Origin: an uncultured Ectothiorhodospiraceae bacterium
Lineage (GTDB): Bacteria > Pseudomonadota > Gammaproteobacteria > JAABTG01
Length of the DNA stretch: 64,000 nucleotides
Reading direction: 5' to 3'
NCBI GenBank assembly: GCA_937867305.1
Contig: CALMKJ010000156.1
Location: 12,011 to 76,010, forward strand
The notes under the pieces were generated by a model that ran no database searches, was not told where the DNA came from, and saw only the letters and a list, made by a program, of their open reading frames with translations. Both the position numbers and the translations under genes were made by a program. Shown here piece by piece: positions 1 through 64,000 of this stretch. How positions within the stretch are numbered: the first letter of the stretch is position 1; each line of letters begins with the position of its first letter.

Positions 1-1041
1 CTGCAACGGCACGACAAGGCTGGGCTGGTCACCGGAAGCAGACCGTTGCGCGACCGGTGTGTTCAACGCGCCCACCGTGGTCGCCGTCGACTTCCACATG
101 TAGATGCCCGGGTTGCGGTACAGGGCGCTGCCGTCGCTGGCCGCGACCACCGAGACCGTGACGGTGACGGTGCGCGGCGAGGTGAGCTTCCACCACATCC
201 CGAGCGTCGAGTTGGCGCCTTCGCCTGTCTCCCCGGTCTTCAAGTGGTTGTCGTAGTCGCGGCTCGTCCACGGCGCCCCGGACGGGGCCAGGTTGATCGG
301 GTGAGCGCACGCGATCATGTCGTTGTCGCATTCGATGGTGAACGTGGCCGGTGCCGACTTCGGTCCTTCGGTCCCGTCCACCGTCGCTGACACGGTCACC
401 GTGTGGTCGCCTGGAGGCACCGACGTGAGCTCGACGTTGCGAGACGCCCCGGTGGCGACCGGGATGGTCGAACCGTCCAGGTAGAGCGCGTAGTTGGTCG
501 CGCCGACCACCTCGTCCCACGTGATGATCGCGTCCACGTCACCCGGAATGACCGTTGCGGTCACGTTCGTCGGGGTCGTCGACGGGTCCGCCGGCCCCGC
601 CTCCACACCGGTCCCGTCGCAGTCGGACACGTGGTTCCCGCGACCCGAGTCCACGATCGCACCCGAGTCGGAGTCGTAGATGGCGTACGCCTTCACGATC
701 ACCCCGGCGCTGGACAGCACACAGATCCGGAACCCGTCCTCGTCGGCGTAGTAGCCGGCGATCCGCGACCCGACCGTCAGGTTGACGCCGCGGACACCGG
801 CCCCGTTGGACGCGACCGTCTCCGGGTAGGCGTCCTCATGGATCCGGTGCGCCTCGATCCCGACAGAGATCTGCTTCGCGTCCGAGACAGCCCTGGTGAC
901 GTAGGTCCGCTCACGGAACATCCCCATCGACTGGACCGCGATGACGGCCAGCAACGCGAAGATCGCCATACCGAGCAGCACGTCGAACATGGCGAGCCCA
1001 CGGTGGTCGCGGGCGGTGCCGCGGCGTCGAGGCGGAGTCAT
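1..1041 (-). CDS. prepilin-like secreted protein with fibronectin-III-like domain (N-terminus complete; C-terminus runs off window start; paralog of 62495..63469 product)
   Basis: Manual reverse-complement translation from ATG at about 1041 gives MTPPRRRGTARDHRGLAMFDVLLGMAIFALLAVIAVQSMGMFRERTYVTRAVSDAKQ... and stays open to position 1. Absent from ORF track because no stop lies in the window. The N-terminal 60 aa are closely similar to 62495..63469 (basic leader, Gly, then hydrophobic helix with Asp at +5). A class-3 motif TTTGCGCATGGTG lies about 45 nt upstream. Confidence 0.5.
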   Translation of the reverse strand, partial: MTPPRRRGTARDHRGLAMFDVLLGMAIFALLAVIAVQSMGMFRERTYVTRAVSDAKQISVGIEAHRIHEDAYPETVASNGAGVRGVNLTVGSRIAGYYADEDGFRICVLSSAGVIVKAYAIYDSDSGAIVDSGRGNHVSDCDGTGVEAGPADPSTTPTNVTATVIPGDVDAIITWDEVVGATNYALYLDGSTIPVATGASRNVELTSVPPGDHTVTVSATVDGTEGPKSAPATFTIECDNDMIACAHPINLAPSGAPWTSRDYDNHLKTGETGEGANSTLGMWWKLTSPRTVTVTVSVVAASDGSALYRNPGIYMWKSTATTVGALNTPVAQRSASGDQPSLVVPLQ

Positions 1042-1316
1042 AACGGGGTTTCCGGTCAGGTGGAGGATGGGCTTGTTTCCTTCCACCATGCGCAAAGAAG
1101 GGCCGGTTCAGGCTCCCCTCAGCCTGCTAGACCGGTTCGTCACGCCTGCGAGAAGGTCTGGGCGGACCGGTCGACCGGTGGCATGATCGTCGGCACCATG
1201 CCTGCCGCGAACCCGATTCCGAAGCCGGTGACCATCCTGGACGTGCGTTCAATCCCGGTGGACACACCGGACGAGGACGAACCGGAGGTCCCGTTGCGTC
1301 GGGCGGCGTAACGCCC

Positions 1317-1562
1317 TCAGTACGGCAGGTCGAGACCGGCGACCCACAGCACCATCAAGGTGACGAACGCGGTCGCCCCGACACCGACCAAGGCCCACCC
1401 GATGATGCGTTGACGGGCCGGGAAGTCGGTCAACGGCTCACCGGTCACCGAATGGGTTCGGCCGGCACGCACCGCCATGCCGCGGCGGGTGTTTGCACCC
1501 AGCATCGCGTTGCCCCAGGCGAGCACGAAGATGGAGCCCGCGAACGACCAGAGCCAGTTCAT
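1317..1562 (-). CDS. small membrane protein (81 aa, two predicted TM helices)
   Basis: Internal Met (MNWLWSFAGSIFVLAWGNAML...) of track ORF 1317..1829; the upstream part of that ORF is Arg-rich junk. Confidence 0.35.
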   Translation of the reverse strand: MNWLWSFAGSIFVLAWGNAMLGANTRRGMAVRAGRTHSVTGEPLTDFPARQRIIGWALVGVGATAFVTLMVLWVAGLDLPY

Positions 1563-1683
1563 GCAGCGGCCCCCGTCCAGGTGAGGCTGGTGTGGTCGGT
1601 GTGAGTCATGGTTGGTTCCCTGCGGTCGTGGATGTGCGGACGCTTCTCCTGTGCCACCACGCCGGCGCCGAGGATCCCCGGCT

Positions 1684-2157
1684 TCACGACCAGTGCTCCG
1701 GCACCGTGTCCGGCACCCGCGGCGGGACGTGACCGACCAAGGCGGCGCGCAGCTCGTCGCCGACCATCTCGGCGGCCGCGACATACAGGTCGTCGTGCCG
1801 TTCCAGGTCCGGGTCGTCGACCAGGGCACGGCACTCGGTAACCGTCAACCGCATCAGGTTCTCGACACCCTGGACGCGCGGGAACCCGAGCGCTTCCAGC
1901 CGCCGGCAACGCCACGACCAGTCGGTCGAGGCGTCCATGACAGCCAGCACCCGGTTCAGGTCCACGCCTTCGGCCCGCAGCTCGAGGACCGCGCCACGCA
2001 CCGTCATTGACGCGACAAGGTCGGCAAGGTCGTCCAACGGGGCACCGATCGTCGCAGCCACATCAGGGTCCTGGGCAGCGTCGACGGCGTGGACCGCGCG
2101 TGTCATCAACGCGACGTGCTCCGCCGTCCTGTCCAACCATGCCGGGTCGGTGCTCAC
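1684..2157 (-). CDS. hypothetical protein (157 aa), GTG start
   Basis: Track ORF with normal composition; its start is a GTGA overlap with the stop of the 2154..2297 ORF. Confidence 0.45.
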   Translation of the reverse strand: MSTDPAWLDRTAEHVALMTRAVHAVDAAQDPDVAATIGAPLDDLADLVASMTVRGAVLELRAEGVDLNRVLAVMDASTDWSWRCRRLEALGFPRVQGVENLMRLTVTECRALVDDPDLERHDDLYVAAAEMVGDELRAALVGHVPPRVPDTVPEHWS

Positions 2158-2297
2158 GACGCCCGCCTTCGGAGGGCCCGGCGCACACGCAGGTCGTACG
2201 CGTACGAGGTGGCCGCACCGAGTGCGACCCCGGTCGCGAACGTGACGAACGCGGACCCCACCGACCAGACCAGGTAGCCGAACAGGTCGTGGCTCAC
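2154..2297 (-). CDS. small hydrophobic protein (47 aa)
   Basis: GTG start overlaps the stop of 2294..4711 (GTGA), and its own stop overlaps the GTG of 1684..2157; single TM helix VSHDLFGYLVWSVGSAFVTFATGVALGAA. Confidence 0.3.
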   Translation of the reverse strand: MSHDLFGYLVWSVGSAFVTFATGVALGAATSYAYDLRVRRALRRRAS

Positions 2298-4711
2298 CGG
2301 AACGTCACCACCCTGGACTCGGCTTCCACCATGTGCCGCATCGACACCCAGCCGACGAACTTGCCCACCTTCGGCAGATGCGAAGTCCGGAACGTGGAGC
2401 CACCCGGAAGAGGCAGGTCGACCTGTTGACGGTTCGCCGACCACGGGGTCAGCACCTGTTCCAACGGCGACCAGTGCACCGGGTCACCTGACGCGAGCCG
2501 GTCCGGGGCCAACCGGTCGAACAACGCCAGATCCGCTTCCAGGTCCCGTACGCCCGCCTGGGTCAGGTACGACGTGCGAGCCACCCGGGCCGCGGAGACC
2601 CGCGACAGGACCGTCTCGACATCCTCACCGACCCGGTCAGCAACCCCGACGGCCAGTTCACGGTCACGGTCCCCGATGTACGGCAGATGCCATCCACCCA
2701 CCCCGACCAGGGTCGGGGTGGACGCCTCGTACGCGTCCCGCATCCGTTCCGCGACCATCCGGATCTCCGGTTGTGCGTCAGGGTGGCACCGTTGCGCGAA
2801 GTAGTTCTCCACCGGCCCGGTCCACACCGAGACGTGCATCATGTGCGGTTCCAGCAGCCGGTTCGTGATCGACTTGTGCACGCCCAGCTCCCGCAGCTCC
2901 GACCCGAGCTGGATCGTTGCCTCCCGGTGCAGGTCCCACTTGCGGCGAGCTACCGCTTCGGCTTCCGCGGCAACCGGGTCACCACCCTGCATGCCGGAAC
3001 GTTCACTGGCCCACACGACCGGGACAGCCGGGTGCGCACGAACATCGTCGATGACCTTCACGACAGGTCGGGCACGACTCGACGCCGAGTTCTTGGAGTT
3101 GTGCACGACGATGCCGTCGGCCACGAAGTTGTGCCACGGACCTTCTACTTCGATGTCGTAGGTCATCTGCACTCCCGCGTAACGAATCGCCTTGATCGCT
3201 ACCCACTTCCGGGCGATTCGCCGTGACCTGGCCTTCGGCTTCCAGTCAGGGTGTGGTTCCTTGTCCGCCGACGAGAAGACCGAAAGGTCGTCTCCGTTGT
3301 GCAGGGCGTCGGCGAAGCGGTCTTCGAGGTTGTTCGCATGAAGGTATCGGTGATGTGTGGCGCAGAGCGTGATGAGGTTGTCGAAGTTCTTGGCGAGACC
3401 GACGTCTTTCACCACCGGGACGATGTGATGGGCCACGAGGTCGCTGCCGCACCCTCCGATCTGGCACTTGAATCCGAACTTCTGATGTACGCGGTACGCC
3501 TCGTTCTGTGTCCAGCGTCCGATGTCGGCTCGTTCACTGGTGATGCCACCCTTCCACCAGTGGTGCTCAGCCCCACGCGCATGGCGTTGGTTTGTGCGCC
3601 GACCACGCGTCTTGGGGTTCTGGTAACGCAGACCCGTGTTCCACGGCTTGCGTCCTTTCAGGATCAGCGAGATGTCGTAGGGGATCTTGTGTCGCTGGAA
3701 CGACCGCTTGACCTGGTTGACGGTTACCCCAAGATCAGCAGCGATGGACGTCGCAGACGATCCCTCTTGCCGGCGGGCGAGTAGCCATGCCGGGTCGTCG
3801 AGGCAGGCGGGCTTCTCCGGGGCAACGCGCTTCCAGCCAAACTCGGCGTACGCGCGCTCTACGCGGTGGCGGGGGACGTCGAGACGGTCGGCGATCTGAC
3901 GGATCGTCATGCCTTCCGCCCTCAATGAGCCCACGGTCTCGCGATCAAGGAGCACCTGCCCGTTCGCTGCGAACATCGGGGAGTCTCCTTGGTAGAAGAC
4001 GAGGTCCTCACTGTTGCGGCGGAGGCCGGTGGCCTCTTCCAGCGTGAGCCAGCCCCGGTCTGTGAAGAAGAGGTGGGCCTTCGATGTTGTGATGACGTAC
4101 CCGTCGTCGAACTCAACCGTGTAGGTCTCTTTCTCACCAGACTCCCACACGTCTTTGACGTGTGTGTGGACGATCTCTCCGGTTTCCTCGTTGAGACACC
4201 TGAGCCACATCCTCGAGAGGTTGGTCCGAGTGTTGTATTCGACTTCGGGAGGGTTGGAGTACCAGCGCTTGAAGTCCGCGCCATTGATGACACGGCGGCC
4301 GTTCTCGTTGGACCGAGCAGGCAGGCCGTAGAGGCGAACGGCCTTATCGAAGCCGGTGTAGTGGGCACCGAGAAGCTTAGCCAACTCCGCGGGCCGGTAG
4401 TCGCGATCGTCGACCAGCAAGGATGTGTCGAACTTCCCGCGCTTCCGACGAGAGTGGCGTGTGCCTGAATGCCACTTCCGGAAGAGCTCGTCGATCCGCA
4501 TCTTTCCGCCGGCCGCACGACCGGCCTCAACCCCGTTAGGCCGGTCGAACCACAGCTCGACATCTCCAGCGAGGCACATGACAGCATGCGTGTTCTCCTC
4601 GGCGAGCACCCAACGGTGGTGGCGCTTCTCGAACGTGGTGATCCTGTCGCCGTCGGGACTGATCGAGTCGGCGATCACCTTCGCGTACACGAAGTCGTCT
4701 GACCTGTTCAT
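2294..4711 (-). CDS. thyX: FAD-dependent thymidylate synthase (ThyX)-like protein interrupted by an intein with an HNH homing-endonuclease domain
   Basis: Short N-extein ending ...KRHHRWVLAEENTHAVM, then an intein starting CLAGDVELWF and ending ...VVHN, with Ser at +1. The intein contains an HNH block (HHIVPV...CATHHRYLH). The C-extein has ThyX-like C-terminal blocks (HVSVWTGPVENYFAQRCHPDAQPEIRMVAERM, compared with ThyX ...VVTGNYRAWRHFIAMR...EIRRLA). Start placed at ATG of MNRSDDF, with an AGGAGG RBS and an ATGA overlap with the upstream stop. Confidence 0.55.
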   Translation of the reverse strand: MNRSDDFVYAKVIADSISPDGDRITTFEKRHHRWVLAEENTHAVMCLAGDVELWFDRPNGVEAGRAAGGKMRIDELFRKWHSGTRHSRRKRGKFDTSLLVDDRDYRPAELAKLLGAHYTGFDKAVRLYGLPARSNENGRRVINGADFKRWYSNPPEVEYNTRTNLSRMWLRCLNEETGEIVHTHVKDVWESGEKETYTVEFDDGYVITTSKAHLFFTDRGWLTLEEATGLRRNSEDLVFYQGDSPMFAANGQVLLDRETVGSLRAEGMTIRQIADRLDVPRHRVERAYAEFGWKRVAPEKPACLDDPAWLLARRQEGSSATSIAADLGVTVNQVKRSFQRHKIPYDISLILKGRKPWNTGLRYQNPKTRGRRTNQRHARGAEHHWWKGGITSERADIGRWTQNEAYRVHQKFGFKCQIGGCGSDLVAHHIVPVVKDVGLAKNFDNLITLCATHHRYLHANNLEDRFADALHNGDDLSVFSSADKEPHPDWKPKARSRRIARKWVAIKAIRYAGVQMTYDIEVEGPWHNFVADGIVVHNSKNSASSRARPVVKVIDDVRAHPAVPVVWASERSGMQGGDPVAAEAEAVARRKWDLHREATIQLGSELRELGVHKSITNRLLEPHMMHVSVWTGPVENYFAQRCHPDAQPEIRMVAERMRDAYEASTPTLVGVGGWHLPYIGDRDRELAVGVADRVGEDVETVLSRVSAARVARTSYLTQAGVRDLEADLALFDRLAPDRLASGDPVHWSPLEQVLTPWSANRQQVDLPLPGGSTFRTSHLPKVGKFVGWVSMRHMVEAESRVVTFR

Positions 4712-5154
4712 TCGGTCACCTCCTGCTGGTCGGGGCACACCCGGGCCACAGCCGGCAGGTCGCCGGTCAACACGTGACCGAACACGTCGCGGGCGTACCC
4801 GTGGGGTCGGTCGGTGAAGTGGAGCCGGTTCGGCGCCTCACCGTCACGCACGTACGAAGCCGGGTCGCCGAACTCCACGCCGGGCCGGTGGTGGTACACG
4901 CGGCGTTGCGCGTCAACGAACAGGTAGGTCTCCACCCGGTCGGTGCCGTTGTTGTACACGCGGGTCTCGTCGGTGGAGAACAGCCGCTTCACTTCGTACA
5001 GGCCCACCAGGACCGGTTCACCGGACTTGTCGAACTCGTAGCGCGACGACACGAGACGGAACGCCCACACGATCACCGGGTCTTCCGACCTGGTCAGCCG
5101 CAGCCCCACCGGGACCGGGGGTACCGGTACGTCGGCGGCGTGCTTGCCGGTCAC
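4708..5154 (-). CDS. hypothetical protein (about 148 aa)
   Basis: Track ORF 4708..5196; start moved to the internal GTG that forms a GTGA overlap with the stop of 5151..5390. Confidence 0.45.
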   Translation of the reverse strand: MTGKHAADVPVPPVPVGLRLTRSEDPVIVWAFRLVSSRYEFDKSGEPVLVGLYEVKRLFSTDETRVYNNGTDRVETYLFVDAQRRVYHHRPGVEFGDPASYVRDGEAPNRLHFTDRPHGYARDVFGHVLTGDLPAVARVCPDQQEVTE

Positions 5155-5390
5155 GAGTCCGACTCCGACGAACCGGCCGCGAACTGACGTGACCAAGCCT
5201 GGAACTCGGTGTACGTGCCGAACGGCCCGAACCTCTCCGGGTTCTCGACCCGGCCGCAGTCGACGTACTTGCCGCCCGGGAACCGCACCTGCATGCGGGG
5301 AGGCGTGTCACCGGGCACCGCCCTGAACAGCGTCACGACCGTGCCGCTCGGTAGAGAGTGGGAAGACGACCACACGTTAGGGGAGCTCAT
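5151..5390 (-). CDS. hypothetical protein (79 aa) sharing a C-terminal PERFGPFGTYTEFQAWSRQFAAG motif with the downstream dNTP hydrolase-like protein
   Basis: Internal ATG of track ORF 5151..5426. The motif is paralogous to PERYGPVGRTSAEFKAWGRRFSAG at the C-terminus of 5377..6216. Confidence 0.4.
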   Translation of the reverse strand: MSSPNVWSSSHSLPSGTVVTLFRAVPGDTPPRMQVRFPGGKYVDCGRVENPERFGPFGTYTEFQAWSRQFAAGSSESDS

Positions 5391-6216
5391 AGTCGTCCTG
5401 TGTGCGGGAAACGTCGTCGGATGCACCCGGCGCGTTCTCCGGCGTGACCGCCTCCGGCCAACCTGCGGAGAACCGTCGGCCCCAAGCCTTGAACTCGGCG
5501 GACGTGCGGCCGACAGGACCGTACCGCTCCGGTCCTTTGCCGGGCCGGTCGTCGAACTCGGGCCGGTTCTCCACGAACCAAGCCAGGTTGAGTGCGTGCC
5601 AGGCGACCGCGATCATGTGCTTGACCGCCATCTCAGGGTCGTAGTCCTCCCCCATCCAGAACAAGCTCCCGTGCCGCAGCATCGCCGAGTACGAGCTAGA
5701 CCACGGGTACCCGCGCTTCCAGTTGGGTGCGCCCGCCACATCGTCCGGGTACTTCATCTGGCCCCGTCCGTACAGGACGGCCAACTCCCACAACGGGCCC
5801 GCCGGGATCAGGTCGATCCGTGCCTCCTTCATCGACTTCGACCCACCCGAAGCGCTCGTGACCAGGCGTTCGCCGCGCTCCCGAGGAGTCGCCGGTGCAG
5901 GTGCCGGTGCGACCGGGGCGGGAACCGGGCGCAGGTCGGTGCGGTCAGTCGGTGCCGGGGTCGAAGTGACGAACACGTCCACGTCGAGCAGTTCACCGGT
6001 GAGAGCGTCCAGGACCGGAAGCCCGATACCCAACGCCAACACGACCTCGCCGCGGGCGCCACGGGAGTCCTCCCAACGAGGCAGGACCGCGACCGCGTCC
6101 GCATCCGTCGTGATGTGTGCGGCGTACCGGGAAAACTCGCCCCGTAGGTCGAACCCGATGGTGTCCGGGTGCTCCTTGCCGGTGCAGCCGGCACGGGAGA
6201 TCTGGCGCCCCGTCAC
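5377..6216 (-). CDS. dATP/dGTP diphosphohydrolase-domain (MazG-like nucleotide pyrophosphohydrolase) protein; start uncertain (alternative ATG at 5832 gives a 152-aa domain-only protein)
   Basis: Block KEARIDLIPAGPLWELAVLYGRGQMKYPDDVAGAPNWKRGYPWSSSYSAMLRHGSLFWMGEDYDPEMAVKHMIAVAWHALNLAWF matches the phage/plasmid dATP/dGTP diphosphohydrolase N-domain pattern. A long GTG start gives a GTGA overlap; the alternative ATG has a GGTGGG RBS. Confidence 0.5.
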   Translation of the reverse strand: MTGRQISRAGCTGKEHPDTIGFDLRGEFSRYAAHITTDADAVAVLPRWEDSRGARGEVVLALGIGLPVLDALTGELLDVDVFVTSTPAPTDRTDLRPVPAPVAPAPAPATPRERGERLVTSASGGSKSMKEARIDLIPAGPLWELAVLYGRGQMKYPDDVAGAPNWKRGYPWSSSYSAMLRHGSLFWMGEDYDPEMAVKHMIAVAWHALNLAWFVENRPEFDDRPGKGPERYGPVGRTSAEFKAWGRRFSAGWPEAVTPENAPGASDDVSRTQDDYELP

Positions 6217-6295
6217 CCGGTCATCGGACCCGACAGGTACACCGTGTCGATGCCGTGGTGCCGGGCCGGAAGCGGAGCGGCGGCGGGATTCGTCG

Positions 6296-6658
6296 TCATG
6301 CTGTTCCTGTGCCAGAAGCACCCAGCCAGCCGGCCAACCGGTTGTCCGGATGGTCGGCGAACTCGTTCAGGTACACGGTGTGCAGCAGCCACCCGATCGC
6401 GACCGTCGAGGCGAGCACCGTGAACGGGTACGCGGTCTGTGTCGCCACGAACAGCACCGCGAGCCACCGCCACCACCGGTAGGTGCGTGCAGGTGGCACC
6501 AGGAACCACGTCACGACGGCCGGGAGCAGGAACACGGCCAGCATGAGCGCCAACCCGCCTTGCATCAGCGCGAACGTCATGGCCCACGTGACCAACCCAC
6601 CGACGCCAACGCACGCGGCCCAGCCGGCGAGCACCGCGAACGGGTTGCGGGTCGTCAT
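6296..6658 (-). CDS. integral membrane protein (120 aa, 3-4 TM)
   Basis: Track ORF; hydrophobic throughout; ATGA overlap with upstream 6655..6852. Confidence 0.5.
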   Translation of the reverse strand: MTTRNPFAVLAGWAACVGVGGLVTWAMTFALMQGGLALMLAVFLLPAVVTWFLVPPARTYRWWRWLAVLFVATQTAYPFTVLASTVAIGWLLHTVYLNEFADHPDNRLAGWLGASGTGTA

Positions 6659-6852
6659 CGGGTCACACGCTCAGCAGTGACCACTGCCCGGTCCAACCCG
6701 AGAGCCGTGAACACGTCACGTGCCTCCGGTCCGGTGAGCTGCCGGTCCCGGACGGCCCGGGCCAGACGCAACGCGGCGTCCAACTGCATGTCCGCGGGGA
6801 CGTCGGGAACCGACCTGATCTGCTGCCAGTCCCGACCGACCTTCTGTGCCAT
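6655..6852 (-). CDS. hypothetical small protein (65 aa)
   Basis: Track ORF with second Met start; GAGG RBS 6-7 nt upstream. Confidence 0.4.
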   Translation of the reverse strand: MAQKVGRDWQQIRSVPDVPADMQLDAALRLARAVRDRQLTGPEARDVFTALGLDRAVVTAERVTR

Positions 6853-6941
6853 CACGACCTCGTCTCGCTCACGCGCGTTCGGATGCGGGTGACCCCGCTG
6901 TGGTCACGTTGTGTGCGGAGAGCTCCCGGCCGTGCACCCGT

Positions 6942-8225
6942 TCAGGCCGTCTCGACCAGCTCCGGTGCAGACGCGTCACGCATCCGGTTGAAGTCACCCG
7001 AAACCAGGTGCTCCACGGCCAGCTCCATCAGCCGTTCCTGCACCTGCTCGGTCGTCGAACCGAGAGGGGCTCCCGGGTACGCGGCAGCCTGGTTCAAGTA
7101 GGTGTGCCACCGTGACCGGGACACGACGTGGCCGCGGCGGGCCGCGGCCTGCTCTGCCTCGGAGGCGACCGTGAAGTCGCTCACCGGCTCGCATTCGGTC
7201 GCCACCCACGACTCGACGAGGACGGCAGCCAGGTTCCGCCACCGCAAGTCCAGGCGACGTTGCCCGCGCGCGTCGGTGACCTTCGACGACGCGCCGGCCG
7301 CAGCGGTCCGCATCCGTTGGATCGACTTCTTCGAGGGCCGGTCGAACGGGGCAACCGCGAACTCGGCGAGCGCCGCAGCGAACCTCGGGTCGGCGTCCAG
7401 GAGCCGTTCCACCTGGTCGGCGTCGTAGGAGTCCCACAAGGCCAGCACCCGCTCGTCGACATCCCGGGTCAGTGCGTCAGGGTGTTCGCTGTACCCGAGC
7501 ACAACGGCTGCGAACGTCTCCAGCGACCGGTACGCCAACCACGGGTCGGCCTTCAACAGCTTCAGCACCTCGGCCCGGTCCCGGTAGTCCTCTGGTCGGA
7601 CCGCGGCGGGGACACCGAGGATCTCCGCCGCCTTCTCCATGCCGAGCCGCATCCGGGGCCGGCCGCGCAGACCGTGGCATTGGGCCTCGAACTCGTCGAC
7701 CTTGTCGGCGTACTCGTGTCGTGCCGCCGTGTCGTCTCCGGGCTCCGGGTCGTAGGTGACTGTGTCGAGGACGAACCCGGACGGGTCGGTCGCGGTCCCG
7801 GTGCGGCGTTCGGCGCGGCGGACGTCGCGGATGCCTTGGACGATGTGGTTGGGGACGTGCTTGCGCAGCCACCCGCACGCTGAGGAGGTTCGGGCGATGG
7901 CGAAGTCGAAGTCGCGGCTGCCGGGGGTGAGGAGCTTGGCGGCGATCTTGGCGCGGACGTGGTCGGCGACCTCGTCGAGGATTCGGTACTCGACCTGGCT
8001 TCGGCCCAGGCTCGTGCCGATCACGTTGGTCGTCATCAAGGCGGTGGCGATGATGCTGCGTGCCGTCTGCTCGTCGAAGACGCCTTCGTCGTACGCGGCG
8101 ATGACTTCTTTCACCGCTCGGTCGATGGTGTCGGTGTCATCGAACTGGGACAGTTCGGCGGCGATGACGGCCGGGTCGCGGGTCGGGTTGAAGCAGGCGA
8201 AATGGGTCGCGGCAGGTGGGGTCAC
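6942..8225 (-). CDS. hypothetical protein (427 aa)
   Basis: Long ORF without Arg bias; GTG start lies 9 nt downstream of class-1 motif CCCCGCACACC. Confidence 0.55.
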   Translation of the reverse strand: MTPPAATHFACFNPTRDPAVIAAELSQFDDTDTIDRAVKEVIAAYDEGVFDEQTARSIIATALMTTNVIGTSLGRSQVEYRILDEVADHVRAKIAAKLLTPGSRDFDFAIARTSSACGWLRKHVPNHIVQGIRDVRRAERRTGTATDPSGFVLDTVTYDPEPGDDTAARHEYADKVDEFEAQCHGLRGRPRMRLGMEKAAEILGVPAAVRPEDYRDRAEVLKLLKADPWLAYRSLETFAAVVLGYSEHPDALTRDVDERVLALWDSYDADQVERLLDADPRFAAALAEFAVAPFDRPSKKSIQRMRTAAAGASSKVTDARGQRRLDLRWRNLAAVLVESWVATECEPVSDFTVASEAEQAAARRGHVVSRSRWHTYLNQAAAYPGAPLGSTTEQVQERLMELAVEHLVSGDFNRMRDASAPELVETA

Positions 8226-8312
8226 GGACCGCTGGTGTGCGGGGAGGCCCGTTCAGTGCTCCCTGGAACCCGTTCCAAGGCCCATTATGTGATGAGGATC
8301 ACTCTCTTGGTC

Positions 8313-10832
8313 TCAGAACACCCGGTCGAGCACCTGCGCGTCCTCGTTCACCTGGCCGGCAGCAGCCAACGCCGCCGCCGCGGCCTCACGCCTCTTGATG
8401 TCCTCGGGGTTCGTCGACGACATCGCCAAGAACTCAGGCGACAAGTCAACCCGGACCGGAACAGCACGACCCGACAAGTCGACGTAGATGCACACCGACC
8501 CTCGCAACACCTCGCCGGTCACCGGGTCACGCAACGCCTTCATCGACATCGGGTTCGGCGAGACCGCCTGAGCCGAGTTACCGCCGATCGTGGCCTTCGC
8601 CATGATCCGCTGCAAACGGGCCGGTGTCGGATCCAACTTCCACAACTCGCACGCCGCCCGCGCCTCCTTCTCGTCCTCGATCGACAAGACCAGACCACGG
8701 GAGATGTACCCGGCCAACCCGGCACTCACCGCGTCGGAGACCCGCTGAGTGAACAGCATCGGGAGCACACCCTGGCTCCGGGCCAGACGCCCCAGCCGCT
8801 CCACCTCGGCACGACCAGCCCCCAAGAACACCCACGCCTCGTCGAGCATGACCACGCCCTGACGGCCGGTCAACGCCATCGCAGACCCGAACACCATCAT
8901 CCGGACCACCGCCAACGCGACCCGTTGCGGCAACGTCTGGTTCAGCGCACCCGGCTCCGGCAGATCCAGGTAGGCGTCCCCCACCTTGATCAGGGTGATC
9001 CCGCTCGACGTACGCAGACCCTCCGTGCTCGGGTTCACCCCGACGATCGCCCGGAACATCGGCGACGACGACGCCAACGCCTCCACCCGCGACACCATCT
9101 CCGGCGGCATCGGGATCTGGTCCCGCACCGCGATCGCCAACGCCTGACCGATACACGTCGCGCCCTTGTCGACCCCGTAGGACAGGGCGTGCGTCAACGG
9201 CACCTCCATGTCGGCGACCGCGGTACCCCACGGGTTGATCGCCATGAGCATCGACGCGGCCAGCTCGGCGCCCACCTCCTTCTTCGCAGAGAACCGGATC
9301 GGGTCGAAGATGCCGTCCGCGGTCACCAGCGTGTCCAACGACGCGACCTGGCCACCGGCCGCCAACACCACAGAGGAATGGTCGGAACCCATCTTCGGGT
9401 CCACGATCACGACAGGGCGACCCATCCGGGCGTACTGGTCGGCCAACGACAACAGCACCTGGGTCTTGCCGGACCCGGTCGCACCCGCACACAACGCGAT
9501 CGGCAGCCCGTCGCTCGTCGACGCGGCCGTCGGGGACAGGTACGCCGGCTGCCGGTCCCGTTCAGTGAACCCGAGCAACGCACCGTCCGGGTCGCCCACG
9601 AACGACAACGACGGGATACCCGAACACGCGACCGTCTGAGCCGGCAGGTCATGCAGATGCGGGTTCGCGCGCAGGTGACTGCACAACCACGTCTCCGCCA
9701 TCGCACCGTGCTGCCGGAAGTCCATCATCGCCAACCGGGCCGGTGCGTCCGCGGACAACACCTGGTGCACGTCACGGAACTGACCGTCGAACCCGGCCAC
9801 GATCGACGCCGACGCCAACGTCGGAGGAGGGTTCCCGCCGGTGGCGTACAACCCTTCGACGCCTTCAAGAAGCGCCATCATCTCGACCTGCTCCGCGCGC
9901 TCCATCTTGCCCTGCTTGGTGCGCTCGTTGATGTCGTCGATGAACCGCTTCCGCTGCCGGCGCAGCTCCTCACGGGTGATCGCACCCGGTTCGATGACAC
10001 CGCGGATCGACACGGCCAACGCCCCCGCACCGACCAGGTCGGCCACCCAATGCGACGTCGGGTCGGTCGCCTTCACGAAGGACAGGTCCAGGTCCTGGAC
10101 GGACGCGAACGTGACCGCGTGCGTGCCCGGGACGGTCGTGTGCGTCCACGACGCACACTGGTCCACCCCCGCCTCGTCGGCCATCCGCACCGACTCGACC
10201 GACTCGAACACGTGCACGTGGTCCGGGTGGACCAGCATCGGGGTGTCGGCGTAGTACCCGTGGTTCCACCACGCGTTCGCCAACCGGACGTCGTCAGCGG
10301 ACACCTTCACCAGACCAGACCGGTCCATCGCGGCGTTCATCCGCTCCGTGTCCTCGTCGAAGTCCGACAACGGCACGTTCCCAGCCACCACCGTCTCCAC
10401 GACCGAGTTGACCGCGTCCAAGAGACCACCACCGCCGAGCTTGTCGCGCAACCGCACCCCGACGAGCAGCAGCCGGCGGTCGATCGCGGTGTTCGGGTAC
10501 CGCTGCCGCAGCACCTCGGACAAGGCGTGGCCACGTCCCGGCGCGAACCGCTGAGGCACGTTCACCAGCAACACATGCACCTCGCGGTACGAACCACGAG
10601 ACGTCGCCCGACGCCGCATCCCGACGTTCACCTGGCCGGCCAGCTCCTCGAAGAACGACAGCAGCGGCTCAGCCGCCGTCAACGACTCGGCCGGGTTGCG
10701 GGCATCGACGACTGGGCCCAACGGCACCGCCCGGTACATCCACAACGCCCCGTTGACGCCTTGGAGTCGCCCGTCGGCGAGCCGGGACCGCAACGTCGTC
10801 GGCCAGGCCGGCTGCTCGGAAACCTCGATCAC
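8313..10832 (-). CDS. VirB4/TrbE/CagE-like conjugative ATPase (839 aa)
   Basis: Walker A CAGATGSGKTQ followed by VVIVDPKMG; Walker B VVMLDEAWVFLG (the DEAW hallmark of VirB4-type ATPases); size and domain order fit the family. Confidence 0.6.
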   Translation of the reverse strand: MIEVSEQPAWPTTLRSRLADGRLQGVNGALWMYRAVPLGPVVDARNPAESLTAAEPLLSFFEELAGQVNVGMRRRATSRGSYREVHVLLVNVPQRFAPGRGHALSEVLRQRYPNTAIDRRLLLVGVRLRDKLGGGGLLDAVNSVVETVVAGNVPLSDFDEDTERMNAAMDRSGLVKVSADDVRLANAWWNHGYYADTPMLVHPDHVHVFESVESVRMADEAGVDQCASWTHTTVPGTHAVTFASVQDLDLSFVKATDPTSHWVADLVGAGALAVSIRGVIEPGAITREELRRQRKRFIDDINERTKQGKMERAEQVEMMALLEGVEGLYATGGNPPPTLASASIVAGFDGQFRDVHQVLSADAPARLAMMDFRQHGAMAETWLCSHLRANPHLHDLPAQTVACSGIPSLSFVGDPDGALLGFTERDRQPAYLSPTAASTSDGLPIALCAGATGSGKTQVLLSLADQYARMGRPVVIVDPKMGSDHSSVVLAAGGQVASLDTLVTADGIFDPIRFSAKKEVGAELAASMLMAINPWGTAVADMEVPLTHALSYGVDKGATCIGQALAIAVRDQIPMPPEMVSRVEALASSSPMFRAIVGVNPSTEGLRTSSGITLIKVGDAYLDLPEPGALNQTLPQRVALAVVRMMVFGSAMALTGRQGVVMLDEAWVFLGAGRAEVERLGRLARSQGVLPMLFTQRVSDAVSAGLAGYISRGLVLSIEDEKEARAACELWKLDPTPARLQRIMAKATIGGNSAQAVSPNPMSMKALRDPVTGEVLRGSVCIYVDLSGRAVPVRVDLSPEFLAMSSTNPEDIKRREAAAAALAAAGQVNEDAQVLDRVF

Positions 10833-12061
10833 CGGTTCGACTCCTTCTCAGCTTGCTTGCGGGCCTTCCGCTTCTCCTTCTTCTCTGCCTTCGACAACCC
10901 GGTGTCGGTCTCGGCCTCCGGGTCCGGCTCAGGTGCGGTCTCCGTGCCAGTCCCCTCGTCCGGGTCGGTCACGTCATCAGGCGGGGACAACGTCTCCTCG
11001 CCTGATGGGTCGGACTGCTCCGAAGGGTCGCCGTCCTCGAACGTCGCGTCGCCGGTCACCGCCGCCACCGTCCGTGACGTGATCGCGTTCCCGTGACGCT
11101 TCAGGTGGGCGCCTTCACCGGGGCCACCCCACGCCACCACTCGAGGAGCGGCAGTGTTCGCCGACTCGACGAGCACGTCGAACGTCACCTCCGGAGCCTC
11201 GTTGGCGTCCTCGATCGGTGCGACCGCCCAGTCGATGCGGGCGCTCACCCGCACGATCACCGAATCCGGAACCCGGTCGGTGCCCTCCTCAGCCGGGACC
11301 AAACTCACCACCCACGCCTCATCCGCGACCGGGTCACGCAACCGAGCACCCGACAAGGGCAAGTACGAATGCGACGCGTCCGTGTCGCCGACCGTCTGGT
11401 GCAGCAAGCTCGGGTCACCGGACGCGTACGCGTCCACCCACGCCGACACCGCGGTCACCACGTCTTCGGTCGGGGTCGTCTCATCCAGGTCCGGGTACGG
11501 GTTCGGGGCCCACGACGAGTCCGCCGGCAACACCGGCGCCAGCGACGGCGACGACGCCACGACCGCGCCGTGCGCCTCATCGAACAGGACCAGCACCGAC
11601 GCGACGAACATCGCACCGCCAGGAGCCGACAACGTGACCCGGTGAGTCTCCTGACGGAACTTGCCCTGGGTGACCAGGTCCGGGTCCGTGCCCTCAGCCG
11701 GCTTCCACGTCGACGACGTCGCCGAATCCCACCCGACCACTTCACCGCCCGGCACCGGGGACGGGTCGCCGGCCAGCCATTCACGCACCGCGACCAACGC
11801 GACCGAACGGGTCTCAGAGAACTTGTCCGGGCCAGCTTCCGCGGTCACCGCCGAACCGGAACCGGACGCGCCGGCCGTCACGACGACCCCCACGAGGGCC
11901 AACGGCAGCAGCACCAGCGACGCCCACACGTACACGCGCCACCACCGGGCCCGTTTGCGCTGCTTGTCCGCCGACGGGAGGCCAGCCCGAGGAACCTCTT
12001 CGGCCTGCTCCCACCAGTTGTTCGCCGACGACCGGGCCTTCTTCGTCTTCACCCCGAGCAC
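10829..12061 (-). CDS. membrane-anchored protein (410 aa; one N-terminal TM, acidic and Pro-rich C-terminal tail), possible transfer-apparatus component
   Basis: Track ORF. The bitopic topology of a single N-terminal TM helix with an extracytoplasmic domain resembles VirB8- or TcpC-like proteins encoded next to VirB4 genes. This is an inference only. Confidence 0.45.
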   Translation of the reverse strand: MLGVKTKKARSSANNWWEQAEEVPRAGLPSADKQRKRARWWRVYVWASLVLLPLALVGVVVTAGASGSGSAVTAEAGPDKFSETRSVALVAVREWLAGDPSPVPGGEVVGWDSATSSTWKPAEGTDPDLVTQGKFRQETHRVTLSAPGGAMFVASVLVLFDEAHGAVVASSPSLAPVLPADSSWAPNPYPDLDETTPTEDVVTAVSAWVDAYASGDPSLLHQTVGDTDASHSYLPLSGARLRDPVADEAWVVSLVPAEEGTDRVPDSVIVRVSARIDWAVAPIEDANEAPEVTFDVLVESANTAAPRVVAWGGPGEGAHLKRHGNAITSRTVAAVTGDATFEDGDPSEQSDPSGEETLSPPDDVTDPDEGTGTETAPEPDPEAETDTGLSKAEKKEKRKARKQAEKESNR

Positions 12062-12064
12062 GAG

Positions 12065-12628
12065 TCACGCCTTCTTCAGCAAGGTGACGACATCTTCGAG
12101 GTCTTTGCGCAGGTCGGCCATGTTGAGCCCGTGCACCGTCTTCGCGACCACGATCGACGCCTTCGCCGACGACGCCGGCAGGTCCGAGGACGGGGCCAAG
12201 CCCATCGACGCGAGCAGCGACCAGATCCGCTTCATCCGCTGCGGCCCGAGCTCGCCGGCCACCACCGAAGCCTCGAACACGTCCGAGGTGCTGATCTTGT
12301 CCAGGTCGCCGAGAACCTGGGTCGAAGACCGGTCCGCCGTCATGATCGCCGCGGTGAGGTCGGCCAGGTCGTTGTCGCACCCCAGTAGGTGGGACGCCAC
12401 GTCACGAGTCGACTGCTCCGCGGCCACCACGTCTGCTGCCTTCGCCGCGACCCTGCGGACCAGCCGGTTCGTGTGCGCCCGGTTCGACCGCGACGGCCGG
12501 CCGGTCGCACCGGGGTGGCTTTCGTCGCCGGTCTCCGGCGTCTCGTCGACGACGGGGTCAGCGTCGTGCAGCTCGATGTCGAGCTCCTCGACGTCCAGCG
12601 GAAACCCGGGTGAGGCGATCTCGGTCAC
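12065..12628 (-). CDS. hypothetical protein (187 aa), GTG start
   Basis: AGGAG RBS 6 nt upstream of GTG; class-3 motif about 45 nt upstream. Confidence 0.5.
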   Translation of the reverse strand: MTEIASPGFPLDVEELDIELHDADPVVDETPETGDESHPGATGRPSRSNRAHTNRLVRRVAAKAADVVAAEQSTRDVASHLLGCDNDLADLTAAIMTADRSSTQVLGDLDKISTSDVFEASVVAGELGPQRMKRIWSLLASMGLAPSSDLPASSAKASIVVAKTVHGLNMADLRKDLEDVVTLLKKA

Positions 12629-12639
12629 GAAGACTCCTG

Positions 12640-12870
12640 GAACTCAATGTGGTGGGCGGGTCGGGCACTGGTCACCATGCGCAAACCACGGCACGGGCGA
12701 CCGGTGTTACGCCCTCCCCTGTGCCAGGTGGGCCGCGTCGGGTCGCCGACAACAAGAACGCACCCGGTCCGTCTGGGCGCTGACCGGGTGCGGCGAACAC
12801 GAACCCGACGAGGGCCCTTGCTACGCCGCCAGAGGGGCGACGCCGTCTAGCCCGTGTTCGCCTTTCCCTG
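12640..12870 (-). promoter_or_regulatory. 230-bp intergenic leader carrying a class-3 motif (TTTGCGCATGGTG, about 45 nt before the 12628 GTG) and two TGGCACAGGG(G) class-2-like copies with no ORF behind them
   Basis: Seen directly; possible regulatory hub or small-RNA promoter. Confidence 0.3.
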
Positions 12871-12925
12871 TGCCACCAGCCAGCACGCGGGCCTTCAACG
12901 CGCCGCCGAGAACCGGCGCGAAGCC

Positions 12926-13378
12926 TCAGTTGTTGGGGACCCCACGGTCCTCGGTGTGCCGGACGACCCGCATCTTCTTGGTTACGTTGCCGGTCGTGAA
13001 CTCCTCGACCTCGACCCACACCAGGACACGGTGACCGATCAGCGACTTCACCTTGCGGGCCATCGCCAGCCCCTCCGGGTTGTCGGTCCGCTCGGTCCGC
13101 ACCTGCTCGCACCCGGCCGGCACACCATCGGTGGCCCGGTCGGTGCCCGTGTGCAGCGTGATCACCCCACGGGTGCTCGACTGCTCCTTCTTCACGTCAC
13201 GCACGATGCCGGAGAAGACCTTGCACTTGCTGATCTGCTCGGCAGCCTTCGCCTGCGCGACCACGAAGCCGGTCATGCTGGTGGCGAAGTACGCGTCGAG
13301 CGCGGCGGGCAGCGCAGCGGCGACAGCGGCGGCGATCTGGTCGCCCTGGGCGACGTCGGCGGGGGTCTGGGTGCTCAT
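12926..13378 (-). CDS. hypothetical protein (150 aa)
   Basis: Internal ATG (MSTQTPADVAQGDQIAAAVAAAL...) of track ORF 12926..13648, preceded by a GAAGGAAG RBS; the upstream part of the ORF is Arg/Gly-rich. Confidence 0.45.
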   Translation of the reverse strand: MSTQTPADVAQGDQIAAAVAAALPAALDAYFATSMTGFVVAQAKAAEQISKCKVFSGIVRDVKKEQSSTRGVITLHTGTDRATDGVPAGCEQVRTERTDNPEGLAMARKVKSLIGHRVLVWVEVEEFTTGNVTKKMRVVRHTEDRGVPNN

Positions 13379-13413
13379 CTGGTTCTTCCTTCGGTGGTTG
13401 GGTTGGGTGGTGC

Positions 13414-15825
13414 TCAGCCGGTGACGGCCTGCGGGCGGGACGGGGCAGCGAGAACAGCCCACGGGGGCGTGGTCGGGGCGTCGGCCTCGTACAGCCGGTG
13501 CGCCGCCAACGCCAGCGTGCGGATGTGCTTGGTTCCCAGCGCCACCCACGCGTCCCACGCGGCGGCGTCCTGACCGAACGGCAGCGGGTGCGTCTCGATG
13601 AACGACCGCAGCAGGCCACGGAGCCGCATGTTCAGCCCGTTCATCCACGACGACGAACCGGACAGCTCGTGCTGGGTCGGGCGCAGCATCACCGCGAACG
13701 TCTGCGACAGACCGTCCAGCGCGTCCTTCGACAGCGCCACGTCGGCCTTCACGATCTCCTCGTAGGCCAGCGAGACCATCCCGAACACGGCGGTCGCCGC
13801 GAAGCTGTTGCCGTTCAAGAGTCCGCGCGACTCAGGCTCCCAAGCCTTGTCCTCGGAAAACACGTGCTCACTCATCATGGCTCCTACTGCGGCCTCGACC
13901 GCGACTGGTGGGGTGGAACTGACCTTGTTGTGTGCGGAACCGTCCGGTTCATGCACCGTGTCGGCCGCCGAACCGAAGTCCTCTTCGACATAAGTCGGCA
14001 CCTCGACCCGCAACGGGCGAGCCACCGGGATCCGGAAACTGCCTTCCGGTGCGGCGTTGCCGGTCCGGTCGGTCAGACCAGCGGCTTTCGCGGCCGGGCA
14101 TGTGTTCACCAACGGGCACCACCCGCACAGCGGACCCGTCTTCGTCGGGAACGACGCCTCGGACTCGAACCGTTTCAAGTCGGCCCACGCCACCTCGAAG
14201 CCGTCCAACGTCTTCGACATGTACGGCCTGCTGATTGCGGCGTCCCGCGACTTCCCGACCGCCGTGTAGTACAGCCGGGCCTTCACGGGGCGAACCCCGG
14301 TGTCGTTGAACAGCGCCTCGTCGTACAACCGCATCTGGTCGCCGTGGTCGTCGCCGTAGAACTTCATCTTGTCCCGGGGCGGCATCTTCCCGGTGTTGTG
14401 CGTCGGAACCATCGTGGGCCCGCACAGGTACAACGAGTCGAGTGCGTCGACCTGGATGCACTGCGTCGGCACCGGCTGAGCCAGGCGCATCGAAGTGATG
14501 GTCCGGTGCACGGGCACAAGAGCCGGTTCGGTTGCCGTACTGACCCCCGGCACTTCAAGCGGGATGACCCCGGTCGGGTAGAACGCCACCAGGTGACGGC
14601 GACCGCACGGTCGAACCATCGACACCCCGAGGCTGGCGACCAGCTCGACCACCAGGGCCATCAACGCTTCGTCGGTGGAGACGAACCCGGCACCACCGAA
14701 CTCCGCGTCCCAATGCCCGCGCGCGTCCATCAACCCTTGCAGCAGCGCGATCCGCTGGGTCCGGGAACCCCGCAGGTACAGGTTCCGGATCTCATCGTCC
14801 CCGCACACGTCCGGGACCACGTCGTCCACGGACGTGCCTGCGGACCCCAACCGGACCCCGGTCACCCGTGGGTCCAACGGCAGGTCGGCGTCCGGCAAGT
14901 CCAACGCGGAAGGGTTCGACACCGTGATGGTGCCGTACTCCCCGTCGTCGTGACGCCGGCACAGCATCTCGAACAGCGTGTCCGCGTCCACCACCGACGT
15001 CACCGGTACAGGCCCGGCGCCCCGGTCCTCGATCTGCCACAGGTGCACGTTGTCGCACACCACGCGGGCACCGTCGGAGAACACGATCTCGTAGCACGGG
15101 CGGTGGTGGACCTGAGACTTCAACACCACCTCGGTCGGGGTGCCGTCCGAGCCGAGCACCTTGTCGCCCACCTGCAGCTCCCCCATCGTCGACCAGCCGG
15201 TCGGCGTCGGGATGGGGGTGTCGAGGGCCAGACCCTTGTAGTCGACGATGGCGACCCCTTCGGACCCGTCCGGCAGCGTCACGTGGTCGAGACGGTCGAT
15301 GTACCCGACGAACGGGATGCCCCGCACCGCCGAGTTCGCGGTGAACCCGACCTCGATCGCCTTCACCTGGACGTGCCGCGGGTCTTCGATGTCCCACAGG
15401 CCAGCCATCCGTTGATGGACCAGCCCGTGCCAGTTGGCTCGTTTCGCCAGCGTGGCCGGGTCGCCGGCAGGCCACAGCCGAAGCTTGTGCGCCTCCAGCA
15501 GCCGCATCGCCTCGTCGAAGCTGCGCTTGAAGTACGGCAGGGCGAACAAGTCCTCGAAGATCTTGTGGACCGCGTCCCCCAACGGGGCGGCCGCCAACGG
15601 GTCCTCGTGCCGCGGCAGCAGCCGGTCGGCGGCCCACCGTGACGGGCACCCGCTCATCGCCTTCGCGGTCGACGGTGACAACGCGGACCGCGCCACGACC
15701 CGGATCGCCTCGTCGTTGAACATGAGACGGTCGCCGTCCCACGACGCGACCAGGCGCAGGTCCGGCTTCTCAGCCGACGACCCACAGGTAGGCGCAGGGG
15801 TAGCCGCATCGGTCGGGGTGTTCAC
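13414..15825 (-). CDS. Cas4/RecB-family PD-(D/E)xK exonuclease (Fe-S, Cys4) interrupted by an intein with a LAGLIDADG homing endonuclease
   Basis: Exteins carry an N-terminal Cys (MSGCPSRW), a VAIVDYKG...TGK nuclease motif split by the insertion, and a C-terminal CGWCPLVNTC (C-x2-C-x5-C). The insert runs from ...LALDTPIPTPTGW... through LYLRGSRTQRIALLQGLMDARGHWD (LAGLIDADG block) to ...LYLCGPTMVPTHN, followed by Thr at +1. It has no Cys or Ser at intein position 1, which is class-3-like. GTG start lies 6 nt after class-2 motif GTGGCACAGG. Confidence 0.6.
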   Translation of the reverse strand: MNTPTDAATPAPTCGSSAEKPDLRLVASWDGDRLMFNDEAIRVVARSALSPSTAKAMSGCPSRWAADRLLPRHEDPLAAAPLGDAVHKIFEDLFALPYFKRSFDEAMRLLEAHKLRLWPAGDPATLAKRANWHGLVHQRMAGLWDIEDPRHVQVKAIEVGFTANSAVRGIPFVGYIDRLDHVTLPDGSEGVAIVDYKGLALDTPIPTPTGWSTMGELQVGDKVLGSDGTPTEVVLKSQVHHRPCYEIVFSDGARVVCDNVHLWQIEDRGAGPVPVTSVVDADTLFEMLCRRHDDGEYGTITVSNPSALDLPDADLPLDPRVTGVRLGSAGTSVDDVVPDVCGDDEIRNLYLRGSRTQRIALLQGLMDARGHWDAEFGGAGFVSTDEALMALVVELVASLGVSMVRPCGRRHLVAFYPTGVIPLEVPGVSTATEPALVPVHRTITSMRLAQPVPTQCIQVDALDSLYLCGPTMVPTHNTGKMPPRDKMKFYGDDHGDQMRLYDEALFNDTGVRPVKARLYYTAVGKSRDAAISRPYMSKTLDGFEVAWADLKRFESEASFPTKTGPLCGWCPLVNTCPAAKAAGLTDRTGNAAPEGSFRIPVARPLRVEVPTYVEEDFGSAADTVHEPDGSAHNKVSSTPPVAVEAAVGAMMSEHVFSEDKAWEPESRGLLNGNSFAATAVFGMVSLAYEEIVKADVALSKDALDGLSQTFAVMLRPTQHELSGSSSWMNGLNMRLRGLLRSFIETHPLPFGQDAAAWDAWVALGTKHIRTLALAAHRLYEADAPTTPPWAVLAAPSRPQAVTG

Positions 15826-16004
15826 GTTCTACCTGTGCCACCCGACCTGCCCCGGCGGCAGAGTCTTAGCAGGCCCCAGCCCTTGCCGGAGCCGGCCCGA
15901 CACAGCGGACCGTGCACGCCAACCCCAGCCGGCTCAGACCGCCGACGGCGAGAGGTAGCGCCGACGACGCGTCGAGCTCCAACCGGTACCCGGTCACCGT
16001 GACC

Positions 16005-16403
16005 TCACCCTTCGACGGGGTTCTTCTTGCGCCGCGACAACCGGGTCCACCACCCGCCGGGTGCCTCCAACACCACGTCCGCGGACTCCGACGGGGTCGG
16101 TACGGCACGGTGCTGCGCGAACCACTCGTCGACCTCCGGTGGCAGCTCCTCGACGAACACCTGACGTTCCGCCGCCGCATGGCACGCGGCCAGCACACCG
16201 GGGACCGAACCCCGGTCGGCTTCGACCAGCACCCCGTTAACCGGGACCAGGGCCTTCGCCTCGAACGCGGCCTCCACCCTCGCCATGATGCTGTCGACAC
16301 ACGTGAACGTGCCTTCAGTGCCGTCCGGGCCCGGCTGGTACATCAACCTGTACCCGTCGATCCGCACGCGCAACGGCGGCGGCGCGCCCCGGTGCCTGCC
16401 CAT
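16005..16403 (-). CDS. hypothetical protein (132 aa)
   Basis: Track ORF; GAGAGGGG RBS; immediately downstream of the sigma-factor gene. Confidence 0.4.
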   Translation of the reverse strand: MGRHRGAPPPLRVRIDGYRLMYQPGPDGTEGTFTCVDSIMARVEAAFEAKALVPVNGVLVEADRGSVPGVLAACHAAAERQVFVEELPPEVDEWFAQHRAVPTPSESADVVLEAPGGWWTRLSRRKKNPVEG

Positions 16404-16414
16404 GTGGGCCCCTC

Positions 16415-17422
16415 TCAGCTATCGACCCCGGTGATCCCGAAGTAGGTCTTCAGCACCTCCTGTGCCACCTGCTTCACCTCGGCGATCTTGCGGCGCACCG
16501 TCGGTGCTGCGATCCCGACGATGTCGGCGATGTCCGCGCTCGTCGGGGGCCGGTCGAACGACGCCGCCATGTCGGTGCCAAAGAACGCCTCGGCGACCTT
16601 CCCGTGCGACTCCGAGACCTGGTAGCAGCGCTCGATCGTCACCTTCACCAACAGGTCCCGCTCCGCCGAATGCAACACCCCGTCCTGGTCGTTCGGGTCC
16701 GGGGTGCACGACACCTGCTCGCCGTAACCGGCAGCCCCGTGCGTGCCGCGTTCGTCGTGCGGGTCCGACCGGGACTCCAAGTCCCGCAACTCCACCGCCG
16801 GCCCCGAGTTCATGACCTGGTAGTCCTCGACCGTGCACAGCATCCCTTGCCGGGCCGCGTCCTTGCGGTGGGCGCGCATCCGGCGGTTCGTCTCCTCCAC
16901 GACCTGCTCAGCGGTCGGGTCGCACACGCCTTCGACGAGCAACTGGTCGCGGGTCTGCCGCATCTGGTTGATCCGGCGCTTCAACGACACCTGGCGTGAC
17001 GCGGTGTTCATCCCGGCCGACGAGTCGACCCACACCCGGACCCGCGACTTGGCCCGGTACGACACCATCCCGGTGAACGAGGTGATCTCGTCGACGGTCA
17101 GCGTCCCGTCGCGGACGTCTTTGACGACCAGCAGGAACGCCTCGTTGACCAGCGACAGCACGTCGCCGCCGTGGGTGGTGCGGTCCAGCCGGTACGACAT
17201 GGCGATCCGGGTCGCGATCTTGCGCAGCTCCGGCTGCTGGGCACGGGCGAAGTCCTCCAAGATCGCGTCGCCTTCAGCCGGGGTGGCGGACGCGATCGCG
17301 GCCAGCCATTCGGTCGGTGCAGACGACCCTGCCAGGTCCGGGGCCGTCATGGGCACGAGCGTCGACTGCCACTCCGCGGGCGCGGGGGCCTCAGTCGCGT
17401 CGAGGCAGTCGTAGTCGGCCAT
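16415..17422 (-). CDS. sigma-70 family RNA polymerase sigma factor (about 335 aa, SigF/FliA-like size)
   Basis: Region-2-like (LSLVNEAFLLVVKDV...) and region-4 HTH (IADIVGIAAPTVRRKIAEVKQVAQEVL). Start placed at the ATG 2 nt after the stop of the mIHF-like gene (TGACCATG). Confidence 0.55.
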   Translation of the reverse strand: MADYDCLDATEAPAPAEWQSTLVPMTAPDLAGSSAPTEWLAAIASATPAEGDAILEDFARAQQPELRKIATRIAMSYRLDRTTHGGDVLSLVNEAFLLVVKDVRDGTLTVDEITSFTGMVSYRAKSRVRVWVDSSAGMNTASRQVSLKRRINQMRQTRDQLLVEGVCDPTAEQVVEETNRRMRAHRKDAARQGMLCTVEDYQVMNSGPAVELRDLESRSDPHDERGTHGAAGYGEQVSCTPDPNDQDGVLHSAERDLLVKVTIERCYQVSESHGKVAEAFFGTDMAASFDRPPTSADIADIVGIAAPTVRRKIAEVKQVAQEVLKTYFGITGVDS

Positions 17423-17424
17423 GG

Positions 17425-17931
17425 TCAACGGCCCTTCTGTGTCGTGGCGGTCGCAGGCCGCGGCGCTGAAGGGAAGCCGGGCCAAGGCACTGTGTGCGGC
17501 TTGGCGGCGTCCATCCAGGCGTACAGCCTTTTGGCCCCAGCCCGCGGGACGGTCAACCAGAGGATGTCCTTGTCACCGAGATCGTTCGGGGCCGAATCAA
17601 GTCTGACAGCCACCGCCGACAAGAACGCATCCGCGCGCACCCGGCCCACGTTCGGCTGGGCCAACACGAGTTGGTTCAGCTTGATGCGACGCAACGGCCC
17701 GCCCTCGGGACCCATCGCGGAGACCACCACGTCGAACGCGGTCACCTGCCCGGTTGCGACCATCAGCAGTGCCTCGGAGCGCGCTCGTTTCGCCTTCACC
17801 GACGCGCTACGAGCCGCAGTCGTGTCCTTCCCGAGCTGGCACACAGACGCGGTCCCCTGGTTCCCCTGACAAACTCCCGTGTCGGGGTGACCTGGCGCGC
17901 GAGCTTCGGTGGTAGTGACGGTGGTGTTCAT
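17425..17931 (-). CDS. mIHF-like (actinobacterial integration host factor) DNA-binding protein
   Basis: C-terminal block RRIKLNQLVLAQPNVGRVRADAFLSAVAVRL matches the mIHF pattern (K-V-S-A-LL-x-LP-x-VG-x-V-K-A); GAGGAGG RBS; class-3 motif 22 nt upstream. Confidence 0.5.
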   Translation of the reverse strand: MNTTVTTTEARAPGHPDTGVCQGNQGTASVCQLGKDTTAARSASVKAKRARSEALLMVATGQVTAFDVVVSAMGPEGGPLRRIKLNQLVLAQPNVGRVRADAFLSAVAVRLDSAPNDLGDKDILWLTVPRAGAKRLYAWMDAAKPHTVPWPGFPSAPRPATATTQKGR

Positions 17932-18078
17932 AGGTGCCGGCCTCCTCGGCCAGCACCATGCGCAAACCTAGTGCTACCCCAATCCGGCATAGTCTGATGC
18001 GCGGAAAGATAGTCATAACGGACTATTGAGCGTGGCGTGCTCTTCCTTTGCGTTTCCGTGTGGCCTGCGTCACACGGG

Positions 18079-19170
18079 TCAGAAACCGCCGGACAGCCAC
18101 CCGTCCGACCCGTCAGAGTCCTCATCGACGAAGTCGGAGTCGAAACCGTCCGACCTCGTCATCGACAGACACCCGCTCATCGGGTCCGGTTGCACCGACA
18201 ACGCCGCCGCCACCCGGTCCGTGGAGACCTTGTCCTTCGGGTACAGGTCCCGGACCGCAGCGACCACCGACTCCACGTCGCGCAAGTCCAGGTCACGGGC
18301 CACATCCCGGATCCTGCGCCCGATCCGCGGGTCACCGACCCGTTGCCGGATCGCCTCCGCCGCGTCGCGGCGAACCGCCCGGTTCACGTACCTCAACGGG
18401 TCAACCCGGCGCATCGACTCAGGCGTCAGAATCTTCTCCACGATCGCGTCCAGCTTCCCGATCCGGCCTTCGACCCCGTACAGGAAGTCGGTGATCACCG
18501 ACTCCAACGCCACCTCGTCCAACAGCAACCGGTCCGGCATCCCCTGGAACGCACACACCTCGTGCGACACCCCGAAGTGGGCGCGGCGCAACATCAACCG
18601 CACCCTCGGTGCCATCAACGACCGCAGCTCCCACCGGGCCATCTCGCCTTCCTCGGCGATGACGGTCAACCGTTGCCGCAGCACCCGCTCCGGCTCGGTC
18701 ACCACCGACGCGAACACCGGGACCCCGAACTCGTCCTTCTCGACCTGGTCCTCGAAGCCGACGTCGTCGAGGACGACCTTGCACACCCCGGACTCGTCGT
18801 GACCCATCGACAACGTCGACCAGACCAGCTCGGTGTTCTCGGTCAGCACCGCCAACGGCTCCGACCATTCCAGCCGGACCGGCATCGAGAGACGCTCACC
18901 GTTGCGCCCGTTGTCCTTACGCCCCACGTTGATCTTCGAGCACATCCACCCGAACGACTCCGGAACGAACAACCCGCCGGACACCGGCAGGTCACCCTCC
19001 TCGACGAGACGGGCCGCCAACCGGCCCACCACGATCCGGTGCAGCAGCTCGGTCAACGTCCACAACGACGCGTGCCTGCCGTTGACCGCCAACGCGGACA
19101 GGTTCTCGTCGTCCTCCTCGAGGACCCCAGGCTCGTCTAGGTCCAGGGCCTCGACAGGTGCGGTGGTCAT
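18079..19170 (-). CDS. hypothetical protein (363 aa)
   Basis: Track ORF with normal composition; ATGA overlap with the stop of the 19167..21236 gene. Confidence 0.5.
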   Translation of the reverse strand: MTTAPVEALDLDEPGVLEEDDENLSALAVNGRHASLWTLTELLHRIVVGRLAARLVEEGDLPVSGGLFVPESFGWMCSKINVGRKDNGRNGERLSMPVRLEWSEPLAVLTENTELVWSTLSMGHDESGVCKVVLDDVGFEDQVEKDEFGVPVFASVVTEPERVLRQRLTVIAEEGEMARWELRSLMAPRVRLMLRRAHFGVSHEVCAFQGMPDRLLLDEVALESVITDFLYGVEGRIGKLDAIVEKILTPESMRRVDPLRYVNRAVRRDAAEAIRQRVGDPRIGRRIRDVARDLDLRDVESVVAAVRDLYPKDKVSTDRVAAALSVQPDPMSGCLSMTRSDGFDSDFVDEDSDGSDGWLSGGF

Positions 19171-21236
19171 CCGCGTCCGCCGAGGCCGAAGAGCCGACGT
19201 CGTCGACGAGACGGCTGGTCCTGTTCCTCCTGGATCTGCTCAGGAACCTGGAGCCCCGGGAACACGTTGCCGAGCACCGCACCCATGAACTTGGCGAACT
19301 GCGGCACCTCGACCGGCAGGCCGCCGGCGTTCTGCCGCTCCGGGATGGCCGTATCGGCGTAGCAGACCCCCAGGAACACCGAGTGCTCGGAGATCGCGGC
19401 AGCCAAGCCGTCCTGGTAGAAGCTCAGGTTGTTCGGCACCCGGTTCAGGAACGAGAGCTGCCGTTCCCGAGGCACACCGTGCGCGGCGAACTTCTTGAGC
19501 CGCGACAGCGTGTTCGTCACCCCGGACGAGGACACGTCAGTTGAACACATGCCCCACGCGCCGGAGGCCAGCAACGGAAGCAAGAACCGGTCGACCATTC
19601 CGGAGGAGTCCTTCGCCTCCACGATCTGGGTGTCGATGACGACCAGGTCGCACATCGCTCGCGCGTCGGCGACCAGTCGCATGTACACCTCCGGGGTCAC
19701 CACGGACTCGTCGGCTAGGTGCGCCGGCGGTGCCGTGATGAGCCCGAACCGGAGCGGCGTCTGCTTCAGGTCACGCGCCTCGGTCAACGTGACCGGCGAG
19801 ATGAGCGTCTGCCGGATGTCGCCGGTGACCGCGTAGTTGTAGACCGACGGCAGCGACGCCATCCCGATGCGCAGGTAGGTGCGGATGTCGCCCTGGCCCA
19901 TGTTCGCGTCGATGAGGATGACCCGCAGGCCACGTTCGGCGGCGTGCTGAGCCAGAGAGCAGGACGCGGACGTCTTGCCGGTGCCACCTTTCGCGGCCCA
20001 ACTGACCACCACCTGGCCTTGGCCCTGGTCGGGCGAACCGGTGACCAGGTGACCGGTCCGGGACACGGGCACCAGCTCGCCGCCTGGGCTCTGCACGTAC
20101 GGGCCGTCTGTCGACACCCCGCTGTCGCGCGCCTCATGGAGCTGCTGCGTCGCGATAGCGGCGAACACGTCCTCGTCGGGCTCCGGCTCGGTCTCATCGA
20201 CCGGCTGGAGCGGCGGCGCGGTGAACACGGGCTCGACCGGAGAGGGTGCGACGGTGGGTGCCGGCTCCGGCTGAACCTCCTCGCCCGTCGGCGCGGTGAA
20301 CACGGGCACCTTGTCGGGCTCCGGCTCGTCCACGGCAGGCGCGACGAACACCGGGGTCTCCGGTACGGGCTCTACCCACGGGTCCTCGCCGACGGGCTCC
20401 GCCTCCACCGGCGGTGCGGTGAACACCGGCTCCGACTCCGGGTCAGGCTCGACCGGGGGCGCAACGAACACCGGGGTCTCCGGTGCTGGCTCGTCACCCC
20501 ACGGGTCTTCGTCGGAGTGGTGTTCCCCGGCGGCCGGAGCTGTGAACACCGGGTCGGCCGCCGGGGAAGTCTCTGAGTCGTCCTCGACCGGCGGTGCGAC
20601 GAACACCGGCTCCGGGTCGGACGGCACCTCGAACACCGGGTCGTCGACCGGCTCCGGGGCAGGCTGCACCGGCGGCGCGACGAACACCGGGTCGACGGCA
20701 GGAGGCTGGTCGCCCCACGGGTCGTCGACGACAGGCTCCGGCTGCGGTGCGGTCACCGGGACGTACGGGTGCTCCTCGACCGGGGTCGGAGGGGCAGGTG
20801 GAGCAGGAGGAGCCGGCTCCGGTTCGGCGTAGTCGCCGACGAACCCGTCGACCGTGCCCCGCTCGTCGACCTTGAACGCCGCGAACGACGGGTGGACCGC
20901 CCGGTTCGCCAGCGCGAGAAGCTCCGCCAGCGTCATCGGGACGAACGCCTCGATGACCGAGTCGTCGGCGAAGTCGACACCGTCACCGGTCACGGTGCGC
21001 ACCACCACGACCGTCGTCTCGTGCGAGAACCGGGTCGCCCAGGCGCGCAGGCCCGGCCACTTCGAGTCGGCGACGAAGATCGGGAACGACCCGAACTCGT
21101 CGGTGGCGGCCCGGATGTTGGTCGCGGTCGCCTTGTAGTCATCGGCGGTGATGACGGTGTACCCGGCCGCCGTCAAGGCGGCGGCCAGCGACGGGAGTCG
21201 CATCACGCCGATCATGTGGGCTGACGTTGTGTTCAC
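19167..21236 (-). CDS. TadZ/CpaE/ParA-family P-loop ATPase with an N-terminal receiver-like domain and a long Pro/Glu/Val-rich linker
   Basis: Deviant Walker A VVVSWAAKGGTGKTSAS... characteristic of the ParA/MinD/CpaE family. The N-terminal about 100 aa have a CheY-like alternating pattern, and about 200 aa of PEPV-type repeats follow. GTG start lies 6 nt after class-2 motif GTGGCACAGG. Confidence 0.55.
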   Translation of the reverse strand: MNTTSAHMIGVMRLPSLAAALTAAGYTVITADDYKATATNIRAATDEFGSFPIFVADSKWPGLRAWATRFSHETTVVVVRTVTGDGVDFADDSVIEAFVPMTLAELLALANRAVHPSFAAFKVDERGTVDGFVGDYAEPEPAPPAPPAPPTPVEEHPYVPVTAPQPEPVVDDPWGDQPPAVDPVFVAPPVQPAPEPVDDPVFEVPSDPEPVFVAPPVEDDSETSPAADPVFTAPAAGEHHSDEDPWGDEPAPETPVFVAPPVEPDPESEPVFTAPPVEAEPVGEDPWVEPVPETPVFVAPAVDEPEPDKVPVFTAPTGEEVQPEPAPTVAPSPVEPVFTAPPLQPVDETEPEPDEDVFAAIATQQLHEARDSGVSTDGPYVQSPGGELVPVSRTGHLVTGSPDQGQGQVVVSWAAKGGTGKTSASCSLAQHAAERGLRVILIDANMGQGDIRTYLRIGMASLPSVYNYAVTGDIRQTLISPVTLTEARDLKQTPLRFGLITAPPAHLADESVVTPEVYMRLVADARAMCDLVVIDTQIVEAKDSSGMVDRFLLPLLASGAWGMCSTDVSSSGVTNTLSRLKKFAAHGVPRERQLSFLNRVPNNLSFYQDGLAAAISEHSVFLGVCYADTAIPERQNAGGLPVEVPQFAKFMGAVLGNVFPGLQVPEQIQEEQDQPSRRRRRLFGLGGRG

Positions 21237-21322
21237 GCCGTCCCTGTGCCACACCCCGTCCACGAGGTGGCCAGAAACGATGGTGCGGAGGTAAAACCGC
21301 AGGTCAGAGCCGGTTCAGGAGG

Positions 21323-22006
21323 TCAGTCGGTGCCGACCCCCGCCCGGGTCAACACGCGCGAACGCCACACCGAGATCTCGGCGTACGACAGCGAACCGGG
21401 GGCGGACTGCCACTCGTCCAGGTCGTGCAGCTCGGGCCGGACCCGCGCCCACTCCTCCTCGGTGAGCCTGCGCCCCAGGTGGTCCTCGAACGAGCCGCGT
21501 CCCTGGTAGGAGACCGCAAGACCCGACTCGTCGGCGAGCTGGAGCAGGTCGGCAACCGCTGACGCGTGCCCGGTCTGCGCCCGGTCTTCGACATGAGACA
21601 GGAACATCCGGCCGGCCGGAGCGTCCAACGAGTCCTGGACCGCGTCCTTGATCCTGGCCTGGAGAGCTTTGCCGTAGAGGTAGACGGCGTCGAACTCGCC
21701 GTTGGCCGTACTCCACTCCTCGGTGTCCGCCATGTCGGTGCGCCAACCACGCCAGAACGTCGCGACCCGGTCGCCGGTGAGGATCTGGGTGGCGATCTCG
21801 CCGTCGTCGGTGAACCCGACCTTGAACGTCGGCTCCGGCAGATGCTCAGGCCACGAGGGAAGGCCGGCAGCCAGGAGAGGGCTCACCGGGCGTCCCGTGA
21901 CCAACGGAGCCGGTTTGACCAACGGCACCCCGGACTCGTCACGGTGCTGCTCGGCGAACCTGCCGTCACCGCCGTGTAGGCGACCGTTCGCGTCAAGGAT
22001 GCTCAT
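21323..22006 (-). CDS. hypothetical protein (227 aa)
   Basis: Track ORF, normal composition. Confidence 0.45.
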   Translation of the reverse strand: MSILDANGRLHGGDGRFAEQHRDESGVPLVKPAPLVTGRPVSPLLAAGLPSWPEHLPEPTFKVGFTDDGEIATQILTGDRVATFWRGWRTDMADTEEWSTANGEFDAVYLYGKALQARIKDAVQDSLDAPAGRMFLSHVEDRAQTGHASAVADLLQLADESGLAVSYQGRGSFEDHLGRRLTEEEWARVRPELHDLDEWQSAPGSLSYAEISVWRSRVLTRAGVGTD

Positions 22007-22067
22007 GCCCCGCCGGTGTGCGGGGGTTCGAGCAGGTGATCCCCGGGTCTCTCAGTTGCCCGGGCGG

Positions 22068-23036
22068 CTACTCGTCGTCGTCATCCTCGAGGTACGCGTC
22101 GCCGGCCAGGTCCCGGTAGGCGTCCGCCGGGATGTGGCTCAACCCGCGCAGGCTCGACTCCGTCGCGATCGGCTTGCCGGTGTTCACCCGGTCCGCCTTG
22201 GACATCCACTCGAACCCGACCGTGTGCGCGAACCCGTCATCGTCGCCACCCAGGTACTGGCGCCGGCGATGCACCAGCCACTGCACCGCCTGGCCCGCGG
22301 TCTTCAACAGCGACTCCCCGACCGTGTCGGTCGTGGCCGAGCTCAGGAAGGCCAGCATCAGGTGGTGGCACACCTCGGACAGCACGAACTGCATGGTCCG
22401 GGCGTCAGCGGACGCGAACCCGACGAGTGCCGCGGACAACGGGGCCAGGTTGACCGTCAACGACGCCATCTCCCGTGACGCGGACGGGTCGACCACATCG
22501 AGCGGCACCAGGTCGAGCGCGTCCGTGCGAGTACCGAACACTCGAGGCTGATGGCCGGGCAGCCCGACGATAGTCGCGCCGGTGTCCTCGGGCAACGGAG
22601 CCGCCCCCGCCCACACGAGCTTGCGGTCCGGGTCGCCGGACGGATGGTCCGAAGCCACCTGGTCCAGGTCGATGGTCGCCGACAAGCACGTCCACGGGTC
22701 GTCGCGAGGCAGGCTGCCGGACAGGTCGGTGAGCAGGCCGGCGAAGTACGCGCACGCCCAGTCACGGTTGCGGTTGATGAACGCCGCCATCGCCTGGTCG
22801 GTCTGCGACCTGTCGGCGGTACGCAGCAGCGGTTCGCTCAACGTCACGACCCAACGAGCCACCTCGACCCTGCGGTCGGCCGGCTGCCCGGGACCGGGGA
22901 CCGCTGAGAGCCGTGGACGTGGCACGTCTTTCACCGGCTCCGTGACGAGCGGCTGGGTCACCATGAGTCCTCCCGTGGATGTGCCCTCACCGGGGGGACG
23001 GTTTCCAGGTTCGTCGTGTTGCTCGTCGTTGCTCAT
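22068..23036 (-). CDS. hypothetical protein (about 322 aa)
   Basis: Internal ATG (MSNDEQHDEPGN...) of track ORF 22068..23345, preceded by GGTGCACG and a 7-bp hairpin (CCCACCC-GAAC-GGGTGGG); the upstream part of the ORF is low-complexity. Confidence 0.45.
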   Translation of the reverse strand: MSNDEQHDEPGNRPPGEGTSTGGLMVTQPLVTEPVKDVPRPRLSAVPGPGQPADRRVEVARWVVTLSEPLLRTADRSQTDQAMAAFINRNRDWACAYFAGLLTDLSGSLPRDDPWTCLSATIDLDQVASDHPSGDPDRKLVWAGAAPLPEDTGATIVGLPGHQPRVFGTRTDALDLVPLDVVDPSASREMASLTVNLAPLSAALVGFASADARTMQFVLSEVCHHLMLAFLSSATTDTVGESLLKTAGQAVQWLVHRRRQYLGGDDDGFAHTVGFEWMSKADRVNTGKPIATESSLRGLSHIPADAYRDLAGDAYLEDDDDE

Positions 23037-23459
23037 CGTGCACCCACCCGAACGGGTGGGTTGGATCCGTGACCGGCCGCCGACGTCCCGGCAACGGGTG
23101 TCGAATGTGGCACCTTCTGTCCCTCCAGTGGCCCTGACGGATGCCTTGCGAGGCAAGCTCATGGCGGGATGGTTGTCTGTCGTTTCGCTGACCGAGTGAC
23201 CTTCGTGGGTCCGAGCCCGGAGGCCACACGGTGCACGGGAGCATACTCCGGTCCGCGGTCCGCGGTCCGCCGGGAGTGGTCCGCTGGTTTGGTGTGGCGC
23301 GTCGCACCCGATCCGGTCGTGAGGTGTAAACAGACGCAAACGCAAGCAAACGCACGCATCTGTACGTAACTGGTCTCAACCACACACAAGACGATGCGAA
23401 CGTGGTCAGCCGGGGTCTACCGGGGTGCTCCTCCGCCAAAGTCAGATGAGGTCTCGACG

Positions 23460-23890
23460 GTGCTCGTGGCCAACTCCGTGCTGCTTTGCCACTTTGCCAC
23501 GATTGGCCCGACCGAAGTGGCGAACAGCTCCAAGCCCCTGACCTGCGGAAACAGTCCCCAGACGGGGTCGTTTTGCCAGTCTTGCCAGTTTGCCACCCGG
23601 TGGGGGATACACATATGAGGGGGAGGTATATACCTGCACCTGTGGGTATACACCTATGAGACCCCATACGTACTACTACCTCTACCTAAAGTGGTAAGAG
23701 ATCTCTACATACCTACTAAAAGGGCCTCTGACCTGCGGAAACGTGTTTGCCACTTTTTTCGGCCGTTCGTGACAAAGTGGCAAGATCCGGGGTGCTGAGC
23801 GTAAAGAACAGCCCAGAAACCGGGGGTTCTTGCCACGAACCGTTCTCGCTCGTGGCAAGACCCGGCCACCCGACTGGTGTGTGGTGGCAC
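23460..23890. repeat. putative replication origin / divergent control region: multiple direct and inverted TTGCCAC repeats, duplicated GACCTGCGGAAAC, and a locally AT-rich segment with GGTATA(T/C)ACC repeats
   Basis: tttgccactttgccacg, ttttgccagtcttgccagtttgccac, gtttgccactttttt/gacaaagtggcaaga (inverted), and cttgccacgaaccgttctcgctcgtggcaag (inverted). A relatively AT-rich segment (about 23600..23740) is unusual for this high-GC window. The region lies between divergent operons, directly upstream of the primase-helicase gene. Confidence 0.4.
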
Positions 23891-23899
23891 AGGGTGAAC

Positions 23900-26800
23900 A
23901 TGACCGACGACACCCAGCGCCCCGACCAGCACACCGACAAGGCTGCGACGGAGCCCACCTCTCCCCCAGCCGTCACCCCTGACGACCACGACGCCACCGC
24001 CAACGCTCTGGCCGAGGAAGTGAAGGAGCGGCTCGCCCGAGTCGAGTCCGACACCCGCAGCCTCGAAGGCGACCTGGACGAGATGCTGAAGTGGCCCCAG
24101 CCGTGGGCCATCGCCGACTACGTCCCGTCCGGGGTGTTCGGCAAAGGAGCCAAGAAGCTCTCCGAGAGCTACGTCGCCCCGCTGGTCGCCGCCGCTCGCG
24201 GGTACCGGGAGTTCGACGAGTCCAACGTGGCCGACATCGGTCCCGCGTTCGGGATGACCGACCGTCGCTCTCAGCAGATGCGACGCGTCTACGACGCGGC
24301 CGGACGCTCCGGCGTGCTCATGATGCCTTGGTTCGCCGTCGACACCGTGGTCGCCGCGGAGACCCGCGCCGGCGCAGCCAAGCACGACTCGGTCCAGTTC
24401 CGCCCCGGCACCCTGCCGCCGGAAGTCGAAGGGGTCAAGCAGCGCAAGTACGAGTTCGTCTCAGGCGACCAGACCCCCATCGCGGTCCACCCGTCCATCC
24501 CCGCATCCTGGATCGAAGCCTCCGGGAAGGTCCTGCTCGCCGAAGGGCTCCTCAAAGGCGACGCGGCCCTGACCGGGTACCTGCTCGACCACGGGTTCAC
24601 CAAGGACGAGCTGTCGTACGACGGTGACGGGGACGCACGCAAGCGTCTCACCGCGATGCTGAACACGATCCCCGACGACGAGCGCTTGACGATCTTCACC
24701 ATGGCGGGCGTGTGGAACTGGAAGCAGAACCACGAATGGAACGCGCTGCGGCTCATAGACCGCGAGGTGTGGCTCGGGGTCGACGGCGACGTCGCCACCA
24801 AGCCGGGCGTCTACAAGGCCACCCACGCCCTGTGGAACTACCTGACCGAGAAGAAGAAGGCGGACGTCAAGCTCCTGTCGCCGGTCATCTCGATCGAGAA
24901 CAGCCACGGTGAGACCGACAAGGTCGGCATCGACGACTACCTGGCCAAGTACGGGACCTGGTCCCAGCTCCTCGGGTGCCTGGCCGACGTGCTGCCCCCG
25001 CAGCCGGCCGACCTGCAAGCCGAGAAGGGCGAGGCCCGGATCGACTCGGACGGCTGCTCGTCGTCGCGGTACGTCATCACCGAGGAAGACTCGGTGACCG
25101 GCAAGGCACTCGACGGCAGGTGGGTGCCGTTCCTGCCGATCGGTGGACGCATCCACGCGATGGTCGCCGACCGGATCCCGACCGACAAAGAGCTCAGCAC
25201 CGGGGCGTTCGGTGCCGACGTGAGCGAAGACTCCATCTCCTGGAACGTCGAGATCGAGATCCGGTTCCGCAACGGGGTCGGTGAGGTCGAGTCGTACATG
25301 GTCTCCGGCCCCCACCACATCTTGAACTTCCTGCCCGAGAAGTGGCACGACAAGGGAGCCCACATCCCCGGCCCGGTCATGGTCCACCCTGAATGGCCTC
25401 CGCGCGGCAAGGACGCCGAGTCGTGGGTGAAGGCGGTCAAGTCGTACGCGCCGGAGCGGATGGTGCGCCGCACCCGGTGGGCGTGCATGGGCTGGGTCCC
25501 GGTGCCCGGCGGGGTCCCCGTCTACGTCGCCGGCAACCACGTCATCGGCGGCTCCGACGCCGAGTCGGACAACGAGGAGGTGCTGCCCGGTGTGACCGAC
25601 GACCTGTTGGAGCGTGCCGCGGCGTTCGGTGCCGGACCCGACTCCGGTCTCACGTTCGACTCCCAGGAGTACCGCGAGGAGGTCCGGGTCGCGATCGAGG
25701 CGGTCATGAAGGCGTACGTGACCAACAACGTGTGGACGAACCGGGCGAACGCCGCCGTGGTCGTGGCCGCCGGACTGCGCCCGGCACTGCCGATCCGGCC
25801 GAAGGCTGTCATGTACTTCGTCGGCCCGAAAGGCACCGGCAAGACGTTCTCCGGCAACGCCGTCATCGCGTTCTGGCAGTCCGCCCCCGGTTCGCTCATC
25901 CCGGTTCCGGGGTCCGCGAAAGACACCTACGCCTCGATGGAGCTGAACACGGCCAGGTCCAACATCTGGGTGGTCGACGACCTGGCGCCTGCGTCGTCGC
26001 GCCGGCAGTCCGAGGACGAGAAGGACAAGATCGGTTCCCTCATCCGCAACACGTTCAACGGTGCCGCCAGGGGCCGGTCGAACGCCAACATGGAGTCGCG
26101 GAAGAAGAACAACCCGCGGGCGCTGCTCGTCATCACCGCTGAGAACGAGCCGACGGTGTCCTCCGAACTGGACCGGCTCGTGCTGTGCGACATCGGGTAC
26201 CGGTCGCTGAACCCCGAGACGTGGCCCACCGACGCGCTTCGCGACATGGTCGAGTCCGGCGGGCGACCCGGTGCCGGTGCACCGGCCCTGGTGTCCCAGG
26301 CGATGGTGAAGTACCTGCGCTGGTGCGCGGCCCAGCCTGGGTCGTCGTGGGCGTCGGTGTACGAGCAGGTGCAGCAGTCACGTGCCACCGTCGAAGGTCA
26401 GGCCAAGCTGGCGTTGGAGACCCTCGGTGGTCGTCCGCGTCACGCGGACCTGTCCGCCGACCTGACGTTGTCCTTCCACTGGCTGCGCAGGATCGCGATC
26501 GAGGTCGGGTGCTCTGATGAGGTACTGCGGTTGCTCAACTCCGTCGACGGTCTGCCGAACGACGTGATCGGCCTGGTCGGTACCACTGCTCGGGAGAACC
26601 AGGAGACCTCGCCGGGTCGCGCCCTGGTCAACGCGATCACGTCGGTGCTGCGACGCGGACGCGCCCACATCGTGTCCGCGGACGACCCGTCGGTGCCGCC
26701 GTGCGACCCCGAGACCGAGCGCAACCAGTTGTCCGCGCTCGGCTGGGTCAGCAACGGAGGCAACAACAAGGACTGGCGGCCTGCGCACGGTTCGGAGCCG

Positions 26801-27112
26801 ATCGGGTGGCTGGTGCGGGAGAAAGGCGAGCCGGTCATCATCTTCGACCCGCACTCGGCGTTCCTGATCGCCCAGCAGCACAGCAGTCTCATCCCGCACG
26901 GTCAGGGCCAGCGCATGTCGTGGGCCTCGGTCACCGGTGAAGGGCTCGGCATCGAAGACATGCTGCGTACCGACAAGTCCGGCAAGCGCATCAACTCAGC
27001 CCGGAAGACGACGAACGGGACGCTCTACATGGGGTACCCGGTGGCGTTGAGCCAGATCCTGGACGGCGGCGCGACCCGTGACATCGACGGCGAAGACGAG
27101 GACGACGACTGA
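23900..27112 (+). CDS. replicative primase-helicase (TOPRIM-type primase domain fused to a P-loop, SF3/D5-like helicase domain)
   Basis: TOPRIM-like VWLGVDGDVATKPGVYKA (DxD); Walker A MYFVGPKGTGKTFSG; Walker B-like IWVVDDLAP. Start is the ATG of MTDDTQ, 6 nt after class-2 motif GTGGTGGCACAGG. Confidence 0.6.
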   Translation: MTDDTQRPDQHTDKAATEPTSPPAVTPDDHDATANALAEEVKERLARVESDTRSLEGDLDEMLKWPQPWAIADYVPSGVFGKGAKKLSESYVAPLVAAARGYREFDESNVADIGPAFGMTDRRSQQMRRVYDAAGRSGVLMMPWFAVDTVVAAETRAGAAKHDSVQFRPGTLPPEVEGVKQRKYEFVSGDQTPIAVHPSIPASWIEASGKVLLAEGLLKGDAALTGYLLDHGFTKDELSYDGDGDARKRLTAMLNTIPDDERLTIFTMAGVWNWKQNHEWNALRLIDREVWLGVDGDVATKPGVYKATHALWNYLTEKKKADVKLLSPVISIENSHGETDKVGIDDYLAKYGTWSQLLGCLADVLPPQPADLQAEKGEARIDSDGCSSSRYVITEEDSVTGKALDGRWVPFLPIGGRIHAMVADRIPTDKELSTGAFGADVSEDSISWNVEIEIRFRNGVGEVESYMVSGPHHILNFLPEKWHDKGAHIPGPVMVHPEWPPRGKDAESWVKAVKSYAPERMVRRTRWACMGWVPVPGGVPVYVAGNHVIGGSDAESDNEEVLPGVTDDLLERAAAFGAGPDSGLTFDSQEYREEVRVAIEAVMKAYVTNNVWTNRANAAVVVAAGLRPALPIRPKAVMYFVGPKGTGKTFSGNAVIAFWQSAPGSLIPVPGSAKDTYASMELNTARSNIWVVDDLAPASSRRQSEDEKDKIGSLIRNTFNGAARGRSNANMESRKKNNPRALLVITAENEPTVSSELDRLVLCDIGYRSLNPETWPTDALRDMVESGGRPGAGAPALVSQAMVKYLRWCAAQPGSSWASVYEQVQQSRATVEGQAKLALETLGGRPRHADLSADLTLSFHWLRRIAIEVGCSDEVLRLLNSVDGLPNDVIGLVGTTARENQETSPGRALVNAITSVLRRGRAHIVSADDPSVPPCDPETERNQLSALGWVSNGGNNKDWRPAHGSEPIGWLVREKGEPVIIFDPHSAFLIAQQHSSLIPHGQGQRMSWASVTGEGLGIEDMLRTDKSGKRINSARKTTNGTLYMGYPVALSQILDGGATRDIDGEDEDDD

Positions 27113-27122
27113 GCGGCCCGAT

Positions 27123-27152
27123 AACCCCACCCTGGGTGAGCAGGGTGGGGTT
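27123..27152 (+). terminator. intrinsic-terminator-like hairpin after the primase-helicase gene
   Basis: Perfect 12-bp stem AACCCCACCCTG-ggtgag-CAGGGTGGGGTT about 10 nt after the stop codon; no U-tract, as is common in actinobacteria. Confidence 0.4.
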
Positions 27153-27356
27153 ACAGCCTTCGTCGACCCCCGTCAGAGGACCAGCTCTGGCTTGACGTCC
27201 CAGCTCTCGGGCACCGCGACGCCATAGGCGGGATTGTAGGGCTCTGTCTATGGATCGGACACCTGCGCCGCCCAGTGATCGCATGCCGCACAGGTGCGCC
27301 GCGGACCAGGCGGCTGCGCATGGTGTGCGGTGAGAAGCCGACTGGAAGGTACGGAC

Positions 27357-27800
27357 GTGACAACGGTGAAGAACGGCACACCACCGGCCGGGTGGTACGC
27401 CACCGCCGAAGGAAGCCACGAACGCTACTGGGACGGTGAAGAGTGGTCGGCACCACGCCGGCGGGTCGTTCACGTGGTCACCCACCCGCAACCGGAACCG
27501 GACGCCGGGTCGGTCGCTATGCCCGGTCACGTGTACCGGGACCTGCCGAAGTACGCCACGGTCCCGCCGTTCGTGATCGCTGCTGAGGTGTTCCATTCGG
27601 CGTTGGGCAAGTCGGGGGTACCTGGCGCCACGCACCGGGCGACGTTCCGCGGAGGACCCCGGTCGGCGTGGCACGGTGCCGGGTTCGCTTGGTTGGCGGC
27701 ACTGTGGCCGGCGCTGTGCACGATGACGTTGCTCGTGTTGGACGCGGCCGGTGTCGCCCAGTTGGGTCCCAGGGTCCTGTGGGCGGCGTACGCCGTGTGA
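27357..27800 (+). CDS. DUF2510-type membrane protein (GWY...RYWDG..W N-terminal motif plus TM segments)
   Basis: GTG start with GGAAGG RBS; PPAGWYATAEGSHERYWDGEEWSAP motif; ends at a TGA that is in frame with the next ORF. Confidence 0.45.
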   Translation: MTTVKNGTPPAGWYATAEGSHERYWDGEEWSAPRRRVVHVVTHPQPEPDAGSVAMPGHVYRDLPKYATVPPFVIAAEVFHSALGKSGVPGATHRATFRGGPRSAWHGAGFAWLAALWPALCTMTLLVLDAAGVAQLGPRVLWAAYAV

Positions 27801-27827
27801 GTCCTGTTCGCGTTCGCCGACATCGCC

Positions 27828-28115
27828 GTGGTTCGCCGGCTGCGTGCCCGCGGCCCGTTGCGTCCCGGGTCGGACCCGCCGCCGAAGCTGTCGTGGGTGT
27901 GGGGCCTGGTGCCACCGGTGGCGATCCTGGCTCGCACGAGGGCCGCTCATTCGACCCGGCTGATCCCGTTCGTGCTGTACTGCGCGATCGCGTACCCGGT
28001 CGTGTGGTTCATGCCGGAAGAGTGGGTGTCTGCAGTCGCCGGGTCGGTGAACGGTCTGTCTTCTGGTGCCGCGGCCGCCATCGAGACGTTCATGCAGGCC
28101 ATCGGCATCAACTGA
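27828..28115 (+). CDS. membrane protein (95 aa), same frame as 27357..27800 and separated only by one TGA
   Basis: Track ORF; hydrophobic; possible separate gene, or the C-terminal part of a disrupted or recoded upstream gene. Confidence 0.3.
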   Translation: MVRRLRARGPLRPGSDPPPKLSWVWGLVPPVAILARTRAAHSTRLIPFVLYCAIAYPVVWFMPEEWVSAVAGSVNGLSSGAAAAIETFMQAIGIN

Positions 28116-28167
28116 CACCCCAGTGGCCCGGGTGCACGTACCTCGTCATCCCGCACACAGGTGCTTC

Positions 28168-28515
28168 ATGGATGACGAGCACCGCAGCCCCGGGCAAGAC
28201 CCGGTGACGACCGAGCGTGTCCTCGTGTTCCGGCTGGTGGCCGGGCCGGACGGACGTACCCCGCCACCGATCTACGTCGACCAGTTGGGGGCGTTGATCA
28301 ACCGCACCCATCCTGGGGTGCCGTTGGAGGTGCTCGGGTTCTCGACCAGGTTCGACAAGCTGACGGCCGACGTCGAGTTCGACGACGTGTGGCGTGACCC
28401 GGAGACCGCGGTCGGCAAGTACGCGGTCCTGCTGTTCCCCGGCATGGTCGTACGCACGTCGATCCATGTGACCGGGGCGGCGTCCGGGTTGACTGCCTAC
28501 CACCCGGCCCGATGA
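28168..28515 (+). CDS. hypothetical protein (115 aa)
   Basis: ATG 9 nt after class-1 motif (GGTGCACG-N12-CCCGCACACAG). Confidence 0.45.
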   Translation: MDDEHRSPGQDPVTTERVLVFRLVAGPDGRTPPPIYVDQLGALINRTHPGVPLEVLGFSTRFDKLTADVEFDDVWRDPETAVGKYAVLLFPGMVVRTSIHVTGAASGLTAYHPAR

Positions 28516-28548
28516 GCACAACGGACCGCAGCCGCACACCGTCACGAC

Positions 28549-29031
28549 ATGACGACCTCCCACACCGAAGCAGCCAGCAAGCAGCCCCGTCATTGCGACG
28601 GCCGGTTCAGTTCGTTCGCCTCACCGGAAGGCGACGCGAAGCTGGATGCCGTCCCGGTGTCGCCGTCGCGTGAGTTGGAGGGTCGGTGGTCGGCCAACCC
28701 GCGTCCCGCCGACGCGGACCCGATCACGGTCCCGTGTGCCCCGACGATCGCCCTGGTCGACGACGAGACGGCTGTGTGCCCGTTGTGCCGCGGCTCGAAA
28801 GTCACCTCGACGGCGTGGGAGCTCGACGGCGGTGAGGTCTGCTACCTGTGCGCGGGTACCGGGGTTGTGCCGGTTGTCATGGCCCGCCGGTTCGTCGCCG
28901 ACGTACACCGCACGTTCGGCCCGTTGGAGAACGGCCCCGACTTCGAGCAGATGTCCGACGACCGGGTCGAGCACCTGTACGGGCACCGGGCCGAGGTCGC
29001 GGAGTGGGCTGGGGACGACAACCCGGTGTGA
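28549..29031 (+). CDS. hypothetical zinc-ribbon protein (160 aa; CPLC...CYLC)
   Basis: Track ORF; class-1 motif CCGCACACC 9 nt upstream. Confidence 0.45.
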   Translation: MTTSHTEAASKQPRHCDGRFSSFASPEGDAKLDAVPVSPSRELEGRWSANPRPADADPITVPCAPTIALVDDETAVCPLCRGSKVTSTAWELDGGEVCYLCAGTGVVPVVMARRFVADVHRTFGPLENGPDFEQMSDDRVEHLYGHRAEVAEWAGDDNPV

Positions 29032-29143
29032 CTGGCGGGTCCGGCTACGCTGAGCATCGAAGCCCTGGGGTAACCCGAGCACCCCGGGGCTTCGCCATGC
29101 CCGGACGGTGCACGGGACGTCCGGCCCCGCACACAGACACGGC

Positions 29144-29482
29144 ATGACCACTTCTTCTGAGACGTACACGATCACCACCGTCAGCGGCCGGACCCGGGTG
29201 ATCCCGGACCGGCTCATCGACCAGGTCGTCGGCCTGGACGATGAGGGCCGCATCGTCGTCGACACGCACGGCTACCTCAACGACACGTCGAACAGCGCGT
29301 TCCTGTTCGGGCTCACCATGTGCTGCGACGCCTTCGACAAGGGCGTCGAAGACGCCGTCGTGTGCCGGGGCTGCTACTCCACCGACGACACCGGCAACTA
29401 CCTGTGGTTCAACGGCCACGAGTTCGACGGCCTCGACCCGATCTCCGCCGACCCGCACCCGACGCCGCAGGAACTGCGGTGA
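29144..29482 (+). CDS. hypothetical protein (112 aa)
   Basis: Internal ATG of track ORF 29108..29482, 9 nt after a full class-1 motif. Confidence 0.45.
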   Translation: MTTSSETYTITTVSGRTRVIPDRLIDQVVGLDDEGRIVVDTHGYLNDTSNSAFLFGLTMCCDAFDKGVEDAVVCRGCYSTDDTGNYLWFNGHEFDGLDPISADPHPTPQELR

Positions 29483-29496
29483 CCGGGCCTCGTCAG

Positions 29497-29597
29497 GTGC
29501 GAACGCAAACCGGCGCAAACAACTCACCGGGCGGAACCACGCCTGCGGGGCCGCGAACCCGCCGCCGAACGCAAACCGGCGCACACAACTCGACGAC
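29497..29597. repeat. two direct repeats GAACGCAAACCGGCGCA(A/C)ACAACTC spaced about 68 bp apart (third partial copy near 29795)
   Basis: Seen directly in sequence; lies between the 29144 and 29904 genes. Confidence 0.35.
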
Positions 29598-29903
29598 GAG
29601 GACCCGGCCCGGCACGACCGGCACGTGTTCACCGCCACCGCCCTGCTGACCAACCTGCGCGCCGACATGGCCGGCCGGCCCGGGATGCCCCTGTTCAGTC
29701 CTGACGCGCAGGCACGGCTGTCGACCGAAGCTCTCGCTCACGCGGTCCTCGCGCTCGACTCGACCCTCACCCGGTTGCTCGACCAGCACCCCGCCGCACG
29801 CAAACCGTCGCAAACTGAACAGTCCAGGACCCGCACCGCATCCGAAGGTAAAGATTGAGCCCCAGCCCGATCAGGGCACCCGTTCCCCGCACACCGACAC
29901 GAC

Positions 29904-30116
29904 ATGACCACCCAACACCCGCCGACCATCACCCGCCCCGCCTGGAACCTCACCACGCCACAACCCGACACCGTCGCCACCCGCCCCGTCCGAACCACCA
30001 ACCCGGTGCACGCCACCCCGCTGCCCGTCCTCGTCGACCGGCACTTCGCGTCACCGCGTCCCCGGCACTGCACCACCCACCAGGAGCTCACCAGGGCACC
30101 CGCCCTCACCCGTTGA
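29904..30116 (+). CDS. hypothetical small Pro/Thr-rich protein (70 aa)
   Basis: Track ORF; ATG 9 nt after class-1 motif CCCCGCACACC; low-complexity, so confidence is low. Confidence 0.3.
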   Translation: MTTQHPPTITRPAWNLTTPQPDTVATRPVRTTNPVHATPLPVLVDRHFASPRPRHCTTHQELTRAPALTR

Positions 30117-30184
30117 GCCGACAGGCTCCCCTCCCACCGGGCGACAGCCCGGACCCGACCCGACAGGGCATCTAAATAAGCTCG

Positions 30185-30365
30185 CTGGCGCTCGCTTGCG
30201 TGGCGGGTTGCGGCGTTGTGCGGCTGGTCGTTTCGTGGCTCGGCGTGTTCGTGGCGTTGCTTCGTGGTGGGGCGGTTCGTCTGGCTTGTTGTTTCTGGGT
30301 TCTTGTCGTTGTCTGTGCGGTGCTTGGTGACTTCTGAGGTTGGTGTGTTCACAGTGACCCCCGTG
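30185..30365 (+). repeat. GT-rich, A-poor noncoding tract with about 6 tandem degenerate repeats ((G)TTCGTGG(C/T)G-like, 13-15 nt period) upstream of an FtsK-like gene; candidate cis-acting transfer or binding locus
   Basis: Strong strand-compositional skew (almost no A; G and T dominate). Repeats cgtttcgtggctcg / gtgttcgtggcgt / gcttcgtggtgg / ggttcgtctggc / gttgtttctggg, flanked by two GAACGTTC palindromes (about 30378 and about 30505). Confidence 0.4.
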
Positions 30366-30544
30366 GGCCCCGTTTCGGTATCCGTTGAACGTTCCGTCAC
30401 CGGTTCGGGCCCTCATCGACCCCTGATCGCCCGGAGGGCGAAGTGTTGCGGGGGCGGGGGCGAGGTGTTGTGCGGGGTTCAGTCCGGGTGAACTGTCCGG
30501 TTATCGAACGTTCCGGGGTGCTGTTCGGCGCGTGTCGGTTGCGC

Positions 30545-33109
30545 ATGGTGTCGGGCATGAGGATCCCTGACCCGACGGTGTACGCGTTGACTCGTGTGAC
30601 GGGTCCGAACACGTTGCCGGCGACGATCGACCAGCGTGCGAACGCGTTCGCGACGACGACTGAGGACTGTGCGTGGGCGTCGTTGTGGATGACTCGTGAC
30701 GAGTCGGGGGTGCGCACGTACCTGGTGTTGGACGGCCCGGAAGGGAGCGTGTCGTCGGCGTCGGTGTCGTTGGCTCACGCGGTGGGTGCTCGTGCGGAGG
30801 TGGTGGAGTCGTTCCCGTCGCATCTGGCGCAGACTCCGGGGTTGGCCCGGATGGTGGTTCATGAGACTCGTTCGGTTGCGCGGCAGCCGATGGTGGGGAC
30901 GGATCCGGCGGAGATCGCACGCATCATGGCGGTGCATCTGCGGGTGGGCGACTGGGTGGGTGTGAGTGTTCGCCGTCCGACGGACAAGGAGTCGGTGCGC
31001 AACCAGGACTGGATCCAGCACCGGTTGACGGTGCAGGTGGGTGCGCACCAGTCGCAGTCGCGTGACGCACGCACCGTGTCGTTCTGGGCGGGGTCGTCGA
31101 GTAACCGTGCGGCCCGGTCGTTGTTGGCGCGAGCTGCGTCGGCGATGCAGGGGTTCGACTTGCAGGTGAAGGCGGAGTCGGTGACGCCGTGGGCGGGTGC
31201 GCGGGGTTGGTTGGTTGCGTCGTTGGCGGGTGTCGCGGTGTCGGTGGGGGCGGTGTTCGTGCCGAACGTTCCGTCGTCGGTGGCGTGGGGGTCGGTTGCC
31301 GCGGCGGCGGCCTTGGCCTTGGTCGGGGTGTTGCGTCTGGTGGGGGTGTTGTCGTGCCCGTCGTCGGTGGCACGGGACTTGGTGTCGGTCGGGGTGTTGC
31401 CGGTTCCGCCGAAGCGTCGTGGCCGGCCTGCTCCTCCTCGGGAGGCGGAGACGAGGCGGGACGGGAAGAAGGTTGCGGAGCGCCCTGGCGACTACCCGTT
31501 GCATCGCGCGGCGTTTCTGGTGCAACCGTCGATCTTCGTCGGGTTGGCGTCTCCGCATGCGGGGACGGATGCGGGTGCGGCGTCGGCTCAGCGTCGTTCG
31601 GTGCCGATCCCGATGACGGGCCGGATCGGTCCGTTGGTCGGGTTCGACGGGGACACACCCGCGTACTTGTCGAACACGGCGTCGTACGCGGGAGTGGCGG
31701 TGGTGGGTCGTCCGGGGTCGGGCAAGTCGGTGTTGGTGCGGTCGTTGTTCGGGTGGGCGTGCATGGAGCGGGTGCACCCGTCGGGGTTGCCGTCGGCACC
31801 GGGGGCGAACAACACGCTGATCGCGTTCGAGTCGAAGGACCATCACGCGGTGGAGGCGTACCGGGCGTGGTCCGCCGCGGCCGGTGACAAGCTGCTGGTG
31901 GTCGAGCTGGGAGACCCGGCGGCGTACGGGATCGACTTGTTCGCGACGCCTGGTTCGGTTGCGCAGCGGGCTGAGGCGTTCGTGAACGCGATGGTGTACG
32001 CGTTCGGTGACGGTGACATCCAGAACCGTTCGTTCGACGTGTTGAAGCGGATCTACACGGGTGCGTTGGCGTTGGACGAGCACCGGGACGTGTTGGACGG
32101 GGTGCCGTGGATCGACGGCGCGTCAGCGAGCGTGAACCATTTCGCGGATGTGCTGATCGGCAACCACGGCGACCCGCGGGCGGTCCAGTTGGCCCAGGAG
32201 GTGATGACCCGGTCTCGGGTTCCGGAGACGTGGTCTCCGAGTTTGGCGTTGGCTGCGGAGGCGCTGGCGTACTTGTTCGAGTCGCGGACCGAGGCGCAGC
32301 GCCGGTCGTTGGTGGAGGCGGCGCAGAACAAGGTGTCCCAGTTCGCGGCGTTGGAGCACTGGTGGGCTCCGACGAAACGGAAGGTGACGTGGGACCAGGT
32401 CTTGTCGACGACGCCGGGGCAGCGGGCTGTGGTGATCAACACGGGTGCGTCGGCGTCGGGCCCGCCGGTCGAGGACCGGTTGACCGAGCTGATGAGTGCC
32501 TTGGTCATGTTCACGTTGCAGCAGGCGATCCGCCGGTTGTGTGCCGGGTGGGAGGACGAGGGCCGGTCGGTGTCGATCTTCTCTGACGAGCTGAGCTTGT
32601 TGGCGGGCACGTCGGAGAAGGTGATCGCGTGGTTGAAGGAGCAGGGTCGGGCGTTCGGGGTGCGCCCGGTGTTGGCGACTCAGCGTCCCGCCCAGTTGCC
32701 GCCGAAGGTGCGGACGGTGATCTTGAACTTCGGCACCCTGATCTGCTTCAACCAGGATTCGGTCACGACGGCCGAGGAGGTGTCGCGTGAGATGTTCGGG
32801 GCCGACGGCCCGATCGAGGCAGCCGAGATCATGCACTTGCCGGACTACCACGCGATGGTGCGTGCGTATGTGGGGAAGGAACGGCAGCCGGCGTTCACGA
32901 TGAAGGCGGGCAACTTCGAGGCGGATCGTGCCGCGGCTGTGGAGTCGCAGGGGTACTCGGTACCGAACACGGTTCCTGGCGTGTCGCCGTTGCCTGTTCC
33001 GGCACCACCGGCACCGGTCGCGGACCCTGTTCCGGTGGTGCCGTTGGACCCGGCTGATGCTGAGGTGGACGCGAACTGTTACGGCGACCTGGACGGCGAC
33101 GGCCGGTGA
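30545..33109 (+). CDS. FtsK/SpoIIIE-family ATPase with two TM helices (coupling-protein/TraB-like), 855 aa
   Basis: Walker A VAVVGRPGSGKSVLVRSL; Walker B-like VSIFSDELSLLAG; a TM pair (WLVASLAGVAVSVGAVFV / AAALALVGVLRLVGVL) precedes the ATPase. The start ATG lies inside a class-3 motif TTGCGCATGGTGTCGGGCATG. Confidence 0.6.
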   Translation: MVSGMRIPDPTVYALTRVTGPNTLPATIDQRANAFATTTEDCAWASLWMTRDESGVRTYLVLDGPEGSVSSASVSLAHAVGARAEVVESFPSHLAQTPGLARMVVHETRSVARQPMVGTDPAEIARIMAVHLRVGDWVGVSVRRPTDKESVRNQDWIQHRLTVQVGAHQSQSRDARTVSFWAGSSSNRAARSLLARAASAMQGFDLQVKAESVTPWAGARGWLVASLAGVAVSVGAVFVPNVPSSVAWGSVAAAAALALVGVLRLVGVLSCPSSVARDLVSVGVLPVPPKRRGRPAPPREAETRRDGKKVAERPGDYPLHRAAFLVQPSIFVGLASPHAGTDAGAASAQRRSVPIPMTGRIGPLVGFDGDTPAYLSNTASYAGVAVVGRPGSGKSVLVRSLFGWACMERVHPSGLPSAPGANNTLIAFESKDHHAVEAYRAWSAAAGDKLLVVELGDPAAYGIDLFATPGSVAQRAEAFVNAMVYAFGDGDIQNRSFDVLKRIYTGALALDEHRDVLDGVPWIDGASASVNHFADVLIGNHGDPRAVQLAQEVMTRSRVPETWSPSLALAAEALAYLFESRTEAQRRSLVEAAQNKVSQFAALEHWWAPTKRKVTWDQVLSTTPGQRAVVINTGASASGPPVEDRLTELMSALVMFTLQQAIRRLCAGWEDEGRSVSIFSDELSLLAGTSEKVIAWLKEQGRAFGVRPVLATQRPAQLPPKVRTVILNFGTLICFNQDSVTTAEEVSREMFGADGPIEAAEIMHLPDYHAMVRAYVGKERQPAFTMKAGNFEADRAAAVESQGYSVPNTVPGVSPLPVPAPPAPVADPVPVVPLDPADAEVDANCYGDLDGDGR

Positions 33110-34671
33110 ACGGTCAGCCGCAGGTGGTGCGCCGGCGCCCGTCGACCCCGGCCCCTGAACCGGTCCTGGCCCCCGCCCCGCCGGCACCGGTGCCTCCTCC
33201 CCCACCTGTTCCTGCCGCGGCTGCGGTCCGGGCACCAGTGGCGACGTCGAAACGGCCGGGCGTGTTCGAGCGGGTCACCCCGCCGGAGCGTCTGGTTCCG
33301 CCGGTTGACGCGTGGCGTCTGGCGGAGTTGCGGTCGGCGTGCGGGGATGAGGCGTTGGCGGCTCCGGCCCGGTTCGACCCGTACTGGGGCGGCATGTGGT
33401 CGGGTGGGTCGTCGGCGACGTGGGTCTCACACGGGTTGGCACGGTTGCAGCACGCGTCCGGGTTGGGGGCGTTCCCGGACGAGATGGTCGCGGACCGGGG
33501 CGAGGCGTTGGACCGGTTCATGCACCAGGCGTCGAAGTCGACGTACACGTTGAACGACCGGTTGTCGTTCCTGGGTGTGGTGCACGGGTGGCGCACGTGT
33601 AACGCCCAGCAGGTGGCGGCGATGATCGGGAACGCGTCGTTGGCGAAACCGACGAGCAAGGTGGCGACGGCGGCGTTCGCGTCCGGTCTGGTGGATCTGG
33701 CGGCCCCGTCGTTGTTGCGCCGCGGTCCGGTGTTCGGTCCGGAGTCGTTGTACCGACCGGGTCGGGTGGAGGCGTTCGAGTCGTTGAACGAACGGTTGAC
33801 GTGGGCGGAGTGGTTGTCGGTGACGGGTGGCCAGGCGTGGACGTCGGGCGGTCAGTTCGACCGGCACAACCTGTTGGCGACCGAGCTGGGTCTGCGGTTG
33901 GCCGAGTACACGGAGGTGGGCACCGTGTTGGGGGAACGGTTCTCCACGGTGGACTTGCTGACGGGGTCGGGGGTGGGCCGCGCCGAGGTCCGTGGCGACC
34001 GGCGTACCGCGGACATGGTGGTGGTGCGCGGCGACGGGATGCGGGTTGCGGTCGAGGTGACGGCGACGGTGTCCCCGTACTTCGACTCGAAGGTGGAACG
34101 GTGGGCCCGGTTGTTGGCGGAGTCCCCGTTCCCGGCGACCGGGTTGACGGTGGTGTTCCTGGTGGCTCAACCGGTCGATGACGTGGACGCGACCCGGTTG
34201 CGGTCGAAGACGTACCAGGCGGTGATGCGGGCGGTGCGCAAGCACCCTGGCGTGTCGGTGGACCCGACGGCGTTGCGGATCGGGGTGGCGACGTGGCGGG
34301 AATGGTTCCCGTCGGCGCACACCGCGTCGGAGGCGTTCTTGACGTTGCGGGCTCACCGCCCGGTCGACGGGTGGTCGGACGCGGACTTCCTGGACCCTGG
34401 GTCGGTTCCGTTCGCTGCCGCCGACCCGGCGTTGATGAGGGCCGTGTTCGACAACGCGTCGATGCTGGGTCAGACACCGTATTGGTTGCGTGAGCCGTCT
34501 CGGGCCCCGTCGTTGGCGCCGGAGCTGTTGGCTGCGAACGGGTTGGCTGCGGTGCCGGCGTTCCATGCGGGCCCGGACCCGGCGACTGGTCCGGTGGTGG
34601 ACACGACGGCGAGCCGCGGCGTGACGCCTGCACCGCGGTTGCCGAAACGGCTGCTCGGGTTGTCCGGGTGA
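33106..34671 (+). CDS. hypothetical protein with Pro-rich N-terminus (521 aa)
   Basis: GTGA overlap with the upstream stop; track ORF with normal composition after a Pro-rich leader. Confidence 0.45.
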   Translation: MNGQPQVVRRRPSTPAPEPVLAPAPPAPVPPPPPVPAAAAVRAPVATSKRPGVFERVTPPERLVPPVDAWRLAELRSACGDEALAAPARFDPYWGGMWSGGSSATWVSHGLARLQHASGLGAFPDEMVADRGEALDRFMHQASKSTYTLNDRLSFLGVVHGWRTCNAQQVAAMIGNASLAKPTSKVATAAFASGLVDLAAPSLLRRGPVFGPESLYRPGRVEAFESLNERLTWAEWLSVTGGQAWTSGGQFDRHNLLATELGLRLAEYTEVGTVLGERFSTVDLLTGSGVGRAEVRGDRRTADMVVVRGDGMRVAVEVTATVSPYFDSKVERWARLLAESPFPATGLTVVFLVAQPVDDVDATRLRSKTYQAVMRAVRKHPGVSVDPTALRIGVATWREWFPSAHTASEAFLTLRAHRPVDGWSDADFLDPGSVPFAAADPALMRAVFDNASMLGQTPYWLREPSRAPSLAPELLAANGLAAVPAFHAGPDPATGPVVDTTASRGVTPAPRLPKRLLGLSG

Positions 34672-35177
34672 ACGTCCGTCAGGCCCGGCCGGGCGAGTTC
34701 CCTGCCGGGGTGCAGGTGGCGGTGGCGGCGAAACGTGCGACGGGTGTGCCGTTCGACGTCGACGAGGCCACGTTGCGGGTCGCGTTGCCGGCCCGGCAGG
34801 CGGCTGCGAACCGGGTGTGGTTGGCGTTCGACGACGGTGTGGTCATCGGGCACGCGCTGGTCGCGGTGATGACCGACGATGACCCGACGTGGGGTCCGGT
34901 GACCGACCCGGCGGTGGTGTCGGCCCGCCGAAGCGGCCGGTTGTTGGAGTTGGGCGCGTTGTCGGTGCACCCGGACCATCACCGTCGCGGGGTGGCGCGC
35001 GAACTGCAACGGGTGCGCCTGTTGTGGGCCGACCGGCACGGGCTCGTCCCGGTCGCCGCGGCGTGGGACGACTCGCCTGGTTCGACTGAGCTCTGCCGGC
35101 AGGCCGGCAGACCGGTCGGTGTTCACCCGCGGTACCCGATCACGTTGTTCGTGCTGGACCGGCGTACGGCTGCCTGA
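34668..35177 (+). CDS. GNAT-family N-acetyltransferase
   Basis: LLELGALSVHPDHHRRGVARELQ (acetyl-CoA-binding motif A, R/Q-x-x-G-x-A); GTGA coupling. Confidence 0.45.
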   Translation: MNVRQARPGEFPAGVQVAVAAKRATGVPFDVDEATLRVALPARQAAANRVWLAFDDGVVIGHALVAVMTDDDPTWGPVTDPAVVSARRSGRLLELGALSVHPDHHRRGVARELQRVRLLWADRHGLVPVAAAWDDSPGSTELCRQAGRPVGVHPRYPITLFVLDRRTAA

Positions 35178-35207
35178 CACCGGCTCCCCTGCACCCGGTG
35201 TTTGCGC

Positions 35208-35387
35208 ATGGTGCCGGGCATGGAGAACAACAGCCCCGCCGGGTTCCGGTCACGCCTGCTCTCGGACATCACGCGCGAAGAGGAAGACCTGCAGGACTGG
35301 TTCCGTAGCCCGCAGGGCCAGATCGTGTTGGGTCTGGCTGGCATCGTGTTCATCCTGGTCGCGTTGTGGCGGGGGTTCTTCGGATGA
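35208..35387 (+). CDS. small membrane protein (about 59 aa)
   Basis: Start inside class-3 motif (TTTGCGCATGGTGCCGGGCATG); single TM helix IVLGLAGIVFILVALW. Confidence 0.35.
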   Translation: MVPGMENNSPAGFRSRLLSDITREEEDLQDWFRSPQGQIVLGLAGIVFILVALWRGFFG

Positions 35388-36019
35388 GGACCCGGTCCGA
35401 GACCGGTCGGGTGTTGGGCACCCCTGGTGGTTCGTTGTCGAACCCGGACTGGTTGGGTGCGTCCGCTCGAGGGGCGGCCCGGGTGGGCCAGGCCGGTGAG
35501 GTGCGGACCGCGGCTGTCTTGGACGAGTTCGCCCGTGGTGGGTCGGTCACGGTGCTGCACGACCTGATGACCCCGTCGAAGAAGTACAAGGCGAACATCG
35601 ACCACGTCGTCGTGTCCGGTTCGACCGTCTACCCGATCGACTCGAAGGTGTGGAAGCCGGGCCGGTACTGGACGTGGGGTGGCCGGACCCGTCGAGGGTG
35701 GGAGCGGTTCACGCCGGCGGAGAAGAAGACGATGGTGGTGATCACCCAGGCGTTGGAGGCGTACCTGGCTGCCCGGGGCGTGAACGCGGTGGTCGCCGAA
35801 CCGTTGCTGTTCGTGTGGCCGTCGTCGAAACATTCGTCGTTGCGGACTGGGTTGTTGACGGTGCCGGGTGCCCGGGTGGTGCCGGGCCCGAGAGTCCAGG
35901 GAACGGTCTCGAAGCTGTTCGGGAACCGTCTGCGGGGCGGCGGTCAGGCCGCTGACGAACGGGTCGTGGACGCGTTGGTCCCGTTGCTGAACCGTCCTGG
36001 GCCGTCCGTTTTCGGTTGA
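35384..36019 (+). CDS. NERD (nuclease-related domain) protein
   Basis: VLHDLMTPSKKYKANIDHVVVSGSTVYPIDSKVWKPGRYW matches the NERD core (DIDHvvi...GvfvIEtK); ATGA overlap with the upstream stop. Confidence 0.5.
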   Translation: MRTRSETGRVLGTPGGSLSNPDWLGASARGAARVGQAGEVRTAAVLDEFARGGSVTVLHDLMTPSKKYKANIDHVVVSGSTVYPIDSKVWKPGRYWTWGGRTRRGWERFTPAEKKTMVVITQALEAYLAARGVNAVVAEPLLFVWPSSKHSSLRTGLLTVPGARVVPGPRVQGTVSKLFGNRLRGGGQAADERVVDALVPLLNRPGPSVFG

Positions 36020-36035
36020 CCGGCACAGGGAAGGC

Positions 36036-39000
36036 ATGTCGACCGCCCGCGCCCGCCCGCGTTCTCGTTCGCGTTCTGCCGCCCAGCAGCCGCAGGGCAC
36101 CGAGGCGTTCGTGGTCCTGCTGGTGGTCACCGGCCTTGTCGCCGGCCTTGCTGGCGTGTGGTTCGGGGTGCCTGGGTTCGTGTTCACCTGGTTCGCGTGG
36201 GTGGTTGCGGCGTGGGCGTTGACGCCGCCTGAGCTGACCGGCACCGACATGAACCGCAACCCGGTTCCGCAGGGTCCGCGCGAGGAGCGTGCGATGCGCC
36301 GGTTCAACTTCGCCAGGTCGGCGAAGTGGGGTCTGGTGTTCCCGTTCCACGCGTTCTGGCCGGGTTGGCCGGTGAAGGCGGCGTGGCTGGCCGGCCTGGT
36401 GGCCGGGTTGGCGGCGTTCCTGGTCCCGCACCGGGCGGTACCGGGTCGGCCGCCGTTCGCGTTGAACGTGGTGGACGGGTTGTTCGTGCTCGTTCTGGTC
36501 ACCCAGGCGGCTGCGGCTCGCCGCGACTCGGTGGTGCTCGGCGACCGGTCGCCGGGGGTGGCGGTCGACGGGCTGCGGGGCTTGTTCGCCGACGCGTCGG
36601 CGAAGCTGCCGCGTGAAGCCGCCTTCGGTCTGGTCACAGCGGCCGGTCTGTTCGGTGGGGCGGTCGGCTGGTGGTACGTGGCCCCGTTGCTGGGTGCCCC
36701 GGCACCGTTGGGTTCGTTCGCGGGCCCGTTGTGGGGTGTCGTCGGCTTGTTCACGGGTCTGGGTGCCGCGGCCGGGCCGGCGTGGGTGTCGGCGTCGTTG
36801 ACGCATTGGCGCACCGTGGTCGCGGCCCGCCGGGAGTGGGCCCCGTGCTGGACCATGTTGAAGCACGTGAACCCGCCGCAGCTCCTGGACCGGCGTACGG
36901 TCGGCCCGGCGATCGTGGACACGTTCCGAGCGGACGGGTCGATGGGGTCACAGTCGTACCTGCGGCTGGGCGAGAAGATCTTGCAGGCCAGGGGCACATC
37001 GCACCGGATCGCGGTGCACACGGTCCCGGCCCGTGACCCGCAAGGTCAACCGATCCCGGGTTCGGCGGACCCGCTCGGGTTCCTGATCGTGTCGTGGCCC
37101 AACGACGTCGCACCGGACCTGACGGACCCTTCCGAAGACCCGGCGGTCCTGCGGCTGTACGTCGAGTCGGTGTTCGCGTGGCTTGGTGAAGGGTGGGGCG
37201 CGGGCCCGGTCTTGGACGAGATGACTCTGCTGACGACTCCGGACGCCGCGGCGGCGTGGATGTTGACGCTGTTCTCTGCCGGGTCGTTGCAGTGGGACGG
37301 GTTGCGCCGCGAAGGCATCAAAGGGATGTCCGGGTACCTGGGGTGCCAGGTGTTGGTCGACCACCGGGACCCGCAGGCGAACAAGCCGACCGGGCAGGCG
37401 GTGTACGCCGGCAACCTGACACACGACCCGGAGCTGTCCGGTGAGTCCCCTGTTTCGGCCGACGACTTGGAGTACCTGCACTACGAAGACGAATGGAACG
37501 GCCGGTGGGCGGCTGCGCTGAAACGGGACTCGAACCCTCCGACCCCGTACCGGTCGACCCGGTCGACGGAGAAGCTGCCGAACGGGCAGGAGATCCACCG
37601 GATGGCGTTCGTGACCCGCCAAGGCGTCGACCCGCGCGAGTTCTTCAACCTGGAAGCGAAAGTGGCGGCGACCTTGTCCGGTGCCCCGTTCCTCACGATC
37701 ACGGGGTGGCAGTTGAACAACCGGGCCGGCGAACGGCACGCGCAGGCGTTCACTGTGTTCTGGTCGTCGGCCGCGGTGCCGGGGAACCCGGACCGGTTGC
37801 CGCCGGCACCGCCTCCTGGTCGCCCCGAACGCGGCCGTAGGGGGCGTGTCGCCCCGCCGAGCACGGATGCTCAACGATGGGTGTTGGGCGGCATCGTCAA
37901 CGACGCGTTCAAGGCTGCCCGGTTGGCTCGACCGGAGGTGCACAAGGTCCGGTGTCTGACCGACCCGGGGTCTCGCGGCCACATCTGGGCGTTGAGCATC
38001 CGGCTGTTCGACGGCGTGACGTTGGCGGACGTGCGAGGCGCTTCGCAACGGTTGCGTCAGCAGATGGGCAGCGAATGGCTGCGGGTCGAGTCCGCGGCCG
38101 ACGGCGTCACGATCGTTGCAGGGGTGTCCCCGTCGAGGGCCACCGTCGCGACCAAGCACGACTCGGACTGGCTGGTCTCGTTGGACTGGGAGCAGGCGTG
38201 GCTGGACTCGAAGGTGTCCGGTGTCGGCGGGTTCACTCCGCGTCTGGTCGAGGTGGGCAACCTGCCGGCGAACCAGCAGGTCCAGGTGCTCGACTTTTCG
38301 TTGCCGTCGGGTCTGGCTGTCGGGGACGTGAAGGCGGCGACCAGCAAGTTGGAGACGGCGACCGGGAACGCGTTCGTGGATGTGCGGATGCACCCGAACG
38401 GGAAGCCGGACATGATGCGGGTTCTGGTGTGCGAGGTGAGCCCGTTGCCCGAGCGAGTCAACTTCGACTTCGAGGCGGCTGACGCCGCTGACGGGGTGGT
38501 GTTTGCGACCGGGGTCGAAGGCGAGCCGATTGTGTTCGACTCGTCGTCGTCGCCGCACGCGCTCCTGGCTGGCACCACCGGCTCAGGAAAAAGCGTGCTG
38601 GCCCAGTGCTTCTTGTACGGGTTCTTGACGGCACCGGGTGGTGCGGACGTCTACGTGATCGACCCGATCAAGGGCGCCGCGGACTTCAAGTTCGCGGAAC
38701 CGTACGCGAAGGCGTTCGCTGTCGACACGTTCCAGGCGGCCGGGGTGTTGAAGACCGTGTACGCGGAAGTGGTGCGCCGCAAGAACGAGAACGCGAAGCA
38801 TGGTGCTTCTTCGTACCGGGAGCTGCCGGACCCGCCATTGCCGATCGTGGTCATGATCGACGAGTTCACGTCGCTCATGGGTCAGTCGCCGGTCCCGAAA
38901 CCGTCGGACGACCCAGAGATGGAACGTGAACGAGCCCTGCTGATCGCGGACAACGCGGCCCGGGTGGAGGTCGGTGTGCTGACCGGGAAACTGGCCCGCG

Positions 39001-39989
39001 AAGCGCGTTCGGCCGGCGTGACTCTGCTGCTGGCGACCCAGAAACTGACCGCCAAAATGTTGGAGGTGGTGCCGGGGTCGAGCGATCTGAAGCAGAACCT
39101 GGCCCACATTCTGCTCGGCAACGCCTCTTCATGGGACCGGCAGTCGGCGTTGACCAGGCCCGAGAATGCTCCGCCGCTGGTCGGCCACGTCCCGAAGGGC
39201 CGCGGCTTGTGGGAGTCGTTGACGTCCAACGCCGTCGTCATCCAGACGTGGTTCGCACCGCAGAACGTGATGGCTCACGAGCTGTCGTCGCGTGGGCGGG
39301 TGCTGGAGGAGTCGGAGAAGGTCGACCTGTCTCGTTTCACGGCGCCGGCTTTGGAGGTCGACGGGGAGGTCATCGGCCCGGCGAACCCGGTGTTCACGGG
39401 TCCGGCGGAGGTCGATGAGGTGATCGAGCTCGACGACCTCGAGTTCAGCTTGGACGACTTGGAGCTCGACCTCGACGACGTACCGCCTCCGGGCGAGGGC
39501 GAGTCACAGGGGCCTGATTCTCCGGTCGCTCCGGCACCTTCTCTGCCGACGGCCGAGTCGGCTGACCCGGATGTGGTGAGTGTCGGTTCGGAGGTCGTGT
39601 GGGACGAAGTAGACCCGTCGCCGTGGACCCCGGAGGTGTCCGACTACGGGTGGGACGAGGTGGACGCGTTCGAGGCGTTCTTGGCCGAGTTCGGTCATGT
39701 CGGCCAGGTGACGTGGATGGACCCGAGGTTGTTGACGCCGGGCCCGGACGGGTCGCTCCTGGTGGACACGGTCCAGGAGATCGCGGATGCGGCCGGTGTC
39801 GTGTTCACGGGTCCGGACCTCCCTGTTCCCACCCCACCGTCTCCCGCTCCGGCGGCGGCGAACCTGGTCGACTTCGACTTCGAGGAGCGTCCGTCGGTTC
39901 CCCCGCACACCTTGCCGGCAACACCGGGGGACGACTTTGACGCGCCTGCGCCGCCTCCGGTTCGCGACGAGGAGGACCCGTTCGCATGA
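36036..39989 (+). CDS. large membrane-bound FtsK/SpoIIIE-family ATPase (1317 aa)
   Basis: N-terminal TM helices (AFVVLLVVTGLVAGLAGVWFGVPGFVFTWFAWVVAAWAL); a single P-loop LLAGTTGSGKSVLAQ followed by VYVIDPIKG; Walker B VVMIDEFTSLMG; acidic repeat-rich C-terminal tail. Variant class-2 motif CGGCACAGGGAAGGC directly precedes the ATG. Confidence 0.6.
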   Translation: MSTARARPRSRSRSAAQQPQGTEAFVVLLVVTGLVAGLAGVWFGVPGFVFTWFAWVVAAWALTPPELTGTDMNRNPVPQGPREERAMRRFNFARSAKWGLVFPFHAFWPGWPVKAAWLAGLVAGLAAFLVPHRAVPGRPPFALNVVDGLFVLVLVTQAAAARRDSVVLGDRSPGVAVDGLRGLFADASAKLPREAAFGLVTAAGLFGGAVGWWYVAPLLGAPAPLGSFAGPLWGVVGLFTGLGAAAGPAWVSASLTHWRTVVAARREWAPCWTMLKHVNPPQLLDRRTVGPAIVDTFRADGSMGSQSYLRLGEKILQARGTSHRIAVHTVPARDPQGQPIPGSADPLGFLIVSWPNDVAPDLTDPSEDPAVLRLYVESVFAWLGEGWGAGPVLDEMTLLTTPDAAAAWMLTLFSAGSLQWDGLRREGIKGMSGYLGCQVLVDHRDPQANKPTGQAVYAGNLTHDPELSGESPVSADDLEYLHYEDEWNGRWAAALKRDSNPPTPYRSTRSTEKLPNGQEIHRMAFVTRQGVDPREFFNLEAKVAATLSGAPFLTITGWQLNNRAGERHAQAFTVFWSSAAVPGNPDRLPPAPPPGRPERGRRGRVAPPSTDAQRWVLGGIVNDAFKAARLARPEVHKVRCLTDPGSRGHIWALSIRLFDGVTLADVRGASQRLRQQMGSEWLRVESAADGVTIVAGVSPSRATVATKHDSDWLVSLDWEQAWLDSKVSGVGGFTPRLVEVGNLPANQQVQVLDFSLPSGLAVGDVKAATSKLETATGNAFVDVRMHPNGKPDMMRVLVCEVSPLPERVNFDFEAADAADGVVFATGVEGEPIVFDSSSSPHALLAGTTGSGKSVLAQCFLYGFLTAPGGADVYVIDPIKGAADFKFAEPYAKAFAVDTFQAAGVLKTVYAEVVRRKNENAKHGASSYRELPDPPLPIVVMIDEFTSLMGQSPVPKPSDDPEMERERALLIADNAARVEVGVLTGKLAREARSAGVTLLLATQKLTAKMLEVVPGSSDLKQNLAHILLGNASSWDRQSALTRPENAPPLVGHVPKGRGLWESLTSNAVVIQTWFAPQNVMAHELSSRGRVLEESEKVDLSRFTAPALEVDGEVIGPANPVFTGPAEVDEVIELDDLEFSLDDLELDLDDVPPPGEGESQGPDSPVAPAPSLPTAESADPDVVSVGSEVVWDEVDPSPWTPEVSDYGWDEVDAFEAFLAEFGHVGQVTWMDPRLLTPGPDGSLLVDTVQEIADAAGVVFTGPDLPVPTPPSPAPAAANLVDFDFEERPSVPPHTLPATPGDDFDAPAPPPVRDEEDPFA

Positions 39990-40540
39990 CGATTCCGAAC
40001 GACGACACCCCGGTGGTCGCTGACGTGTGTACGGGTGACGTGGTCGCCGAATGGTGGGGGTTGTACCGCGGTGACGTGCGGGCCCGCTTGGGTGACATGA
40101 CTCGCGACCACGGGTTGGCGGACGACTTGACCGTGGAGACGTTCGTGCGGCTGATCCGGCATCTGCGCTTGGGGCGTCCGACCCCGGACAACCCGAAGGC
40201 GTGGCTGCGGGTCACGTCCCGGCGGCTGCTGATCGACCATCTGCGCAGGTCGGCGGTGCGCGCTGAGGAGCCGCGGGCCGACATGCCGGTCATGGTGTCG
40301 TTCTCCGACTTCGACGCCGTGGCTCGTTCGGAGGAGGCGCGTGCGTGGCTCGATACACTCGACCCGAGACAGCGCACGATCATGGAGCTGCGCGACTTCC
40401 ACGACCTTTCGACCGCCGAAGTGGCCGGCATCTTGGGGATGACGGAGCAGGCGGTTCGGTCGGCCCGCCACAAGGCGGTGGTCCATCTGCGTGGGCGAGG
40501 TGCCCCGCACCGTGACGTTGCCGAGGAGGCGAGCGCGTGA
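39986..40540 (+). CDS. ECF-type sigma-70 family sigma factor
   Basis: Region 2 (DLTVETFVRLIRHLRLGRPTPDNPKAWLRVTSRRLLIDHLRR) and region 4 (LDPRQRTIMELRDFHDLSTAEVAGILGMTEQAVRSARHKA); ATGA overlap with the upstream gene. Confidence 0.6.
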   Translation: MTIPNDDTPVVADVCTGDVVAEWWGLYRGDVRARLGDMTRDHGLADDLTVETFVRLIRHLRLGRPTPDNPKAWLRVTSRRLLIDHLRRSAVRAEEPRADMPVMVSFSDFDAVARSEEARAWLDTLDPRQRTIMELRDFHDLSTAEVAGILGMTEQAVRSARHKAVVHLRGRGAPHRDVAEEASA

Positions 40541-40908
40541 ACACGTTGCCGGTGGTGGTCTCTGTCCCGTTGGCTTTGTTGATGGCGGCGTCGGTGACCT
40601 GGGTGATGGCGGAGTCGTTGCGCCGCACCCACGCCCGCGGTACCCGTGGCCGGTTCGTGTGGGCTTCGGTGGAACGCCCCACCAGGTACCCGGCGATCGC
40701 GTACCTGCTCGTGTCGGCGGTGTTGAACGCCCGCGTGTATGAGGACTGGGTGATGTTCCTCCTCAACTGCATGGGGGTGGGTCTTCAGGTGGCGTTGTTG
40801 CAGGAGAAGAGGCGTGATGGTGAGGATGATGACTTCTGGACGGGGTTCAGTGACAAGCTGGCTGCACTGTTCGGCCACCAGGTGGCGCAGGGTCGGGTGA
40901 AGTCATGA
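40537..40908 (+). CDS. membrane protein translationally coupled to the ECF sigma gene; candidate anti-sigma factor
   Basis: GTGA overlap with the sigma stop; two TM helices. The anti-sigma role is inferred from the standard ECF sigma / anti-sigma gene arrangement. Confidence 0.4.
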   Translation: MNTLPVVVSVPLALLMAASVTWVMAESLRRTHARGTRGRFVWASVERPTRYPAIAYLLVSAVLNARVYEDWVMFLLNCMGVGLQVALLQEKRRDGEDDDFWTGFSDKLAALFGHQVAQGRVKS

Positions 40909-41339
40909 GCCTGGTACCGCTCGCACAGAGCCCGGAGCTGATCATCGCGAACGTGGCACCGCGGTCGCGTGGCGGAAGCCGTCGCGCGGACGGTCCGGCC
41001 GTGTTGAAGGAGCCGCGTCGGGCACCTGTCCCGTCACGGTGCGCGGACCATTTCGACGGGATGGTCGTCGACGTGTTCGACGCTGCCTTGTTCATCGGTT
41101 CCCATTGCCGGATCTGGCAGTCGGAGCAGGTGTTGGCGCACATCGAGATCGTCCAGATGGCGGTGGTGGAGGCGTCGGCGTACCTGCACGGCGAGATCGC
41201 GGAGCTGGGGTGGCGCGGGTATGTGACCGTGGACGGCCGGCGGCGGTTGCGCCGGTTGAACGGTGAGTTGGCGGAGCTTGGCCGGTGTGCCCGGATCTTG
41301 TTCGACGCGCACACCGGCGGACTCATCGCGGTGTGCTGA
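40905..41339 (+). CDS. hypothetical protein (144 aa)
   Basis: ATGA coupling; track ORF. Confidence 0.4.
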   Translation: MSLVPLAQSPELIIANVAPRSRGGSRRADGPAVLKEPRRAPVPSRCADHFDGMVVDVFDAALFIGSHCRIWQSEQVLAHIEIVQMAVVEASAYLHGEIAELGWRGYVTVDGRRRLRRLNGELAELGRCARILFDAHTGGLIAVC

Positions 41340-41359
41340 GTCCGCCGGTGTGCCGGCGC

Positions 41360-41602
41360 CTAGATCATGGTGATCTGGTCGACGTACACGGTGGCCGAGT
41401 GCGGTCCGCGCCGCGGCGTACCGTTCTTCTCCCATTCGGCGCTGCACGTCTCACAGGTGATGCCGGTGACGACCCGCTCCTGCAGGTAGGCCGGACCTTC
41501 GTACTCGGTCTCGACGTACAGTTCGCCGCCGCAGTACGCGCACGCCAGGGGCCGTGTGCCGGGGAAGTGACCGTGGTCGTCGGTGGTCTGTTCGGTGTCC
41601 AT
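41360..41602 (-). CDS. small zinc-ribbon protein (80 aa; CAYC...CETC)
   Basis: Internal ATG of track ORF 41360..42121, 8 nt after a full class-1 motif; two Cys pairs. Confidence 0.45.
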   Translation of the reverse strand: MDTEQTTDDHGHFPGTRPLACAYCGGELYVETEYEGPAYLQERVVTGITCETCSAEWEKNGTPRRGPHSATVYVDQITMI

Positions 41603-41649
41603 ACCTGTTCTGTGTGCGGGGCCGGCTGTTGCGTGCACCTTGCTCTGGT

Positions 41650-42447
41650 TCAGACCTCCGCGGTGATGCGGTGCGGGTAGGTGCGCCGGTATTCGCGGAC
41701 GGCGTAGGCGACGGCGTGGCACGACATGAGGAAGTGGTGGCTGTACCCGCCGAGGTCCCATTCCCACGTGTCGGCGAACTGGAAGTTCCTGTCTGACGGC
41801 AGCCGGACCTCGAAGTCGTCGAGCAGTTCGCGGGCTTCGCGTTCGTCGGTCGGGGGCAGGTCGATGAGCCGGTTGTGGACGGCGTCCCGGATGAGAGCCT
41901 GGTTGGATTCGCTGTACCAACCGGAGGCGTCGTCGAGGTGGTTGCGGATGTGCTCTTCGTACACCTCGAAGTCGAAGTCGTCTTTGGTTTGTCCACAGAC
42001 GACTTTCTCGCCCCAGTAGCCGGGGTTGATGCCGGTCCCGTTGAAGAAGTCCATCATGTCGTGGAGCCTGCGGAATGTGTACGGGGCGAAGTCTCCGCCG
42101 ACGTGCAGGTGTCCGGGCCACGTGACGATGTCGAAGTAGTAGAACCGGCTCTTCGGGGCGGCGAACCGCAGGTGCCGGTACGGGGACCCGGCGGGGCCGG
42201 ACACGTCGTGCAGCACCGTCATGGTGTGGTCGGCGGTGACGGACTCGAAGTATGCCTGGGCGCGGACCAGCGAGGTCCAGTAGGTGGTGGCGGGCCGTTC
42301 CGTCCCGTCGACGATGACGGTGGAGGGTCGTTGGGGAGCAGGCCAGATACCGGATGCGGACCGCTTGGGGTCAGGCTCGGGGTGTTCGGTGCCGAGCACC
42401 TCGTCGACGACGGGACCGGTGACGGTCTCGGTGCGGGGTTTGGTCAT
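41650..42447 (-). CDS. hypothetical protein (about 265 aa)
   Basis: Internal ATG (MTKPRTETVTG...) of track ORF 41650..42483, directly after a class-1 motif; the upstream codons of the ORF are simply the motif translated. Confidence 0.5.
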   Translation of the reverse strand: MTKPRTETVTGPVVDEVLGTEHPEPDPKRSASGIWPAPQRPSTVIVDGTERPATTYWTSLVRAQAYFESVTADHTMTVLHDVSGPAGSPYRHLRFAAPKSRFYYFDIVTWPGHLHVGGDFAPYTFRRLHDMMDFFNGTGINPGYWGEKVVCGQTKDDFDFEVYEEHIRNHLDDASGWYSESNQALIRDAVHNRLIDLPPTDEREARELLDDFEVRLPSDRNFQFADTWEWDLGGYSHHFLMSCHAVAYAVREYRRTYPHRITAEV

Positions 42448-42455
42448 GCCCGGGT

Positions 42456-42528
42456 TGTGTGCGGGTCCGGCGGGTTGGTGCACCCGGCCGGGTGTCGATC
42501 GGTTCGGCTTCGTCCCCGCACACCATGC
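42456..42528. promoter_or_regulatory. divergent control region: minus-oriented class-1 motif for 41650..42447 and plus-oriented CCCCGCACACC for 42533..43543, sharing a central GGTGCACC palindrome
   Basis: Seen directly in the 85-bp intergenic space between the two divergent start codons. Confidence 0.4.
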
Positions 42529-42532
42529 AGGT

Positions 42533-43543
42533 ATGAGCGCATCTGTCAGTAGGGGAGCCGAGTCGGCTCGTGAAGCCGCCCGTCAGCGGAACGGCAAGTT
42601 CGGGGCCCAGCACCTCCCGGAAGGCGACGGCGTCGACTTGGTTGTCGGGTCCGACGAGTTCGCTGCGGTCGCGTCTACGGACCGGCGGGTACGTGACCTG
42701 TTGGGCGACGTGGACGACTACCTGTTGGGCACCGTCACCCGCCCCGAATGGGTGGACCGGTTGTCCGAGCGGCTGCCCGCGATCGGGGACGCGGTGGGTC
42801 ATGACCGGTCGTTCGACGAGGAGTTCCTGCGCCCGCTGGTGTTGGCCGCGGAGGCTGGCGACGTGGACGAGGCGCGCCGGATCGCACGCAAGCTCGTCGA
42901 CCTGGATGTGGCGGAGCAGGCGTACCTGGACCAGGACTGGCGTCCGCCTGGGGTGCTGGTCGAGCGCGAAGACCTCATGTACGGCAACGTGTTCACCGGC
43001 GAGCGGTACGACTCGCGGCGCCGGCTGTCGGAGACGGCGAAGCTGATGCGCGCCGACATCAAGGACGCTCAGGCTGCCGGGTACATCCCGCCCGAGTTCA
43101 CCTACCGGGTGGTGACCGACTCGGGTGGCGGCGCGGTCCGCATCGAGGTGGAAGGGATGCCGGACGAGGACGCGTTCTGGCGTGACTACCACTCGCCGTA
43201 CCGGAACGGCCGCGAGTTCGGCACCCGTCCGTCGTGGGCGCGGTACCGGTTGACCGACCGGTTGAGAGGCATCGGCCGGGCGTACGCACGGCAGCAGAAC
43301 AACAGCCAGGTCGACTACTTCAACAACTCCCACGACGTGGCCGTGACCATCCGGCAGGAGTCGGAGACGATGTACTGGCGGCACGTGAAGGAGAGGTCGA
43401 ACCTGGCCGCGGAGATCCGTCGAACCCCCGCCAGTGACCCGAACCGGACCGAGCTGTTGGCGCAAGCCGAGGCGTTGCACACCGAGCAGAAGAAGGAGCT
43501 CGCCGCGAAACAGGAAGCCGACCGGGCCTCCTGGGGTTGGTGA
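42533..43543 (+). CDS. hypothetical protein (336 aa) with N-terminal SAREAARxxNGKFG motif shared with the ArdC-like protein
   Basis: Internal ATG of track ORF 42284..43543, preceded by CCCCGCACACC. N-terminus MSASVSRGAESAREAARQRNGKFGAQH, compared with MSTIQISPGAASAREAARKPNGKFGEQ at 51333. Confidence 0.5.
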   Translation: MSASVSRGAESAREAARQRNGKFGAQHLPEGDGVDLVVGSDEFAAVASTDRRVRDLLGDVDDYLLGTVTRPEWVDRLSERLPAIGDAVGHDRSFDEEFLRPLVLAAEAGDVDEARRIARKLVDLDVAEQAYLDQDWRPPGVLVEREDLMYGNVFTGERYDSRRRLSETAKLMRADIKDAQAAGYIPPEFTYRVVTDSGGGAVRIEVEGMPDEDAFWRDYHSPYRNGREFGTRPSWARYRLTDRLRGIGRAYARQQNNSQVDYFNNSHDVAVTIRQESETMYWRHVKERSNLAAEIRRTPASDPNRTELLAQAEALHTEQKKELAAKQEADRASWGW

Positions 43544-43597
43544 CCCGGTCGGCTTGGTTATGGGGTTGGTCCCGAACGTCCCCGAGCCATAACTAAC

Positions 43598-44234
43598 TCA
43601 TCGGAGGAGTGGGTCGAGCCGGCCGGCGAGGGCTTTCGTCATGGACGACCTGACCCCGCCGGGGCCTTTCACTTCGTCGCGCCACCCGGTCCACGTCCAG
43701 GTACGGAACTCGTCGAACGTGTCGGCTCGTCCGGCGTTGACCTGCCGGTGGGCCGTCTCCCGGTTCCGGGTGTCGAGTTCGGCGGTGAGCCGTTCCCAGG
43801 CGACGGTCCGGTTCTGGTGCTGGGACCGTTCTTCGGTGGCGGTGACGACGATGCCGGTCGGCAGGTGGGTCAGCCGGACCGCGGAGTCGGTCTTGTTGCG
43901 GTGTTGCCCGCCGGCGCCGGACGCCCGGTACGTGTCGATTCGGACCTCTCGTTTGTCCAGGTGCACGGGGACCGGGGTGCGGTCGTCGTCGAAGAAGACG
44001 ACGGTGACCAGGGAGGAGTGGCGACGTCCGCGTTTCTCGGTGTCGGGTACCCGTTGGACACGGTGCGACCCGGCGAGCGCACGGTAGGCGGGGTCAAAGA
44101 CGGTGGAGGTGGAACGCGCCACCCTCGAACCGGGGCGTGGCCCGGGCGTGCTTGCCGATCGCGTCGGCCAGTTCTTGTGCGAACGCGGCAGCGTCCGCTC
44201 CACCCTCACCGGGGTGGATCTCCATGCGGGGCAT
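43598..44234 (-). CDS. peptide-chain release factor homologue (GGQ domain; lacks RF domain 1, PrfH/RF2-like) encoded in two frames joined at a CTT TGA C +1 frameshift site
   Basis: Frame A (44234 down to about 44094): [46 protein letters not shown], then stop. Frame B continues as [16 protein letters not shown]...RRHSSLVTV...[41 protein letters not shown]... to 43598. The junction heptamer CTTTGAC equals the prfB shift site. GAAGGGAGGG RBS and class-2 motif upstream. Confidence 0.5.
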
Positions 44235-44296
44235 GATGCCCTCCCTTCGTTGTCGTCTCCTGCCTGTGCCACCACCGTGTGACCGGGTGGCTGAGG

Positions 44297-44602
44297 TCAG
44301 CCTTCGCCGGGTTCCGCGACGAGTTTCATCGCGGCGTACAGGTCCAGCCAGGAGGCGAGATCCCCGTCCGTCTCGTCGGCGAGTCGCCGCCGGCATTCGT
44401 CGACTTCGGCGAGGAAGTGGTCTTCGGCGCGTCCGGCTGCGTAGCGCCACTGTTCGCCGTGGACCTGGTCGCCGGCGGCTTCGGCGCGTTCGGCTCGCGA
44501 CAGGAACCGCGCGGCCACCGACGCGTGCCGGGTCACCTCGGTCGCGAGCTTGTAGTTGTCGAGGTTCTTGGTCCTGTCGGTGATGGCTCGTTGTGTGCTC
44601 AT
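44297..44602 (-). CDS. hypothetical protein (101 aa)
   Basis: Internal ATG of track ORF 44297..44773, just after a class-1 motif. Confidence 0.45.
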   Translation of the reverse strand: MSTQRAITDRTKNLDNYKLATEVTRHASVAARFLSRAERAEAAGDQVHGEQWRYAAGRAEDHFLAEVDECRRRLADETDGDLASWLDLYAAMKLVAEPGEG

Positions 44603-44689
44603 GATGTTCCTGTGTGCGGGGAGACCCGGGCCGTGCACCCGTGGTCGGCTACGTTGAAGCGAGCACCCGTCAACGTGAAGGAGTTCCTT

Positions 44690-44929
44690 GTGGCTCAGGT
44701 CGAACATGTCGTCCTCGAATGCGACCTGTGCGGGGTTGAGGGTCCGCAGGACGGGCCGGGAGTGCATGAGCATTCACTCGCGTTCGATGGCCGGGCCGCC
44801 CGCATCGTCGACGCGTGCGAGGAGTGCTGGGTGCCGTACCGGGGCATGTTGGAACGGCTTTCCGACGCGGGGCGCAGCGCGAAACGGTCCGGCAGCAGAC
44901 GCAACCGGGTCGTGAGGGTGTCGTCGTGA
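44690..44929 (+). CDS. small zinc-ribbon protein (79 aa; CDLC...CEEC)
   Basis: GTG start with GAAGGAG RBS; internal to Arg-rich track ORF 44279..44929. Confidence 0.4.
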   Translation: MAQVEHVVLECDLCGVEGPQDGPGVHEHSLAFDGRAARIVDACEECWVPYRGMLERLSDAGRSAKRSGSRRNRVVRVSS

Positions 44930-45177
44930 GCTCCTCGACGTCGGACACGACAGCCGTTCGGAGCGACGGGTGGTCGAGCCCGTACACCCGGATGCGGTTC
45001 CTCGCGTTCGGCATCGGGTTTGGGGGTCTCGTCCTGGGCGGGATCCTGTTCACGCTCGGGGTGGTGAAGGTCGGTGCCTGGTCGTTGACGTTCAACGTGG
45101 GTCTGATGCTGCTGATGTTCGGGTACGCCGGGCTCCGGATCGCCTCGTTGGCCAAGGAGTCCCGCCGGCCAGTCTGA
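44926..45177 (+). CDS. small membrane protein (83 aa, 2 TM)
   Basis: GTGA overlap with the upstream stop; tail of track ORF 44815..45177. Confidence 0.4.
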   Translation: MSSSTSDTTAVRSDGWSSPYTRMRFLAFGIGFGGLVLGGILFTLGVVKVGAWSLTFNVGLMLLMFGYAGLRIASLAKESRRPV

Positions 45178-45783
45178 TCAAGTGCCGGCTTCGGTGTCGG
45201 CGATGAGCCGTGCCACCTCGTGCACGTTGACGGGGGTGAAGTCCCACACGTCCACGCCGACGTTCACTCCGCGCTGGCGAACCGTGTACAGGTTGTGTAC
45301 GTGGCCATGGATCAGCCATCGGCCTTCGTCGCGGACCCGGAACTGGTTGTACCGGGCGTTGTCCATGTGGTCGGCCGTGTACGGGAAGTGGCTGAGCAGG
45401 ACCCGCCGCGGCGTGGCGGACGCCTTGACGGCGGGCAGGGTCAAGGTGGCGACGTCGACGACCGCGGTGAACCCGGCGTCAAGGTAGGACCGTTGGTGGG
45501 CCCATCCGTTGGTTTCGGTGACGGACGCCCGGTCGTGGTTGCCGAGCACGAGGACGTGTTCGCCGTTCAGGGACGTGACCGTCTCTGCCATGCGCCCGTT
45601 GTCGCGGGGCCCGAACCAGAAGTCGCCGAGGTGGAACGTCAGGTCGCCGGGTCCGACGACCTTGTTGTGTCGCCGGACGATCTCGGCGGTGGCGTGCTCG
45701 GAGGTCTCGAACGGCCGGTCGCAGAGCCGGTTGATGTTGTGGTGACCGTGGTGTTCGTCGGCGGTCAGGAACACGTTCGGCAT
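45178..45783 (-). CDS. calcineurin-like metallophosphoesterase
   Basis: Motifs DEHHGHHN, GDFWFG..R, GNHD, HGHVH in canonical order; internal ATG of track ORF 45178..46053; TGATG overlap with the upstream gene. Confidence 0.6.
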   Translation of the reverse strand: MPNVFLTADEHHGHHNINRLCDRPFETSEHATAEIVRRHNKVVGPGDLTFHLGDFWFGPRDNGRMAETVTSLNGEHVLVLGNHDRASVTETNGWAHQRSYLDAGFTAVVDVATLTLPAVKASATPRRVLLSHFPYTADHMDNARYNQFRVRDEGRWLIHGHVHNLYTVRQRGVNVGVDVWDFTPVNVHEVARLIADTEAGT

Positions 45784-46277
45784 CACTGTCCTGCTTCGGT
45801 GTCGGGGTCGTCGACGTGGTCGAAGGTCGCGATCTGGATGGCGGCGAGGCGTGCACGTTGCGCGGGGTCGAGGTAGCCGCTGCCTTTCGCGACCATGACG
45901 GCTTCGCGGACGGCGAGCCAGTCGTCGTGCCGCATCACCACGATGTCGGCGGTCGCGATGTGGCTGATGTGACCTGCCGCGGGTACGGGCACGGTGTCGT
46001 CGCCGACCCGGATGGTGGACACTTCGGCGGTCGTCCCCGTTTCTTCGGCCCACACGTCCTTCGCGGATCGGGTGCCGAACCGGGTGGCGACTCGTTCGCT
46101 GTTCTGCATGACGCGACGACCGTCGGCGTATTCGACGTCGAACCAGCCGTCGTCGCTGGCCCGGTACCGGTCGAGCCGGATCTTGCCGACCCGCATCTCG
46201 TTGGTGATGACGAGGAGGTTGTCGACGATCGGGACACCGTCGGCGGTGAGTCCAAGGTCAGGGTTTGGCGTGTTCAT
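45783..46277 (-). CDS. hypothetical protein (164 aa)
   Basis: Internal ATG (MNTPNPDLGL...) of track ORF 45783..46439, 8 nt after a full class-1 motif. Confidence 0.5.
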   Translation of the reverse strand: MNTPNPDLGLTADGVPIVDNLLVITNEMRVGKIRLDRYRASDDGWFDVEYADGRRVMQNSERVATRFGTRSAKDVWAEETGTTAEVSTIRVGDDTVPVPAAGHISHIATADIVVMRHDDWLAVREAVMVAKGSGYLDPAQRARLAAIQIATFDHVDDPDTEAGQ

Positions 46278-46280
46278 GCC

Positions 46281-46312
46281 TTGTCTGTGTGCGGGGCCGG
46301 CCGGTTCGTGCA
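46281..46312 (-). promoter_or_regulatory. class-1 bipartite motif (sense: GGTGCACGAACCGGCCGGCCCCGCACACAG) 8 nt upstream of the 45783..46277 start; an identical 30-mer recurs at about 46551..46582
   Basis: Exact 30-nt duplicate within 300 bp; same architecture as at least 16 other copies in the window. Confidence 0.45.
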
Positions 46313-46333
46313 CCGGTTCGGCGGGCTGAACCG

Positions 46334-46410
46334 GGTTCGCTCCGTGACCGCGGCCGGACTTGAACCGGCGACCCTCCGTCCTCGGGACGGTGTGCACCAC
46401 CAACAGGCGA
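46334..46410 (-). tRNA. degenerate tRNA-like sequence (intact acceptor stem and T-arm, aberrant D and anticodon arms); probable pseudo-tRNA or tRNA-derived remnant
   Basis: Reverse complement reads GGCCGCG CA GGTCGCCTGTTGGTGGTGCACACCGTCCCGAGGACGGAGGGTC GCCGG TTCAAGT CCGGC CGCGGTC A. It has a 7-bp acceptor stem with one G-U pair and a canonical T-loop, but no canonical 7-nt anticodon loop. Coordinates are +/-2. Confidence 0.3.
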
Positions 46411-46942
46411 CCTGCGCGGCCACGGAGCGAGTTCCCCACGAGGGGTCGGCGTGGGTGCCGTCGAGCTGTGCGGACTCGGCGCGCGTACGTCGCGCCTCAT
46501 CCTTGCAGGCTCGCTCTGCAAGTTCTGGTTAGTCGGATCGCGGTGCGTTCACGTTCAACCTGTGTGCGGGGCCGGCCGGTTCGTGCACCGGTCCGGCACA
46601 CGCAGGCTTGTCACCCAAGCGCGACTGGCTCCGGCGGACGCCGTTCCCATCCGGGTCGCCGCGGCGCGTTGAGCCGCTTCCCTGCCTCGAGGAGGACCCC
46701 GCCCCACACACCCCATTCCTGCCGTTGGAGCCCGAGTTGCAGGCATACGAGCCGGGCGGGGCAGGCGACGCAGTACGACTTCGCGTTGGCAAGCTCGATG
46801 ACGTTGTCGGGGTCGAAGATGCGCGGGTCTGCCCCCACACACGCCCATTCGAGGGAACGGTCGTGTGGCGTCGGGTGTTGTGACGCGATCTGGTGCGCTT
46901 TCGTGGCCATGCTGACGTTCACCTCCTTCGGGTTTGCGGGTT

Positions 46943-47015
46943 GTACGCCATCGGGGACTCGAACCCCGAGCCCTCGGATTAAAAGTCCGCTGCTCTACCC
47001 ATTGAGCTAATGGCG
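46943..47015 (-). tRNA. tRNA-Lys: tRNA-Lys (anticodon UUU)
   Basis: Reverse complement reads GCGCCAT TA GCTC AATGGGTA GAGC A GCGGA CTTTTAA TCCGA GGGCT CGGGG TTCGAGT CCCCG ATGGCGT A. It has a canonical cloverleaf with U33, anticodon UUU, A37, a TPsiC loop and discriminator A. A class-1 motif lies 20 nt upstream of the 5' end, with a class-2 motif further upstream. Coordinates are +/-1. Confidence 0.75.
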
Positions 47016-47028
47016 CGTGTTGACACCT

Positions 47029-47066
47029 TGATGGTGTGCGGGGTGCCCCGTCGCGTGCACCCGAAC
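47029..47066 (-). promoter_or_regulatory. class-1 motif (GGTGCACG-N12-CCCCGCACACC) 20 nt upstream of the tRNA-Lys 5' end
   Basis: Shows that the motif also precedes non-coding genes, so it behaves as a promoter rather than a translation signal. Confidence 0.45.
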
Positions 47067-47457
47067 CAGACCTGTGCCACCACCGGGTGGCCACGTGGAA
47101 GAAGGGGCGTGGTGGCTGTTCCCGCAACCGGGTGCAGTCCCTTTCGAGGCCCGCTCCGGCACGGCCGCTAAGCCGTACCGGTCAGCCCACCACTGGCGCA
47201 CATCCTTCGCCTTGCCGAGTTGTTCGTCCTCGCTTCACCCGCCGGTGAAGTCTGGTCCGCTCGGTCGCGACGCCATCTGTGCGCCGCACCCCGGATCGGG
47301 TCCGGGTACTGGTTCCGGCTGCGTACCGGGCCTCCACCAGCAGGCGCTCCGACGAGTCGGACCGGGATGTTGAGTCCCGGCGTGCTTTCTCCCGCGCACG
47401 GCTACGGCCTCCGCCTAGTTCCCCGGTTGCGAACCGGTTCTGCATGAGGTGACGCAG

Positions 47458-47530
47458 TGGGGCTGGGGAGTCTTGAACTCCCGACCTCCTGCGCTTGCCG
47501 CAGGCGCTCTACCAACTGAGCTACAGCCTC
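47458..47530 (-). tRNA. tRNA-like sequence with noncanonical anticodon loop (GGCAAGC, G at position 33) and an A-C mismatch in the acceptor stem; possible pseudo-tRNA
   Basis: Reverse complement reads GAGGCTG TA GCTC AGTTGGTA GAGC G CCTGC GGCAAGC GCAGG AGGTC GGGAG TTCAAGA CTCCC CAGCCCC A. The D-arm and T-arm are canonical. A class-1 motif lies about 48 nt upstream. Confidence 0.35.
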
Positions 47531-47632
47531 TTCAACAGGTACTGCGTGCGGCGGCTCGGGGACCACCTTTGCTGCCGTACAACCTACCTGTGTGCGGGAA
47601 CTCCCGGTTCGTGCACCGTTACGCTGCCGGTC

Positions 47633-47902
47633 ATGGCGTTGATGCCCAACGAGCTGAGGACCTTGGACCGGCACGCGCGCGGCGTCGGTCGGCGCATCGG
47701 GCACTCGATGCGTGTCTTCGTGCCGTCGAACGAGGAGTACCTGGCGTTGACGGTGCTGCACGACGGCGTCGAATGGTCGTTGGTGGGCCCGTCCCGGGTG
47801 GACAACGACTTGGTAGCCCACGACATCGACGCGACGTTGTGGTTGCTGTCGGTTGGGGCGTGCCGGATCGAGTCGACTGACGATGGGCCCCGGATCGCCT
47901 GA
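47633..47902 (+). CDS. hypothetical protein (89 aa)
   Basis: Internal ATG of track ORF 47495..47902; normal composition (VFVPSNEEYLALTVLHDGVEWSLVG); no recognisable RBS or motif. Confidence 0.3.
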   Translation: MALMPNELRTLDRHARGVGRRIGHSMRVFVPSNEEYLALTVLHDGVEWSLVGPSRVDNDLVAHDIDATLWLLSVGACRIESTDDGPRIA

Positions 47903-47935
47903 GCGTCACCCGCCTTCCCCGCACACCTCGGGGGC

Positions 47936-48871
47936 ATGAGCTTCAATCACGCGAACACGGTGTGGCAGTCACCGGACGGCACCTGGAACCGGGGCTTCCA
48001 CCCGGTCGACTACTACGAGTGCGGCATGTCGGACGACTGCGACGACGAGACCCATGAGTGGTGCGCGGTGTTCGACGACGACTCGTTCGAGTGGGTCTCG
48101 GGCGGGCACCGGACCGTCGACGAGGCGTACGCCTCGTGGGACGGCGCCAACCCGGGCAGCGCGGAGCAACGGGCCCCGTACGCGAAGCAGGACGAGGCGG
48201 GTCGTCGTGACATCGAGCGGTTGGAGGACATGGCCGCGAGGCTGTGCGAGAGGAACCCTCAGTGGTCGTATCGGGGTCCGCGGAGGCAGCGGACGTTGGC
48301 TGCGGTCGCGGCCCAGCGCAACGAGGTCGAGAGCGCCCAGTTCGGGTACCGGTTGGGCGGCTACGCCAACGACGTGACCGAGGAGTTGAAGGCCCTGAAC
48401 GATCGTGTTGTTGAGCGGTTGACGAGTGCCACCGACGATGAGAAGCGCGCCTACTTGGATCTGCAACGCGACCGCCGGGACGGTCTGCAGAAGATGTTGG
48501 ACGAGCATCTGGACCGGCGCCGGAAGCAGATCGTCCGGGACCGTCGGTACACCTTCTCGTCGTACCCCAGCCCGGAGTCGGCGGGCCGGCTGGCCGCTGT
48601 GTCGAAGGCTGAGGACGACGTAGCGAAGCGCATCGCGGCGATCGACCGAACACGGGCGCGGCAGCGTCAGGAGTTCTTCGAGCAGCCGACACCCAAGCCG
48701 GCTACCGCACCGGCCAAGAAGACGGCCGTCAAGAAGGCACCAGCGACGACACCGGCGCCGGCGAACCGGGGGAAGACGACCGCGGCGTCGACACCAGGGT
48801 CGTTCGCACCGAAAGCACTGGGCGAGGGCGACGTGGTGCTCATCGACGACCTGTGGGACGCCCCGAACTGA
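47936..48871 (+). CDS. hypothetical protein (311 aa) with Lys/Ala/Pro-rich tail ending RGKTTAASTPGSFAPK...
   Basis: Track ORF; class-1 motif CCCCGCACACC 9 nt upstream; C-terminal tail shared with the next gene. Confidence 0.5.
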   Translation: MSFNHANTVWQSPDGTWNRGFHPVDYYECGMSDDCDDETHEWCAVFDDDSFEWVSGGHRTVDEAYASWDGANPGSAEQRAPYAKQDEAGRRDIERLEDMAARLCERNPQWSYRGPRRQRTLAAVAAQRNEVESAQFGYRLGGYANDVTEELKALNDRVVERLTSATDDEKRAYLDLQRDRRDGLQKMLDEHLDRRRKQIVRDRRYTFSSYPSPESAGRLAAVSKAEDDVAKRIAAIDRTRARQRQEFFEQPTPKPATAPAKKTAVKKAPATTPAPANRGKTTAASTPGSFAPKALGEGDVVLIDDLWDAPN

Positions 48872-48889
48872 CAACGAAGGGACACAGAC

Positions 48890-49741
48890 ATGAGCAACTA
48901 CGAGTGGGAGCGCGGCACTTTCAAGCTGCCGTCGGCGGAGTTCGCCGGGTTCCGGCAGGCGGTTCAGGAATACGACCGGGCACGCAAAGAGAAGGTGTTC
49001 GCGTTGACCCAGCGGTTCTGGAAAGGACTGACCCGTAGAGAGCAGACGGATGTGGCGGCGTACCGGGATGCGCTGAGCAGATACGTGTACGGCCACTACT
49101 CCAACGGGTCCGCGTCCTCGGTTCCTGACCCGTTGACCGAAGACGTGTACGCCAAACTGCTCGTGTTCGACACGAAGCCCCGACGGGTGCTCGCCTCCGA
49201 CATGGACTACCCGACGAACCGGTCGACCGTGTTCCGTGACGGTGAAGCGACGGTGTCGTTCGACAAGGACGCGAAGACGGTCACCTGGGACGTTGATGAG
49301 AACAACCATGCCGTGGACTCGGCTCACGAAACCGAGTTGTGGCGGGTGTTCAGCGACCGCATGGGTAAGGTGCGGTGGACTCACGGCACCGGCGGGTCGA
49401 TGGCGTACCACTCGGAGTACGACGACGACTACGAGGTGGGTGGTGGCGCCAACACGTGCTCTGGTGCGTACGGCTACCTGGGGATCGCGGAGAACCCGCA
49501 TCATGTACGCCCGTTCGTCAACGCGAAAGGCCAGAACATCGGGGTGGACGTGAAGTTCTCCCGCTACGGCACTGTGGTCGGCAAGCCTGTCGTGATGGAC
49601 CGGTTCGGGCGGCCGATCCGGAAGCCGGCGTCTCGTCCGGCCGGTGGTGGCGCCCCGGGTCGAGGCAAAACGACCGCGAAGTCGACGCCCGGGTCGTTCG
49701 CCCCGACACAGCGAGGCGAAGGCTCCGACGTCCGCCTCTGA
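48890..49741 (+). CDS. hypothetical protein (283 aa) with C-terminal RGKTTAKSTPGSFAPTQRGEG tail
   Basis: Track ORF; tail paralogous to the 47936..48871 tail. Confidence 0.5.
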   Translation: MSNYEWERGTFKLPSAEFAGFRQAVQEYDRARKEKVFALTQRFWKGLTRREQTDVAAYRDALSRYVYGHYSNGSASSVPDPLTEDVYAKLLVFDTKPRRVLASDMDYPTNRSTVFRDGEATVSFDKDAKTVTWDVDENNHAVDSAHETELWRVFSDRMGKVRWTHGTGGSMAYHSEYDDDYEVGGGANTCSGAYGYLGIAENPHHVRPFVNAKGQNIGVDVKFSRYGTVVGKPVVMDRFGRPIRKPASRPAGGGAPGRGKTTAKSTPGSFAPTQRGEGSDVRL

Positions 49742-49770
49742 CCGGGGTGACGAGGAGAAGGAGCGTGGCC

Positions 49771-50334
49771 ATGAGTGTGCGGCGAGGGGATCTCGGGCAA
49801 CCAGGCAACAAGGGCTGGTTCGCCTCGTACGCCGCACCCGAACCGACCGGTGTCGACCTGGTCGACGACTCCTCCCTGTTCGCTGACCCGGAGTCGTTGA
49901 CCCCGGACGAGGCGTTCGACATGGTCTGCGACCCGGACCTGATCGACCGGTACACGCTCGGCGACTGTGCGGTCCTGGCTGACGCGGTCGCACGCCGCAA
50001 CGGATGGGGCGTCGTGGTCGTGGGCCGGCTCGAGGAGAGCGAATGGGGCGGTGACGTCGAGTACGAGGTCGAGACGCTGATCCACGCCTGGGCACGGCGC
50101 CCTGACGGTGCCCTCGTCGACATTCGGGGCGTGCACCCGCCGGATGTCGCGGAACGCCGTGCCGCCGACTGGGGTGTGGATGTGCACACGTACACCACGG
50201 CAGACGACCACGCCGCCCAATGGGACCCCGACCAGTGGGTCGACGACGACGAGGACACGGAGGTGGCTCGACTGGTCGCCGGGCTCGTGTCCCGGTTCGG
50301 GGCCGTGTACGAGGCCGGGCACGTCGAAGAATGA
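49771..50334 (+). CDS. hypothetical protein (187 aa)
   Basis: Internal ATG of track ORF 49375..50334 with a strong GAGGAGAAGGAG RBS. Confidence 0.5.
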   Translation: MSVRRGDLGQPGNKGWFASYAAPEPTGVDLVDDSSLFADPESLTPDEAFDMVCDPDLIDRYTLGDCAVLADAVARRNGWGVVVVGRLEESEWGGDVEYEVETLIHAWARRPDGALVDIRGVHPPDVAERRAADWGVDVHTYTTADDHAAQWDPDQWVDDDEDTEVARLVAGLVSRFGAVYEAGHVEE

Positions 50335-50369
50335 CCCGGTGTTCCCGGTGTGGTGGCACAGGAACAGAC

Positions 50370-51293
50370 ATGAAGCGTTTCCTGCCTGCCCTCCTGGCCG
50401 TCTACGCCCTCACCTTGACCGGGTGCGGGGACGACGAGCCGGGGACGACGACCGTGACGTTGCCGTCTGTGACCGTGGCGCCGACCGTCGAGCCGAGCCT
50501 GCTGGACTTGGACGGCTCCGCGTCTGCGTCGCCGACCGACCCGGCCGAGACGGAGACTGAAGCTTCCGGGTCGACCGACCTGGACGCCCAGGTGCTCGTG
50601 GACGCACTCGTTGACACCCGCACCGACACCGACGGCGACCGGGTGTGGCTGGGTGCCCGGCACGGGGAGAAGGCCGCCCGTGCACTCGGGGTCTCGTTGA
50701 GCCCCGGCAACAGCGCCCTGCTGGTGGCTGACGTGGACGGGCTGCGCTTCGTGTGCGTGGAGGCCGGCGAGCAGGCCGGGTACACGTTCGTGACCGCGAC
50801 CGAGGACGCGGAGGCGTTCCGCACCGGCGAAGGCGGTTGCCCCGAGGCTGACATCGAGGCGGTTCGTTCACTGGCCGACTTGTCGTCGAGGGTCGCCGAG
50901 GCGAAGACGGACGCGAAGGAAGCCCGGCAGGCGCAGAAGGCGGCCGAAGCCCGGCAGACCCGCAAGGCGGAGCGCCGAAAGGTGGTCGAAGAGCTGGAAG
51001 CCGCGGAGGCGTTGGAGGTCGCGGTGTCCTCGGACGCCCGTATGGTCGGCGCCCTGTTGGCGTTGGACCTGCGCGACGCGAACCAGGTGCCGACTGTGGG
51101 GTCCAACCTGGCCGGCCGGGTCACCAACATGCTCTCCATGTACGGGCTCAGCCTGGCCGGCGACAACAGCCTCGGGTACGCGAAGGCGGTGCGCGCCGGT
51201 TTCGCTGTGTGTGTGGAAGCCGGGGACGAGGGGCCGTCGGCGAGCTTCACCACTGGGAACAGCCGGCTGGTGGCCAGCGAAGCGGCCTGCTGA
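50370..51293 (+). CDS. lipoprotein (lipobox LTLTGC), Ala/Lys/Glu-rich C-terminal region
   Basis: MKRFLPALLAVYALTLTGCGDDEP signal peptide plus lipobox; ATG 6 nt after class-2 motif GTGGTGGCACAGG. Confidence 0.55.
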   Translation: MKRFLPALLAVYALTLTGCGDDEPGTTTVTLPSVTVAPTVEPSLLDLDGSASASPTDPAETETEASGSTDLDAQVLVDALVDTRTDTDGDRVWLGARHGEKAARALGVSLSPGNSALLVADVDGLRFVCVEAGEQAGYTFVTATEDAEAFRTGEGGCPEADIEAVRSLADLSSRVAEAKTDAKEARQAQKAAEARQTRKAERRKVVEELEAAEALEVAVSSDARMVGALLALDLRDANQVPTVGSNLAGRVTNMLSMYGLSLAGDNSLGYAKAVRAGFAVCVEAGDEGPSASFTTGNSRLVASEAAC

Positions 51294-51332
51294 CCCGGAG
51301 CGGGCGGCGCATCTCCCGCACACCGCACCGGC

Positions 51333-52391
51333 ATGAGCACCATACAGATCAGTCCGGGCGCGGCGTCGGCCCGTGAAGCGGCCCGGAAGCCGAACGGCAA
51401 GTTCGGTGAGCAGGAGCACGACGAGTCCGGGGTCCCGTTGGACGTGCCGGGTCGGGCGTTCAGCCCGTCCGAGACGTTCACCCGCCGGTACGAGTCGGTG
51501 GACGAGAAGGTCGCGGCGTTCAAGGTCGAGATCGACCGTGCGGTGGAGTCGCTCGCCGATGACGAGAACTGGCTCGACTACCTGGACATGGCGTCGAAGT
51601 TCTACCGCTACTCCCCCACGAACCAGTTGTTGATCGCGATCCAGACCGGTGGTCGGGCAACCCAGGTCGCGGGGTTCCGGAAGTGGAAGGACGAGTTCGG
51701 CCGCACGGTCAAGAAAGGTGAGAAGGCGATCGGCATCTTGGCGCCGCGGGTCGTCAACGTGACCGAGAAGGACGCCGGTGGGGCACCGGTGAAAGGACCG
51801 GACGGCAAACCGGTGAAGCGCCGGCAGGTGGTCGGGTTCACGACGGCGTCGGTGTTCGACGTGTCCCAGACCGAAGGCGACCCGTTGCCGGAGCTCGAAC
51901 GCGAGCTGTCCGACGACCCGCCTGAAGGGTTCCTCGACGACTTGGAGGCTGCCGCGAAGGCAGCCGGGTACACGGTCGAGTACCGCGAGATGAACTCGCA
52001 CTCGAACCGTACCGCGCAGGGCTGGACGGACCCGAAGAGCAAGGTCATCGTGGTTGACTCCGCGCTGAGCCGCGGCTCCGTCGCGGCGACCCTCGCGCAC
52101 GAGATCGGGCACGTGTACGCCGGGCATTGCGACCCTGAGAACGACGGGAAGTACCACGTCGGCGAAGGCGGGTGCCGGGGCCGGTTCGAGGTGGAAGCCG
52201 ACTCGGTCGCGTACGTGGTCCAGCGCGCCAACGGGGTGTACCCGGGCCAGGCGACGAAGCTGACAGCCCAGTACGTGGCCGGGTGGTCGCGGCACGACAA
52301 GGACGCGTTGCGTGAGTCCGCCGACGCGGTCTCGAAAGCGTCGAAGGCGATCCTGTCCGCAGTCCCGTTCCGGTCCGTTCAGGACGCCTGA
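51333..52391 (+). CDS. ardC: ArdC-like antirestriction protein (N-terminal ssDNA-binding ArdC domain plus C-terminal HExxH zincin-like metallopeptidase)
   Basis: FYRYSPTNQLLIAIQTGGRATQVAGFRKWKDEFGRTVKKGEKAIGILAP matches the ArdC N-domain pattern; TLAHEIGHVYAGHCD is an HExxH motif; class-1 motif CCCGCACACC 9 nt upstream. Confidence 0.6.
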   Translation: MSTIQISPGAASAREAARKPNGKFGEQEHDESGVPLDVPGRAFSPSETFTRRYESVDEKVAAFKVEIDRAVESLADDENWLDYLDMASKFYRYSPTNQLLIAIQTGGRATQVAGFRKWKDEFGRTVKKGEKAIGILAPRVVNVTEKDAGGAPVKGPDGKPVKRRQVVGFTTASVFDVSQTEGDPLPELERELSDDPPEGFLDDLEAAAKAAGYTVEYREMNSHSNRTAQGWTDPKSKVIVVDSALSRGSVAATLAHEIGHVYAGHCDPENDGKYHVGEGGCRGRFEVEADSVAYVVQRANGVYPGQATKLTAQYVAGWSRHDKDALRESADAVSKASKAILSAVPFRSVQDA

Positions 52392-53071
52392 TGGGTTTGA
52401 CGAAGACCGCCCGCCAGGTGAACTGGTTCGCACCGTCTGCGTGCGCCCGAGAAGACGTGAGCCTCGACGGTGCGCGTCACCGGAACCGTGCCCACCTGAA
52501 CACGGTGGTCGCCTCCCCTGGTGCCGGCTCATCGTGGGGTGTGTTGGCTGCCGACTACGACGACCAGGCGACCGGGTGGCCGGAGTGGTCCGGTTCTCAG
52601 GCCGGGTACACCGACACGGTGAGGGGCGCTCTCGGGTACCTGGACTGGTTCGGGGCGCTGCCCGCGGACCCGCTGGTCCTCGAGGTGGGTGCCGGGTCCG
52701 GTGAGGCGTCGGCGGTGTTGGCTGGGCGGTTCGGCCGGCTCGTCGTCAGCGACGTGTCCGCGAAGATGCTGAACCAGGTCACGACCCCCGGTGTGCCGCG
52801 TGTGGTCGCCGACGTACGCCGGCTCCCGTTCGACTCGCAGTCGGTCGACCTGGTGGTCGGGCTGAACGCGGTCCCGCACGCTGCGGAGATCGGCCGGGTG
52901 TTGAAACCGAACGGTTGTGTCGCCTGGTGCGCGTCGTTCTGGCGCCATACCCCGCTGTACGTCGACCCGGAAGCTCTTGCCGGCGAGCTTGGCCCGCGGT
53001 GGCGTGGTGTCGCCCGCCGGGTGGGGCCTGGGTCGTGGTCCGTGTTCCACCGCCAACCGAGGAGTGTGTGA
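52391..53071 (+). CDS. class I SAM-dependent methyltransferase
   Basis: Motif I LVLEVGAGSGEAS and post-I acidic residue (VVSDVS); motif IV-like DLVVGLNAV; TGATG overlap with the ardC-like stop. Confidence 0.5.
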   Translation: MGLTKTARQVNWFAPSACAREDVSLDGARHRNRAHLNTVVASPGAGSSWGVLAADYDDQATGWPEWSGSQAGYTDTVRGALGYLDWFGALPADPLVLEVGAGSGEASAVLAGRFGRLVVSDVSAKMLNQVTTPGVPRVVADVRRLPFDSQSVDLVVGLNAVPHAAEIGRVLKPNGCVAWCASFWRHTPLYVDPEALAGELGPRWRGVARRVGPGSWSVFHRQPRSV

Positions 53072-53229
53072 TGGTCGAGGTCTACGACGAGGTCACCGAT
53101 GTGGTACTCGTGTTCGATTCGCTGGCCCGTGCCGAGACGTTCGCGTTGACCGGGCAACCGACCTGGTCGGGTACGAGGGCGCCGCACCCGGCGGACCGGT
53201 TCGTGGTCACCTTGTCGAGCGTGTACTGA
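53071..53229 (+). CDS. small hypothetical protein (52 aa)
   Basis: GAGGAG RBS, TGATG coupling; tail of track ORF 52915..53229. Confidence 0.3.
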   Translation: MVEVYDEVTDVVLVFDSLARAETFALTGQPTWSGTRAPHPADRFVVTLSSVY

Positions 53230-53273
53230 CCGGCCGGGAGCATCAACGGCCCTGACCCGCACACCAGGATGGT

Positions 53274-53654
53274 ATGAGCACCCTGATGTCCCCGGTGGCC
53301 ACGGCCGCCCGCCACTTGAACACCCGGTTCTCCGGCGCAAGCCCCGAGGACTGCGACCTGCCGATGGCTCACCGGTCGGTGTCGGTGCCCGCGTCGACGA
53401 AGCCGACGGCGGCACCGTTCCGGACCGCGAACTCGTTGGAGGCGTTGGAGCACCGGTTCCTGACGATGTCCCCGACTGACGAGTCCGGGTCGGAGTACCG
53501 GTTCCTGCGTGCCTCGTACCTGGTTCGCCGGGACGAGATCGACCCGCTGGGCGAACGCGCCTGGTGCCGGTCGTGCCGGGGCGAGACCCACGGCGTCGAC
53601 GGGGTGCCGTCCCCGCACTTGGACGCGCGCGGCCGCCGGTGCCAGAACCGTTGA
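53274..53654 (+). CDS. hypothetical protein (126 aa) with C-terminal CRSCRG...C zinc-ribbon-like motif
   Basis: Track ORF; class-1 motif CCCGCACACC 9 nt upstream. Confidence 0.45.
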   Translation: MSTLMSPVATAARHLNTRFSGASPEDCDLPMAHRSVSVPASTKPTAAPFRTANSLEALEHRFLTMSPTDESGSEYRFLRASYLVRRDEIDPLGERAWCRSCRGETHGVDGVPSPHLDARGRRCQNR

Positions 53655-53681
53655 CGCTCCGGCGTTGGCGCATGGTGTCGG

Positions 53682-55571
53682 GTGTCCACTGACCGACCTT
53701 CGAGAGGCTGCGCGTTGTCCAGCATCGAACGCATCCGCATCAACCTTCCGGACGGCTTCGACCCGGCCCGCCACCAACGGGCGTTGGAGGCGCTGATCGC
53801 GAAGAAGCACGGCGACGGTTTCGAGGTCGAGTCGATCGACCCGAAGACCAGGACCGCGATCGCGTCACGACAGGTGACGATCACGGAGGTGACCCAGGCT
53901 GAGCAGTCCGACTCGTTCGAGGTGCGTCTGGCCCGCGGCACGAAGCCCACGGACGGGGACCGGGTGGAGGCGAAGCTGATGGACTCCTACCCCGGCTACT
54001 TCATGACCCGGTTCGAGCCGTTCCTCGGCAAAGCCACGCTGACCCGGTTGACCGACGACGAGGCACGGTGCCGGGGTGCTGCGGCGGTCGCGTTGGGGGT
54101 GAAACCGTGGGACGTGCAGGTGCGGTCCCGCGTCGACGGTGGCTACGACCTGGACTTGCCGAAGTCCTACGCACCGTCGAAGAGCGAGAAGCTCGACGAG
54201 GTGGCGACCGTGGTGGTGGGCCGGCCCGGTTGGTACACCCGGATCGACGCACAGAAGCTGACCGCATCCTTGATCCCGGCGGACCCGCCGACGTTCCCGG
54301 CCATCATCCCGTTCCCGGTGAACCGGCTCGGCAAGGGCGACGTGATGAGCACCCCGTTCGGGTTCCGTCTCGCCGCTCCTGGTGAGGCGGACGGCCAACC
54401 GATCACGATCGACTGGCGTGCGTCCGGGTCGCTGCTCGTCAGTGGCCTCGCGAACGGAGGGAAATCGGTGACCATCACCGCGATCCTGGCGGACCGGGTG
54501 TCGAACGGGGCCGCACTGGCGATTGTGGACACGGCCGACAAAGCGGTCGACTTCAAGCCGTTCAAAGACTTGTGCGCGGTCGAGTCGGTCAACGGCAAGG
54601 TCATCCCGACGTGGGGGTGCGACTCGTTGGGCGCGTCGGTCGCCGTGTTGGCGATGCTGTGCGAGGAAGGGCAGGCCCGCGCGAAAGTGTTGGCCCGGCT
54701 CGGGGTGAACAACTGGCTGGACCTGCCGGACGGGCAGAAGTTCCGGCCCATCTTCATCGTCGCTGACGAGTACGAGGCTCTGGTGTCTCGGGTGCCGGAG
54801 CCGAAGGCGTTGCCGAAAGACCACCCGATCCGGGTGGAGGCGATCCGGGAGAACATGGCGCACGACCTGATCGCGCACTACATGAACCGGATCGTCAAAG
54901 AGTTCCGGTTCGTCGGGTTGAACCCGCTGATCTCGACTCAGGTGTCGAACGCGAGCACCGGGTTGCCGCCGTCGCTGAAAGGCAAGATGGGGCACTTCGT
55001 GTTGTGCGGCTCAGCCCCTTCGGACCCGGCCCGCCGGCAGGCGTTCCCTGACGAACGGTCGGTGCCGAGGGTGCCGGAGCATGTGGCGTCGGCGGGCCCG
55101 GTGGCCCGGGGTACCGGGTCGGCGAAGATCGAAGGTGGCGGCGCGTACGTGTTCAAGTCGTACTTCGCGCAGATCAACGACTACCAGGCGGCGTTGCACG
55201 GGCTGGGGGTGCAGCGGTTCACCGAACGTCAGGTGACGCCAACCCAGTCGCAGATCGACACGTACCTGCCGACGTTAGACGAAGACGACGGCGACAGCTC
55301 GCCGTCGGGTCGTGCGCGTGGCGGGGAACGTGCCCCGTCCGGTCGGTCCGCCGCTGAGGTGGCCGCGGAGATGGGCGACGAAGTGGGCGTGGCGATGCAC
55401 GACGGGTCGTACGGGTCCGGGTTCGAGAAAGCGAACGCGATGCGGAACCTGGCCGCCGGTGGCGGGGTGACCCGCAAGCAGAAAGCCGAGGCCGCGGAGG
55501 AGGCCGAGTACGCGGCCCGGTCCGGTGCCGTGACGGTGACGCATCGGGAACCGGACGCCGACGGCTGGTGA
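53682..55571 (+). CDS. FtsK/HerA-superfamily ATPase (629 aa) with atypical P-loop LANGGKS
   Basis: Walker A-like LLVSGLANGGKSVTITAIL; Walker B IFIVADEYEALV; acidic Gly-rich tail; class-3 motif just upstream. Confidence 0.5.
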   Translation: MSTDRPSRGCALSSIERIRINLPDGFDPARHQRALEALIAKKHGDGFEVESIDPKTRTAIASRQVTITEVTQAEQSDSFEVRLARGTKPTDGDRVEAKLMDSYPGYFMTRFEPFLGKATLTRLTDDEARCRGAAAVALGVKPWDVQVRSRVDGGYDLDLPKSYAPSKSEKLDEVATVVVGRPGWYTRIDAQKLTASLIPADPPTFPAIIPFPVNRLGKGDVMSTPFGFRLAAPGEADGQPITIDWRASGSLLVSGLANGGKSVTITAILADRVSNGAALAIVDTADKAVDFKPFKDLCAVESVNGKVIPTWGCDSLGASVAVLAMLCEEGQARAKVLARLGVNNWLDLPDGQKFRPIFIVADEYEALVSRVPEPKALPKDHPIRVEAIRENMAHDLIAHYMNRIVKEFRFVGLNPLISTQVSNASTGLPPSLKGKMGHFVLCGSAPSDPARRQAFPDERSVPRVPEHVASAGPVARGTGSAKIEGGGAYVFKSYFAQINDYQAALHGLGVQRFTERQVTPTQSQIDTYLPTLDEDDGDSSPSGRARGGERAPSGRSAAEVAAEMGDEVGVAMHDGSYGSGFEKANAMRNLAAGGGVTRKQKAEAAEEAEYAARSGAVTVTHREPDADGW

Positions 55572-55581
55572 GTCCAAGGCG

Positions 55582-56589
55582 GTGCCTTTGCGCATGGTGT
55601 GGGGCGTCCCCCCTGAACTGCGTGAAAGGCGCCTGTCTGCGATGGCTGTCCACCTGCACGACACCGGTTCGCTGGTGCCTGCGGTCGTCCGTGCGCTTGC
55701 CGGCGTCGGGGTGGGCCATGGTCCGTTGCACGCGGTCACCATCCCGCCGTCGTGCAACACGTTCATCACCGACGGTGAGGCCGTGTTCGTGAAGGTGACG
55801 ACCGGTCCGACCGACCACGAGTACCTGGTGGCCAAGCACCTGGTCTCCGACCGGTTCCCGACACCGGAGCCGTTGACTCCTCCGACGACCGTGTCGCTCG
55901 GCCCGGGCCGGGAGGTGTGCCTGCTGCCGTACCGCTTCCACCGTGCTCACGCGACCGCGGTGTCGGCAGCAGAGACCGGTCACCTGGCTGGTCTGTTGTG
56001 GGGCGCCCGGCCACCGGTGTCTGCCCGCGGCACCCACTGGCATGCGTTGTTGTCCGCCTCGACGCGCAACGTCGACGGGGTCACGTGTGAGGAAACGGCT
56101 GGGCTGCTGCGGGGTCTGTTGGCTTCGACGGCGGACGCGTTGACCGAGTACACCCGGGTCCGGACCCCCAAGTCGGTGTTCGCTCACGGCGACTTGCACC
56201 GCCGGAACACGATGCGTGCCGAGTCGGGCGGTGCGATGCTGCTCGACTGGGAACGGGCCGGGGTGTGGTGGCCGGAGATGGAATGTGCCAAGTTCGTGCA
56301 GACATCTCTCACTGAACGGGAACATGCCGCACCGGACGGGTCGGTGTTCACTGAGAGGTCCAGTGACGTCGAGGCGTTCCTGGTGGCTTCCGAGGAGGCG
56401 TTGGGCCGGCCGTTGGACCTGGACCTCTTGGACTTGTGTGTGCGGTTCCGGGCCGCGGGTGCTGCCGCGTACCAGGCCCGGTGGGGCGTTCGGGAGGACA
56501 GACCAGACTGGTTCGACGCGGGTGTCGCGTTGGCTCGTGACGGCGTGGCCGCTGCCGGCTCGGAGCCCGGGCAGCAGGTGCTCGCATGA
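55582..56589 (+). CDS. APH/choline-kinase-family phosphotransferase
   Basis: Catalytic loop VFAHGDLHRRN and MLLDWERAG (the HGDLHxxN ... DWE signature); start inside class-3 motif. Confidence 0.5.
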   Translation: MPLRMVWGVPPELRERRLSAMAVHLHDTGSLVPAVVRALAGVGVGHGPLHAVTIPPSCNTFITDGEAVFVKVTTGPTDHEYLVAKHLVSDRFPTPEPLTPPTTVSLGPGREVCLLPYRFHRAHATAVSAAETGHLAGLLWGARPPVSARGTHWHALLSASTRNVDGVTCEETAGLLRGLLASTADALTEYTRVRTPKSVFAHGDLHRRNTMRAESGGAMLLDWERAGVWWPEMECAKFVQTSLTEREHAAPDGSVFTERSSDVEAFLVASEEALGRPLDLDLLDLCVRFRAAGAAAYQARWGVREDRPDWFDAGVALARDGVAAAGSEPGQQVLA

Positions 56590-57059
56590 GGACCGCGCCC
56601 GCCGTTGCCGTGCACCCGACCCAGCAGTTCCCGGTTCGCGCGTTGCATGTCTTGGCTCTCGACGTGATCGTGGACCAGCCCGCGTACGCTCCCGCAGTCG
56701 TCGACGGCACCCAGACGGTCCAGCAGTGGTTGTGGACTCGGATCGCGTCGTGGCACCGGGCGCTGATGGTCTCCGAGGAGGACATGGCCGGTTACATCGG
56801 GGTGCGCACCGACGCCCCGGACGGACCGGAGTTGTCCCGTCTCCTGGTCCACCCGTCCCACCGTGACGACGGGACGGCACGGGTCCTCGTCGACTCGTCC
56901 ATCGACCGGTTCGGCCCGGACCTGCGCGCCGTGGTGGTGCCGGGGTACCCCAGCCACACGTTGCTACACTCGCTCGGCTGGGTGGAGACAGGCCCGGTGT
57001 CCGCCACGCCCGCAGTCGAGCCGATCGTGCTCGTGCACCCGTCTGCGGTGAACCACTGA
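56586..57059 (+). CDS. GNAT-family acetyltransferase (probable)
   Basis: LLVHPSHRDDGTARVLVD resembles GNAT motif A; ATGA coupling to the kinase gene. Confidence 0.4.
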   Translation: MRTAPAVAVHPTQQFPVRALHVLALDVIVDQPAYAPAVVDGTQTVQQWLWTRIASWHRALMVSEEDMAGYIGVRTDAPDGPELSRLLVHPSHRDDGTARVLVDSSIDRFGPDLRAVVVPGYPSHTLLHSLGWVETGPVSATPAVEPIVLVHPSAVNH

Positions 57060-57352
57060 TGGACGCTGTCGCAGTCCTCGGCGTCGTCGCCACGCTTGGC
57101 GGCGTCCTGCTGGGCTTGTCCCCTGTGATGCAGATGCGCGTGGTCGTGGCCCGCCGCTCGGCCGAAGGCGTGTCTTTGGGGTACTGGCTGGTCCTGGTCG
57201 TGGCGATGGGCTTGTGGTTGGCGTACGGCCTGGTTTCCCGCAACGCCGCCATCATCGTTGCGAACACCGTGTCCTGCACCGTCGGGGCGGCGATGATCGT
57301 CGTCCTCCTCCGGTACCGGAACGGTGTTTTCGAGCCGGAGGAACCGTCGTGA
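57059..57352 (+). CDS. small 3-TM membrane protein (97 aa)
   Basis: Track ORF; hydrophobic; TGATG coupling. Confidence 0.4.
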   Translation: MDAVAVLGVVATLGGVLLGLSPVMQMRVVVARRSAEGVSLGYWLVLVVAMGLWLAYGLVSRNAAIIVANTVSCTVGAAMIVVLLRYRNGVFEPEEPS

Positions 57353-58182
57353 CGACGATGTCGTTGCACGGCCTGCACACGCAGCCGCGGCAACGGTCCA
57401 CGTTGACCCCGCACGGGGTGTGTACCGCTCACTTCGGTGAGCTGCACGAACCGTTGCTGCGGTTCATCACCGCCTCGGAGGTCGTCGTCGGGTGCGTCGC
57501 CTGGGTCACGTCGTCGAAGATCCTCGACGCTCTCGCACAACGACCGGTCGCGTTGGTCGTGCAGAAGGAGAACTGGTGGAAGAAGCGTGACGCCAGGGGC
57601 ACCGCGTTGGCTCGCCGGTACGCCGCGTTGACCGGTGGGCTGCCCGCGTCCGCGTTCCCTGACCCGCTGGGTACGAAGTCGTTCCGCGGCAAACCAGTCC
57701 CCAACGACGCTGTGATGGCACCGATCGCGTGCGTCGGGTACGGGTCCGGCAGCCAGTTCCAGCCGTTGATGCACCACAAGTTCATCGTCCGGTGCGTCGT
57801 CGGCCCGGACGGGCGCCTCGGCCCGACCGCGGTGTGGACCGGGTCGTTCAACTTCAGTGCGAACGCGAACGACTCGTTCGAGAACGCGGTCGAGATCCAT
57901 GACCCGGTGGTTGCGGCCGGCTACCTGGCCGAGTTCGCGTTGGCCGCGTCGTTGTCGGAACCGATGAACTGGCGCCTGACCCGACCGAACCCGAAAGGTG
58001 CCGCGTCAGGGGCCGTCCCGTTCGCTCCGTTGCCGGCGAAACCGAAAGCGACCACGGCCCGGGTCGTAAAAGGTACGGCGAAGAAACGTGCGCGCAGCGC
58101 CACCGCTACACCACGGGCGGCACAGAGGAAGAGACCCGTGAAGATGACGACCGCCCGCACCCCGCGACGCAAGGCCGCGTAG
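57349..58182 (+). CDS. phospholipase D-family (Nuc-like) nuclease
   Basis: HKD motif PLMHHKFIVRCVVGPDG...TGSFNFSANANDSFEN (HxK-x4-D-x6-GSxN); GTGA overlap with the upstream stop; Lys/Ala-rich C-terminal tail. Confidence 0.55.
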   Translation: MTTMSLHGLHTQPRQRSTLTPHGVCTAHFGELHEPLLRFITASEVVVGCVAWVTSSKILDALAQRPVALVVQKENWWKKRDARGTALARRYAALTGGLPASAFPDPLGTKSFRGKPVPNDAVMAPIACVGYGSGSQFQPLMHHKFIVRCVVGPDGRLGPTAVWTGSFNFSANANDSFENAVEIHDPVVAAGYLAEFALAASLSEPMNWRLTRPNPKGAASGAVPFAPLPAKPKATTARVVKGTAKKRARSATATPRAAQRKRPVKMTTARTPRRKAA

Positions 58183-58199
58183 GAACAAGGAGCCGACCC

Positions 58200-58760
58200 A
58201 TGATCGACCAGAGCCACATGCTTCCCGAAGATGTGCGTGAACGTGTCCGCCGTGAGGTGACCGGCCAGATCGGCGCGGAGAACCACCGCCTCATCCGGGC
58301 GGTGGCGGTCCGGGTCCTCCTCACGTTGGCGTTGGTCAGCTACGTCCTGATCACGTTGGACACGGTGGAGGATGAGCCTGAGTTCTTCGCGCTCATGTTC
58401 GCGTCCGTGACCGCGTTGGCGGGCCTGGTCGCGGCTGATGCGTCGTTGCGGATCCCGCAACTGTTCGCCGGCGCGGTGGCGAGGCGTCAGCCGTTCGCGA
58501 TCCCGGCGGACCCGAGCCGTTGGTTGAAGTGGGCGACTGTCGGTGCGTCCGCGACGTTGTGGGTGCTGCCGTTGAGCGCGGGCACGGGGACTTTCCTTTC
58601 CGGTGTTGCGTTGGCGGTTGCGTTGCTGCCTGTCTTGTTCTTCGTTTCCAACGTGGTGTTGCGTGCGTCGTTGGCTCAGTGGGTCGGGTTGCCGGCCCGG
58701 GTCACGATGGACCTCGTGTCGGGTCGAGACGGCGACGCTGATCCGCGCACTGGTGCATGA
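58200..58760 (+). CDS. integral membrane protein (186 aa)
   Basis: Track ORF; GGAACAAGGAG RBS; 4-5 predicted TM helices. Confidence 0.45.
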   Translation: MIDQSHMLPEDVRERVRREVTGQIGAENHRLIRAVAVRVLLTLALVSYVLITLDTVEDEPEFFALMFASVTALAGLVAADASLRIPQLFAGAVARRQPFAIPADPSRWLKWATVGASATLWVLPLSAGTGTFLSGVALAVALLPVLFFVSNVVLRASLAQWVGLPARVTMDLVSGRDGDADPRTGA

Positions 58761-58788
58761 GGCGGGTCTTCCCGCACACAACCCAGCC

Positions 58789-61764
58789 ATGAATGACGGC
58801 ACCCCTGGCGACCGGATCGCCGCGCTGCGCGCCGAGATCGAACATGTCCAACGCGACGTCGCCGACCTGACCGGGCCGGACGCGGCGTCCAAGGAGGTTG
58901 TCTCGCTCGGTTCCGGTGGTGTCCCGGCGGAGGTGACGCGCGCCCAGTTGGCGCAGGTCCGGGGACGAGCGTTGAAGCAGGCTCAGCGTCTGGAGTCGTT
59001 GCGCAAGCAGCTTGTCGCCGAGTACGAGGCGCAGGCGCGCGCCGTGAGGAAAGAGCTGGACGCCCTGATCGTCCCGTTGCGTGAGCAGATGGCCCGCATG
59101 GAGGAGGGCCTGTGGACGGTGAACCTGTACCTGGGCCGCGACGAGGAGATCGTGCAGCTTCTCGACGGGGAGCCGGCACCGGTCGAATCCCCGATCTCGT
59201 TGCGCCAGCAGGTGCTGTCCATGGACGAGGAGACGGCCGCGTTCGCGGAGACCGGCGGCATCGACGCCCGCAACATCGACGTGTTCGACGAATGGGTGAA
59301 GAACCCGGCGCATCTGGCGCAGGTGTTCCCTGAGCCGAAAGGTGTCGTCGTGCTGGTGCCGCGACACCGGGGCCGCGACTATGAGGACCCGTGGGTCAAC
59401 CGGGCGATGCGGGAAGAGAACGCCTGGTCGTACTTCCTCATCCGCAACGGTGAACGGTTGTACCGGATGCGCACCGACTTCGTGGTCGGGAAGCACCTGA
59501 TTCCGACGACGACCGAGTTCACTGGCCTGTTCTCGGGGCGCCGTTTCAACCCGGAGACCCGGACCGATGAGGTGTACGAACTGACCCCGGGCACTCGGGA
59601 ATGGGACGCCGCCGCGAAGTCCCAGGACGCCCGGCAACGGCACTTCATGCGGATGGCGTTGGTCCTGCAAGGTCTGGTCGACCGGACGACCGTGTGGCAC
59701 CCGCTCCCGCCCCACGGAGTGAACCTGTTGAGCAACGACACGTACGCGCACGGCACCGCGGTCCTGGTACGGGACGCCGAACACGTGTTGACGGACGGAC
59801 GGGACGACTTCTTCACGTGGCTCTCGAAGCTGACCGACCAGATGCGCCCCGGCATGAGAATCCTCGGTGCGTTCAACACCGACGAGTTCCGTCATGCCGG
59901 CGGCTGGCGCGCCCCGTCCAGCGACGACGGGTGGCGTGGGCGTACGAGCGACCGGGTCAGCCCGAACGGGTCCGAGTTCCCCGCCACTGGTGTGATTCAC
60001 CGGTTGGAGGGCCGCAAGACGCTGCACGACGTGCAGGGGTTCACGTTCAAGTTCGAGCGGGTGCGGAAGTCGTACATCGACGACGAGTACCGGGCCCCGA
60101 AGACCCGTGGGACGTGCACGGTCCTGCCCGGCGACAAGTTCGTGTTGCCGTACGACCTGGTCACCGTCGAAGAGATGCGGTACTACCTCGGTTCGCGGCG
60201 GCAGCGAGGCGCCTACGAGTACATGTTCCCGCTCCTGCACGCCGCTATCGCAGCCAAGGAGGCGGAAGCGGCCGAGGAGGCGCCGTTCCGGGGGCTGCTG
60301 GCCGGTGAACTGGCGAAGACGGACCCGTCGTTGACGTTCGACGAGGCGACTGTCGTGGCCGACGAACTGGTGCACTGGTGGAAGTTCACGAACCGGTACC
60401 ACCGTGCCCTGAACGGCGACCCGACCCATGAGGCGCAGGCGGTTCGCGACATCGTGGCTGAGCACCGGGCTCGCAGGTCGGCGGCGTCGGTCCAGTCTGG
60501 TGATGAGCCCGCGGAGCAGGCGATGGTGGAGCGGCTGCTTGCCGAAGACCCGTCGATCATGGTGGTGGCCCGTAAGCGTGACGGCCGGTACTTGGCGTTC
60601 GCCCCGCAACCCCGGGTCTACCCGGCCGGGAAGGTGGGGCACCCGGCCACGAACGTGGCGCAGCCGCGTCCGTTGACGCCGCAGGAGGTCGAAGCGTTCA
60701 AGGCGAAGCAGCATTGGATGTTCCGTGACCGTGACCCGGAGGCGGGCCGGCTGGTGTTCGCGGCGGTCGCCGACAACGTGTGGGCCGTCGAGTACGTCGT
60801 GTCGAAGACGGGTCGTTCGACGAAGCGCCGCGAATGGGTGCAGCCCGGCAACAGGTTGGATCGGACCCGCGTCCTGTACTCCTCGCAGATGTGGGACGAG
60901 TTCGACATGCACGCCAGCGCGAACGCCCACCTGACCGACGTCGAGATCGACGACGTGATCAGCCAGGTCGTGCCCGAAGTGGAGGCGTACGCGATGGCAG
61001 GGTGGCCCACGTGGCGCAGTCGAGCCGAACCGGTTGTCCCGCTGATCCTCGGGGTGTGCCTGCGTGTCGACGGCGACACTCCCCGGTTCGAGGTTCACCT
61101 GATCTCGGACGAACTGCCTGGTCCGGTGACGGCGGAGCTCTCACCCGAGCCGTGGCGCGCAGAGATGACCGCCGGGGTGGTCATGGTCCCGTTCACGAAG
61201 ACCGTCCGCACCGGGGTCGTGCTGCACCGCGACGACGGTGACGGTGCGGCACCGTGGGGTTTGCGGTTCCGTAAGCCGAGGTACTCGACGGCGACGTTGG
61301 ACCGGCCGTGGCACTACTACTGGGACGGCCGGGCACAGGACGCGATCGCGTTGGTCACGTTCCCCGGCAACCAGGCTGTCGCCGTCGCACAGGCCGAGGC
61401 GATCAAAGCACACAACGCACGGGTCGACGACCTGTATGAGCGGGCCCGCCGACCGGTCGCCGTGGTCAAGAAGGCGTGGGAGGCCCGGGCCGAGAAGGAG
61501 GCGTATGTGCGGTTCCTCGAGGAGTACGCGGACCCCGAGCTGTGGGAGTCGCACAAGGAGACGTTGCGCGGTCTGGAAGCGAACATCCACCCGGCAGGCC
61601 GGGGCATCCCGAAGGTGCTCGACGAGGCGTTGCGCCGGTTCGTTCTCGACGGCCGGTCGTTCGAGGGGCACACGGTCCGGTCGGTGGTCGAGTCGTGCGG
61701 CCTGTTCGTGGACGGTGTCGCCGAAGACCTGCTGGACCTGCCTGTGTGGGAGGCGGGCGAATGA
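58789..61764 (+). CDS. large hypothetical protein (about 991 aa), no P-loop detected
   Basis: Internal ATG (MNDGTPGDR...) of track ORF 58603..61764, 8 nt after a class-1 motif (GGTGCATG-N12-CCCGCACAC); coiled-coil-like N-terminus. Confidence 0.5.
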   Translation: MNDGTPGDRIAALRAEIEHVQRDVADLTGPDAASKEVVSLGSGGVPAEVTRAQLAQVRGRALKQAQRLESLRKQLVAEYEAQARAVRKELDALIVPLREQMARMEEGLWTVNLYLGRDEEIVQLLDGEPAPVESPISLRQQVLSMDEETAAFAETGGIDARNIDVFDEWVKNPAHLAQVFPEPKGVVVLVPRHRGRDYEDPWVNRAMREENAWSYFLIRNGERLYRMRTDFVVGKHLIPTTTEFTGLFSGRRFNPETRTDEVYELTPGTREWDAAAKSQDARQRHFMRMALVLQGLVDRTTVWHPLPPHGVNLLSNDTYAHGTAVLVRDAEHVLTDGRDDFFTWLSKLTDQMRPGMRILGAFNTDEFRHAGGWRAPSSDDGWRGRTSDRVSPNGSEFPATGVIHRLEGRKTLHDVQGFTFKFERVRKSYIDDEYRAPKTRGTCTVLPGDKFVLPYDLVTVEEMRYYLGSRRQRGAYEYMFPLLHAAIAAKEAEAAEEAPFRGLLAGELAKTDPSLTFDEATVVADELVHWWKFTNRYHRALNGDPTHEAQAVRDIVAEHRARRSAASVQSGDEPAEQAMVERLLAEDPSIMVVARKRDGRYLAFAPQPRVYPAGKVGHPATNVAQPRPLTPQEVEAFKAKQHWMFRDRDPEAGRLVFAAVADNVWAVEYVVSKTGRSTKRREWVQPGNRLDRTRVLYSSQMWDEFDMHASANAHLTDVEIDDVISQVVPEVEAYAMAGWPTWRSRAEPVVPLILGVCLRVDGDTPRFEVHLISDELPGPVTAELSPEPWRAEMTAGVVMVPFTKTVRTGVVLHRDDGDGAAPWGLRFRKPRYSTATLDRPWHYYWDGRAQDAIALVTFPGNQAVAVAQAEAIKAHNARVDDLYERARRPVAVVKKAWEARAEKEAYVRFLEEYADPELWESHKETLRGLEANIHPAGRGIPKVLDEALRRFVLDGRSFEGHTVRSVVESCGLFVDGVAEDLLDLPVWEAGE

Positions 61765-62174
61765 CGCACGAGGCCGAGGTGCACGCCACCGGTCTCTCCG
61801 CACACAACCCGGACGTGACCAGCTTCCAGGTGTTCCGCCGCGTCGGAACCAAGAACGAGACCTGCCTGTACGGCGGCCGGCACACGGTCGTGTACGTCGA
61901 TTCGGTCTGGGTGACCCCGACGGGCGAGACCCGGCCTTACGACAACGGCTACGAGACGGGCGAGAACAAGCTGTTCGTCGACCAGGACGGCGAGGTGTAC
62001 GAGCGCGTCCAAGGCTTCGACTACTGCAGTGTCCCGCGGTGGGTCCGTGACAGCGACCGGAAGCGGTTCGAGCGCAGGTGGACCGACCCGGCCCGCGAAC
62101 TGACCGGCAACGGCTTGAACGGGTGCCCTTCCGGCGCCCCGTGGTGGGCTGTCGAAGACGAGCGCCGCCATTGA
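61761..62174 (+). CDS. hypothetical protein (137 aa)
   Basis: ATGA overlap with the upstream stop; tail of track ORF 61476..62174. Confidence 0.45.
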   Translation: MTHEAEVHATGLSAHNPDVTSFQVFRRVGTKNETCLYGGRHTVVYVDSVWVTPTGETRPYDNGYETGENKLFVDQDGEVYERVQGFDYCSVPRWVRDSDRKRFERRWTDPARELTGNGLNGCPSGAPWWAVEDERRH

Positions 62175-62416
62175 ACCGGGAGCCGAATCCGGCGGTCGGT
62201 CAGCGGTGGGTCCGCCGGGGCGACGGAACACTGTGGCGCGTCATTGGCCGGCGGCGCTCCGGATGGGTGCTGTCCAGTGGACCGGGACGTGTCCTGGTCG
62301 TCGGTCTGCACGAGTTGATCACCGACTTCGACCATGCGGGGTGCGACCACGACTACGCCTGCTGTTTCGAGCACGGGACGCACACGAACCCGCACCGAGG
62401 CTGCATGCTGCGCTGA
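62171..62416 (+). CDS. small Cys/His-rich protein (81 aa), TTG start
   Basis: Overlapping ATTGA junction; C-terminal CDHDYACCFEHGTHTNPHRGC cluster suggests metal binding. Confidence 0.3.
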   Translation: MNREPNPAVGQRWVRRGDGTLWRVIGRRRSGWVLSSGPGRVLVVGLHELITDFDHAGCDHDYACCFEHGTHTNPHRGCMLR

Positions 62417-62494
62417 GCGGTCGTCGGGGTGCGTGGAATGGCCCTCGTTTGCGCATGACCCTATGTAGAGGTTGTTGAAAGAAAAGGTCCCGTC

Positions 62495-63469
62495 ATGCGT
62501 CGACGCGTCTCGTTGTTCGTGCGTCCCAGCGCGCGCCGTCACGGGGAGTCCGGTCTTGCTCTGATGGACGTGCTCCTCGGTATGGCGATCTTCGCCCTGG
62601 TCGCTGTCATCGCCGTTCAGGCGTTCGGCATCTTCAAGCAGCGTGCCTATGTCACGCAGGCAGTCTCCGACGCCCACCAGGTGGGCATGGCGATCGCCGC
62701 AGCCATGACGGACCCCAACTTCATCCCCGGGCCTGGCATGGCGGACTCGCCGACGATCCCGACCGGGACGATCACCGACGACCAGTTGGGCGCGCTGGGT
62801 GCCAACCGGACCGCCGAGAACCGGATCGTGATCCAGGTGGACCCCGGTGTCGGGTACAACGTGTGCGTCGACAACCAGTACGCCTACGCCTGGTACGAGC
62901 AGGAGCCCGGCACCGTCACCCGGTCCGGGAAGCTGTCGGAATCCGAGCCCGGCTGCGAAGACTTCGTCAGCGGGGACCCCGTGTGCATCGACCCGAGCGA
63001 GACCCCGATCTGGATCGACCCGGAACCGGCCTACATGGAGGACTACAACCCGACCGTCAGCTACGACAGCTCCGACTTCGCTCTGCCGTGGGACGCCGGC
63101 ATCACTCAGGACTACTGGGCCGCCAACGGTCACAGCTGGTGGCAGGGCGACGGGCACACGTACACGCTCGACCCGTACAGCTCGTCCGGCGCGTGGGTGC
63201 TGCGCGACGGCGTCCAGTTCGGCAACGACTGGAACGGCGACCCGGTTCAGGTCGGGCGACTCGACAATCACTGGGTGTTCCCGTGGGACGAGTACGACGA
63301 GGCCGAGTACCAGGCATTGGTGGGCGACCGGTTCTACTGGAACGACGACGGCGCCACCTACACGGCCGACTTCGAGGGTTACGTGTACCGCAACGGCGAC
63401 CTGTTGACCCTGCAGGTGGAGGTACCGGCCGAAGACGGTCACTGGTACTGCGACTCCGGCGTCGGCTGA
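62495..63469 (+). CDS. prepilin-like secreted protein (Trp/Asp-rich globular domain); paralog of the 1..1041 product
   Basis: N-terminus MRRRVSLFVRPSARRHGESG|LALMDVLLGMAIFALVAVIAVQAFG is a class-III-signal-like leader (basic, Gly, hydrophobic helix, Asp at +5). GAAAGAAAAGG RBS; class-3 motif about 45 nt upstream. Confidence 0.5.
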   Translation: MRRRVSLFVRPSARRHGESGLALMDVLLGMAIFALVAVIAVQAFGIFKQRAYVTQAVSDAHQVGMAIAAAMTDPNFIPGPGMADSPTIPTGTITDDQLGALGANRTAENRIVIQVDPGVGYNVCVDNQYAYAWYEQEPGTVTRSGKLSESEPGCEDFVSGDPVCIDPSETPIWIDPEPAYMEDYNPTVSYDSSDFALPWDAGITQDYWAANGHSWWQGDGHTYTLDPYSSSGAWVLRDGVQFGNDWNGDPVQVGRLDNHWVFPWDEYDEAEYQALVGDRFYWNDDGATYTADFEGYVYRNGDLLTLQVEVPAEDGHWYCDSGVG

Positions 63470-63477
63470 CATCGGAC

Positions 63478-63516
63478 TGTGTGCGGGGAGCACGTTTGGC
63501 GTCTTCCCGCACACAG
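63478..63516. promoter_or_regulatory. perfect inverted repeat CTGTGTGCGGGGA-N14-TCCCCGCACACAG (two class-1 cores facing each other) between the pilin-like gene and the cvpA-like gene
   Basis: Seen directly; the right arm is the class-1 element 8 nt upstream of the cvpA-like ATG. Confidence 0.4.
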
Positions 63517-63523
63517 AACCGGC

Positions 63524-64000
63524 ATGAGCCCTTTCGACTTCGCCATCATCGCCATCATCGCCGGTTACGCGTTGGCCGGTTTCTGGAACGGTTTGCTGCC
63601 GAGCGTCGCCTCGATGCTGGGCATGCTCGGTGGCCTGGCGCTCGGGGCCGTGGTCGCCCCGCTCCTGCTGTTCGGTGCCGACCCGGGCCCCTGGGTGAGC
63701 GTCTTCACCGTCGTCCTGGTCGTTGGCATCGGTGCCACCGTGCAGGGCCTGGTCACCCATGCTGCCAACCGGACCCGGGACCGGGTCTCCTCGGACGGTC
63801 TGCGGCTCGCTGACGCCGGCGGCGGGGCCGTGGTCAACGGTCTCGGTGCGGGTGCGCTGGTCGTGTTGCTGGCCGGTGCGATGGTGAACATCCCGCACGA
63901 GGGCATCTCCGGGGTCATCCGCGAATCTTCGGTCGTGTCCGCTGCGGAGAAGTGGACGCCTTCCGGTCTCGACACGGTTGCGTCGAAGTTCGCCGACGTG
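63524..64000 (+). CDS. cvpA: CvpA-family membrane protein (N-terminal 159 aa; continues beyond window end)
   Basis: Manual translation MSPFDFAIIAIIAGYALAGFWNGLLPSVASMLGMLGGLALGAVVAPLLLF... The N-terminal FDxxIxxII...GxxxG pattern and multi-TM topology are typical of the colicin V production protein family. Absent from track because no stop lies in the window. Confidence 0.5.
   Translation, partial: MSPFDFAIIAIIAGYALAGFWNGLLPSVASMLGMLGGLALGAVVAPLLLFGADPGPWVSVFTVVLVVGIGATVQGLVTHAANRTRDRVSSDGLRLADAGGGAVVNGLGAGALVVLLAGAMVNIPHEGISGVIRESSVVSAAEKWTPSGLDTVASKFADV

Follow-up and report, generated by a model that had tools for sequence, protein, structure and literature searches.

The 64,000-nt stretch of DNA analyzed here (the window) contains two genes, A and B, whose products share a homologous N-terminal module of approximately 150 aa. 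The preliminary description presented them as bracketing the window, and both ORFs are indeed present as it described them, but this placement results from the choice of window boundaries; all tested window proteins map to one contig of 79,428 bp. The features of the two genes and of the neighbour of B are as follows.

1..1041, minus strand: pilin A, a modular type IV pilin of 638/654 aa, of which the window translation covers the N-terminal 347 aa before running off the left edge
997..1041, minus strand: predicted leader peptide of A, MTPPRRRGTARDHRG, with five K+R, ending in Gly15 (codon 999..997)
592..996, minus strand: mature pilin module of A, from alignments A2/A3 and a homology model by analogy with B
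1..591, minus strand: start of the adhesin-like C-terminal region of A, an Ig/FN3-like segment (WDEVVGATNYALYLDG...) and then the first of three repeats of ~130 aa
62495..63469, plus strand: pilin B, an ORF encoding a modular type IV pilin in full (324 aa; exact match to P0001)
62495..62554, plus strand: predicted leader peptide of B, MRRRVSLFVRPSARRHGESG, with six K+R, ending in Gly20, in register with solved pilins
62555..62962, plus strand: mature pilin module of B, with the alpha1 helix (residues 19-71), Cys124 and Cys154
62963..63466, plus strand: Trp/Asp-rich acidic C-terminal module of B, from composition, alignment A1 and a low-confidence model
63479..64000, plus strand: CvpA/MarP-like polytopic membrane protein (Pfam Colicin_V, E=1.2e-10; N-terminal part of NCBIfam MarP_fam_protase, E=8.6e-21)

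The full sequence of pilin A corresponds to database entry P0004 (654 aa), whose remainder lies beyond the left window edge. Its start codon is uncertain, because an in-frame ATG at 1089..1087, within the upstream motif described below, is the start used in P0004. The PilFind regular expression matches A at residue 15, with the predicted prepilin-peptidase site G|LAMFD, and in the alignments Gly15 falls on Gly(-1) of both the family and solved pilins. The pilin module combines a hydrophobic alpha1N (LAMFDVLLGMAIFALLAVIAVQSMGMF), the remaining alpha1 and a head formed by a small beta-sheet, in which Cys107 and Cys141 lie (residues counted from the ATG at 1041). In the C-terminal region only weak Pfam matches were found (PKD, E=0.1; GLEYA, E=3.7e-4 in the full protein), and the fibronectin-III-like domain previously proposed for A was confirmed by no HMM, the weak PKD match being the sole one. 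Each ~130-aa repeat ends in (Y/F)RLxV; repeats 2 and 3 lie outside the window. All three were recognized by eye in P0004, and self-BLAST did not pick them up. The same architecture is kept in P0010, P0014, P0016, P0089 and P0094. Among full-length orthologues, P0014 and P0016 have Asp5, whereas P0089, P0094 and P0123 (31-38% identity over ~690 aa) have canonical G|FTM(I/V)E N-termini, also summarised as G|FT(M/L)IE, indicating that the A-type modular protein occurs on both kinds of pilin module.

In pilin B, the predicted cleavage site is G|LALMD, after Gly20. The predicted fold of its pilin module (pLDDT 87.5) shows an unbroken 53-residue alpha1 followed by a 4-stranded sheet, with an alpha-beta loop containing a short helix (95-100) and four antiparallel strands (110-146). 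The Trp/Asp-rich character attributed to the rest of the protein was borne out (6.5% W and 13.7% D; D+E 19% vs K+R 2.4%), and (L/F)PW(D/E) motifs recur along this module. It is common only to P0002 and, in part, to P0005 and P0007, and gave no match in Pfam or PDB. The CvpA/MarP-like gene, truncated by the window edge, begins 10 nt past the stop of pilin B and is probably co-transcribed with it.

Both genes have a GC3 of 0.88-0.89, and thus both look coding. BLASTP aligned A and B with 38% identity over 167 aa (E=4e-24). Their N-termini had been called nearly identical; they are strongly similar, but only 32 of 43 residues (74%) coincide in the G...Q stretch then compared. As modular pilins, A and B differ in their C-terminal modules and belong to two different orthologous groups, rather than being products of a recent duplication.

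Several lines of evidence support the earlier interpretation of the two proteins as prepilins. Against PDB sequences, our profile A3 matched Geobacter PilA-N (E=2.4e-13, 2.1e-11 and 2.5e-11) and Thermus PilA4 (4.9e-4), keeping Gly(-1) and Asp5/Glu5 in register with both; in phmmer searches, A alone (E=2.8e-4, in register) and B alone (E=1.2e-4) also matched Geobacter PilA-N. The best structural matches of the pilin module were type IV pilins; a Foldseek search against PDB returned no pilin. Neither protein matched the curated pilin N-terminal models Pfam N_methyl and TIGR02532, the only related curated-model matches being GspI/Ppd, below threshold (E=0.02-0.2). Under the PilFind cleavage rule (PMC3244431), B agrees with every published criterion, and A departs from the limit of <350 aa alone, because of its modular structure.

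An exhaustive search recovered 762 family representatives at E<=1e-3 and 77 at <=1e-10. The pattern [GAS]x4[DE] followed by 14 uncharged residues is present in 145 of the 150 listed homologues; among these 145, position -1 is Gly in 143, and position +5, always acidic, is Asp in 88 and Glu in 57. Within the Asp clade, Gly(-1) is conserved in 74 of 76 members. The family profile merges gradually into canonical G|FTLIE pilins. As far as sequence can tell, A and B fall in a clade of unannotated actinobacterial pilins with the N-terminus G|(L/S)(A/L)(L/I)LD(V/I)L(L/I)GMAIFAL, in which Asp replaces Glu at +5, and Leu or Ser replaces Phe at +1. Short clade members (140-190 aa) have an alpha1N almost identical to that of A and B. 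On an unrelated metagenomic contig (L002), three Asp5 pilins and one G|SILIE pilin are arranged in tandem; another locus (L003) comprises a pilin, a pilin-like protein without an acidic +5, a giant Big_9 protein and a sortase. In Nocardioides pinisoli, the homologue comes directly after an FtsK/SpoIIIE gene. Additionally, CoiA-like nuclease genes were observed near the homologues in L003, L004 and L005.

The window ORFs include matches to AAA_10/VirB4-like, TrwB-like, FtsK/SpoIIIE, ParA-like and ArdC proteins, and the window is syntenic with an Arthrobacter megaplasmid. On these sequence grounds, A and B are accessory genes on a conjugative plasmid of the VirB4/T4CP type, actinobacterial and related to Micrococcales megaplasmids. 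The preliminary description had seen no prepilin peptidase in the window, and we found no Peptidase_A24 match among the 33 largest ORFs of the 64 kb; the same ORFs gave no T2SSE or T2SSF match (PilB/PilC-type genes), and no GxGD motif occurs in the CvpA-like protein or the N-terminus of the FtsK-like protein, which are the only polytopic membrane ORFs. Since these searches of the window yielded no pilus-assembly gene, A and B probably depend on host machinery. Within 10 kb of the homologues in L001-L005, neither an assembly ATPase nor a platform protein nor a prepilin peptidase was found. Moreover, tblastn detected no member of the A/B clade on 72,556 known plasmids, and the syntenic Arthrobacter region contains no pilin of this clade, so the link of the clade to conjugation is not general.

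Both genes had been described as preceded, at the same distance of about 45 nt, by a palindromic motif, TTTGCGCATG(G/A). The motif does lie before both, at 1086-1096 (minus strand) and 62448-62458 (plus strand), and has eight window matches with at most one mismatch against 0.84 expected, but the true unit is a 13-mer, TTTGCGCATGGTG. It contains the palindrome TGCGCA, while as a whole it is asymmetric. The distances differ: from the first motif base to the ATG there are 55 nt in A and 47 nt in B, leaving gaps of 44 nt (A) and 36 nt (B) from the end of the 11-mer to the start codon. Five exact and two one-mismatch copies of the 13-mer occur in the window (0.0012 exact copies expected from base composition), and the motif is always co-oriented with the downstream gene. 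Its occurrences are the following.

1084..1096, minus strand: exact 13-mer, upstream of pilin A or overlapping its start
12673..12685, minus strand: exact 13-mer, head of a minus-strand transfer operon (12065-12628, 10829-12061 and the VirB4-like 8313-10832, with an AAA_10 match)
17954..17966, minus strand: exact 13-mer, upstream of a 168-aa ORF (17425-17931)
30538..30550, plus strand: 13-mer with one mismatch, start of a coupling-protein-like gene (30443/30545-33109, TrwB_AAD_bind match)
35201..35213, plus strand: exact 13-mer, followed by a small transmembrane ORF and a 1317-aa FtsK/SpoIIIE-family gene (36036-39989)
53665..53677, plus strand: 13-mer with one mismatch, before an FtsK-like gene (53682-55571)
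55587..55599, plus strand: exact 13-mer, start of an APH-like kinase gene (to 56589)
62448..62458, plus strand: variant motif TTTGCGCATGA, before pilin B, with only the first 10 of the 13 bases (TTTGCGCATGAcc)

The 13-mer also precedes five or six transfer-related operons of the window, and it stands before all four tandem pilin genes of L002. Because the pilin genes share it with the transfer operons, they are probably expressed together with conjugation.

Compared with the type IVa major pilins Geobacter PilA-N and Thermus thermophilus PilA4, A and B show the replacements Phe1 to Leu, Glu5 to Asp, Gly14 to Ala and Pro22 to Gln, and they have a long basic leader (15-20 aa or more) and extra C-terminal modules. 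Three of these features, Asp5, Leu1 and the lack of Pro22, are unusual for pilins. Glu5 is important in pilin methylation and assembly; a subunit with Asp5 could therefore act in another way. The IncI1 (R64) conjugative thin pilus carries PilV adhesins, minor type IV pilins that are likewise encoded by a plasmid; their N-terminal part stays constant, and alternative C-terminal parts mediate mating contact. The two plasmid pilins described here, with one shared N-module and two C-modules, may be seen as a parallel in architecture. Nevertheless, R64 encodes an entire type IVb machinery with a prepilin peptidase of its own and varies PilV by a shufflon, whereas the window has two separate genes, a monoderm host and neither machinery nor shufflon.

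Modular pilins are a known and widespread design, and FN3 (IPR003961) is among the commonly grafted domains (Raynaud et al. 2021, PMC8179133). Streptococcus sanguinis PilB and PilC resemble A and B in combining a small pilin module bearing a class III signal with a bulky ligand-binding C-module, and are minor, likely tip-exposed subunits (PMC8179133). They differ in having canonical Gly/Glu5, a match to IPR012902 and a place in a pil locus with PilD, PilF and PilG, whereas A and B have Asp5 and Leu1, fall outside the curated models and lie on a conjugative plasmid with no machinery nearby. MSH and other type IV filament loci without a prepilin peptidase of their own (Denise et al. 2019, PMC6668835) provide a precedent for pilin processing in trans, by the product of a peptidase gene at another site; unlike the window, MSH loci encode their own ATPase and platform protein. 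Type IV pilus clusters occur in several actinobacterial families (PMC6668835; PMC12871210).

We consider it likely (probability of about 0.6) that A and B are modular type IV pilins of an unannotated actinobacterial clade, with adhesin-like C-modules, carried as accessory genes by a conjugative plasmid and processed and assembled by the host. It is less likely, though worth serious consideration, that they are pilin-derived membrane anchors, no longer cleaved or polymerised, which serve as alpha1N-anchored surface adhesins or as accessory factors of a Gram-positive-type T4SS. Such a role would agree with the lack of pilus machinery in cis, the non-canonical +1 and +5 residues, the position of both genes among transfer genes with a 13-mer in common and the location of the N. 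pinisoli homologue. However, in ~76 divergent members Gly(-1) and Asp(+5) hardly ever change while the remainder drifts to 30-40% identity, a pattern that suits selection for filament packing and for recognition by the peptidase rather than a plain anchor. Moreover, clade members as short as major pilins are found in tandem with genes resembling minor pilins, and orthologues of A bear fully canonical prepilin motifs.

It seems improbable that the plasmid-borne subunits poison or cap host type IV filaments, which could act against pilus-dependent phages, competing plasmids or DNA uptake, or in surface exclusion. The large conserved C-modules, of two types and with orthologues elsewhere, resemble binding domains rather than caps, even though orphan pilin genes without machinery on a mobile element, the nearby CoiA-like genes of L003-L005 and an alpha1N that barely differs from the one in short, presumably chromosomal, pilins (making co-assembly plausible) would suit interference. 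A further alternative is that A and B are minor subunits of the TadE/TadF kind, matured by TadV for assembly into Flp pili, the most common type IV filament in Actinobacteria. TadV cuts after the Gly of G|xxxxE-type motifs. Tad systems are widespread in Actinobacteria, often without recognisable minor pilins (PMC6668835). This origin is very doubtful given that no TadE (PF07811) or Flp match was obtained, that the 53-residue alpha1, the 4-stranded head and the sequence matches point to the T4a type (Geobacter, Thermus, Myxococcus, Pseudomonas) and that the nearest canonical relatives are G|FTLLE pilins. Finally, ordinary Sec signal peptides cut by signal peptidase I (e.g., after VQA), releasing secreted or wall-associated adhesins, can practically be set aside: the n-region is basic and B has a small-x-small V-Q-A after the hydrophobic stretch, but the segment is the first third of a helix unbroken for 53 residues and aligns residue by residue with the mature N-terminus of solved pilins, and the position of VQA differs between family members, unlike Gly(-1) and Asp5.

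In the host-assembled pilin model that we favour, A and B would insert into the membrane through the hydrophobic alpha1N, and a host prepilin peptidase of the A24 family (PilD or TadV type) would cut after Gly20 in B and Gly15 in A. The mature proteins may then enter a host type IV filament, made of the short pilins of the same clade, as minor and probably tip-exposed subunits, so that the filament would present two different binding modules. Probably co-expressed with conjugation, A and B may aid cell-cell or cell-surface contact.

The common N-terminal module of genes A and B, the two pilin-like genes of the window, is a type IV pilin module. The genes were found as follows:

1..1041, minus strand: gene A, an open frame running off the left window edge
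62495..63469, plus strand: gene B, a complete 324-aa ORF at the right end

Both have a third-position G+C of 0.88-0.89, which is what genuine genes of this sequence should show; the window as a whole has a G+C content of 67.9%. The database entry for the full A protein (P0004) has 654 aa and starts at an in-frame ATG within a 13-nt motif upstream of the gene. The preliminary description called the N-termini of A and B nearly identical; they are certainly similar (BLASTP E=4e-24, 38% identity over 167 residues), with 32 of the 43 positions quoted being identical. That the two genes bracket the window, on the other hand, is a product of where the window was cut, as the proteins looked up all lie on one contig of 79,428 bp.

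Four independent lines, namely sequence, structure, rule and family conservation, identify the module. A profile made from 39 aligned family members matched, among PDB sequences, Geobacter PilA-N (E=2.4e-13, 2.1e-11 and 2.5e-11) and Thermus PilA4 (E=4.9e-4), and the single sequences of A and B also matched the solved pilins (E~1e-4). The profile and the pilins are aligned in register, with the family Gly before the hydrophobic stretch falling on the pilin Gly(-1) and the Asp on Glu5, and the match extends along alpha1 as AI..A.IA...F/Y..(Y/F)R.(R/K)AY...A.SD. Pilin leaders are defined as hydrophilic peptides with a small final residue, Gly or Ala (PMC8179133). The leader of B is made up of 20 aa, six of them Lys or Arg, and ends in Gly20; that of A has 15 aa (31 aa if an upstream ATG is used) and also ends in Gly. 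After position +5, 22 uncharged residues follow in a row in both proteins, each of which has one predicted transmembrane segment. The published PilFind rule was applied, which asks for [GAS]-[uncharged]4-[DE] plus 14 uncharged residues, no further than ~35 residues from the N-terminus, one transmembrane segment and fewer than 350 aa (PMC3244431). B agrees with all of it and A departs solely in length; the rule with its single transmembrane segment picks out only these two among the called ORFs of the window.

An exhaustive search of 1.84 billion representatives with a profile of this type matched 762 proteins with E<=1e-3, 77 of which reached E<=1e-10. The motif was present in 145 of the 150 homologues listed. 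Loss of the glycine or of the acidic residue was looked for among these 145: Gly(-1) stands in 143, and position +5 is always acidic, with Asp in 88 (as in A and B) and Glu in 57, either of which the PilFind rule takes (PMC3244431). The listed homologues grade smoothly from a clade with Asp at +5, hereafter the Asp5 clade (G-LALLDVLLGMAIFALIAVIAV, G-SLILDILIGMAIFAL; the hyphen marks the predicted cleavage site), to textbook G-FTLIELLVV pilins, the nearest textbook-type pilin listed being P0078 (G-FTLLETLAVMVIVGLLAAITVPQ), 31% identical to B across alpha1.

AlphaFold2, run with the 39-sequence alignment, gave a confident model of residues 1-156 of B (pLDDT 87.5, pTM 0.74). In the predicted fold, residues 19-71 form a helix of 53 residues, which is followed by a loop that includes a short helix and by four antiparallel strands; the model has a pilin-type alpha1 of ~50 residues projecting from an antiparallel beta-sheet head. 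Foldseek against the PDB returned no pilin. Type IV pilin heads often, though not always, have a disulfide-bonded C-terminal region; in this family, Cys124 is nearly invariant, with a second cysteine ~30 residues further on (C124/C154 in B, C107/C141 in A).

Both proteins carry more than the pilin module. In B, the 156-aa pilin module is followed by a 168-aa acidic module with 6.5% Trp and 13.7% Asp, as the preliminary description of a Trp/Asp-rich domain in B had it. This module had no match in Pfam or among PDB sequences and, among the matches listed, is common only to P0002 and partly to P0005 and P0007. In A, ~500 aa follow the pilin module, of which the window holds the first part only; they comprise an Ig/FN3-like segment and then three ~130-aa repeats seen by eye. 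Self-BLAST of A did not detect the repeats, and Pfam gave only weak matches beyond the pilin module (PKD, E=0.1; GLEYA, E=3.7e-4). The closest listed full-length orthologues of A, P0014 and P0016, share its architecture at 40% identity over 651 aa. Three others (P0089, P0094 and P0123; about 31-38% identity over ~690 aa) have canonical G-FTM(I/V)E N-termini. That an A-type adhesin-like body is found on both canonical and Asp5 modules argues strongly for the two kinds of module having the same function. As A and B each have their own orthologues, sequence comparison places them in two orthologous groups, with no recent duplication. Their design matches that of the "modular pilins" PilB and PilC of S. 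sanguinis, in which an extra non-pilin module is joined to a pilin module. More than 1,200 modular pilins are known, FN3 being among the common grafted domains (PMC8179133).

The Asp5 clade differs from other type IV pilins in several positions. In it, Phe at +1 is replaced by Leu or Ser and Glu at +5 by Asp, Ala14 and Gln22 stand where many T4a pilins have Gly14 and Pro22, and the leaders are long and basic. Recognising type IV pilins from sequence is difficult. The N-terminal models PF07963, TIGR02532 and IPR012902 did not match A or B at E<=1 in Pfam and NCBIfam searches, the sub-threshold NCBIfam matches being GspI (E=0.023) and Ppd (E=0.04-0.2) alone. The clade is thus invisible to these pilin models and its members are annotated as hypothetical proteins; of the source names seen for clade members, two read "hypothetical protein" and one "type II secretion system protein". 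Counted at 50% identity, the clade has at least about 80 representatives, and its recognition adds actinobacterial pilins, large modular adhesins among them, to the catalogue of type IV filaments. Glu5 is salt-bridged to the amine at the N-terminus of the adjacent subunit (PMC10191384), and the clade provides a natural experiment on whether this near-universal residue can be replaced by Asp.

Relatives of A and B occur in other actinobacterial settings; scans of genomes and of metagenomes gave one locus each. In Nocardioides pinisoli (locus L001, 7313-11389), an FtsK/SpoIIIE-family gene (755 aa) is immediately followed by a clade member of 471 aa, in a region which also holds EcoRII-type restriction-modification and Xre/toxin-antitoxin genes, suggesting an integrated mobile element. 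A 106-kb metagenomic contig (L002, 1261-10614) has a tandem array of three short Asp5 pilins and a G-SILIE pilin, with a giant Big_9 protein after it. Two other loci (L003, 10001-15063; L005, 10001-10465) have a short pilin, a pilin-like protein without the acidic +5 (G-TMTLS) and then Big_9, with a sortase after Big_9 in L003. A CoiA-like nuclease gene lies upstream in L003, and one is also found near the L005 homologue. A missing acidic +5 is the pattern of tip subunits (PMC10191384). A CoiA_N gene also lies near the pilins of L004, and Paenarthrobacter sp. C1 (517-kb record) has two clade copies, one bearing an FN3-like segment as in A. A short Asp5 pilin, a pilin-like protein without the acidic +5 and a giant Big_9 surface protein make up a conserved actinobacterial locus type (L002, L003 and L005). 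The clustering of genes of major-pilin size with minor-pilin-like genes argues that the clade may build filaments. Type IV pilus loci are on record in several actinobacterial families (PMC6668835, PMC12871210).

The window itself is a conjugative-plasmid-like element. The following genes were identified in it:

2294-4738, minus strand: ThyX-type thymidylate synthase (Thy1 domain) split by a large intein, which contains HNH endonuclease and HTH domains
5377-6321, minus strand: dATP/dGTP diphosphohydrolase N-terminal domain (PF18909, E=4e-24) and DUF4406 protein
8313-10832, minus strand: VirB4-like AAA_10 ATPase
30443-33109, plus strand: TrwB-like coupling protein
36036-39989, plus strand: FtsK/SpoIIIE-family protein, 1317 aa, membrane-anchored
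51333-53071, plus strand: ArdC-like antirestriction/metallopeptidase protein, then SAM-dependent methyltransferase
53682-55571, plus strand: second FtsK-like protein

A ParA-like ATPase and a PD-(D/E)XK nuclease are also encoded. ArdC-like proteins and methyltransferases are typical leading-region functions of conjugative plasmids, and the dATP/dGTP diphosphohydrolase is a nucleotide-pool enzyme more usual in phages than in plasmids. The translocases are mixed, the VirB4-like and TrwB-like proteins being of the ssDNA T4SS type and the two FtsK-like proteins of the actinomycete TraB-like dsDNA type.

Positions 6900-27100 are syntenic with a 375-kb plasmid of Arthrobacter caoxuetaonis (NZ_CP099467), the shared genes encoding the ParA-like and PD-(D/E)XK proteins, a 1121-aa unknown protein and the VirB4-like protein (57% identity). 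The latter is 50-57% identical to proteins from megaplasmids of Arthrobacter, Pseudarthrobacter, Paenarthrobacter and Curtobacterium, with more distant relatives on Bifidobacterium megaplasmids (~30%) and on plasmids of Clostridium perfringens. There is no pilin gene in the syntenic A. caoxuetaonis region, which marks A and B as accessory. Comparison of the window with known plasmids at the DNA level gave no match, and tblastn of four clade members against PLSDB returned nothing. A phage origin found no support: when 20 kb were compared by megablast with 50,697 phage records, nothing was found, PHROG gave no match for ten large proteins whose function is unknown, and a search of IMG/VR with the pilin profile returned nothing. 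The window proteins looked up each form a singleton cluster, most large proteins of the window are without a Pfam or PHROG family, and as far as the searched databases go, the element is essentially unique.

A short upstream motif connects the pilin genes with the transfer genes. The motif TTTGCGCATG(G/A) had been described before A and B at the same distance. Its presence holds, while the distances from motif start to ATG differ (55 nt for A, 47 nt for B). The conserved unit is a 13-mer, TTTGCGCATGGTG, of which B has the first 10 bases only. The window contains five exact copies and two with one mismatch, against 0.0012 exact copies expected from base composition, always in the same orientation as the downstream gene:

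1084-1096, minus strand: before A
12673-12685, minus strand: before the minus-strand transfer operon headed by 12065-12628
17954-17966, minus strand: before ORF 17425-17931
30538-30550, plus strand: before the coupling-protein gene
35201-35213, plus strand: before the operon with the large FtsK-like gene
53665-53677, plus strand: before the second FtsK-like gene
55587-55599, plus strand: before the kinase gene
62448-62458, plus strand: 10-base variant before B
L002 1216, 3259, 3988 and 4606, plus strand: before each of four tandem pilin genes, three exact and one with a single mismatch

The L002 contig is otherwise unrelated to the window; its first three 13-mers lie about 45, 117 and 103 nt from the pilin starts and the fourth is closer. 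L001, L003, L005 and the Arthrobacter locus do not have the 13-mer. Nothing is conserved across sites in the flanking sequence, and there is no sigma-70-type consensus promoter at either pilin gene. The ATG within the 13-mer shares the reading frame of A, the T4CP-like gene, a small transmembrane ORF and the kinase; as a general leaderless start it was rejected, as stops follow at 12685, 53665, 62448 and in L002. We read the 13-mer as a putative promoter or operator element of one regulon tying the pilins to the transfer genes.

The window provides pilins without recognised means to assemble them. No T2SSE, T2SSF or Peptidase_A24 domain (A24 being the family of prepilin peptidases that cleave and N-methylate pilins) was found in its 33 largest ORFs, about 20 short ones lying outside the scan, nor did any polytopic membrane ORF show GxGD motifs, in agreement with the preliminary description, which saw no prepilin peptidase. 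Assembly genes of the PilB/PilC or TadA/TadB type were likewise found neither in the window nor within 10 kb on either side of the homologues at five loci. T4aP genes are usually scattered over many loci, so that the absence of assembly genes in cis is not decisive, and MSH loci have no peptidase of their own (PMC6668835). The situation differs from that of the IncI1 plasmid R64, whose complete pil operon supplies the thin pilus with its ATPase, platform and prepilin peptidase as well as its major and minor pilins, whereas the 64-kb window, part of a 79,428-bp contig, has only the pilin genes A and B. One membrane protein gene adjoins B:

63479-64000, plus strand: CvpA/MarP-family polytopic membrane protein, starting 10 nt past the B stop and cut by the window edge

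This gene is probably in the same transcript as B. A role as the missing peptidase found no support, since the protein belongs to a different family and is without a GxGD motif.

The setting is unusual: A and B are orphan pilins of a conjugative plasmid, their binding modules differ, and they have in common with the transfer operons a 13-mer that is promoter-proximal and highly specific. Our main reading, to which we give a probability of about 0.55, is that the proteins are cleaved after Gly20 (B) and Gly15 (A) by an A24 peptidase of the host and become minor or tip subunits of a host filament. Such a filament would consist of short clade members, with an alpha1N nearly identical to that of A and B, and would display two different binding modules. 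Unlikely, in our view, is that A and B are pilin-derived membrane anchors that stay uncleaved, a reading with the lack of a peptidase in the window on its side and the conserved cleavage-type motif on the other. That proteins with such an alpha1N instead interfere with host pili is quite improbable. An identity as Tad pseudopilins is highly improbable: no model of Pfam or NCBIfam for TadE, or for the short Flp pilins with their G-xxxxEY motif, matched A or B, whose fold and closest sequences are T4a-like. Ordinary Sec signal peptides are hardly credible, the N-termini of A and B being supported overall as the class III prepilin signals originally proposed.

Beyond incorporation into a host filament, A and B might be expressed together with conjugation and promote contact, a tentative suggestion. 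A more speculative and rather unlikely extension is that the conjugative plasmid of a monoderm actinobacterium co-regulates, through the 13-nt element, a T4SS and its own pilin adhesins, plugged into an Asp5-clade filament of the host. We know of no mating pilus in the Gram-positive-type conjugation systems in question.

The data support A and B as modular type IV pilins that belong to an Asp5 clade not recognised before and that are orphans on their conjugative plasmid. Points of note are the annotation gap, the natural substitution of Glu5 by Asp and a testable link between type IV filaments and conjugation, the hypothesis being that in some Gram-positive-type conjugation systems, cell contact is made by means of type IV filaments of the host. 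If true, a type IV filament would be the mating or contact organelle for conjugation of this type, and the Asp5/Leu1 clade would represent a distinct actinobacterial type IV filament with an assembly machinery so far unrecognised.

Follow-up and report, generated by a model that had tools for sequence, protein, structure and literature searches.

In Actinobacteria, the leaderless promoters mapped in Mycobacterium and Streptomyces have a TANNNT −10 hexamer and, about 6-8 nt further downstream, an A/GTG that serves as transcription start site and start codon at once. Promoters read by ECF sigma factors are bipartite: a GGAAC-type −35 element is separated by a rigid spacer of 16-17 nt from a short −10 of CGT type. 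Mycobacteriophage L5 and the Cluster A phages have operators and stoperators that are asymmetric 13-mers oriented with transcription; these lie in promoter regions and short intergenic gaps, have an element-specific sequence, and in L5 number more than 20 over the whole genome (PMC9283540, PMC6550527). The start-associated sequences of Cluster K mycobacteriophages are asymmetric 13-bp repeats placed 3-7 bp from the start, with an AGGAG Shine-Dalgarno core (PMC3203893). For the plasmids considered here, keyword searches of the literature returned nothing relevant on a described promoter or regulator, and full-text searches for the motif strings found unrelated primers only.

These plasmids belong to a little-studied family of elements of about 130-600 kb, either plasmids or integrated elements of soil Actinomycetota, with hosts that include Arthrobacter, Pseudarthrobacter, Nocardioides, Curtobacterium and Aeromicrobium. 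Annotation is lacking for nearly all of their genes, and the matching plasmids are typed as non-mobilizable in PLSDB. One relative, NZ_CP189586.1, is complete at 131 kb. The stretch of DNA analysed here, which we call the window, is 64 kb long with a G+C content of 68%. Megablast of 20 kb of it against plasmids and phages gave no match, and an exact-protein look-up of three window proteins matched no record. For the metagenome scan, a single VirB4 query found no locus, and a query made from a VirB4 alignment succeeded.

The window carries a repeated sequence, motif A, which we propose, at a probability of roughly 0.6 and from sequence comparison, to be the −10-type core of a one-directional promoter defining a conserved transfer and pilus regulon of an actinobacterial family of conjugative megaplasmids and ICEs. 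Such a promoter class would turn on the conjugative-transfer apparatus of the element, and the predicted regulon would comprise a T4SS operon with a VirB4-like gene, the type IV coupling protein, FtsK-like translocases, prepilin-like proteins and an mIHF-like gene. The nine copies found in the window, which include the one at 27313 and a partial one at 62448, and the genes that accompany them are as follows.

1084-1096, minus strand: copy 1, TTTGCGCATGGTG, 42 nt upstream of ATG 1041 of a prepilin-like gene
12673-12685, minus strand: copy 2, 44 nt upstream of GTG 12628, the first gene of the T4SS operon
12065-12628, 10829-12061, 8313-10832 (VirB4-like) and 6942-8225, minus strand: genes of the T4SS operon
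17954-17966, minus strand: copy 3, 22 nt upstream of ATG 17931 of the mIHF-like gene (17425-17931)
27313-27325, plus strand: copy 4, GCTGCGCATGGTG, 31 nt upstream of GTG 27357 of a gene for a 147-aa protein
30538-30550, plus strand: copy 5, GTTGCGCATGGTG, 6 nt before ATG 30557 of the type IV coupling-protein gene (30557-33109)
35201-35213, plus strand: copy 6, 6 nt before ATG 35220 of a gene for a 55-aa membrane protein
39986-40540, plus strand: gene for an ECF-type sigma factor, with the Pfam r2 and r4_2 regions and TIGR02937
53665-53677, plus strand: copy 7, TTGGCGCATGGTG, 11 nt past the stop of the upstream gene, followed by an FtsK-like gene
55587-55599, plus strand: copy 8, 16 nt past the stop of the FtsK-like gene, followed by an APH-like kinase gene
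62448-62460, plus strand: copy 9, partial, TTTGCGCATGacc, 34 nt upstream of ATG 62495 of the second prepilin-like gene (62495-63469)

The form of motif A in the lineage of the window is TTKGCGCATGGTG, in which CGCATGKT is the conserved part. The 9-mer GCGCATGGT occurs 8 times in the 64-kb window against 0.74 expected, and the 13-mer has 8 matches with at most two mismatches against 1.17 expected, with a maximum of four among 100 shuffled sequences. Five copies are exactly TTTGCGCATGGTG; among the variants, the copy at 30538 begins GTTG and that at 53665 begins TTGG. A weight-matrix scan of the window gave 18.9-26.8 bits for eight sites, 15.6 for a site at 62447 and 12.6 for the next best. As shuffled sequence reached maxima of up to 17.8 bits, the copy at 62448, which agrees with the motif over its first 10 bases only, is marginal by score alone, and its support is mainly positional, from its place and the paralogy of its gene with that of copy 1. 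A preliminary description of this DNA had listed eight copies, and all eight were recovered within about 10 nt or less of the positions given there; the exact coordinates are 12673 and 30538 (instead of 12665 and 30530), and the ninth copy, at 27313, had been missed.

All nine copies have a gene downstream in the same orientation. Equal frequency inside coding regions had been named as an observation that would count against the regulatory proposal of that description; gene bodies of the window are free of the motif, and every copy is intergenic or at the 5' end of a gene. Three copies (35201, 53665 and 55587) lie 11-24 nt past the stop of a co-directional gene. Between motif and start codon there are 6 to about 47 nt. 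Motif orientation flips between the two arms of the window, as do gene orientation and GC skew.

Individual sites differ in their downstream context. The gene at 1041 encodes a protein with a prepilin-type N-terminus and extends past the left end of the window. The leader between copy 2 and GTG 12628 contains an AGGAG Shine-Dalgarno sequence, and the orthologous site is kept in the relatives L038 and L040 and in several metagenome loci. At copy 3, a GAGGAGG Shine-Dalgarno sequence begins at the predicted 5' end of the transcript; the orthologous site is also present in L039, and the actino_IHF match of the mIHF-like gene is weak. The 147-aa product of the gene at 27357 has a weak DUF2510-like match. 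ATG 30557 and ATG 35220 are likely leaderless starts of the coupling-protein and 55-aa membrane-protein genes, respectively, as far as the sequence indicates. The latter gene heads an operon; behind it come genes for a NERD-domain protein (35366-36019) and an FtsK-like protein (36036-39989), and then the ECF sigma gene, the last recognisable transcription gene of the operon. The FtsK-like gene after copy 7 may start at GTG 53682 or at TTG 53715, which has a GAGAGG Shine-Dalgarno sequence and is the more likely of the two. The APH-like kinase gene likely starts at ATG 55642, with a GAAAGG Shine-Dalgarno sequence.

Comparison with related elements shows how far this arrangement extends. In 27 of 28 actinobacterial relatives, drawn from many genera, the core CGCATGKT stands before the coupling-protein gene, 9-11 nt (mostly 10) upstream of an in-frame start, a count in which orthologous sites in related elements are non-independent observations, as in the other conservation counts given here. 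At these 27 loci, the sequence is CGCAT in 25 and a near-variant, GGCAT or CCCAT, in two, and the spacing to the start is too short for a Shine-Dalgarno sequence. The same arrangement stands ahead of the small membrane protein gene in L001, L004, L008, L010, L026, L037 and L076, and at the head of the T4SS operon in L041, L042, L056 and L062; the core also precedes the operon of small membrane protein, NERD and FtsK-like genes in relatives. Other lineages have the forms CTACGCATGTT and CTACGCAT. The hexamer varies among lineages (CATATG, CATAAG, CATATC) with the A and T positions of the −10 retained, and the flank of 3-4 nt is conserved within a lineage and different between lineages (TTKG, CTA or CTG).

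These comparisons also bear on gene starts. The ATG inside the motif had been taken as the start codon of three genes, which is probably wrong: in six relatives its frame is not that of the coupling-protein ORF, and in one relative an in-frame stop comes next. Many coupling-protein genes of relatives have been called from this motif-internal ATG, and the coupling-protein ORF in the window's own record is 38 codons too long.

The plasmid pACHL01 of the culturable strain Pseudarthrobacter chlorophenolicus A6 offers a second element in which the motif can be followed. It has 12 copies of CTACGCATGTT at promoter positions, all 12 co-oriented with the gene. The targets are the divergent GspE/pilM pair, GspF, both prepilin genes, an FtsK/SpoIIIE gene (which parallels copy 7 of the window), a second T4P/Tad-like ATPase operon, two small hypothetical genes, the coupling protein and the NERD/FtsK operon. 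The gap between GspE and pilM holds two copies placed back-to-back and divergent, and the neighbouring 50-kb array of small genes holds none. The preliminary description had suggested co-regulation of pilus-like and translocase genes, and this part is well supported, as the motif core stands before the same kinds of genes in other genera. Motif A ties the pilus genes functionally to conjugation, allows the transfer regulon to be defined by sequence alone and offers an easy experimental handle on the control of transfer.

The form of control proposed there was a different one, namely that the motif is the operator of a dimeric helix-turn-helix repressor recognising TGCGCA. In the version of the window, TGCGCA is indeed a perfect 6-bp palindrome, and three pACHL01 copies are enclosed by longer inverted repeats (TCTAC-N12-GTAGA, arms of 7-11 bp) that span the predicted start. 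However, the description of the motif as near-palindromic holds for this 6-bp core and not for the 13-mer. The palindrome is unconserved, being replaced elsewhere by TACGCA, CCGCA(T) or GGCGCA(T), as in CTACGCAT, CCGCAT and GGCGCAT, while the conserved CGCATGKT is asymmetric and keeps a single orientation relative to the gene. A dyad partner is absent at every window site, and the pACHL01 repeats have arms whose sequence varies between sites. A small helix-turn-helix repressor encoded nearby had been suggested as something to look for; none was detected with Pfam, NCBIfam or PHROGs among about 60 ORFs of the window, many of which have no family assignment. With the −10 geometry of a promoter also to be accommodated, we regard a dimeric operator as very improbable. 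The pACHL01 repeats themselves hint at additional control, exerted by a regulator or through structure, and their varying arms are a better fit to structure than to a shared half-site.

The promoter reading rests on the placement of the hexamer CATGKT. At the sites predicted to be leaderless, before the coupling-protein and small-membrane-protein genes of the window and of relatives, 7 nt separate CATGGT or CATGTT from the ATG; the hexamer has A at position 2 and T at position 6, and the position 8 nt after that final T is the A of the ATG. When the same distance is counted at the sites with a leader, the predicted start is a purine at 21 of 21 (binomial P = 5e-7) and a pyrimidine-purine step at 19 of 21 (binomial P = 4e-10); at copy 1 the base is A. 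We suggest that RNA polymerase would melt the DNA at CATGKT, the A and final T being the two key base positions of the −10, and that transcription would begin 8 nt after this T. For the coupling-protein and small-membrane-protein genes the start would coincide with the A of the ATG, so their mRNAs are predicted to be leaderless; transcripts from the remaining sites would have leaders of about 15-40 nt with Shine-Dalgarno sequences. The most likely reader is, by inference, an enzyme of the principal-sigma type, perhaps with assistance or gating by an element-encoded factor that would read the invariant CG and the lineage-specific flank.

Motif A resembles the leaderless actinobacterial promoters in the A and final T of its hexamer, in the 7 nt between hexamer and ATG, in the pyrimidine-purine step at the start, and in having neither a Shine-Dalgarno sequence nor an obligatory −35. 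It differs from them in that position 1 of the hexamer is C at essentially every site, instead of the T of TANNNT, the two bases upstream are an invariant CG, and the flank of 3-4 nt is conserved and lineage-specific; the invariant C and CG are not explained by a plain housekeeping −10. Moreover, the motif is confined to one regulon and moves with the element across host genera. No −35 element at a fixed distance was found upstream of the nine copies and their orthologues, where GGTG- and GAAC-like words occur at variable distances. A scan for consensus TTGACA/TATAAT promoters and for terminators gave no hit in the motif regions, a result that is uninformative in DNA of 68% GC.

Several properties of motif A recall the L5 system: it is an asymmetric element of about 13 nt, its orientation tracks transcription at every site (9 of 9 in the window, 12 of 12 in pACHL01), and its lineage-variable flank is what co-evolution with an element-encoded protein would produce. 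The three copies in very short gaps between co-directional genes would also fit a site that blocks elongation. Motif A could be the asymmetric site of a monomeric repressor that blocks initiation or elongation at transfer genes, its promoter-like geometry arising solely from overlap with promoters. In contrast to the L5 sites, there are just 9-12 copies per element (nine in 64 kb of the window, three of them in short gaps), all at transfer genes and confined to one functional class. The spacing to leaderless starts is constant even in very distant relatives, the pyrimidine-purine signature at the predicted start appears at leader sites as well, and no repressor-like protein, cognate to the motif or otherwise, was found in the window with Pfam or PHROGs. 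We consider this reading unlikely; it does not conflict with the promoter reading, as a repressor could occupy the promoter core.

A role in translation rather than transcription is suggested by the Cluster K sequences, which, like motif A, occur upstream of unrelated genes in one orientation and are conserved across related elements. Proximity to start codons, co-orientation with the gene and the fixed distance to the ATG at some genes would suit a translation-initiation signal in the mRNA. The distance is nevertheless variable over the whole set of sites (6-47 nt, against 3-7 bp in Cluster K), and the motif lacks the Shine-Dalgarno core, which at leader sites is a separate sequence downstream. 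The nine sites share no RNA fold, with z-scores from −2.0 to +0.9 and pairings that differ, and Rfam detected tRNA only. Moreover, a sister motif, motif C, precedes tRNA genes, which indicates that the start-proximal motifs of the element act in transcription and not in translation. A translational signal is accordingly a highly improbable explanation.

The element encodes three FtsK-like proteins, and the flip in motif orientation follows genes and GC skew from one arm to the other. One could imagine a polar guide sequence for such translocases, of the KOPS or TraB-repeat type, pointing away from an origin of replication or transfer near 24-30 kb. Yet every copy occupies a promoter position with fixed spacing to the start codon, whereas gene bodies, the usual place of guide sequences, have none, and the divergent GspE/pilM pair of pACHL01 follows gene direction and not the polarity of the replicon. 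We find this explanation scarcely credible.

If motif A is a promoter, the element's own ECF sigma factor (39986-40540) has to be considered as its reader, in a scheme of positive autoregulation of the transfer regulon. No other clear sequence-specific transcription protein was found in the window, and the sigma gene belongs to the operon that follows copy 6, a situation that resembles ECF autoregulation and whose synteny is kept in L001 and L076. The elements that carry the sigma gene retain the exact 13-mer TTTGCGCATGGTG even though sigma identity falls to 48-74%, and L076 has an additional copy of the motif directly after the gene. The GC-rich, −10-like but non-TATAAT core is also reminiscent of ECF promoters. 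These require, however, a −35 at rigid spacing, which motif A does not have, and the bipartite motif C is a better structural match to an ECF sigma. Apart from the window, L001, L026 and L076/77 were the only elements checked in which the gene was detected, while core and regulon occur in pACHL01 and in many elements with no detected sigma homologue (10-20 kb flanks of most loci; 192 kb of pACHL01). As pACHL01 has the motif and no annotated sigma factor in the 192 kb read, the ECF sigma is not needed for motif A in relatives, and as a universal reader it was rejected, its gene being missing from most motif-carrying elements. It is a candidate reader of one motif class of the window, and that this class should be motif A, under autoregulation, seems to us rather improbable.

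Two further start-proximal motifs accompany motif A. Motif B has the form TGGCACAGG-N6-ATG. Motif C is bipartite, GGTGCA-N14-CCGCACAC-N9-ATG, and has dozens of copies per element; like motif A, it stands at a fixed spacing from the ATG; a −35-like element lies upstream of it, and two of the genes that it precedes encode tRNAs. A common SGCA core lies 10-16 nt before the leaderless start in all three, and none resembles a standard housekeeping promoter. It is conceivable, though we advance it only tentatively, that A, B and C are promoter classes of a self-contained transcription programme, read or gated by an element-encoded specificity factor, either a very divergent sigma-like protein or one that redirects the host enzyme. 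Motif A would then mark the pilus, T4SS and translocase regulon and motif C would drive the tRNA genes, in a manner resembling the temporal promoter classes of phages. An element-encoded reader of motif A would represent a new regulator of conjugation among high-GC Gram-positive bacteria. An alternative RNA polymerase was dismissed as a candidate, since a convincing catalytic motif of the DxDGD type is missing from the large ORFs; one of the large products, a protein of 1121 aa, resembles a P-loop protein of the primase/helicase type.

The window DNA has a G+C content of 68%, and gene direction switches at about 23.4 kb, leftward below this point and rightward above it. Three of the genes assigned by protein family are:

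8313-10832, minus strand: VirB4-like ATPase
30443/30557-33109: TrwB/VirD4-like coupling protein
39986-40540: ECF sigma factor

Three FtsK-like proteins, a ParA-like protein, a PD-(D/E)XK nuclease and an ArdC-like protein are also encoded, and the N-termini of both "pilin-like" proteins are of the prepilin type (G/LALMDVLLGMAIFAL...). The few coupling-protein homologues were found in Arthrobacter, Glutamicibacter, Nocardioides and metagenomes; the VirB4-like protein shares 69% identity with proteins from Nocardioides sp. Leaf285 and N. pakistanensis. Related loci (L-numbers below) are present in many Actinomycetota and on 375-608 kb megaplasmids of Arthrobacter, Pseudarthrobacter, Paenarthrobacter and Curtobacterium, with more distant ones on Bifidobacterium megaplasmids. 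Because of these homologous loci, the window is assigned to a family of conjugative megaplasmids or integrated elements. MOB-suite types all 16 PLSDB plasmids with a coupling-protein homologue (H1-H16) as non-mobilizable despite their VirB4-like, VirD4-like, FtsK-like and type IV pilus genes; current typing schemes are probably blind to this transfer system.

Motif A, an oriented 13-mer repeat (TTTGCGCATGGTG; conserved core CGCATGKT), is a rare motif class of the element and is tied to transfer genes. At two or fewer mismatches the 13-mer has 8 matches in the window, where 1.17 would be expected and none of 100 dinucleotide shuffles gave more than 4, and its 9-mer core GCGCATGGT occurs exactly 8 times (0.74 expected). 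The copies are:

1084-1096, minus strand: copy 1, long intergenic region
12673-12685, minus strand: copy 2, long intergenic region, T4SS operon
17954-17966, minus strand: copy 3, mIHF-like gene downstream
27313-27325, plus strand: copy 4, new
30538-30550, plus strand: copy 5, long intergenic region, coupling-protein gene
35201-35213, plus strand: copy 6, short gap after a co-directional gene, small-membrane-protein gene
53665-53677, plus strand: copy 7, short gap after a co-directional gene
55587-55599, plus strand: copy 8, short gap after a co-directional gene
62448-62460, plus strand: copy 9, partial match (TTTGCGCATG only), long intergenic region

Copy 4 was absent from the preliminary description, whose motif coordinates are correct to about 10 nt. 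In a weight-matrix scan of the window copy 9 scored 15.6 bits, within the range of shuffled maxima, and the other eight scored 18.9-26.8 bits, the next candidate reaching 12.6. All copies lie in non-coding DNA, each in the orientation of its downstream gene (minus on the left arm, plus on the right), and the stop codon of the co-directional gene falls 11-24 nt before copies 6, 7 and 8. From the motif end to the likely start codon there are 6 nt at 30557 and 35220, 22 nt at the mIHF-like gene and 31-44 nt at the other copies. A few bases ahead of the start codon, the longer leaders have AGGAG, GAGGAGG, GGAAGG, GAAAGG or GAGAGG.

The arrangement is conserved gene by gene. In 27 of 28 coupling-protein loci an in-frame open start codon follows CGCAT or a near-variant by 9-11 nt, mostly 10 (consensus CGCATGKT-nnnGGGY-ATG). 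The ATG inside the motif had been proposed as the start codon; since it is out of frame in the six loci with 11-nt spacing and runs into an in-frame TGA in L004, the downstream ATG is the true coupling-protein start. The ORF of the source record (888 aa, GTG at 30443) is thus about 38 codons too long, the likely ATG being 30557, and most relatives in the coupling-protein alignment (A1) were called from the motif-internal ATG, four codons too early, with a spurious MxxGM N-terminus. The same motif-to-start arrangement precedes the ~50-aa membrane protein heading the NERD/FtsK-like operon in L001, L004, L008, L010, L026, L037 and L076. In the T4SS operon motif A lies ~1.9-2.3 kb upstream of VirB4; L041, L042/46, L056 and L062/74 have the leaderless form, and the window, L038, L040 and L043 have a leader of ~40-50 nt. 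The mIHF-like gene site is conserved in L039.

In a leaderless gene the -10 element must fall at about -15 to -8 from the ATG. The conserved motif A bases of the leaderless genes lie at -15 to -8, with CATGKT placing A at position 2 and T at position 6, and 7 nt separate the hexamer from the ATG. When this spacing was used as a prediction for 21 sites with leaders (7 from the window and 14 from relatives; partly non-independent, with diverged flanks), we found a purine 8 nt after the T of CATGKT in 21/21 (binomial p 5e-7) and a pyrimidine-purine step there in 19/21 (p 4e-10). This pattern reads as a signature of transcription start, which would be unexpected for a pure repressor site or a translation signal. 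Motif A is a predicted -10-type core, and transcription would begin 8 nt after the T of CATGKT; at the coupling-protein and small-membrane-protein genes the predicted start is the A of the ATG, which would make them leaderless. We infer the activity of motif A from sequence throughout.

Mycobacteriophage L5 sites are likewise asymmetric, orientation-bound and found in short gaps (PMC9283540), so that an L5-like repressor site shares these properties with motif A and is a rival, perhaps as a function overlapping the promoter; it is the start signature that a pure repressor site would not be expected to show. A translation signal of the kind seen in Cluster K phages (start-associated sequences; PMC3203893) does not fit, as motif A has a variable distance to the start and separate Shine-Dalgarno sequences, besides the start signature, and no common RNA fold was found around its sites. 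The preliminary description had suggested a dimeric-repressor operator with a TGCGCA palindrome as its core. The lineages differ in the flank: the window, L001/L038 and L076 have TTKGCGCATGGTG, the Arthrobacter group and L040 have CTACGCATGTT, and the others have CTGCGCATGKT, so TGCGCA is not a conserved palindrome. With no conserved dyad, no dyad partner at the window sites and no HTH repressor detected in the window by family searches, which left most ORFs without assignment, this mechanism is disfavoured.

Its companion idea, co-regulation of pilus-like and translocase genes, survives, because the gene classes behind motif A match between the window and pACHL01, a plasmid of Pseudarthrobacter chlorophenolicus A6, in a cross-genus test. 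In the 192 kb of pACHL01 read, ACGCATGTY occurs 13 times (~2 expected), 12 of them as CTACGCATGTT at promoter positions. These precede GspE/PulE and pilM (a divergent pair, back to back), a GspF-family gene, both annotated prepilin genes, a 578-aa FtsK/SpoIIIE gene, a second T4P/Tad-like ATPase operon, two small genes, the coupling protein and the small-membrane/NERD/FtsK operon. The 50-kb small-gene array of pACHL01 has no motif A and 32 copies of another motif. Promoter positions and the divergent pair do not fit a translocase guide sequence. A regulon-specific promoter core is a known type of object; the sequence of motif A, its restriction to pilus, T4SS and translocase genes and the fact that it is conserved with the element from one host genus to another appear undescribed, and in an incomplete literature collection we found neither motif A nor the control of transcription in these elements described.

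As to what reads motif A, the gene for the ECF sigma is part of the operon driven by copy 6, with synteny kept in L001 and L076, and elements with this sigma retain the exact 13-mer. A principal-sigma-type enzyme is nevertheless the favoured candidate, because homologues of this ECF sigma were found nowhere but in the window, L001, L026 and L076/77, no -35 partner accompanies motif A at a fixed distance, and no sigma factor is annotated in the 192 kb read of pACHL01, a plasmid that has the regulon. An additional factor may lie behind the invariant CG and the lineage-specific flank.

Two further oriented motifs, B and C, stand directly before start codons in the window. Motif C is bipartite (GGTGCA at -37..-32, N14, CCGCACAC at -17..-10, N9, ATG/GTG), with 19 exact-geometry copies and 32 CCGCACAC matches overall. 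Examples of C, sites of B and the tRNA genes are:

29097-29146, 47919-47938, 51316-51335, 53257-53276, 58742-58791, 63507-63526, plus strand: motif C
41570-41619, 44570-44619, 46245-46294, minus strand: motif C
46943-47016 and 47457-47530, minus strand: tRNA-Lys(UUU) and tRNA-Leu(CAA)
1648-1659, 12867-12878, 15833-15842, 44263-44274, 47071-47082, minus strand: motif B
23882-23893, 50351-50362, plus strand: motif B

Motif C is abundant in relatives (L037, L075 and the pACHL01 stretches L078 and L079); pACHL01 has ~30 copies per 50 kb as GGKGA..-N12-CCGCACACAT-N7-ATG, the -35-like half differing by lineage. Because the tRNA genes are also each preceded by a motif C element (47034-47041 and 47590-47597), it acts in transcription, and it appears to be the principal promoter of these elements. 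Motif B (TGGCACAGG-N6-ATG) has 7-8 copies in the window, and several copies of the form TGGTGGCACAGG lie 6 nt ahead of ATG or GTG; the genes behind it include the PD-(D/E)XK nuclease, a 1070-aa primase/helicase-like protein and a lipoprotein. A B-like TGGCACAGG lies 26-33 nt upstream of the T4SS-operon motif A copy in the window and L038.

A direct repeat, GAACTGTCCGG-N5-GAACGTTCCGG (30490-30516, plus strand), stands upstream of the coupling-protein promoter in the window, and in the Arthrobacter group AAATCCGCCTAnCCGGGTC stands there, always 25 nt before CGCAT (~-41 to -59); these conserved elements (loci L008, L019, L020, L027, L037) may be activator sites. Three pACHL01 motif A copies (L078 4931-4965; L078 19580-19622, minus strand; L079 19398-19440) lie inside 7-11-bp inverted repeats, e.g. 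AGGTTCTCTAC-N12-GTAGAGAACCT, that extend across the predicted start site and have no equivalent in the window. Because the arms vary between sites, they suggest structure rather than a shared half-site.

In a close relative, L001 and L038 lie on one 496-kb JGI contig (Ga0604662_0000020), the VirB4 operon at ~222-244 kb and the coupling-protein locus at ~420-443 kb, ~200 kb apart against 20 kb in the window; the transfer genes are dispersed across a very large element with the same motif A kept. Many coupling-protein and VirB4 homologues (P0018, P0020, P0037, P0038, P0052 and others) have an extra 400-600 aa and contain LAGLIDADG or Hom_end domains, therefore indicating repeated intein invasion of the transfer ATPases in this family. 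The window cargo is odd for a plasmid: an intein with HNH and HTH domains interrupting a ThyX-like gene, a dATP/dGTP diphosphohydrolase-like gene (PF18909), an RF-1-domain (ArfB-like) protein and a SWEET/MtN3-like small membrane protein (jointly 2294-4738, 5377-6321 and 43598-44275, minus strand, and 57059-57352, plus strand). Relatives add NUDIX, NADAR, NT5C, DNA ligase and RNA ligase genes, and the gene repertoire of these elements looks phage-like.

Follow-up and report, generated by a model that had tools for sequence, protein, structure and literature searches.

Distribution of the class-2 box

The window, the whole 64,000-nt stretch of DNA that was analyzed, carries genes for a primase-helicase, a ParA/CbiA-like ATPase, a RecB-like nuclease and an FtsK-like protein, the last overlapping a gene for an ECF-type sigma factor. 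Ahead of these genes and several others stands a short repeated sequence, the class-2 box GTGGTGGCACAGG, with its core GGCACAGG. The copies and the genes to which they belong are as follows.

23881–23893, plus strand: class-2 box, exact copy of GTGGTGGCACAGG and proposed –10 region; ATG 23900, which opens the primase-helicase gene, follows after 6 nt
23865–23870, plus strand: –35-like block GCCACC, 15 nt 5′ of GGCACAGG; the iteron inverted repeat TTGCCACGA...TCGTGGCAA flanks it
23900–27112, plus strand: primase-helicase-like replication gene, 1070 aa, predicted to be leaderless
21243–21255, minus strand: class-2 box GGTGTGGCACAGG; GTG 21236, which opens the ParA/CbiA-like ATPase gene, follows after 6 nt, and GCCACC is 15 nt upstream (21266–21271)
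19167–21236, minus strand: ParA/CbiA-like ATPase gene, 689 aa
15832–15844, minus strand: class-2 box CGGGTGGCACAGG; GTG 15825, which opens the PD-(D/E)XK (RecB-like) nuclease gene (13414–15825), follows after 6 nt
36022–36029, plus strand: class-2 core CGGCACAGG; ATG 36036, which opens the FtsK-like gene, follows after 6 nt
36036–39989, plus strand: FtsK/SpoIIIE-like gene, 1317 aa, heading an operon that contains the ECF sigma gene
39986–40540, plus strand: ECF-type sigma factor gene, in ATGA overlap with the FtsK-like stop codon; Pfam matches r2 9e-12, r4 3.6e-13, ECF 8e-6
40537–40908: membrane-protein gene, downstream of the ECF sigma gene; its product may be an anti-sigma factor
50350–50362, plus strand: class-2 box, exact copy, 7 nt before ATG 50370 of a lipoprotein gene (MKRFLPALLAVYALTLTGCG)
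6306–6313, minus strand: class-2 core, 6 nt before ATG 6299, which overlaps the upstream stop codon (ATGA)
5377–6299, minus strand: DUF4406/dGTP-diphosphohydrolase-like gene, frameshifted, opened by ATG 6299
44263–44275, minus strand: class-2 box, exact copy, with GCCACC 15 nt upstream (44286–44291); followed by a 28-nt leader with its own Shine-Dalgarno (SD) sequence GAAGGGAGGG and ATG 44234 of an RF2-like gene
47071–47083, minus strand: class-2 box, exact copy, 54 nt upstream of tRNA-Lys (46943–47016), with a class-1 box (47034–47041) between
12867–12879, minus strand: class-2 box CTGGTGGCACAGG, first of three tandem promoter-like boxes upstream of the gene starting at 12628 and of VirB4-like transfer genes
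12718–12725, minus strand: class-2 core, second tandem box, with GACCCGAC at –35 spacing; a class-3 box comes next at 12675–12683
1648–1660, minus strand: class-2 box, exact copy, with a 38-nt leader to a 16-codon ORF that overlaps (ATGA) an 81-aa membrane-protein gene starting at 1562
16459–16471, minus strand: class-2-like copy inside the 3′ end of the gene at 16415–17428, 55 nt before ATG 16403; either a possible internal promoter or a match by chance
61332–61339, plus strand: copy of GGCACAGG within a coding region; probably a chance match

Counting confirmed that the repeated GTGGTGGCACAGG box is real. Five exact copies were observed in the window (23881 and 50350 on the plus strand; 1648, 44263 and 47071 on the minus strand) against 0.01 expected, and none of 100 shuffles reached five. 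With up to two mismatches there are 14 copies where 4.5 are expected, and the core is found 13 times against an expectation of 3.7; all 13 core copies point in the same direction as the local genes and 12 of them lie at gene 5′ ends. Every copy that the annotation listed was recovered, those at 15832(–), 21243(–), 36022(+), 12718(–) and 12867(–) among them, and the exact copy at 1648–1660(–) and the cores at 6306(–), 16459(–) and 61332(+) are additional to its list. Six copies stand 6–7 nt ahead of the start codons of strongly coding ORFs; of those at 44263, 47071, 1648, 12718, 12867, 16459 and 61332, none adjoins a start codon. Expressed as the pattern GGCACAG-N6-8-RTG, there are six occurrences in the window compared to 1.2 expected; counted from GGCACAG, the distance to the start of these six genes is N7(–8). 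The copy ahead of the FtsK-like gene lies 2 nt past the stop codon of the upstream NERD gene, and corrects the start of the FtsK-like gene to 36036 from the 36111 of the annotation pipeline; the start codons of the L003 ParA-like and L047 FtsK-like genes are likewise shifted.

Conservation of the box among relatives

Orthologues of the boxed genes carry the same sequence in the same place. Primase-helicase orthologues, at 42–69% identity, have GGCACAG at one and the same offset, 7–8 nt before the start, in 7/7 cases (GGCATAG with N8 in L044), and it lies N7–8 before the conserved M..RSRSRS N-terminus in 4/4 FtsK-like orthologues. The ParA-like orthologues of close relatives have the box 7–8 nt before the start in 3/3 cases, and ParA-like orthologues with a box are present in L003, L044, L006, L011, L019, L026 and pACHL01. 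The box is retained at the same genes in relatives of just 30–69% identity, and the spacer sequence between box and start is variable among orthologues. The conserved unit in these relatives is GGCACAG, and family-wide GCA[C/T]AG, rather than the whole 13-mer; the 3′ CAGG[G/A], which the first-pass annotation had taken as SD-like, is not what relatives keep.

Variants of the box are GCACAG, GCATAG and GGACACTGT. Some 25 actinobacterial elements at a greater distance, the megaplasmid pACHL01 included, usually have GCATAG. In about 30 elements, whose orders include Micrococcales and Propionibacteriales, there are 47 distinct sites of the form GCA[C/T]AG-N6-9-ATG/GTG close to starts, at a spacing of N7–8 and rarely 6 or 9. 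Hosts named for the family are Nocardioides, Arthrobacter, Pseudarthrobacter, Curtobacterium and others. In the 193 of 427 kb of pACHL01 that were scanned, 5 of 42 GCATAG copies were start-proximal, compared to 0.45% for permuted 6-mers; in its backbone stretch, 6 of 8 copies lie ahead of RefSeq-annotated starts (ParA-like, primase, nuclease, two helicase and methylase genes), and the nuclease orthologue reads GCATAG-N7-ATG. On pCPAA3, the box lies ahead of the first tRNA in a 9-tRNA array. Searches of phage and plasmid collections found no near-identical DNA, PHROG searches gave no structural matches to support a phage identity, and we found no literature on promoters of these plasmids. At the sequence level, the putative regulon is shared by a family of megaplasmids and large conjugative elements in Actinomycetota.

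Promoter-like geometry and the alternatives to it

A second block accompanies the box. GCCACC is located exactly 15 nt upstream of the core at 21243, 23886 and 44263, i.e., 17 nt before CACAGG, and this fixed spacing reproduces a –35/–10 geometry. The counterpart of this block in L044 is GACCGCC-N15, and the family consensus is GACACCCGT at the same spacing, with information peaks (c.cCcGt) at –20 to –14 from GCAYAG. Conservation of the –35-like block is moderate, and its spacing deviates at the tRNA-Lys (47071) and lipoprotein (50355) sites. An element at the –10 position, with its 3′ end 6–8 nt from the start codon, was found at six window genes and 47 family sites, and one at the –35 position, about 17 bp upstream of the –10 hexamer, at three window sites.

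In leaderless promoters of Actinomycetota, the SigA –10 element TANNNT ends about 6–7 nt before the start codon, which is the transcription start. The box sites are like these in having a –10-position element at –13 to –7 from ATG/GTG with an A at –11 and without a Shine-Dalgarno sequence, and a –35-position block about 17 nt upstream. They differ in that the hexamer, CACAGG or CATAGN, lacks T at –7, that GTGGTGG just upstream is also conserved, and that the box is confined to one mobile-element family and a specific gene set. T is found at the sixth position of the hexamer in none of the 47 sites, and a housekeeping SigA promoter (TANNNT, A –11, T –7) was rejected on that ground. No consensus sigma-70 promoter was found in 29 kb, and no alternative TANNNT –10 element is present at the leaderless-distance sites. 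We know of no sigma consensus, ECF types with AAC/CGT included, that the CACAGG/CATAGN hexamer matches.

Most likely, the box forms the core of a promoter of a special kind, which would start transcription directly at the start codons of genes for replication, partition and DNA handling in a large actinobacterial plasmid family. In its specific form, as the –10 of a non-canonical bipartite sigma-70-family promoter giving leaderless mRNAs for a replication/partition regulon, we consider this reading probable. The box would comprise the –10 region and the bases immediately upstream of it, in a promoter of the form GCCACC - N17 - CACAGG - N6 - A/GTG in this element and roughly GACACCCGTG - N12 - GCA[C/T]AG - N7-8 - A/GTG across the family. 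RNA polymerase would start at the start codon or at most 1–2 nt away, so that the primase-helicase, ParA-like, RecB-like nuclease, FtsK-like/ECF-sigma, lipoprotein and DUF4406-like genes would be expressed as leaderless mRNAs; placed farther upstream, the same promoter would serve the leadered RF2-like gene, the tRNA gene and the transfer-gene cluster. The regulon so defined would be one of replication, partition and DNA metabolism. We infer promoter function and leaderless transcripts from geometry alone. Against a promoter, a fixed distance to the start codon is equally expected of a translation signal.

We consider it unlikely that the box is instead an operator, to which a DNA-binding regulator encoded by the element would bind as an activator or, as at the L5 stoperators, as a repressor, and which would lie over an otherwise unremarkable promoter. 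The L5 stoperator consensus is GGTGGMTGTCAAG, a 13-bp asymmetric repressor-binding site. Stoperators of L5 and cluster A share with the box that they are asymmetric 13-mers oriented along transcription, sit in short intergenic gaps and begin with GGTGG; in addition, the primase promoter lies within element-specific iteron inverted repeats, where binding of a regulator is plausible, and the conserved hexamer is unlike a SigA –10. However, stoperators are bound by a phage repressor and have no fixed distance to a start, whereas the box has a fixed distance and a conserved core of 6–7 nt. An operator would not need the 7–8 nt start distance that is kept at about 47 sites in several orders, the leaderless-distance sites have no alternative TANNNT element, 29 kb contain no consensus sigma-70 promoter, and family-wide it is only the short GCAYAG core that is kept, paired with a further block spaced as in a promoter. 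The ECF sigma aside, we detected no HTH protein of repressor type in the window, and a scan of the small window proteins for regulators gave no matches. A stoperator of the L5 type itself was rejected, as it shares only GGTGG(C) with the box and no repressor-like protein was detected in the window.

We assign a small probability to a signal acting in translation from the 5′ UTR, namely a ribosome-binding sequence or enhancer of an unusual kind, or else an operator recognized by an RNA-binding regulator. Six to eight nt before a start is the usual position of a ribosome-binding site, this distance is kept across orthologues, and since the FtsK-like box comes 2 nt after the NERD stop codon, read-through transcripts would contain it. 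There is also a precedent for start-associated repeats in actinobacterial mobile elements in the SAS of cluster K mycobacteriophages, which have an AGGAG SD core and a proposed role in translation (PMC3203893). SAS and ESAS are, like the box, 13-bp asymmetric repeats in one orientation, a few nt before a subset of starts, in an actinobacterial mobile element and sometimes with upstream repeats present (PMC3203893). The box was nonetheless rejected as a SAS of the GGGATAGGAGCCC type, which has an AGGAG core and stands 3–7 nt before the starts of protein genes only: its sequence differs and lacks AGGAG, it is found also ahead of tRNAs and leadered genes, and it has a partner block at –35 spacing.

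The first-pass annotation had the 3′ end of the motif double as an SD-like sequence, and this is not supported by the pairing or by the relatives. Pairing with the anti-SD does not exceed background, the mean duplex energy being –6.8 kcal/mol and that of random sequence –4.9 ± 2.8, and both the G of CAGG and the spacer are variable, the G being replaced in L001 (GGCACAGcacaggcGTG) and L003 (GGCACAGcagagttGTG); a Shine-Dalgarno function was rejected on these grounds. The boxes ahead of tRNA genes, and those standing 28–54 nt ahead of targets with a leader and an SD of their own, do not suit a translation signal either. A shared RNA hairpin was not found at the boxes (z-scores –1.85 to +1.26), and Rfam searches returned tRNA only, giving no known RNA element at the boxes or in the 12640–12880 leader. 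The GCCACC-GGTGGC hairpin, which can pair at 3–4 sites, was rejected because it folds no more stably than shuffles; a translation signal would leave the conserved upstream block without a role, and the constant 15 nt that separates GCCACC from the core at three sites is more readily explained by a DNA element than by a stem. The lack of a conserved G or SD pairing and of a hairpin, the tRNA and leadered targets and the block at –35 spacing together argue for a promoter acting at the DNA level. Between the separate regulon and the translational operator that the first-pass annotation had offered, the regulon is favored by a gene set distinct from that of class 1 and by boxes at the same genes in relatives, and the translational operator is not supported.

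There is next to no chance of a sigma-54 (–24/–12) promoter, for which GTGGCACAGG includes the consensus –24 element TGGCAC: the –12 element of TGGCAC-N5-TTGC is missing, with no TTGC/GC 5 nt downstream in any copy, the family variant GCATAG lacks GG, the start site would lie inside the coding region, and neither a bacterial enhancer-binding protein nor rpoN was seen in the window. To our knowledge, sigma-54 is absent from Actinomycetota.

Candidate readers of the box and a possible wider promoter programme

The element's own ECF sigma factor is the leading candidate for reading the putative class-2 promoter. Its gene overlaps or abuts the class-2-headed FtsK-like gene, translationally coupled downstream of it, at 4/4 loci, and the NERD/FtsK-like/ECF module is kept in L046–L048. 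This candidacy is by inference only, and the link between ECF factor and box is weak family-wide, because the close clade of this ECF sigma is narrow (9 metagenomic homologues) and the 10 kb around the primase genes of the distant relatives that use GCATAG showed no ECF homologue. A host alternative sigma factor, or a sigma-like protein that the element encodes, would be just as plausible a reader. Promoters of ECF sigma factors have a consensus AAC core at –35 and CGT core at –10; an ECF-type promoter in that sense was rejected, the blocks here being GCCACC/GACACCCGTG and GCAYAG. A second sigma factor adjoining the primase gene was also considered and rejected: the L003 protein in this position is a genuine r2/r4 sigma and that of pACHL01 an HTH protein with weak sigma r3/r4-like matches, whereas the window protein (22068–23345) has no detectable domain and resembles neither of them.

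A horizontally transferable ECF sigma with a self-contained regulon has a precedent in SCO3450 of Genomic Island 6 of S. coelicolor (bioRxiv 10.1101/247056). As in that system, a mobile ECF sigma gene is found here inside the regulon together with a repeated bipartite promoter-like motif. The motif here, however, is unlike AAC/CG-type ECF promoters, the boxes stand directly at start codons, there are two or three motif classes side by side, and the sigma-motif link is putative and finds no support outside the close clade.

Class-2 boxes are outnumbered by those of class 1, GTGCAC-N13-CCGCACAC-N9-ATG, which are clearly bipartite (11 exact copies against 0.05 expected), separate from the class-2 regulon and present ahead of both tRNAs. 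Their CA[C/T]A core (CACA) is at –12 to –9, the same position as in class 2. We raise only tentatively the possibility that this widespread megaplasmid/conjugative-element family has its own transcription programme, in which the GCAYAG class is read by an element-encoded sigma or sigma-like factor, in this clade the FtsK-linked ECF, and controls replication and partition. Such a programme would have two or three promoter classes with a common CA[C/T]A core at –12 to –9, and its promoters would abut start codons, so that about one half of the genes would be expressed without a leader; the GCAYAG class, driving replication and partition, would be an orthogonal, portable replication-control circuit.

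The box provides a testable regulatory code for a large family of actinobacterial conjugative elements and megaplasmids, nearly all of whose genes carry the annotation ‘hypothetical’. It marks the genes of the putative replication/partition regulon and probable transcript starts, and it points to an origin region. If an element-encoded sigma factor reads the box, this would be an example of a dedicated sigma factor controlling plasmid replication, and would provide a compact orthogonal promoter/sigma pair for high-GC hosts.

Copies of the class-2 box in the window

As judged from its sequence, the window (68% G+C) belongs to a large conjugative, plasmid-like element from an actinobacterium of Nocardioides type, because homologues of its 1070-aa primase-helicase-like protein are found in Nocardioides and many Micrococcales, and also on megaplasmids (375-608 kb) from Pseudarthrobacter, Arthrobacter, Paenarthrobacter and Curtobacterium. 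Deposited phages and plasmids gave no near-identical DNA match to the window, and no matches to phage structural proteins were seen in it. Genes run leftward from ~23.3 kb to position 1 and rightward at 23.9-41.3 kb and 47.6-64 kb, with a block of mixed direction between that holds two tRNA genes. The recognisable products are:

2294-4738 (-), ThyX, the gene split by an intein with HNH and HTH domains
13414-15825 (-), PD-(D/E)XK nuclease
39986-40540 (+), ECF-type sigma factor, one
Elsewhere: VirB4-like ATPase; TrwB-like coupling protein; two FtsK-like ATPases; ParA/CbiA-like ATPase; ArdC-like protein; dGTP-diphosphohydrolase-like protein; RF2-like protein

The nuclease gene encodes ~800 aa and gives a match to the first half of the domain only, as would fit an intein insertion.

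The class-2 box, a 13-mer, GTGGTGGCACAGG, is present in five exact copies (0.01 expected) and its core, GGCACAGG, in 13 (3.7 expected). Every copy named in the first-pass annotation was found, and there are others at 1648-1660(-), 6306(-), 16459(-) and 61332(+). All 13 copies are co-oriented with the local genes and 12 of the 13 lie at gene 5' ends. Six are placed 6-7 nt 5' of real gene starts (15825, 21236, 23900, 36036, 50370 and 6299). ATG 6299 shares ATGA with the preceding stop codon and begins a conserved YLSGPMTG N-terminus; the gene itself carries a frameshift in this assembly. Other copies stand farther from their targets:

44263, 28 nt ahead of the RF2-like gene, which has a leader with a good SD
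47071, 54 nt ahead of tRNA-Lys
1648, 38 nt ahead of a 16-codon ORF
12718 and 12867, a tandem pair ahead of the gene starting at 12628

Some of these genes are unusual in themselves. The gene at 5377-6299(-), DUF4406/dATP-dGTP diphosphohydrolase-like, opens at ATG 6299 (MTTNPAAAPLPARHHGIDTVYLSGPMTG*) and continues in another frame from ~6216; the candidate explanations are a programmed frameshift, a pseudogene and a mistake in the assembly. The 16-codon ORF (1559-1609(-), MTHTDHTSLTWTGAAA) shares ATGA with the first codon of an 81-aa membrane-protein gene (1317-1562(-)); the overlap makes it a possible leader peptide, translationally coupled to that gene. The RF2-like gene, 43598-44234(-), has RF-1 and PCRF domains in two frames that break at ...CAC CGT CTT TGA C, where CUU UGA C is the canonical +1 programmed-frameshift site of prfB. 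Its predicted protein is short (~250 aa) and without the N-terminal domain; the counterpart on pACHL01, a related megaplasmid of P. chlorophenolicus A6 (NC_011879.1), is annotated as peptidyl-tRNA hydrolase.

Conservation in relatives

Among seven primase-helicase orthologues (proteins 42-69% identical), the last 25 nt before the start share only GGCACAG at -14..-8, with GGCATAG 1 nt farther from the start in the relative L044. The 7-nt spacer and the G of 'CAGG' vary (GGCACAGcacaggcGTG in L001, GGCACAGcagagttGTG in L003). The same pattern, conserved GGCACAG with a free spacer, was seen for four FtsK-like orthologues, and in the window, L003 and L044 the ParA-like gene likewise keeps the box. 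The conserved N-terminus M..RSRSRS of the FtsK-like orthologues sets the window start at ATG 36036, not at the 36111 of the source pipeline. Pipeline starts also appear wrong in L003 (6743 for 6776) and L047 (3077 for 2993); box position and conserved N-termini shift the three 11-28 codons upstream.

Distant relatives (30-38% identical; Micrococcales and other orders) carry GCATAG-N7-9-ATG/GTG, a few with GCACAG in place of GCATAG, ahead of primase and divergent ParA-like genes, giving 47 distinct start-proximal sites (37 ATG, 10 GTG) in ~30 elements. In a 43-kb backbone stretch of pACHL01, 6 of 8 GCATAG copies lie 7-9 nt ahead of RefSeq-annotated starts, and the genes behind GCATAG encode a ParA-like ATPase, the primase-helicase, a PD-(D/E)XK nuclease, two helicases and a DNA methyltransferase. 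By a mechanical criterion, 5 of 42 copies in the 193 kb scanned were start-proximal, all five within this stretch, compared with 0.45% for 179 permuted 6-mers; none of the copies in pACHL01 1-150000 was. That latter region encodes SecY, SecE, SecG, signal peptidase I, Thg1, Dut and Lsr2, with a likely tRNA-array gap at 27.3-32.7 kb; such a set is unusually 'cellular' for a plasmid. In L027 and L028 (Enteractinococcus, Yaniella; about 9870-9890), CCGGACACTGT-N6-ATG rather than GCAYAG stands ahead of the primase gene. CCGGACACTGT recurs 5-8 times per 23 kb and seems to have taken the place of the promoter box in this clade.

Proposed promoter geometry and alternative readings

Alignment of sites on the class-2 box revealed a second, weaker block upstream. 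At 21243, 23886 and 44263 it reads GCCACC, at exactly 15 nt from the box, and further window sites have GGCCGTC, GGCCGGC or GGCGACC there; relatives have GACCGCC-N15 (L044) or, in many Micrococcales elements, GACACCCGTG-N12. Counted from the start codon, the partner block is at about -36..-27 and GCAYAG at -13..-8. Taken as hexamers, GCCACC and CACAGG are set 17 bp apart with 6 nt to the start codon, the layout of a sigma-70-family promoter that begins transcription at the start codon itself.

That the same sites are operators bound by a regulator protein is improbable, as this reading leaves the fixed distance to the start codon across orders unexplained and class-2 sites offer no ordinary -10. 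The first-pass annotation had proposed that CAGG[G/A] doubles as an SD, or that the box is a translational operator. Neither idea held up, nor did a translation signal like SAS, the start-associated sequences of cluster K mycobacteriophages (PMC3203893). Duplex energy of the 18 nt before class-2 starts with the 16S 3' end averaged -6.8 kcal/mol, at the 23rd percentile of a background of -4.9 +/- 2.8 (class-1 starts averaged -2.0); 11 class-2 regions folded no better than shuffles and had no common structure; tRNA-Lys has the box ahead of it, and two GCATAG copies stand before the first tRNA in the nine-tRNA array of the Curtobacterium plasmid pCPAA3; and the RF2-like gene has the box in addition to its separate leader and SD. 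A sigma-54 promoter was rejected, since TGGCAC resembles a -24 element but there is no -12 element.

Two further start-proximal classes were compared. The class-1 box, the most abundant repeat of the window, is plainly bipartite, GTGCAC-N13-CCGCACAC-N9-ATG (11 exact copies, 0.05 expected; ~30 copies of CCGCACAC), and puts CACA at -12..-9, the same position as in class-2. Copies stand ahead of both tRNA genes and of at least 16 start codons that have hardly any SD. Relatives from Tersicoccus, Sinomonas and Kocuria are likewise enriched in the box, and its pACHL01 equivalent is CCGCACACAT-N7-ATG. Of the third box, TTTGCGCATGGTG-N6-ATG, there are seven copies, among them those 6 nt upstream of ATGs 30557 and 35220; L046 (9016) and L048 (98) keep it ahead of the orthologous small gene that lies 5' of NERD. 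Because its CATGGT resembles the actinobacterial TANNNT -10, it may be a host-type promoter class.

Class-1 examples, (+): 29108-29134, 61779-61805
Class-1 examples, (-): 41612-41638, 46287-46313, 46562-46588, 47034-47060, 47590-47616
TTTGCGCATGGTG copies, (-): 1086-1094, 12675-12683, 17956-17964
TTTGCGCATGGTG copies, (+): 27315-27323, 30540-30548, 35203-35211, 55589-55597

Candidate readers and the regulon

No transcription protein other than the ECF sigma was recognised in the window. The gene for it overlaps the class-2-headed FtsK-like gene at the stop codon of the latter, and the module NERD/FtsK-like/ECF sigma/small protein is kept in L046-L048, as would be typical of an autoregulated ECF sigma. 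There is precedent for a transferable ECF sigma with a self-contained regulon. Against this link, the class-2 box is unlike known ECF promoters, the close clade of this sigma is narrow, and none of the distant GCATAG-using elements showed a homologue near its primase gene; moreover, at the primase-adjacent position L003 has a different, genuine sigma gene, itself behind GGCACAG, and pACHL01 an HTH protein with weak sigma-like hits. The link is thus weak and the ECF sigma a candidate reader of the box; a host alternative sigma is another possible one. Within 39986-40908(+), the ECF gene is followed, stop and start overlapping, by a gene for a 123-aa predicted membrane protein, absent from the L046 module, that may be an anti-sigma factor.

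The proposed primase promoter sits within element-specific iteron inverted repeats (TTGCCACGA...TCGTGGCAA) that adjoin an AT-rich, iteron-rich origin-like region, an arrangement that suggests extra control by an iteron-binding protein. This region, 23460-23865, upstream of the primase-helicase gene, contains 10 or more TTTGCCAC iterons in direct and inverted orientation, together with an AT-rich block at 23600-23720 and a pair of CTCTGACCTGCGGAAAC copies. L001 and L003 likewise have CTCTGACCTGCGGAAAC ahead of their primase genes; the iterons there differ (CTCGCCAG and TTGGCACT).

We propose that the class-2 box is the -10 region, without TANNNT, of a dedicated promoter class, where RNA polymerase with a sigma other than canonical SigA would contact the GCCACC/GACACCCGTG and GCAYAG blocks and begin transcription at or just before the start codon, yielding leaderless mRNAs. 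The separate regulon first suggested for these genes was confirmed. It would comprise the primase-helicase gene for replication, the ParA-like gene for partition, the nuclease and FtsK-like translocase genes for DNA processing and, in this element, the lipoprotein, nucleotide-metabolism and RF2-like genes and tRNA-Lys, with the transfer-gene cluster joined via the tandem copies. The feature would best be treated as a new promoter class, one whose -10/-35 is non-canonical and whose layout is leaderless, in a conserved mobile-element regulon.
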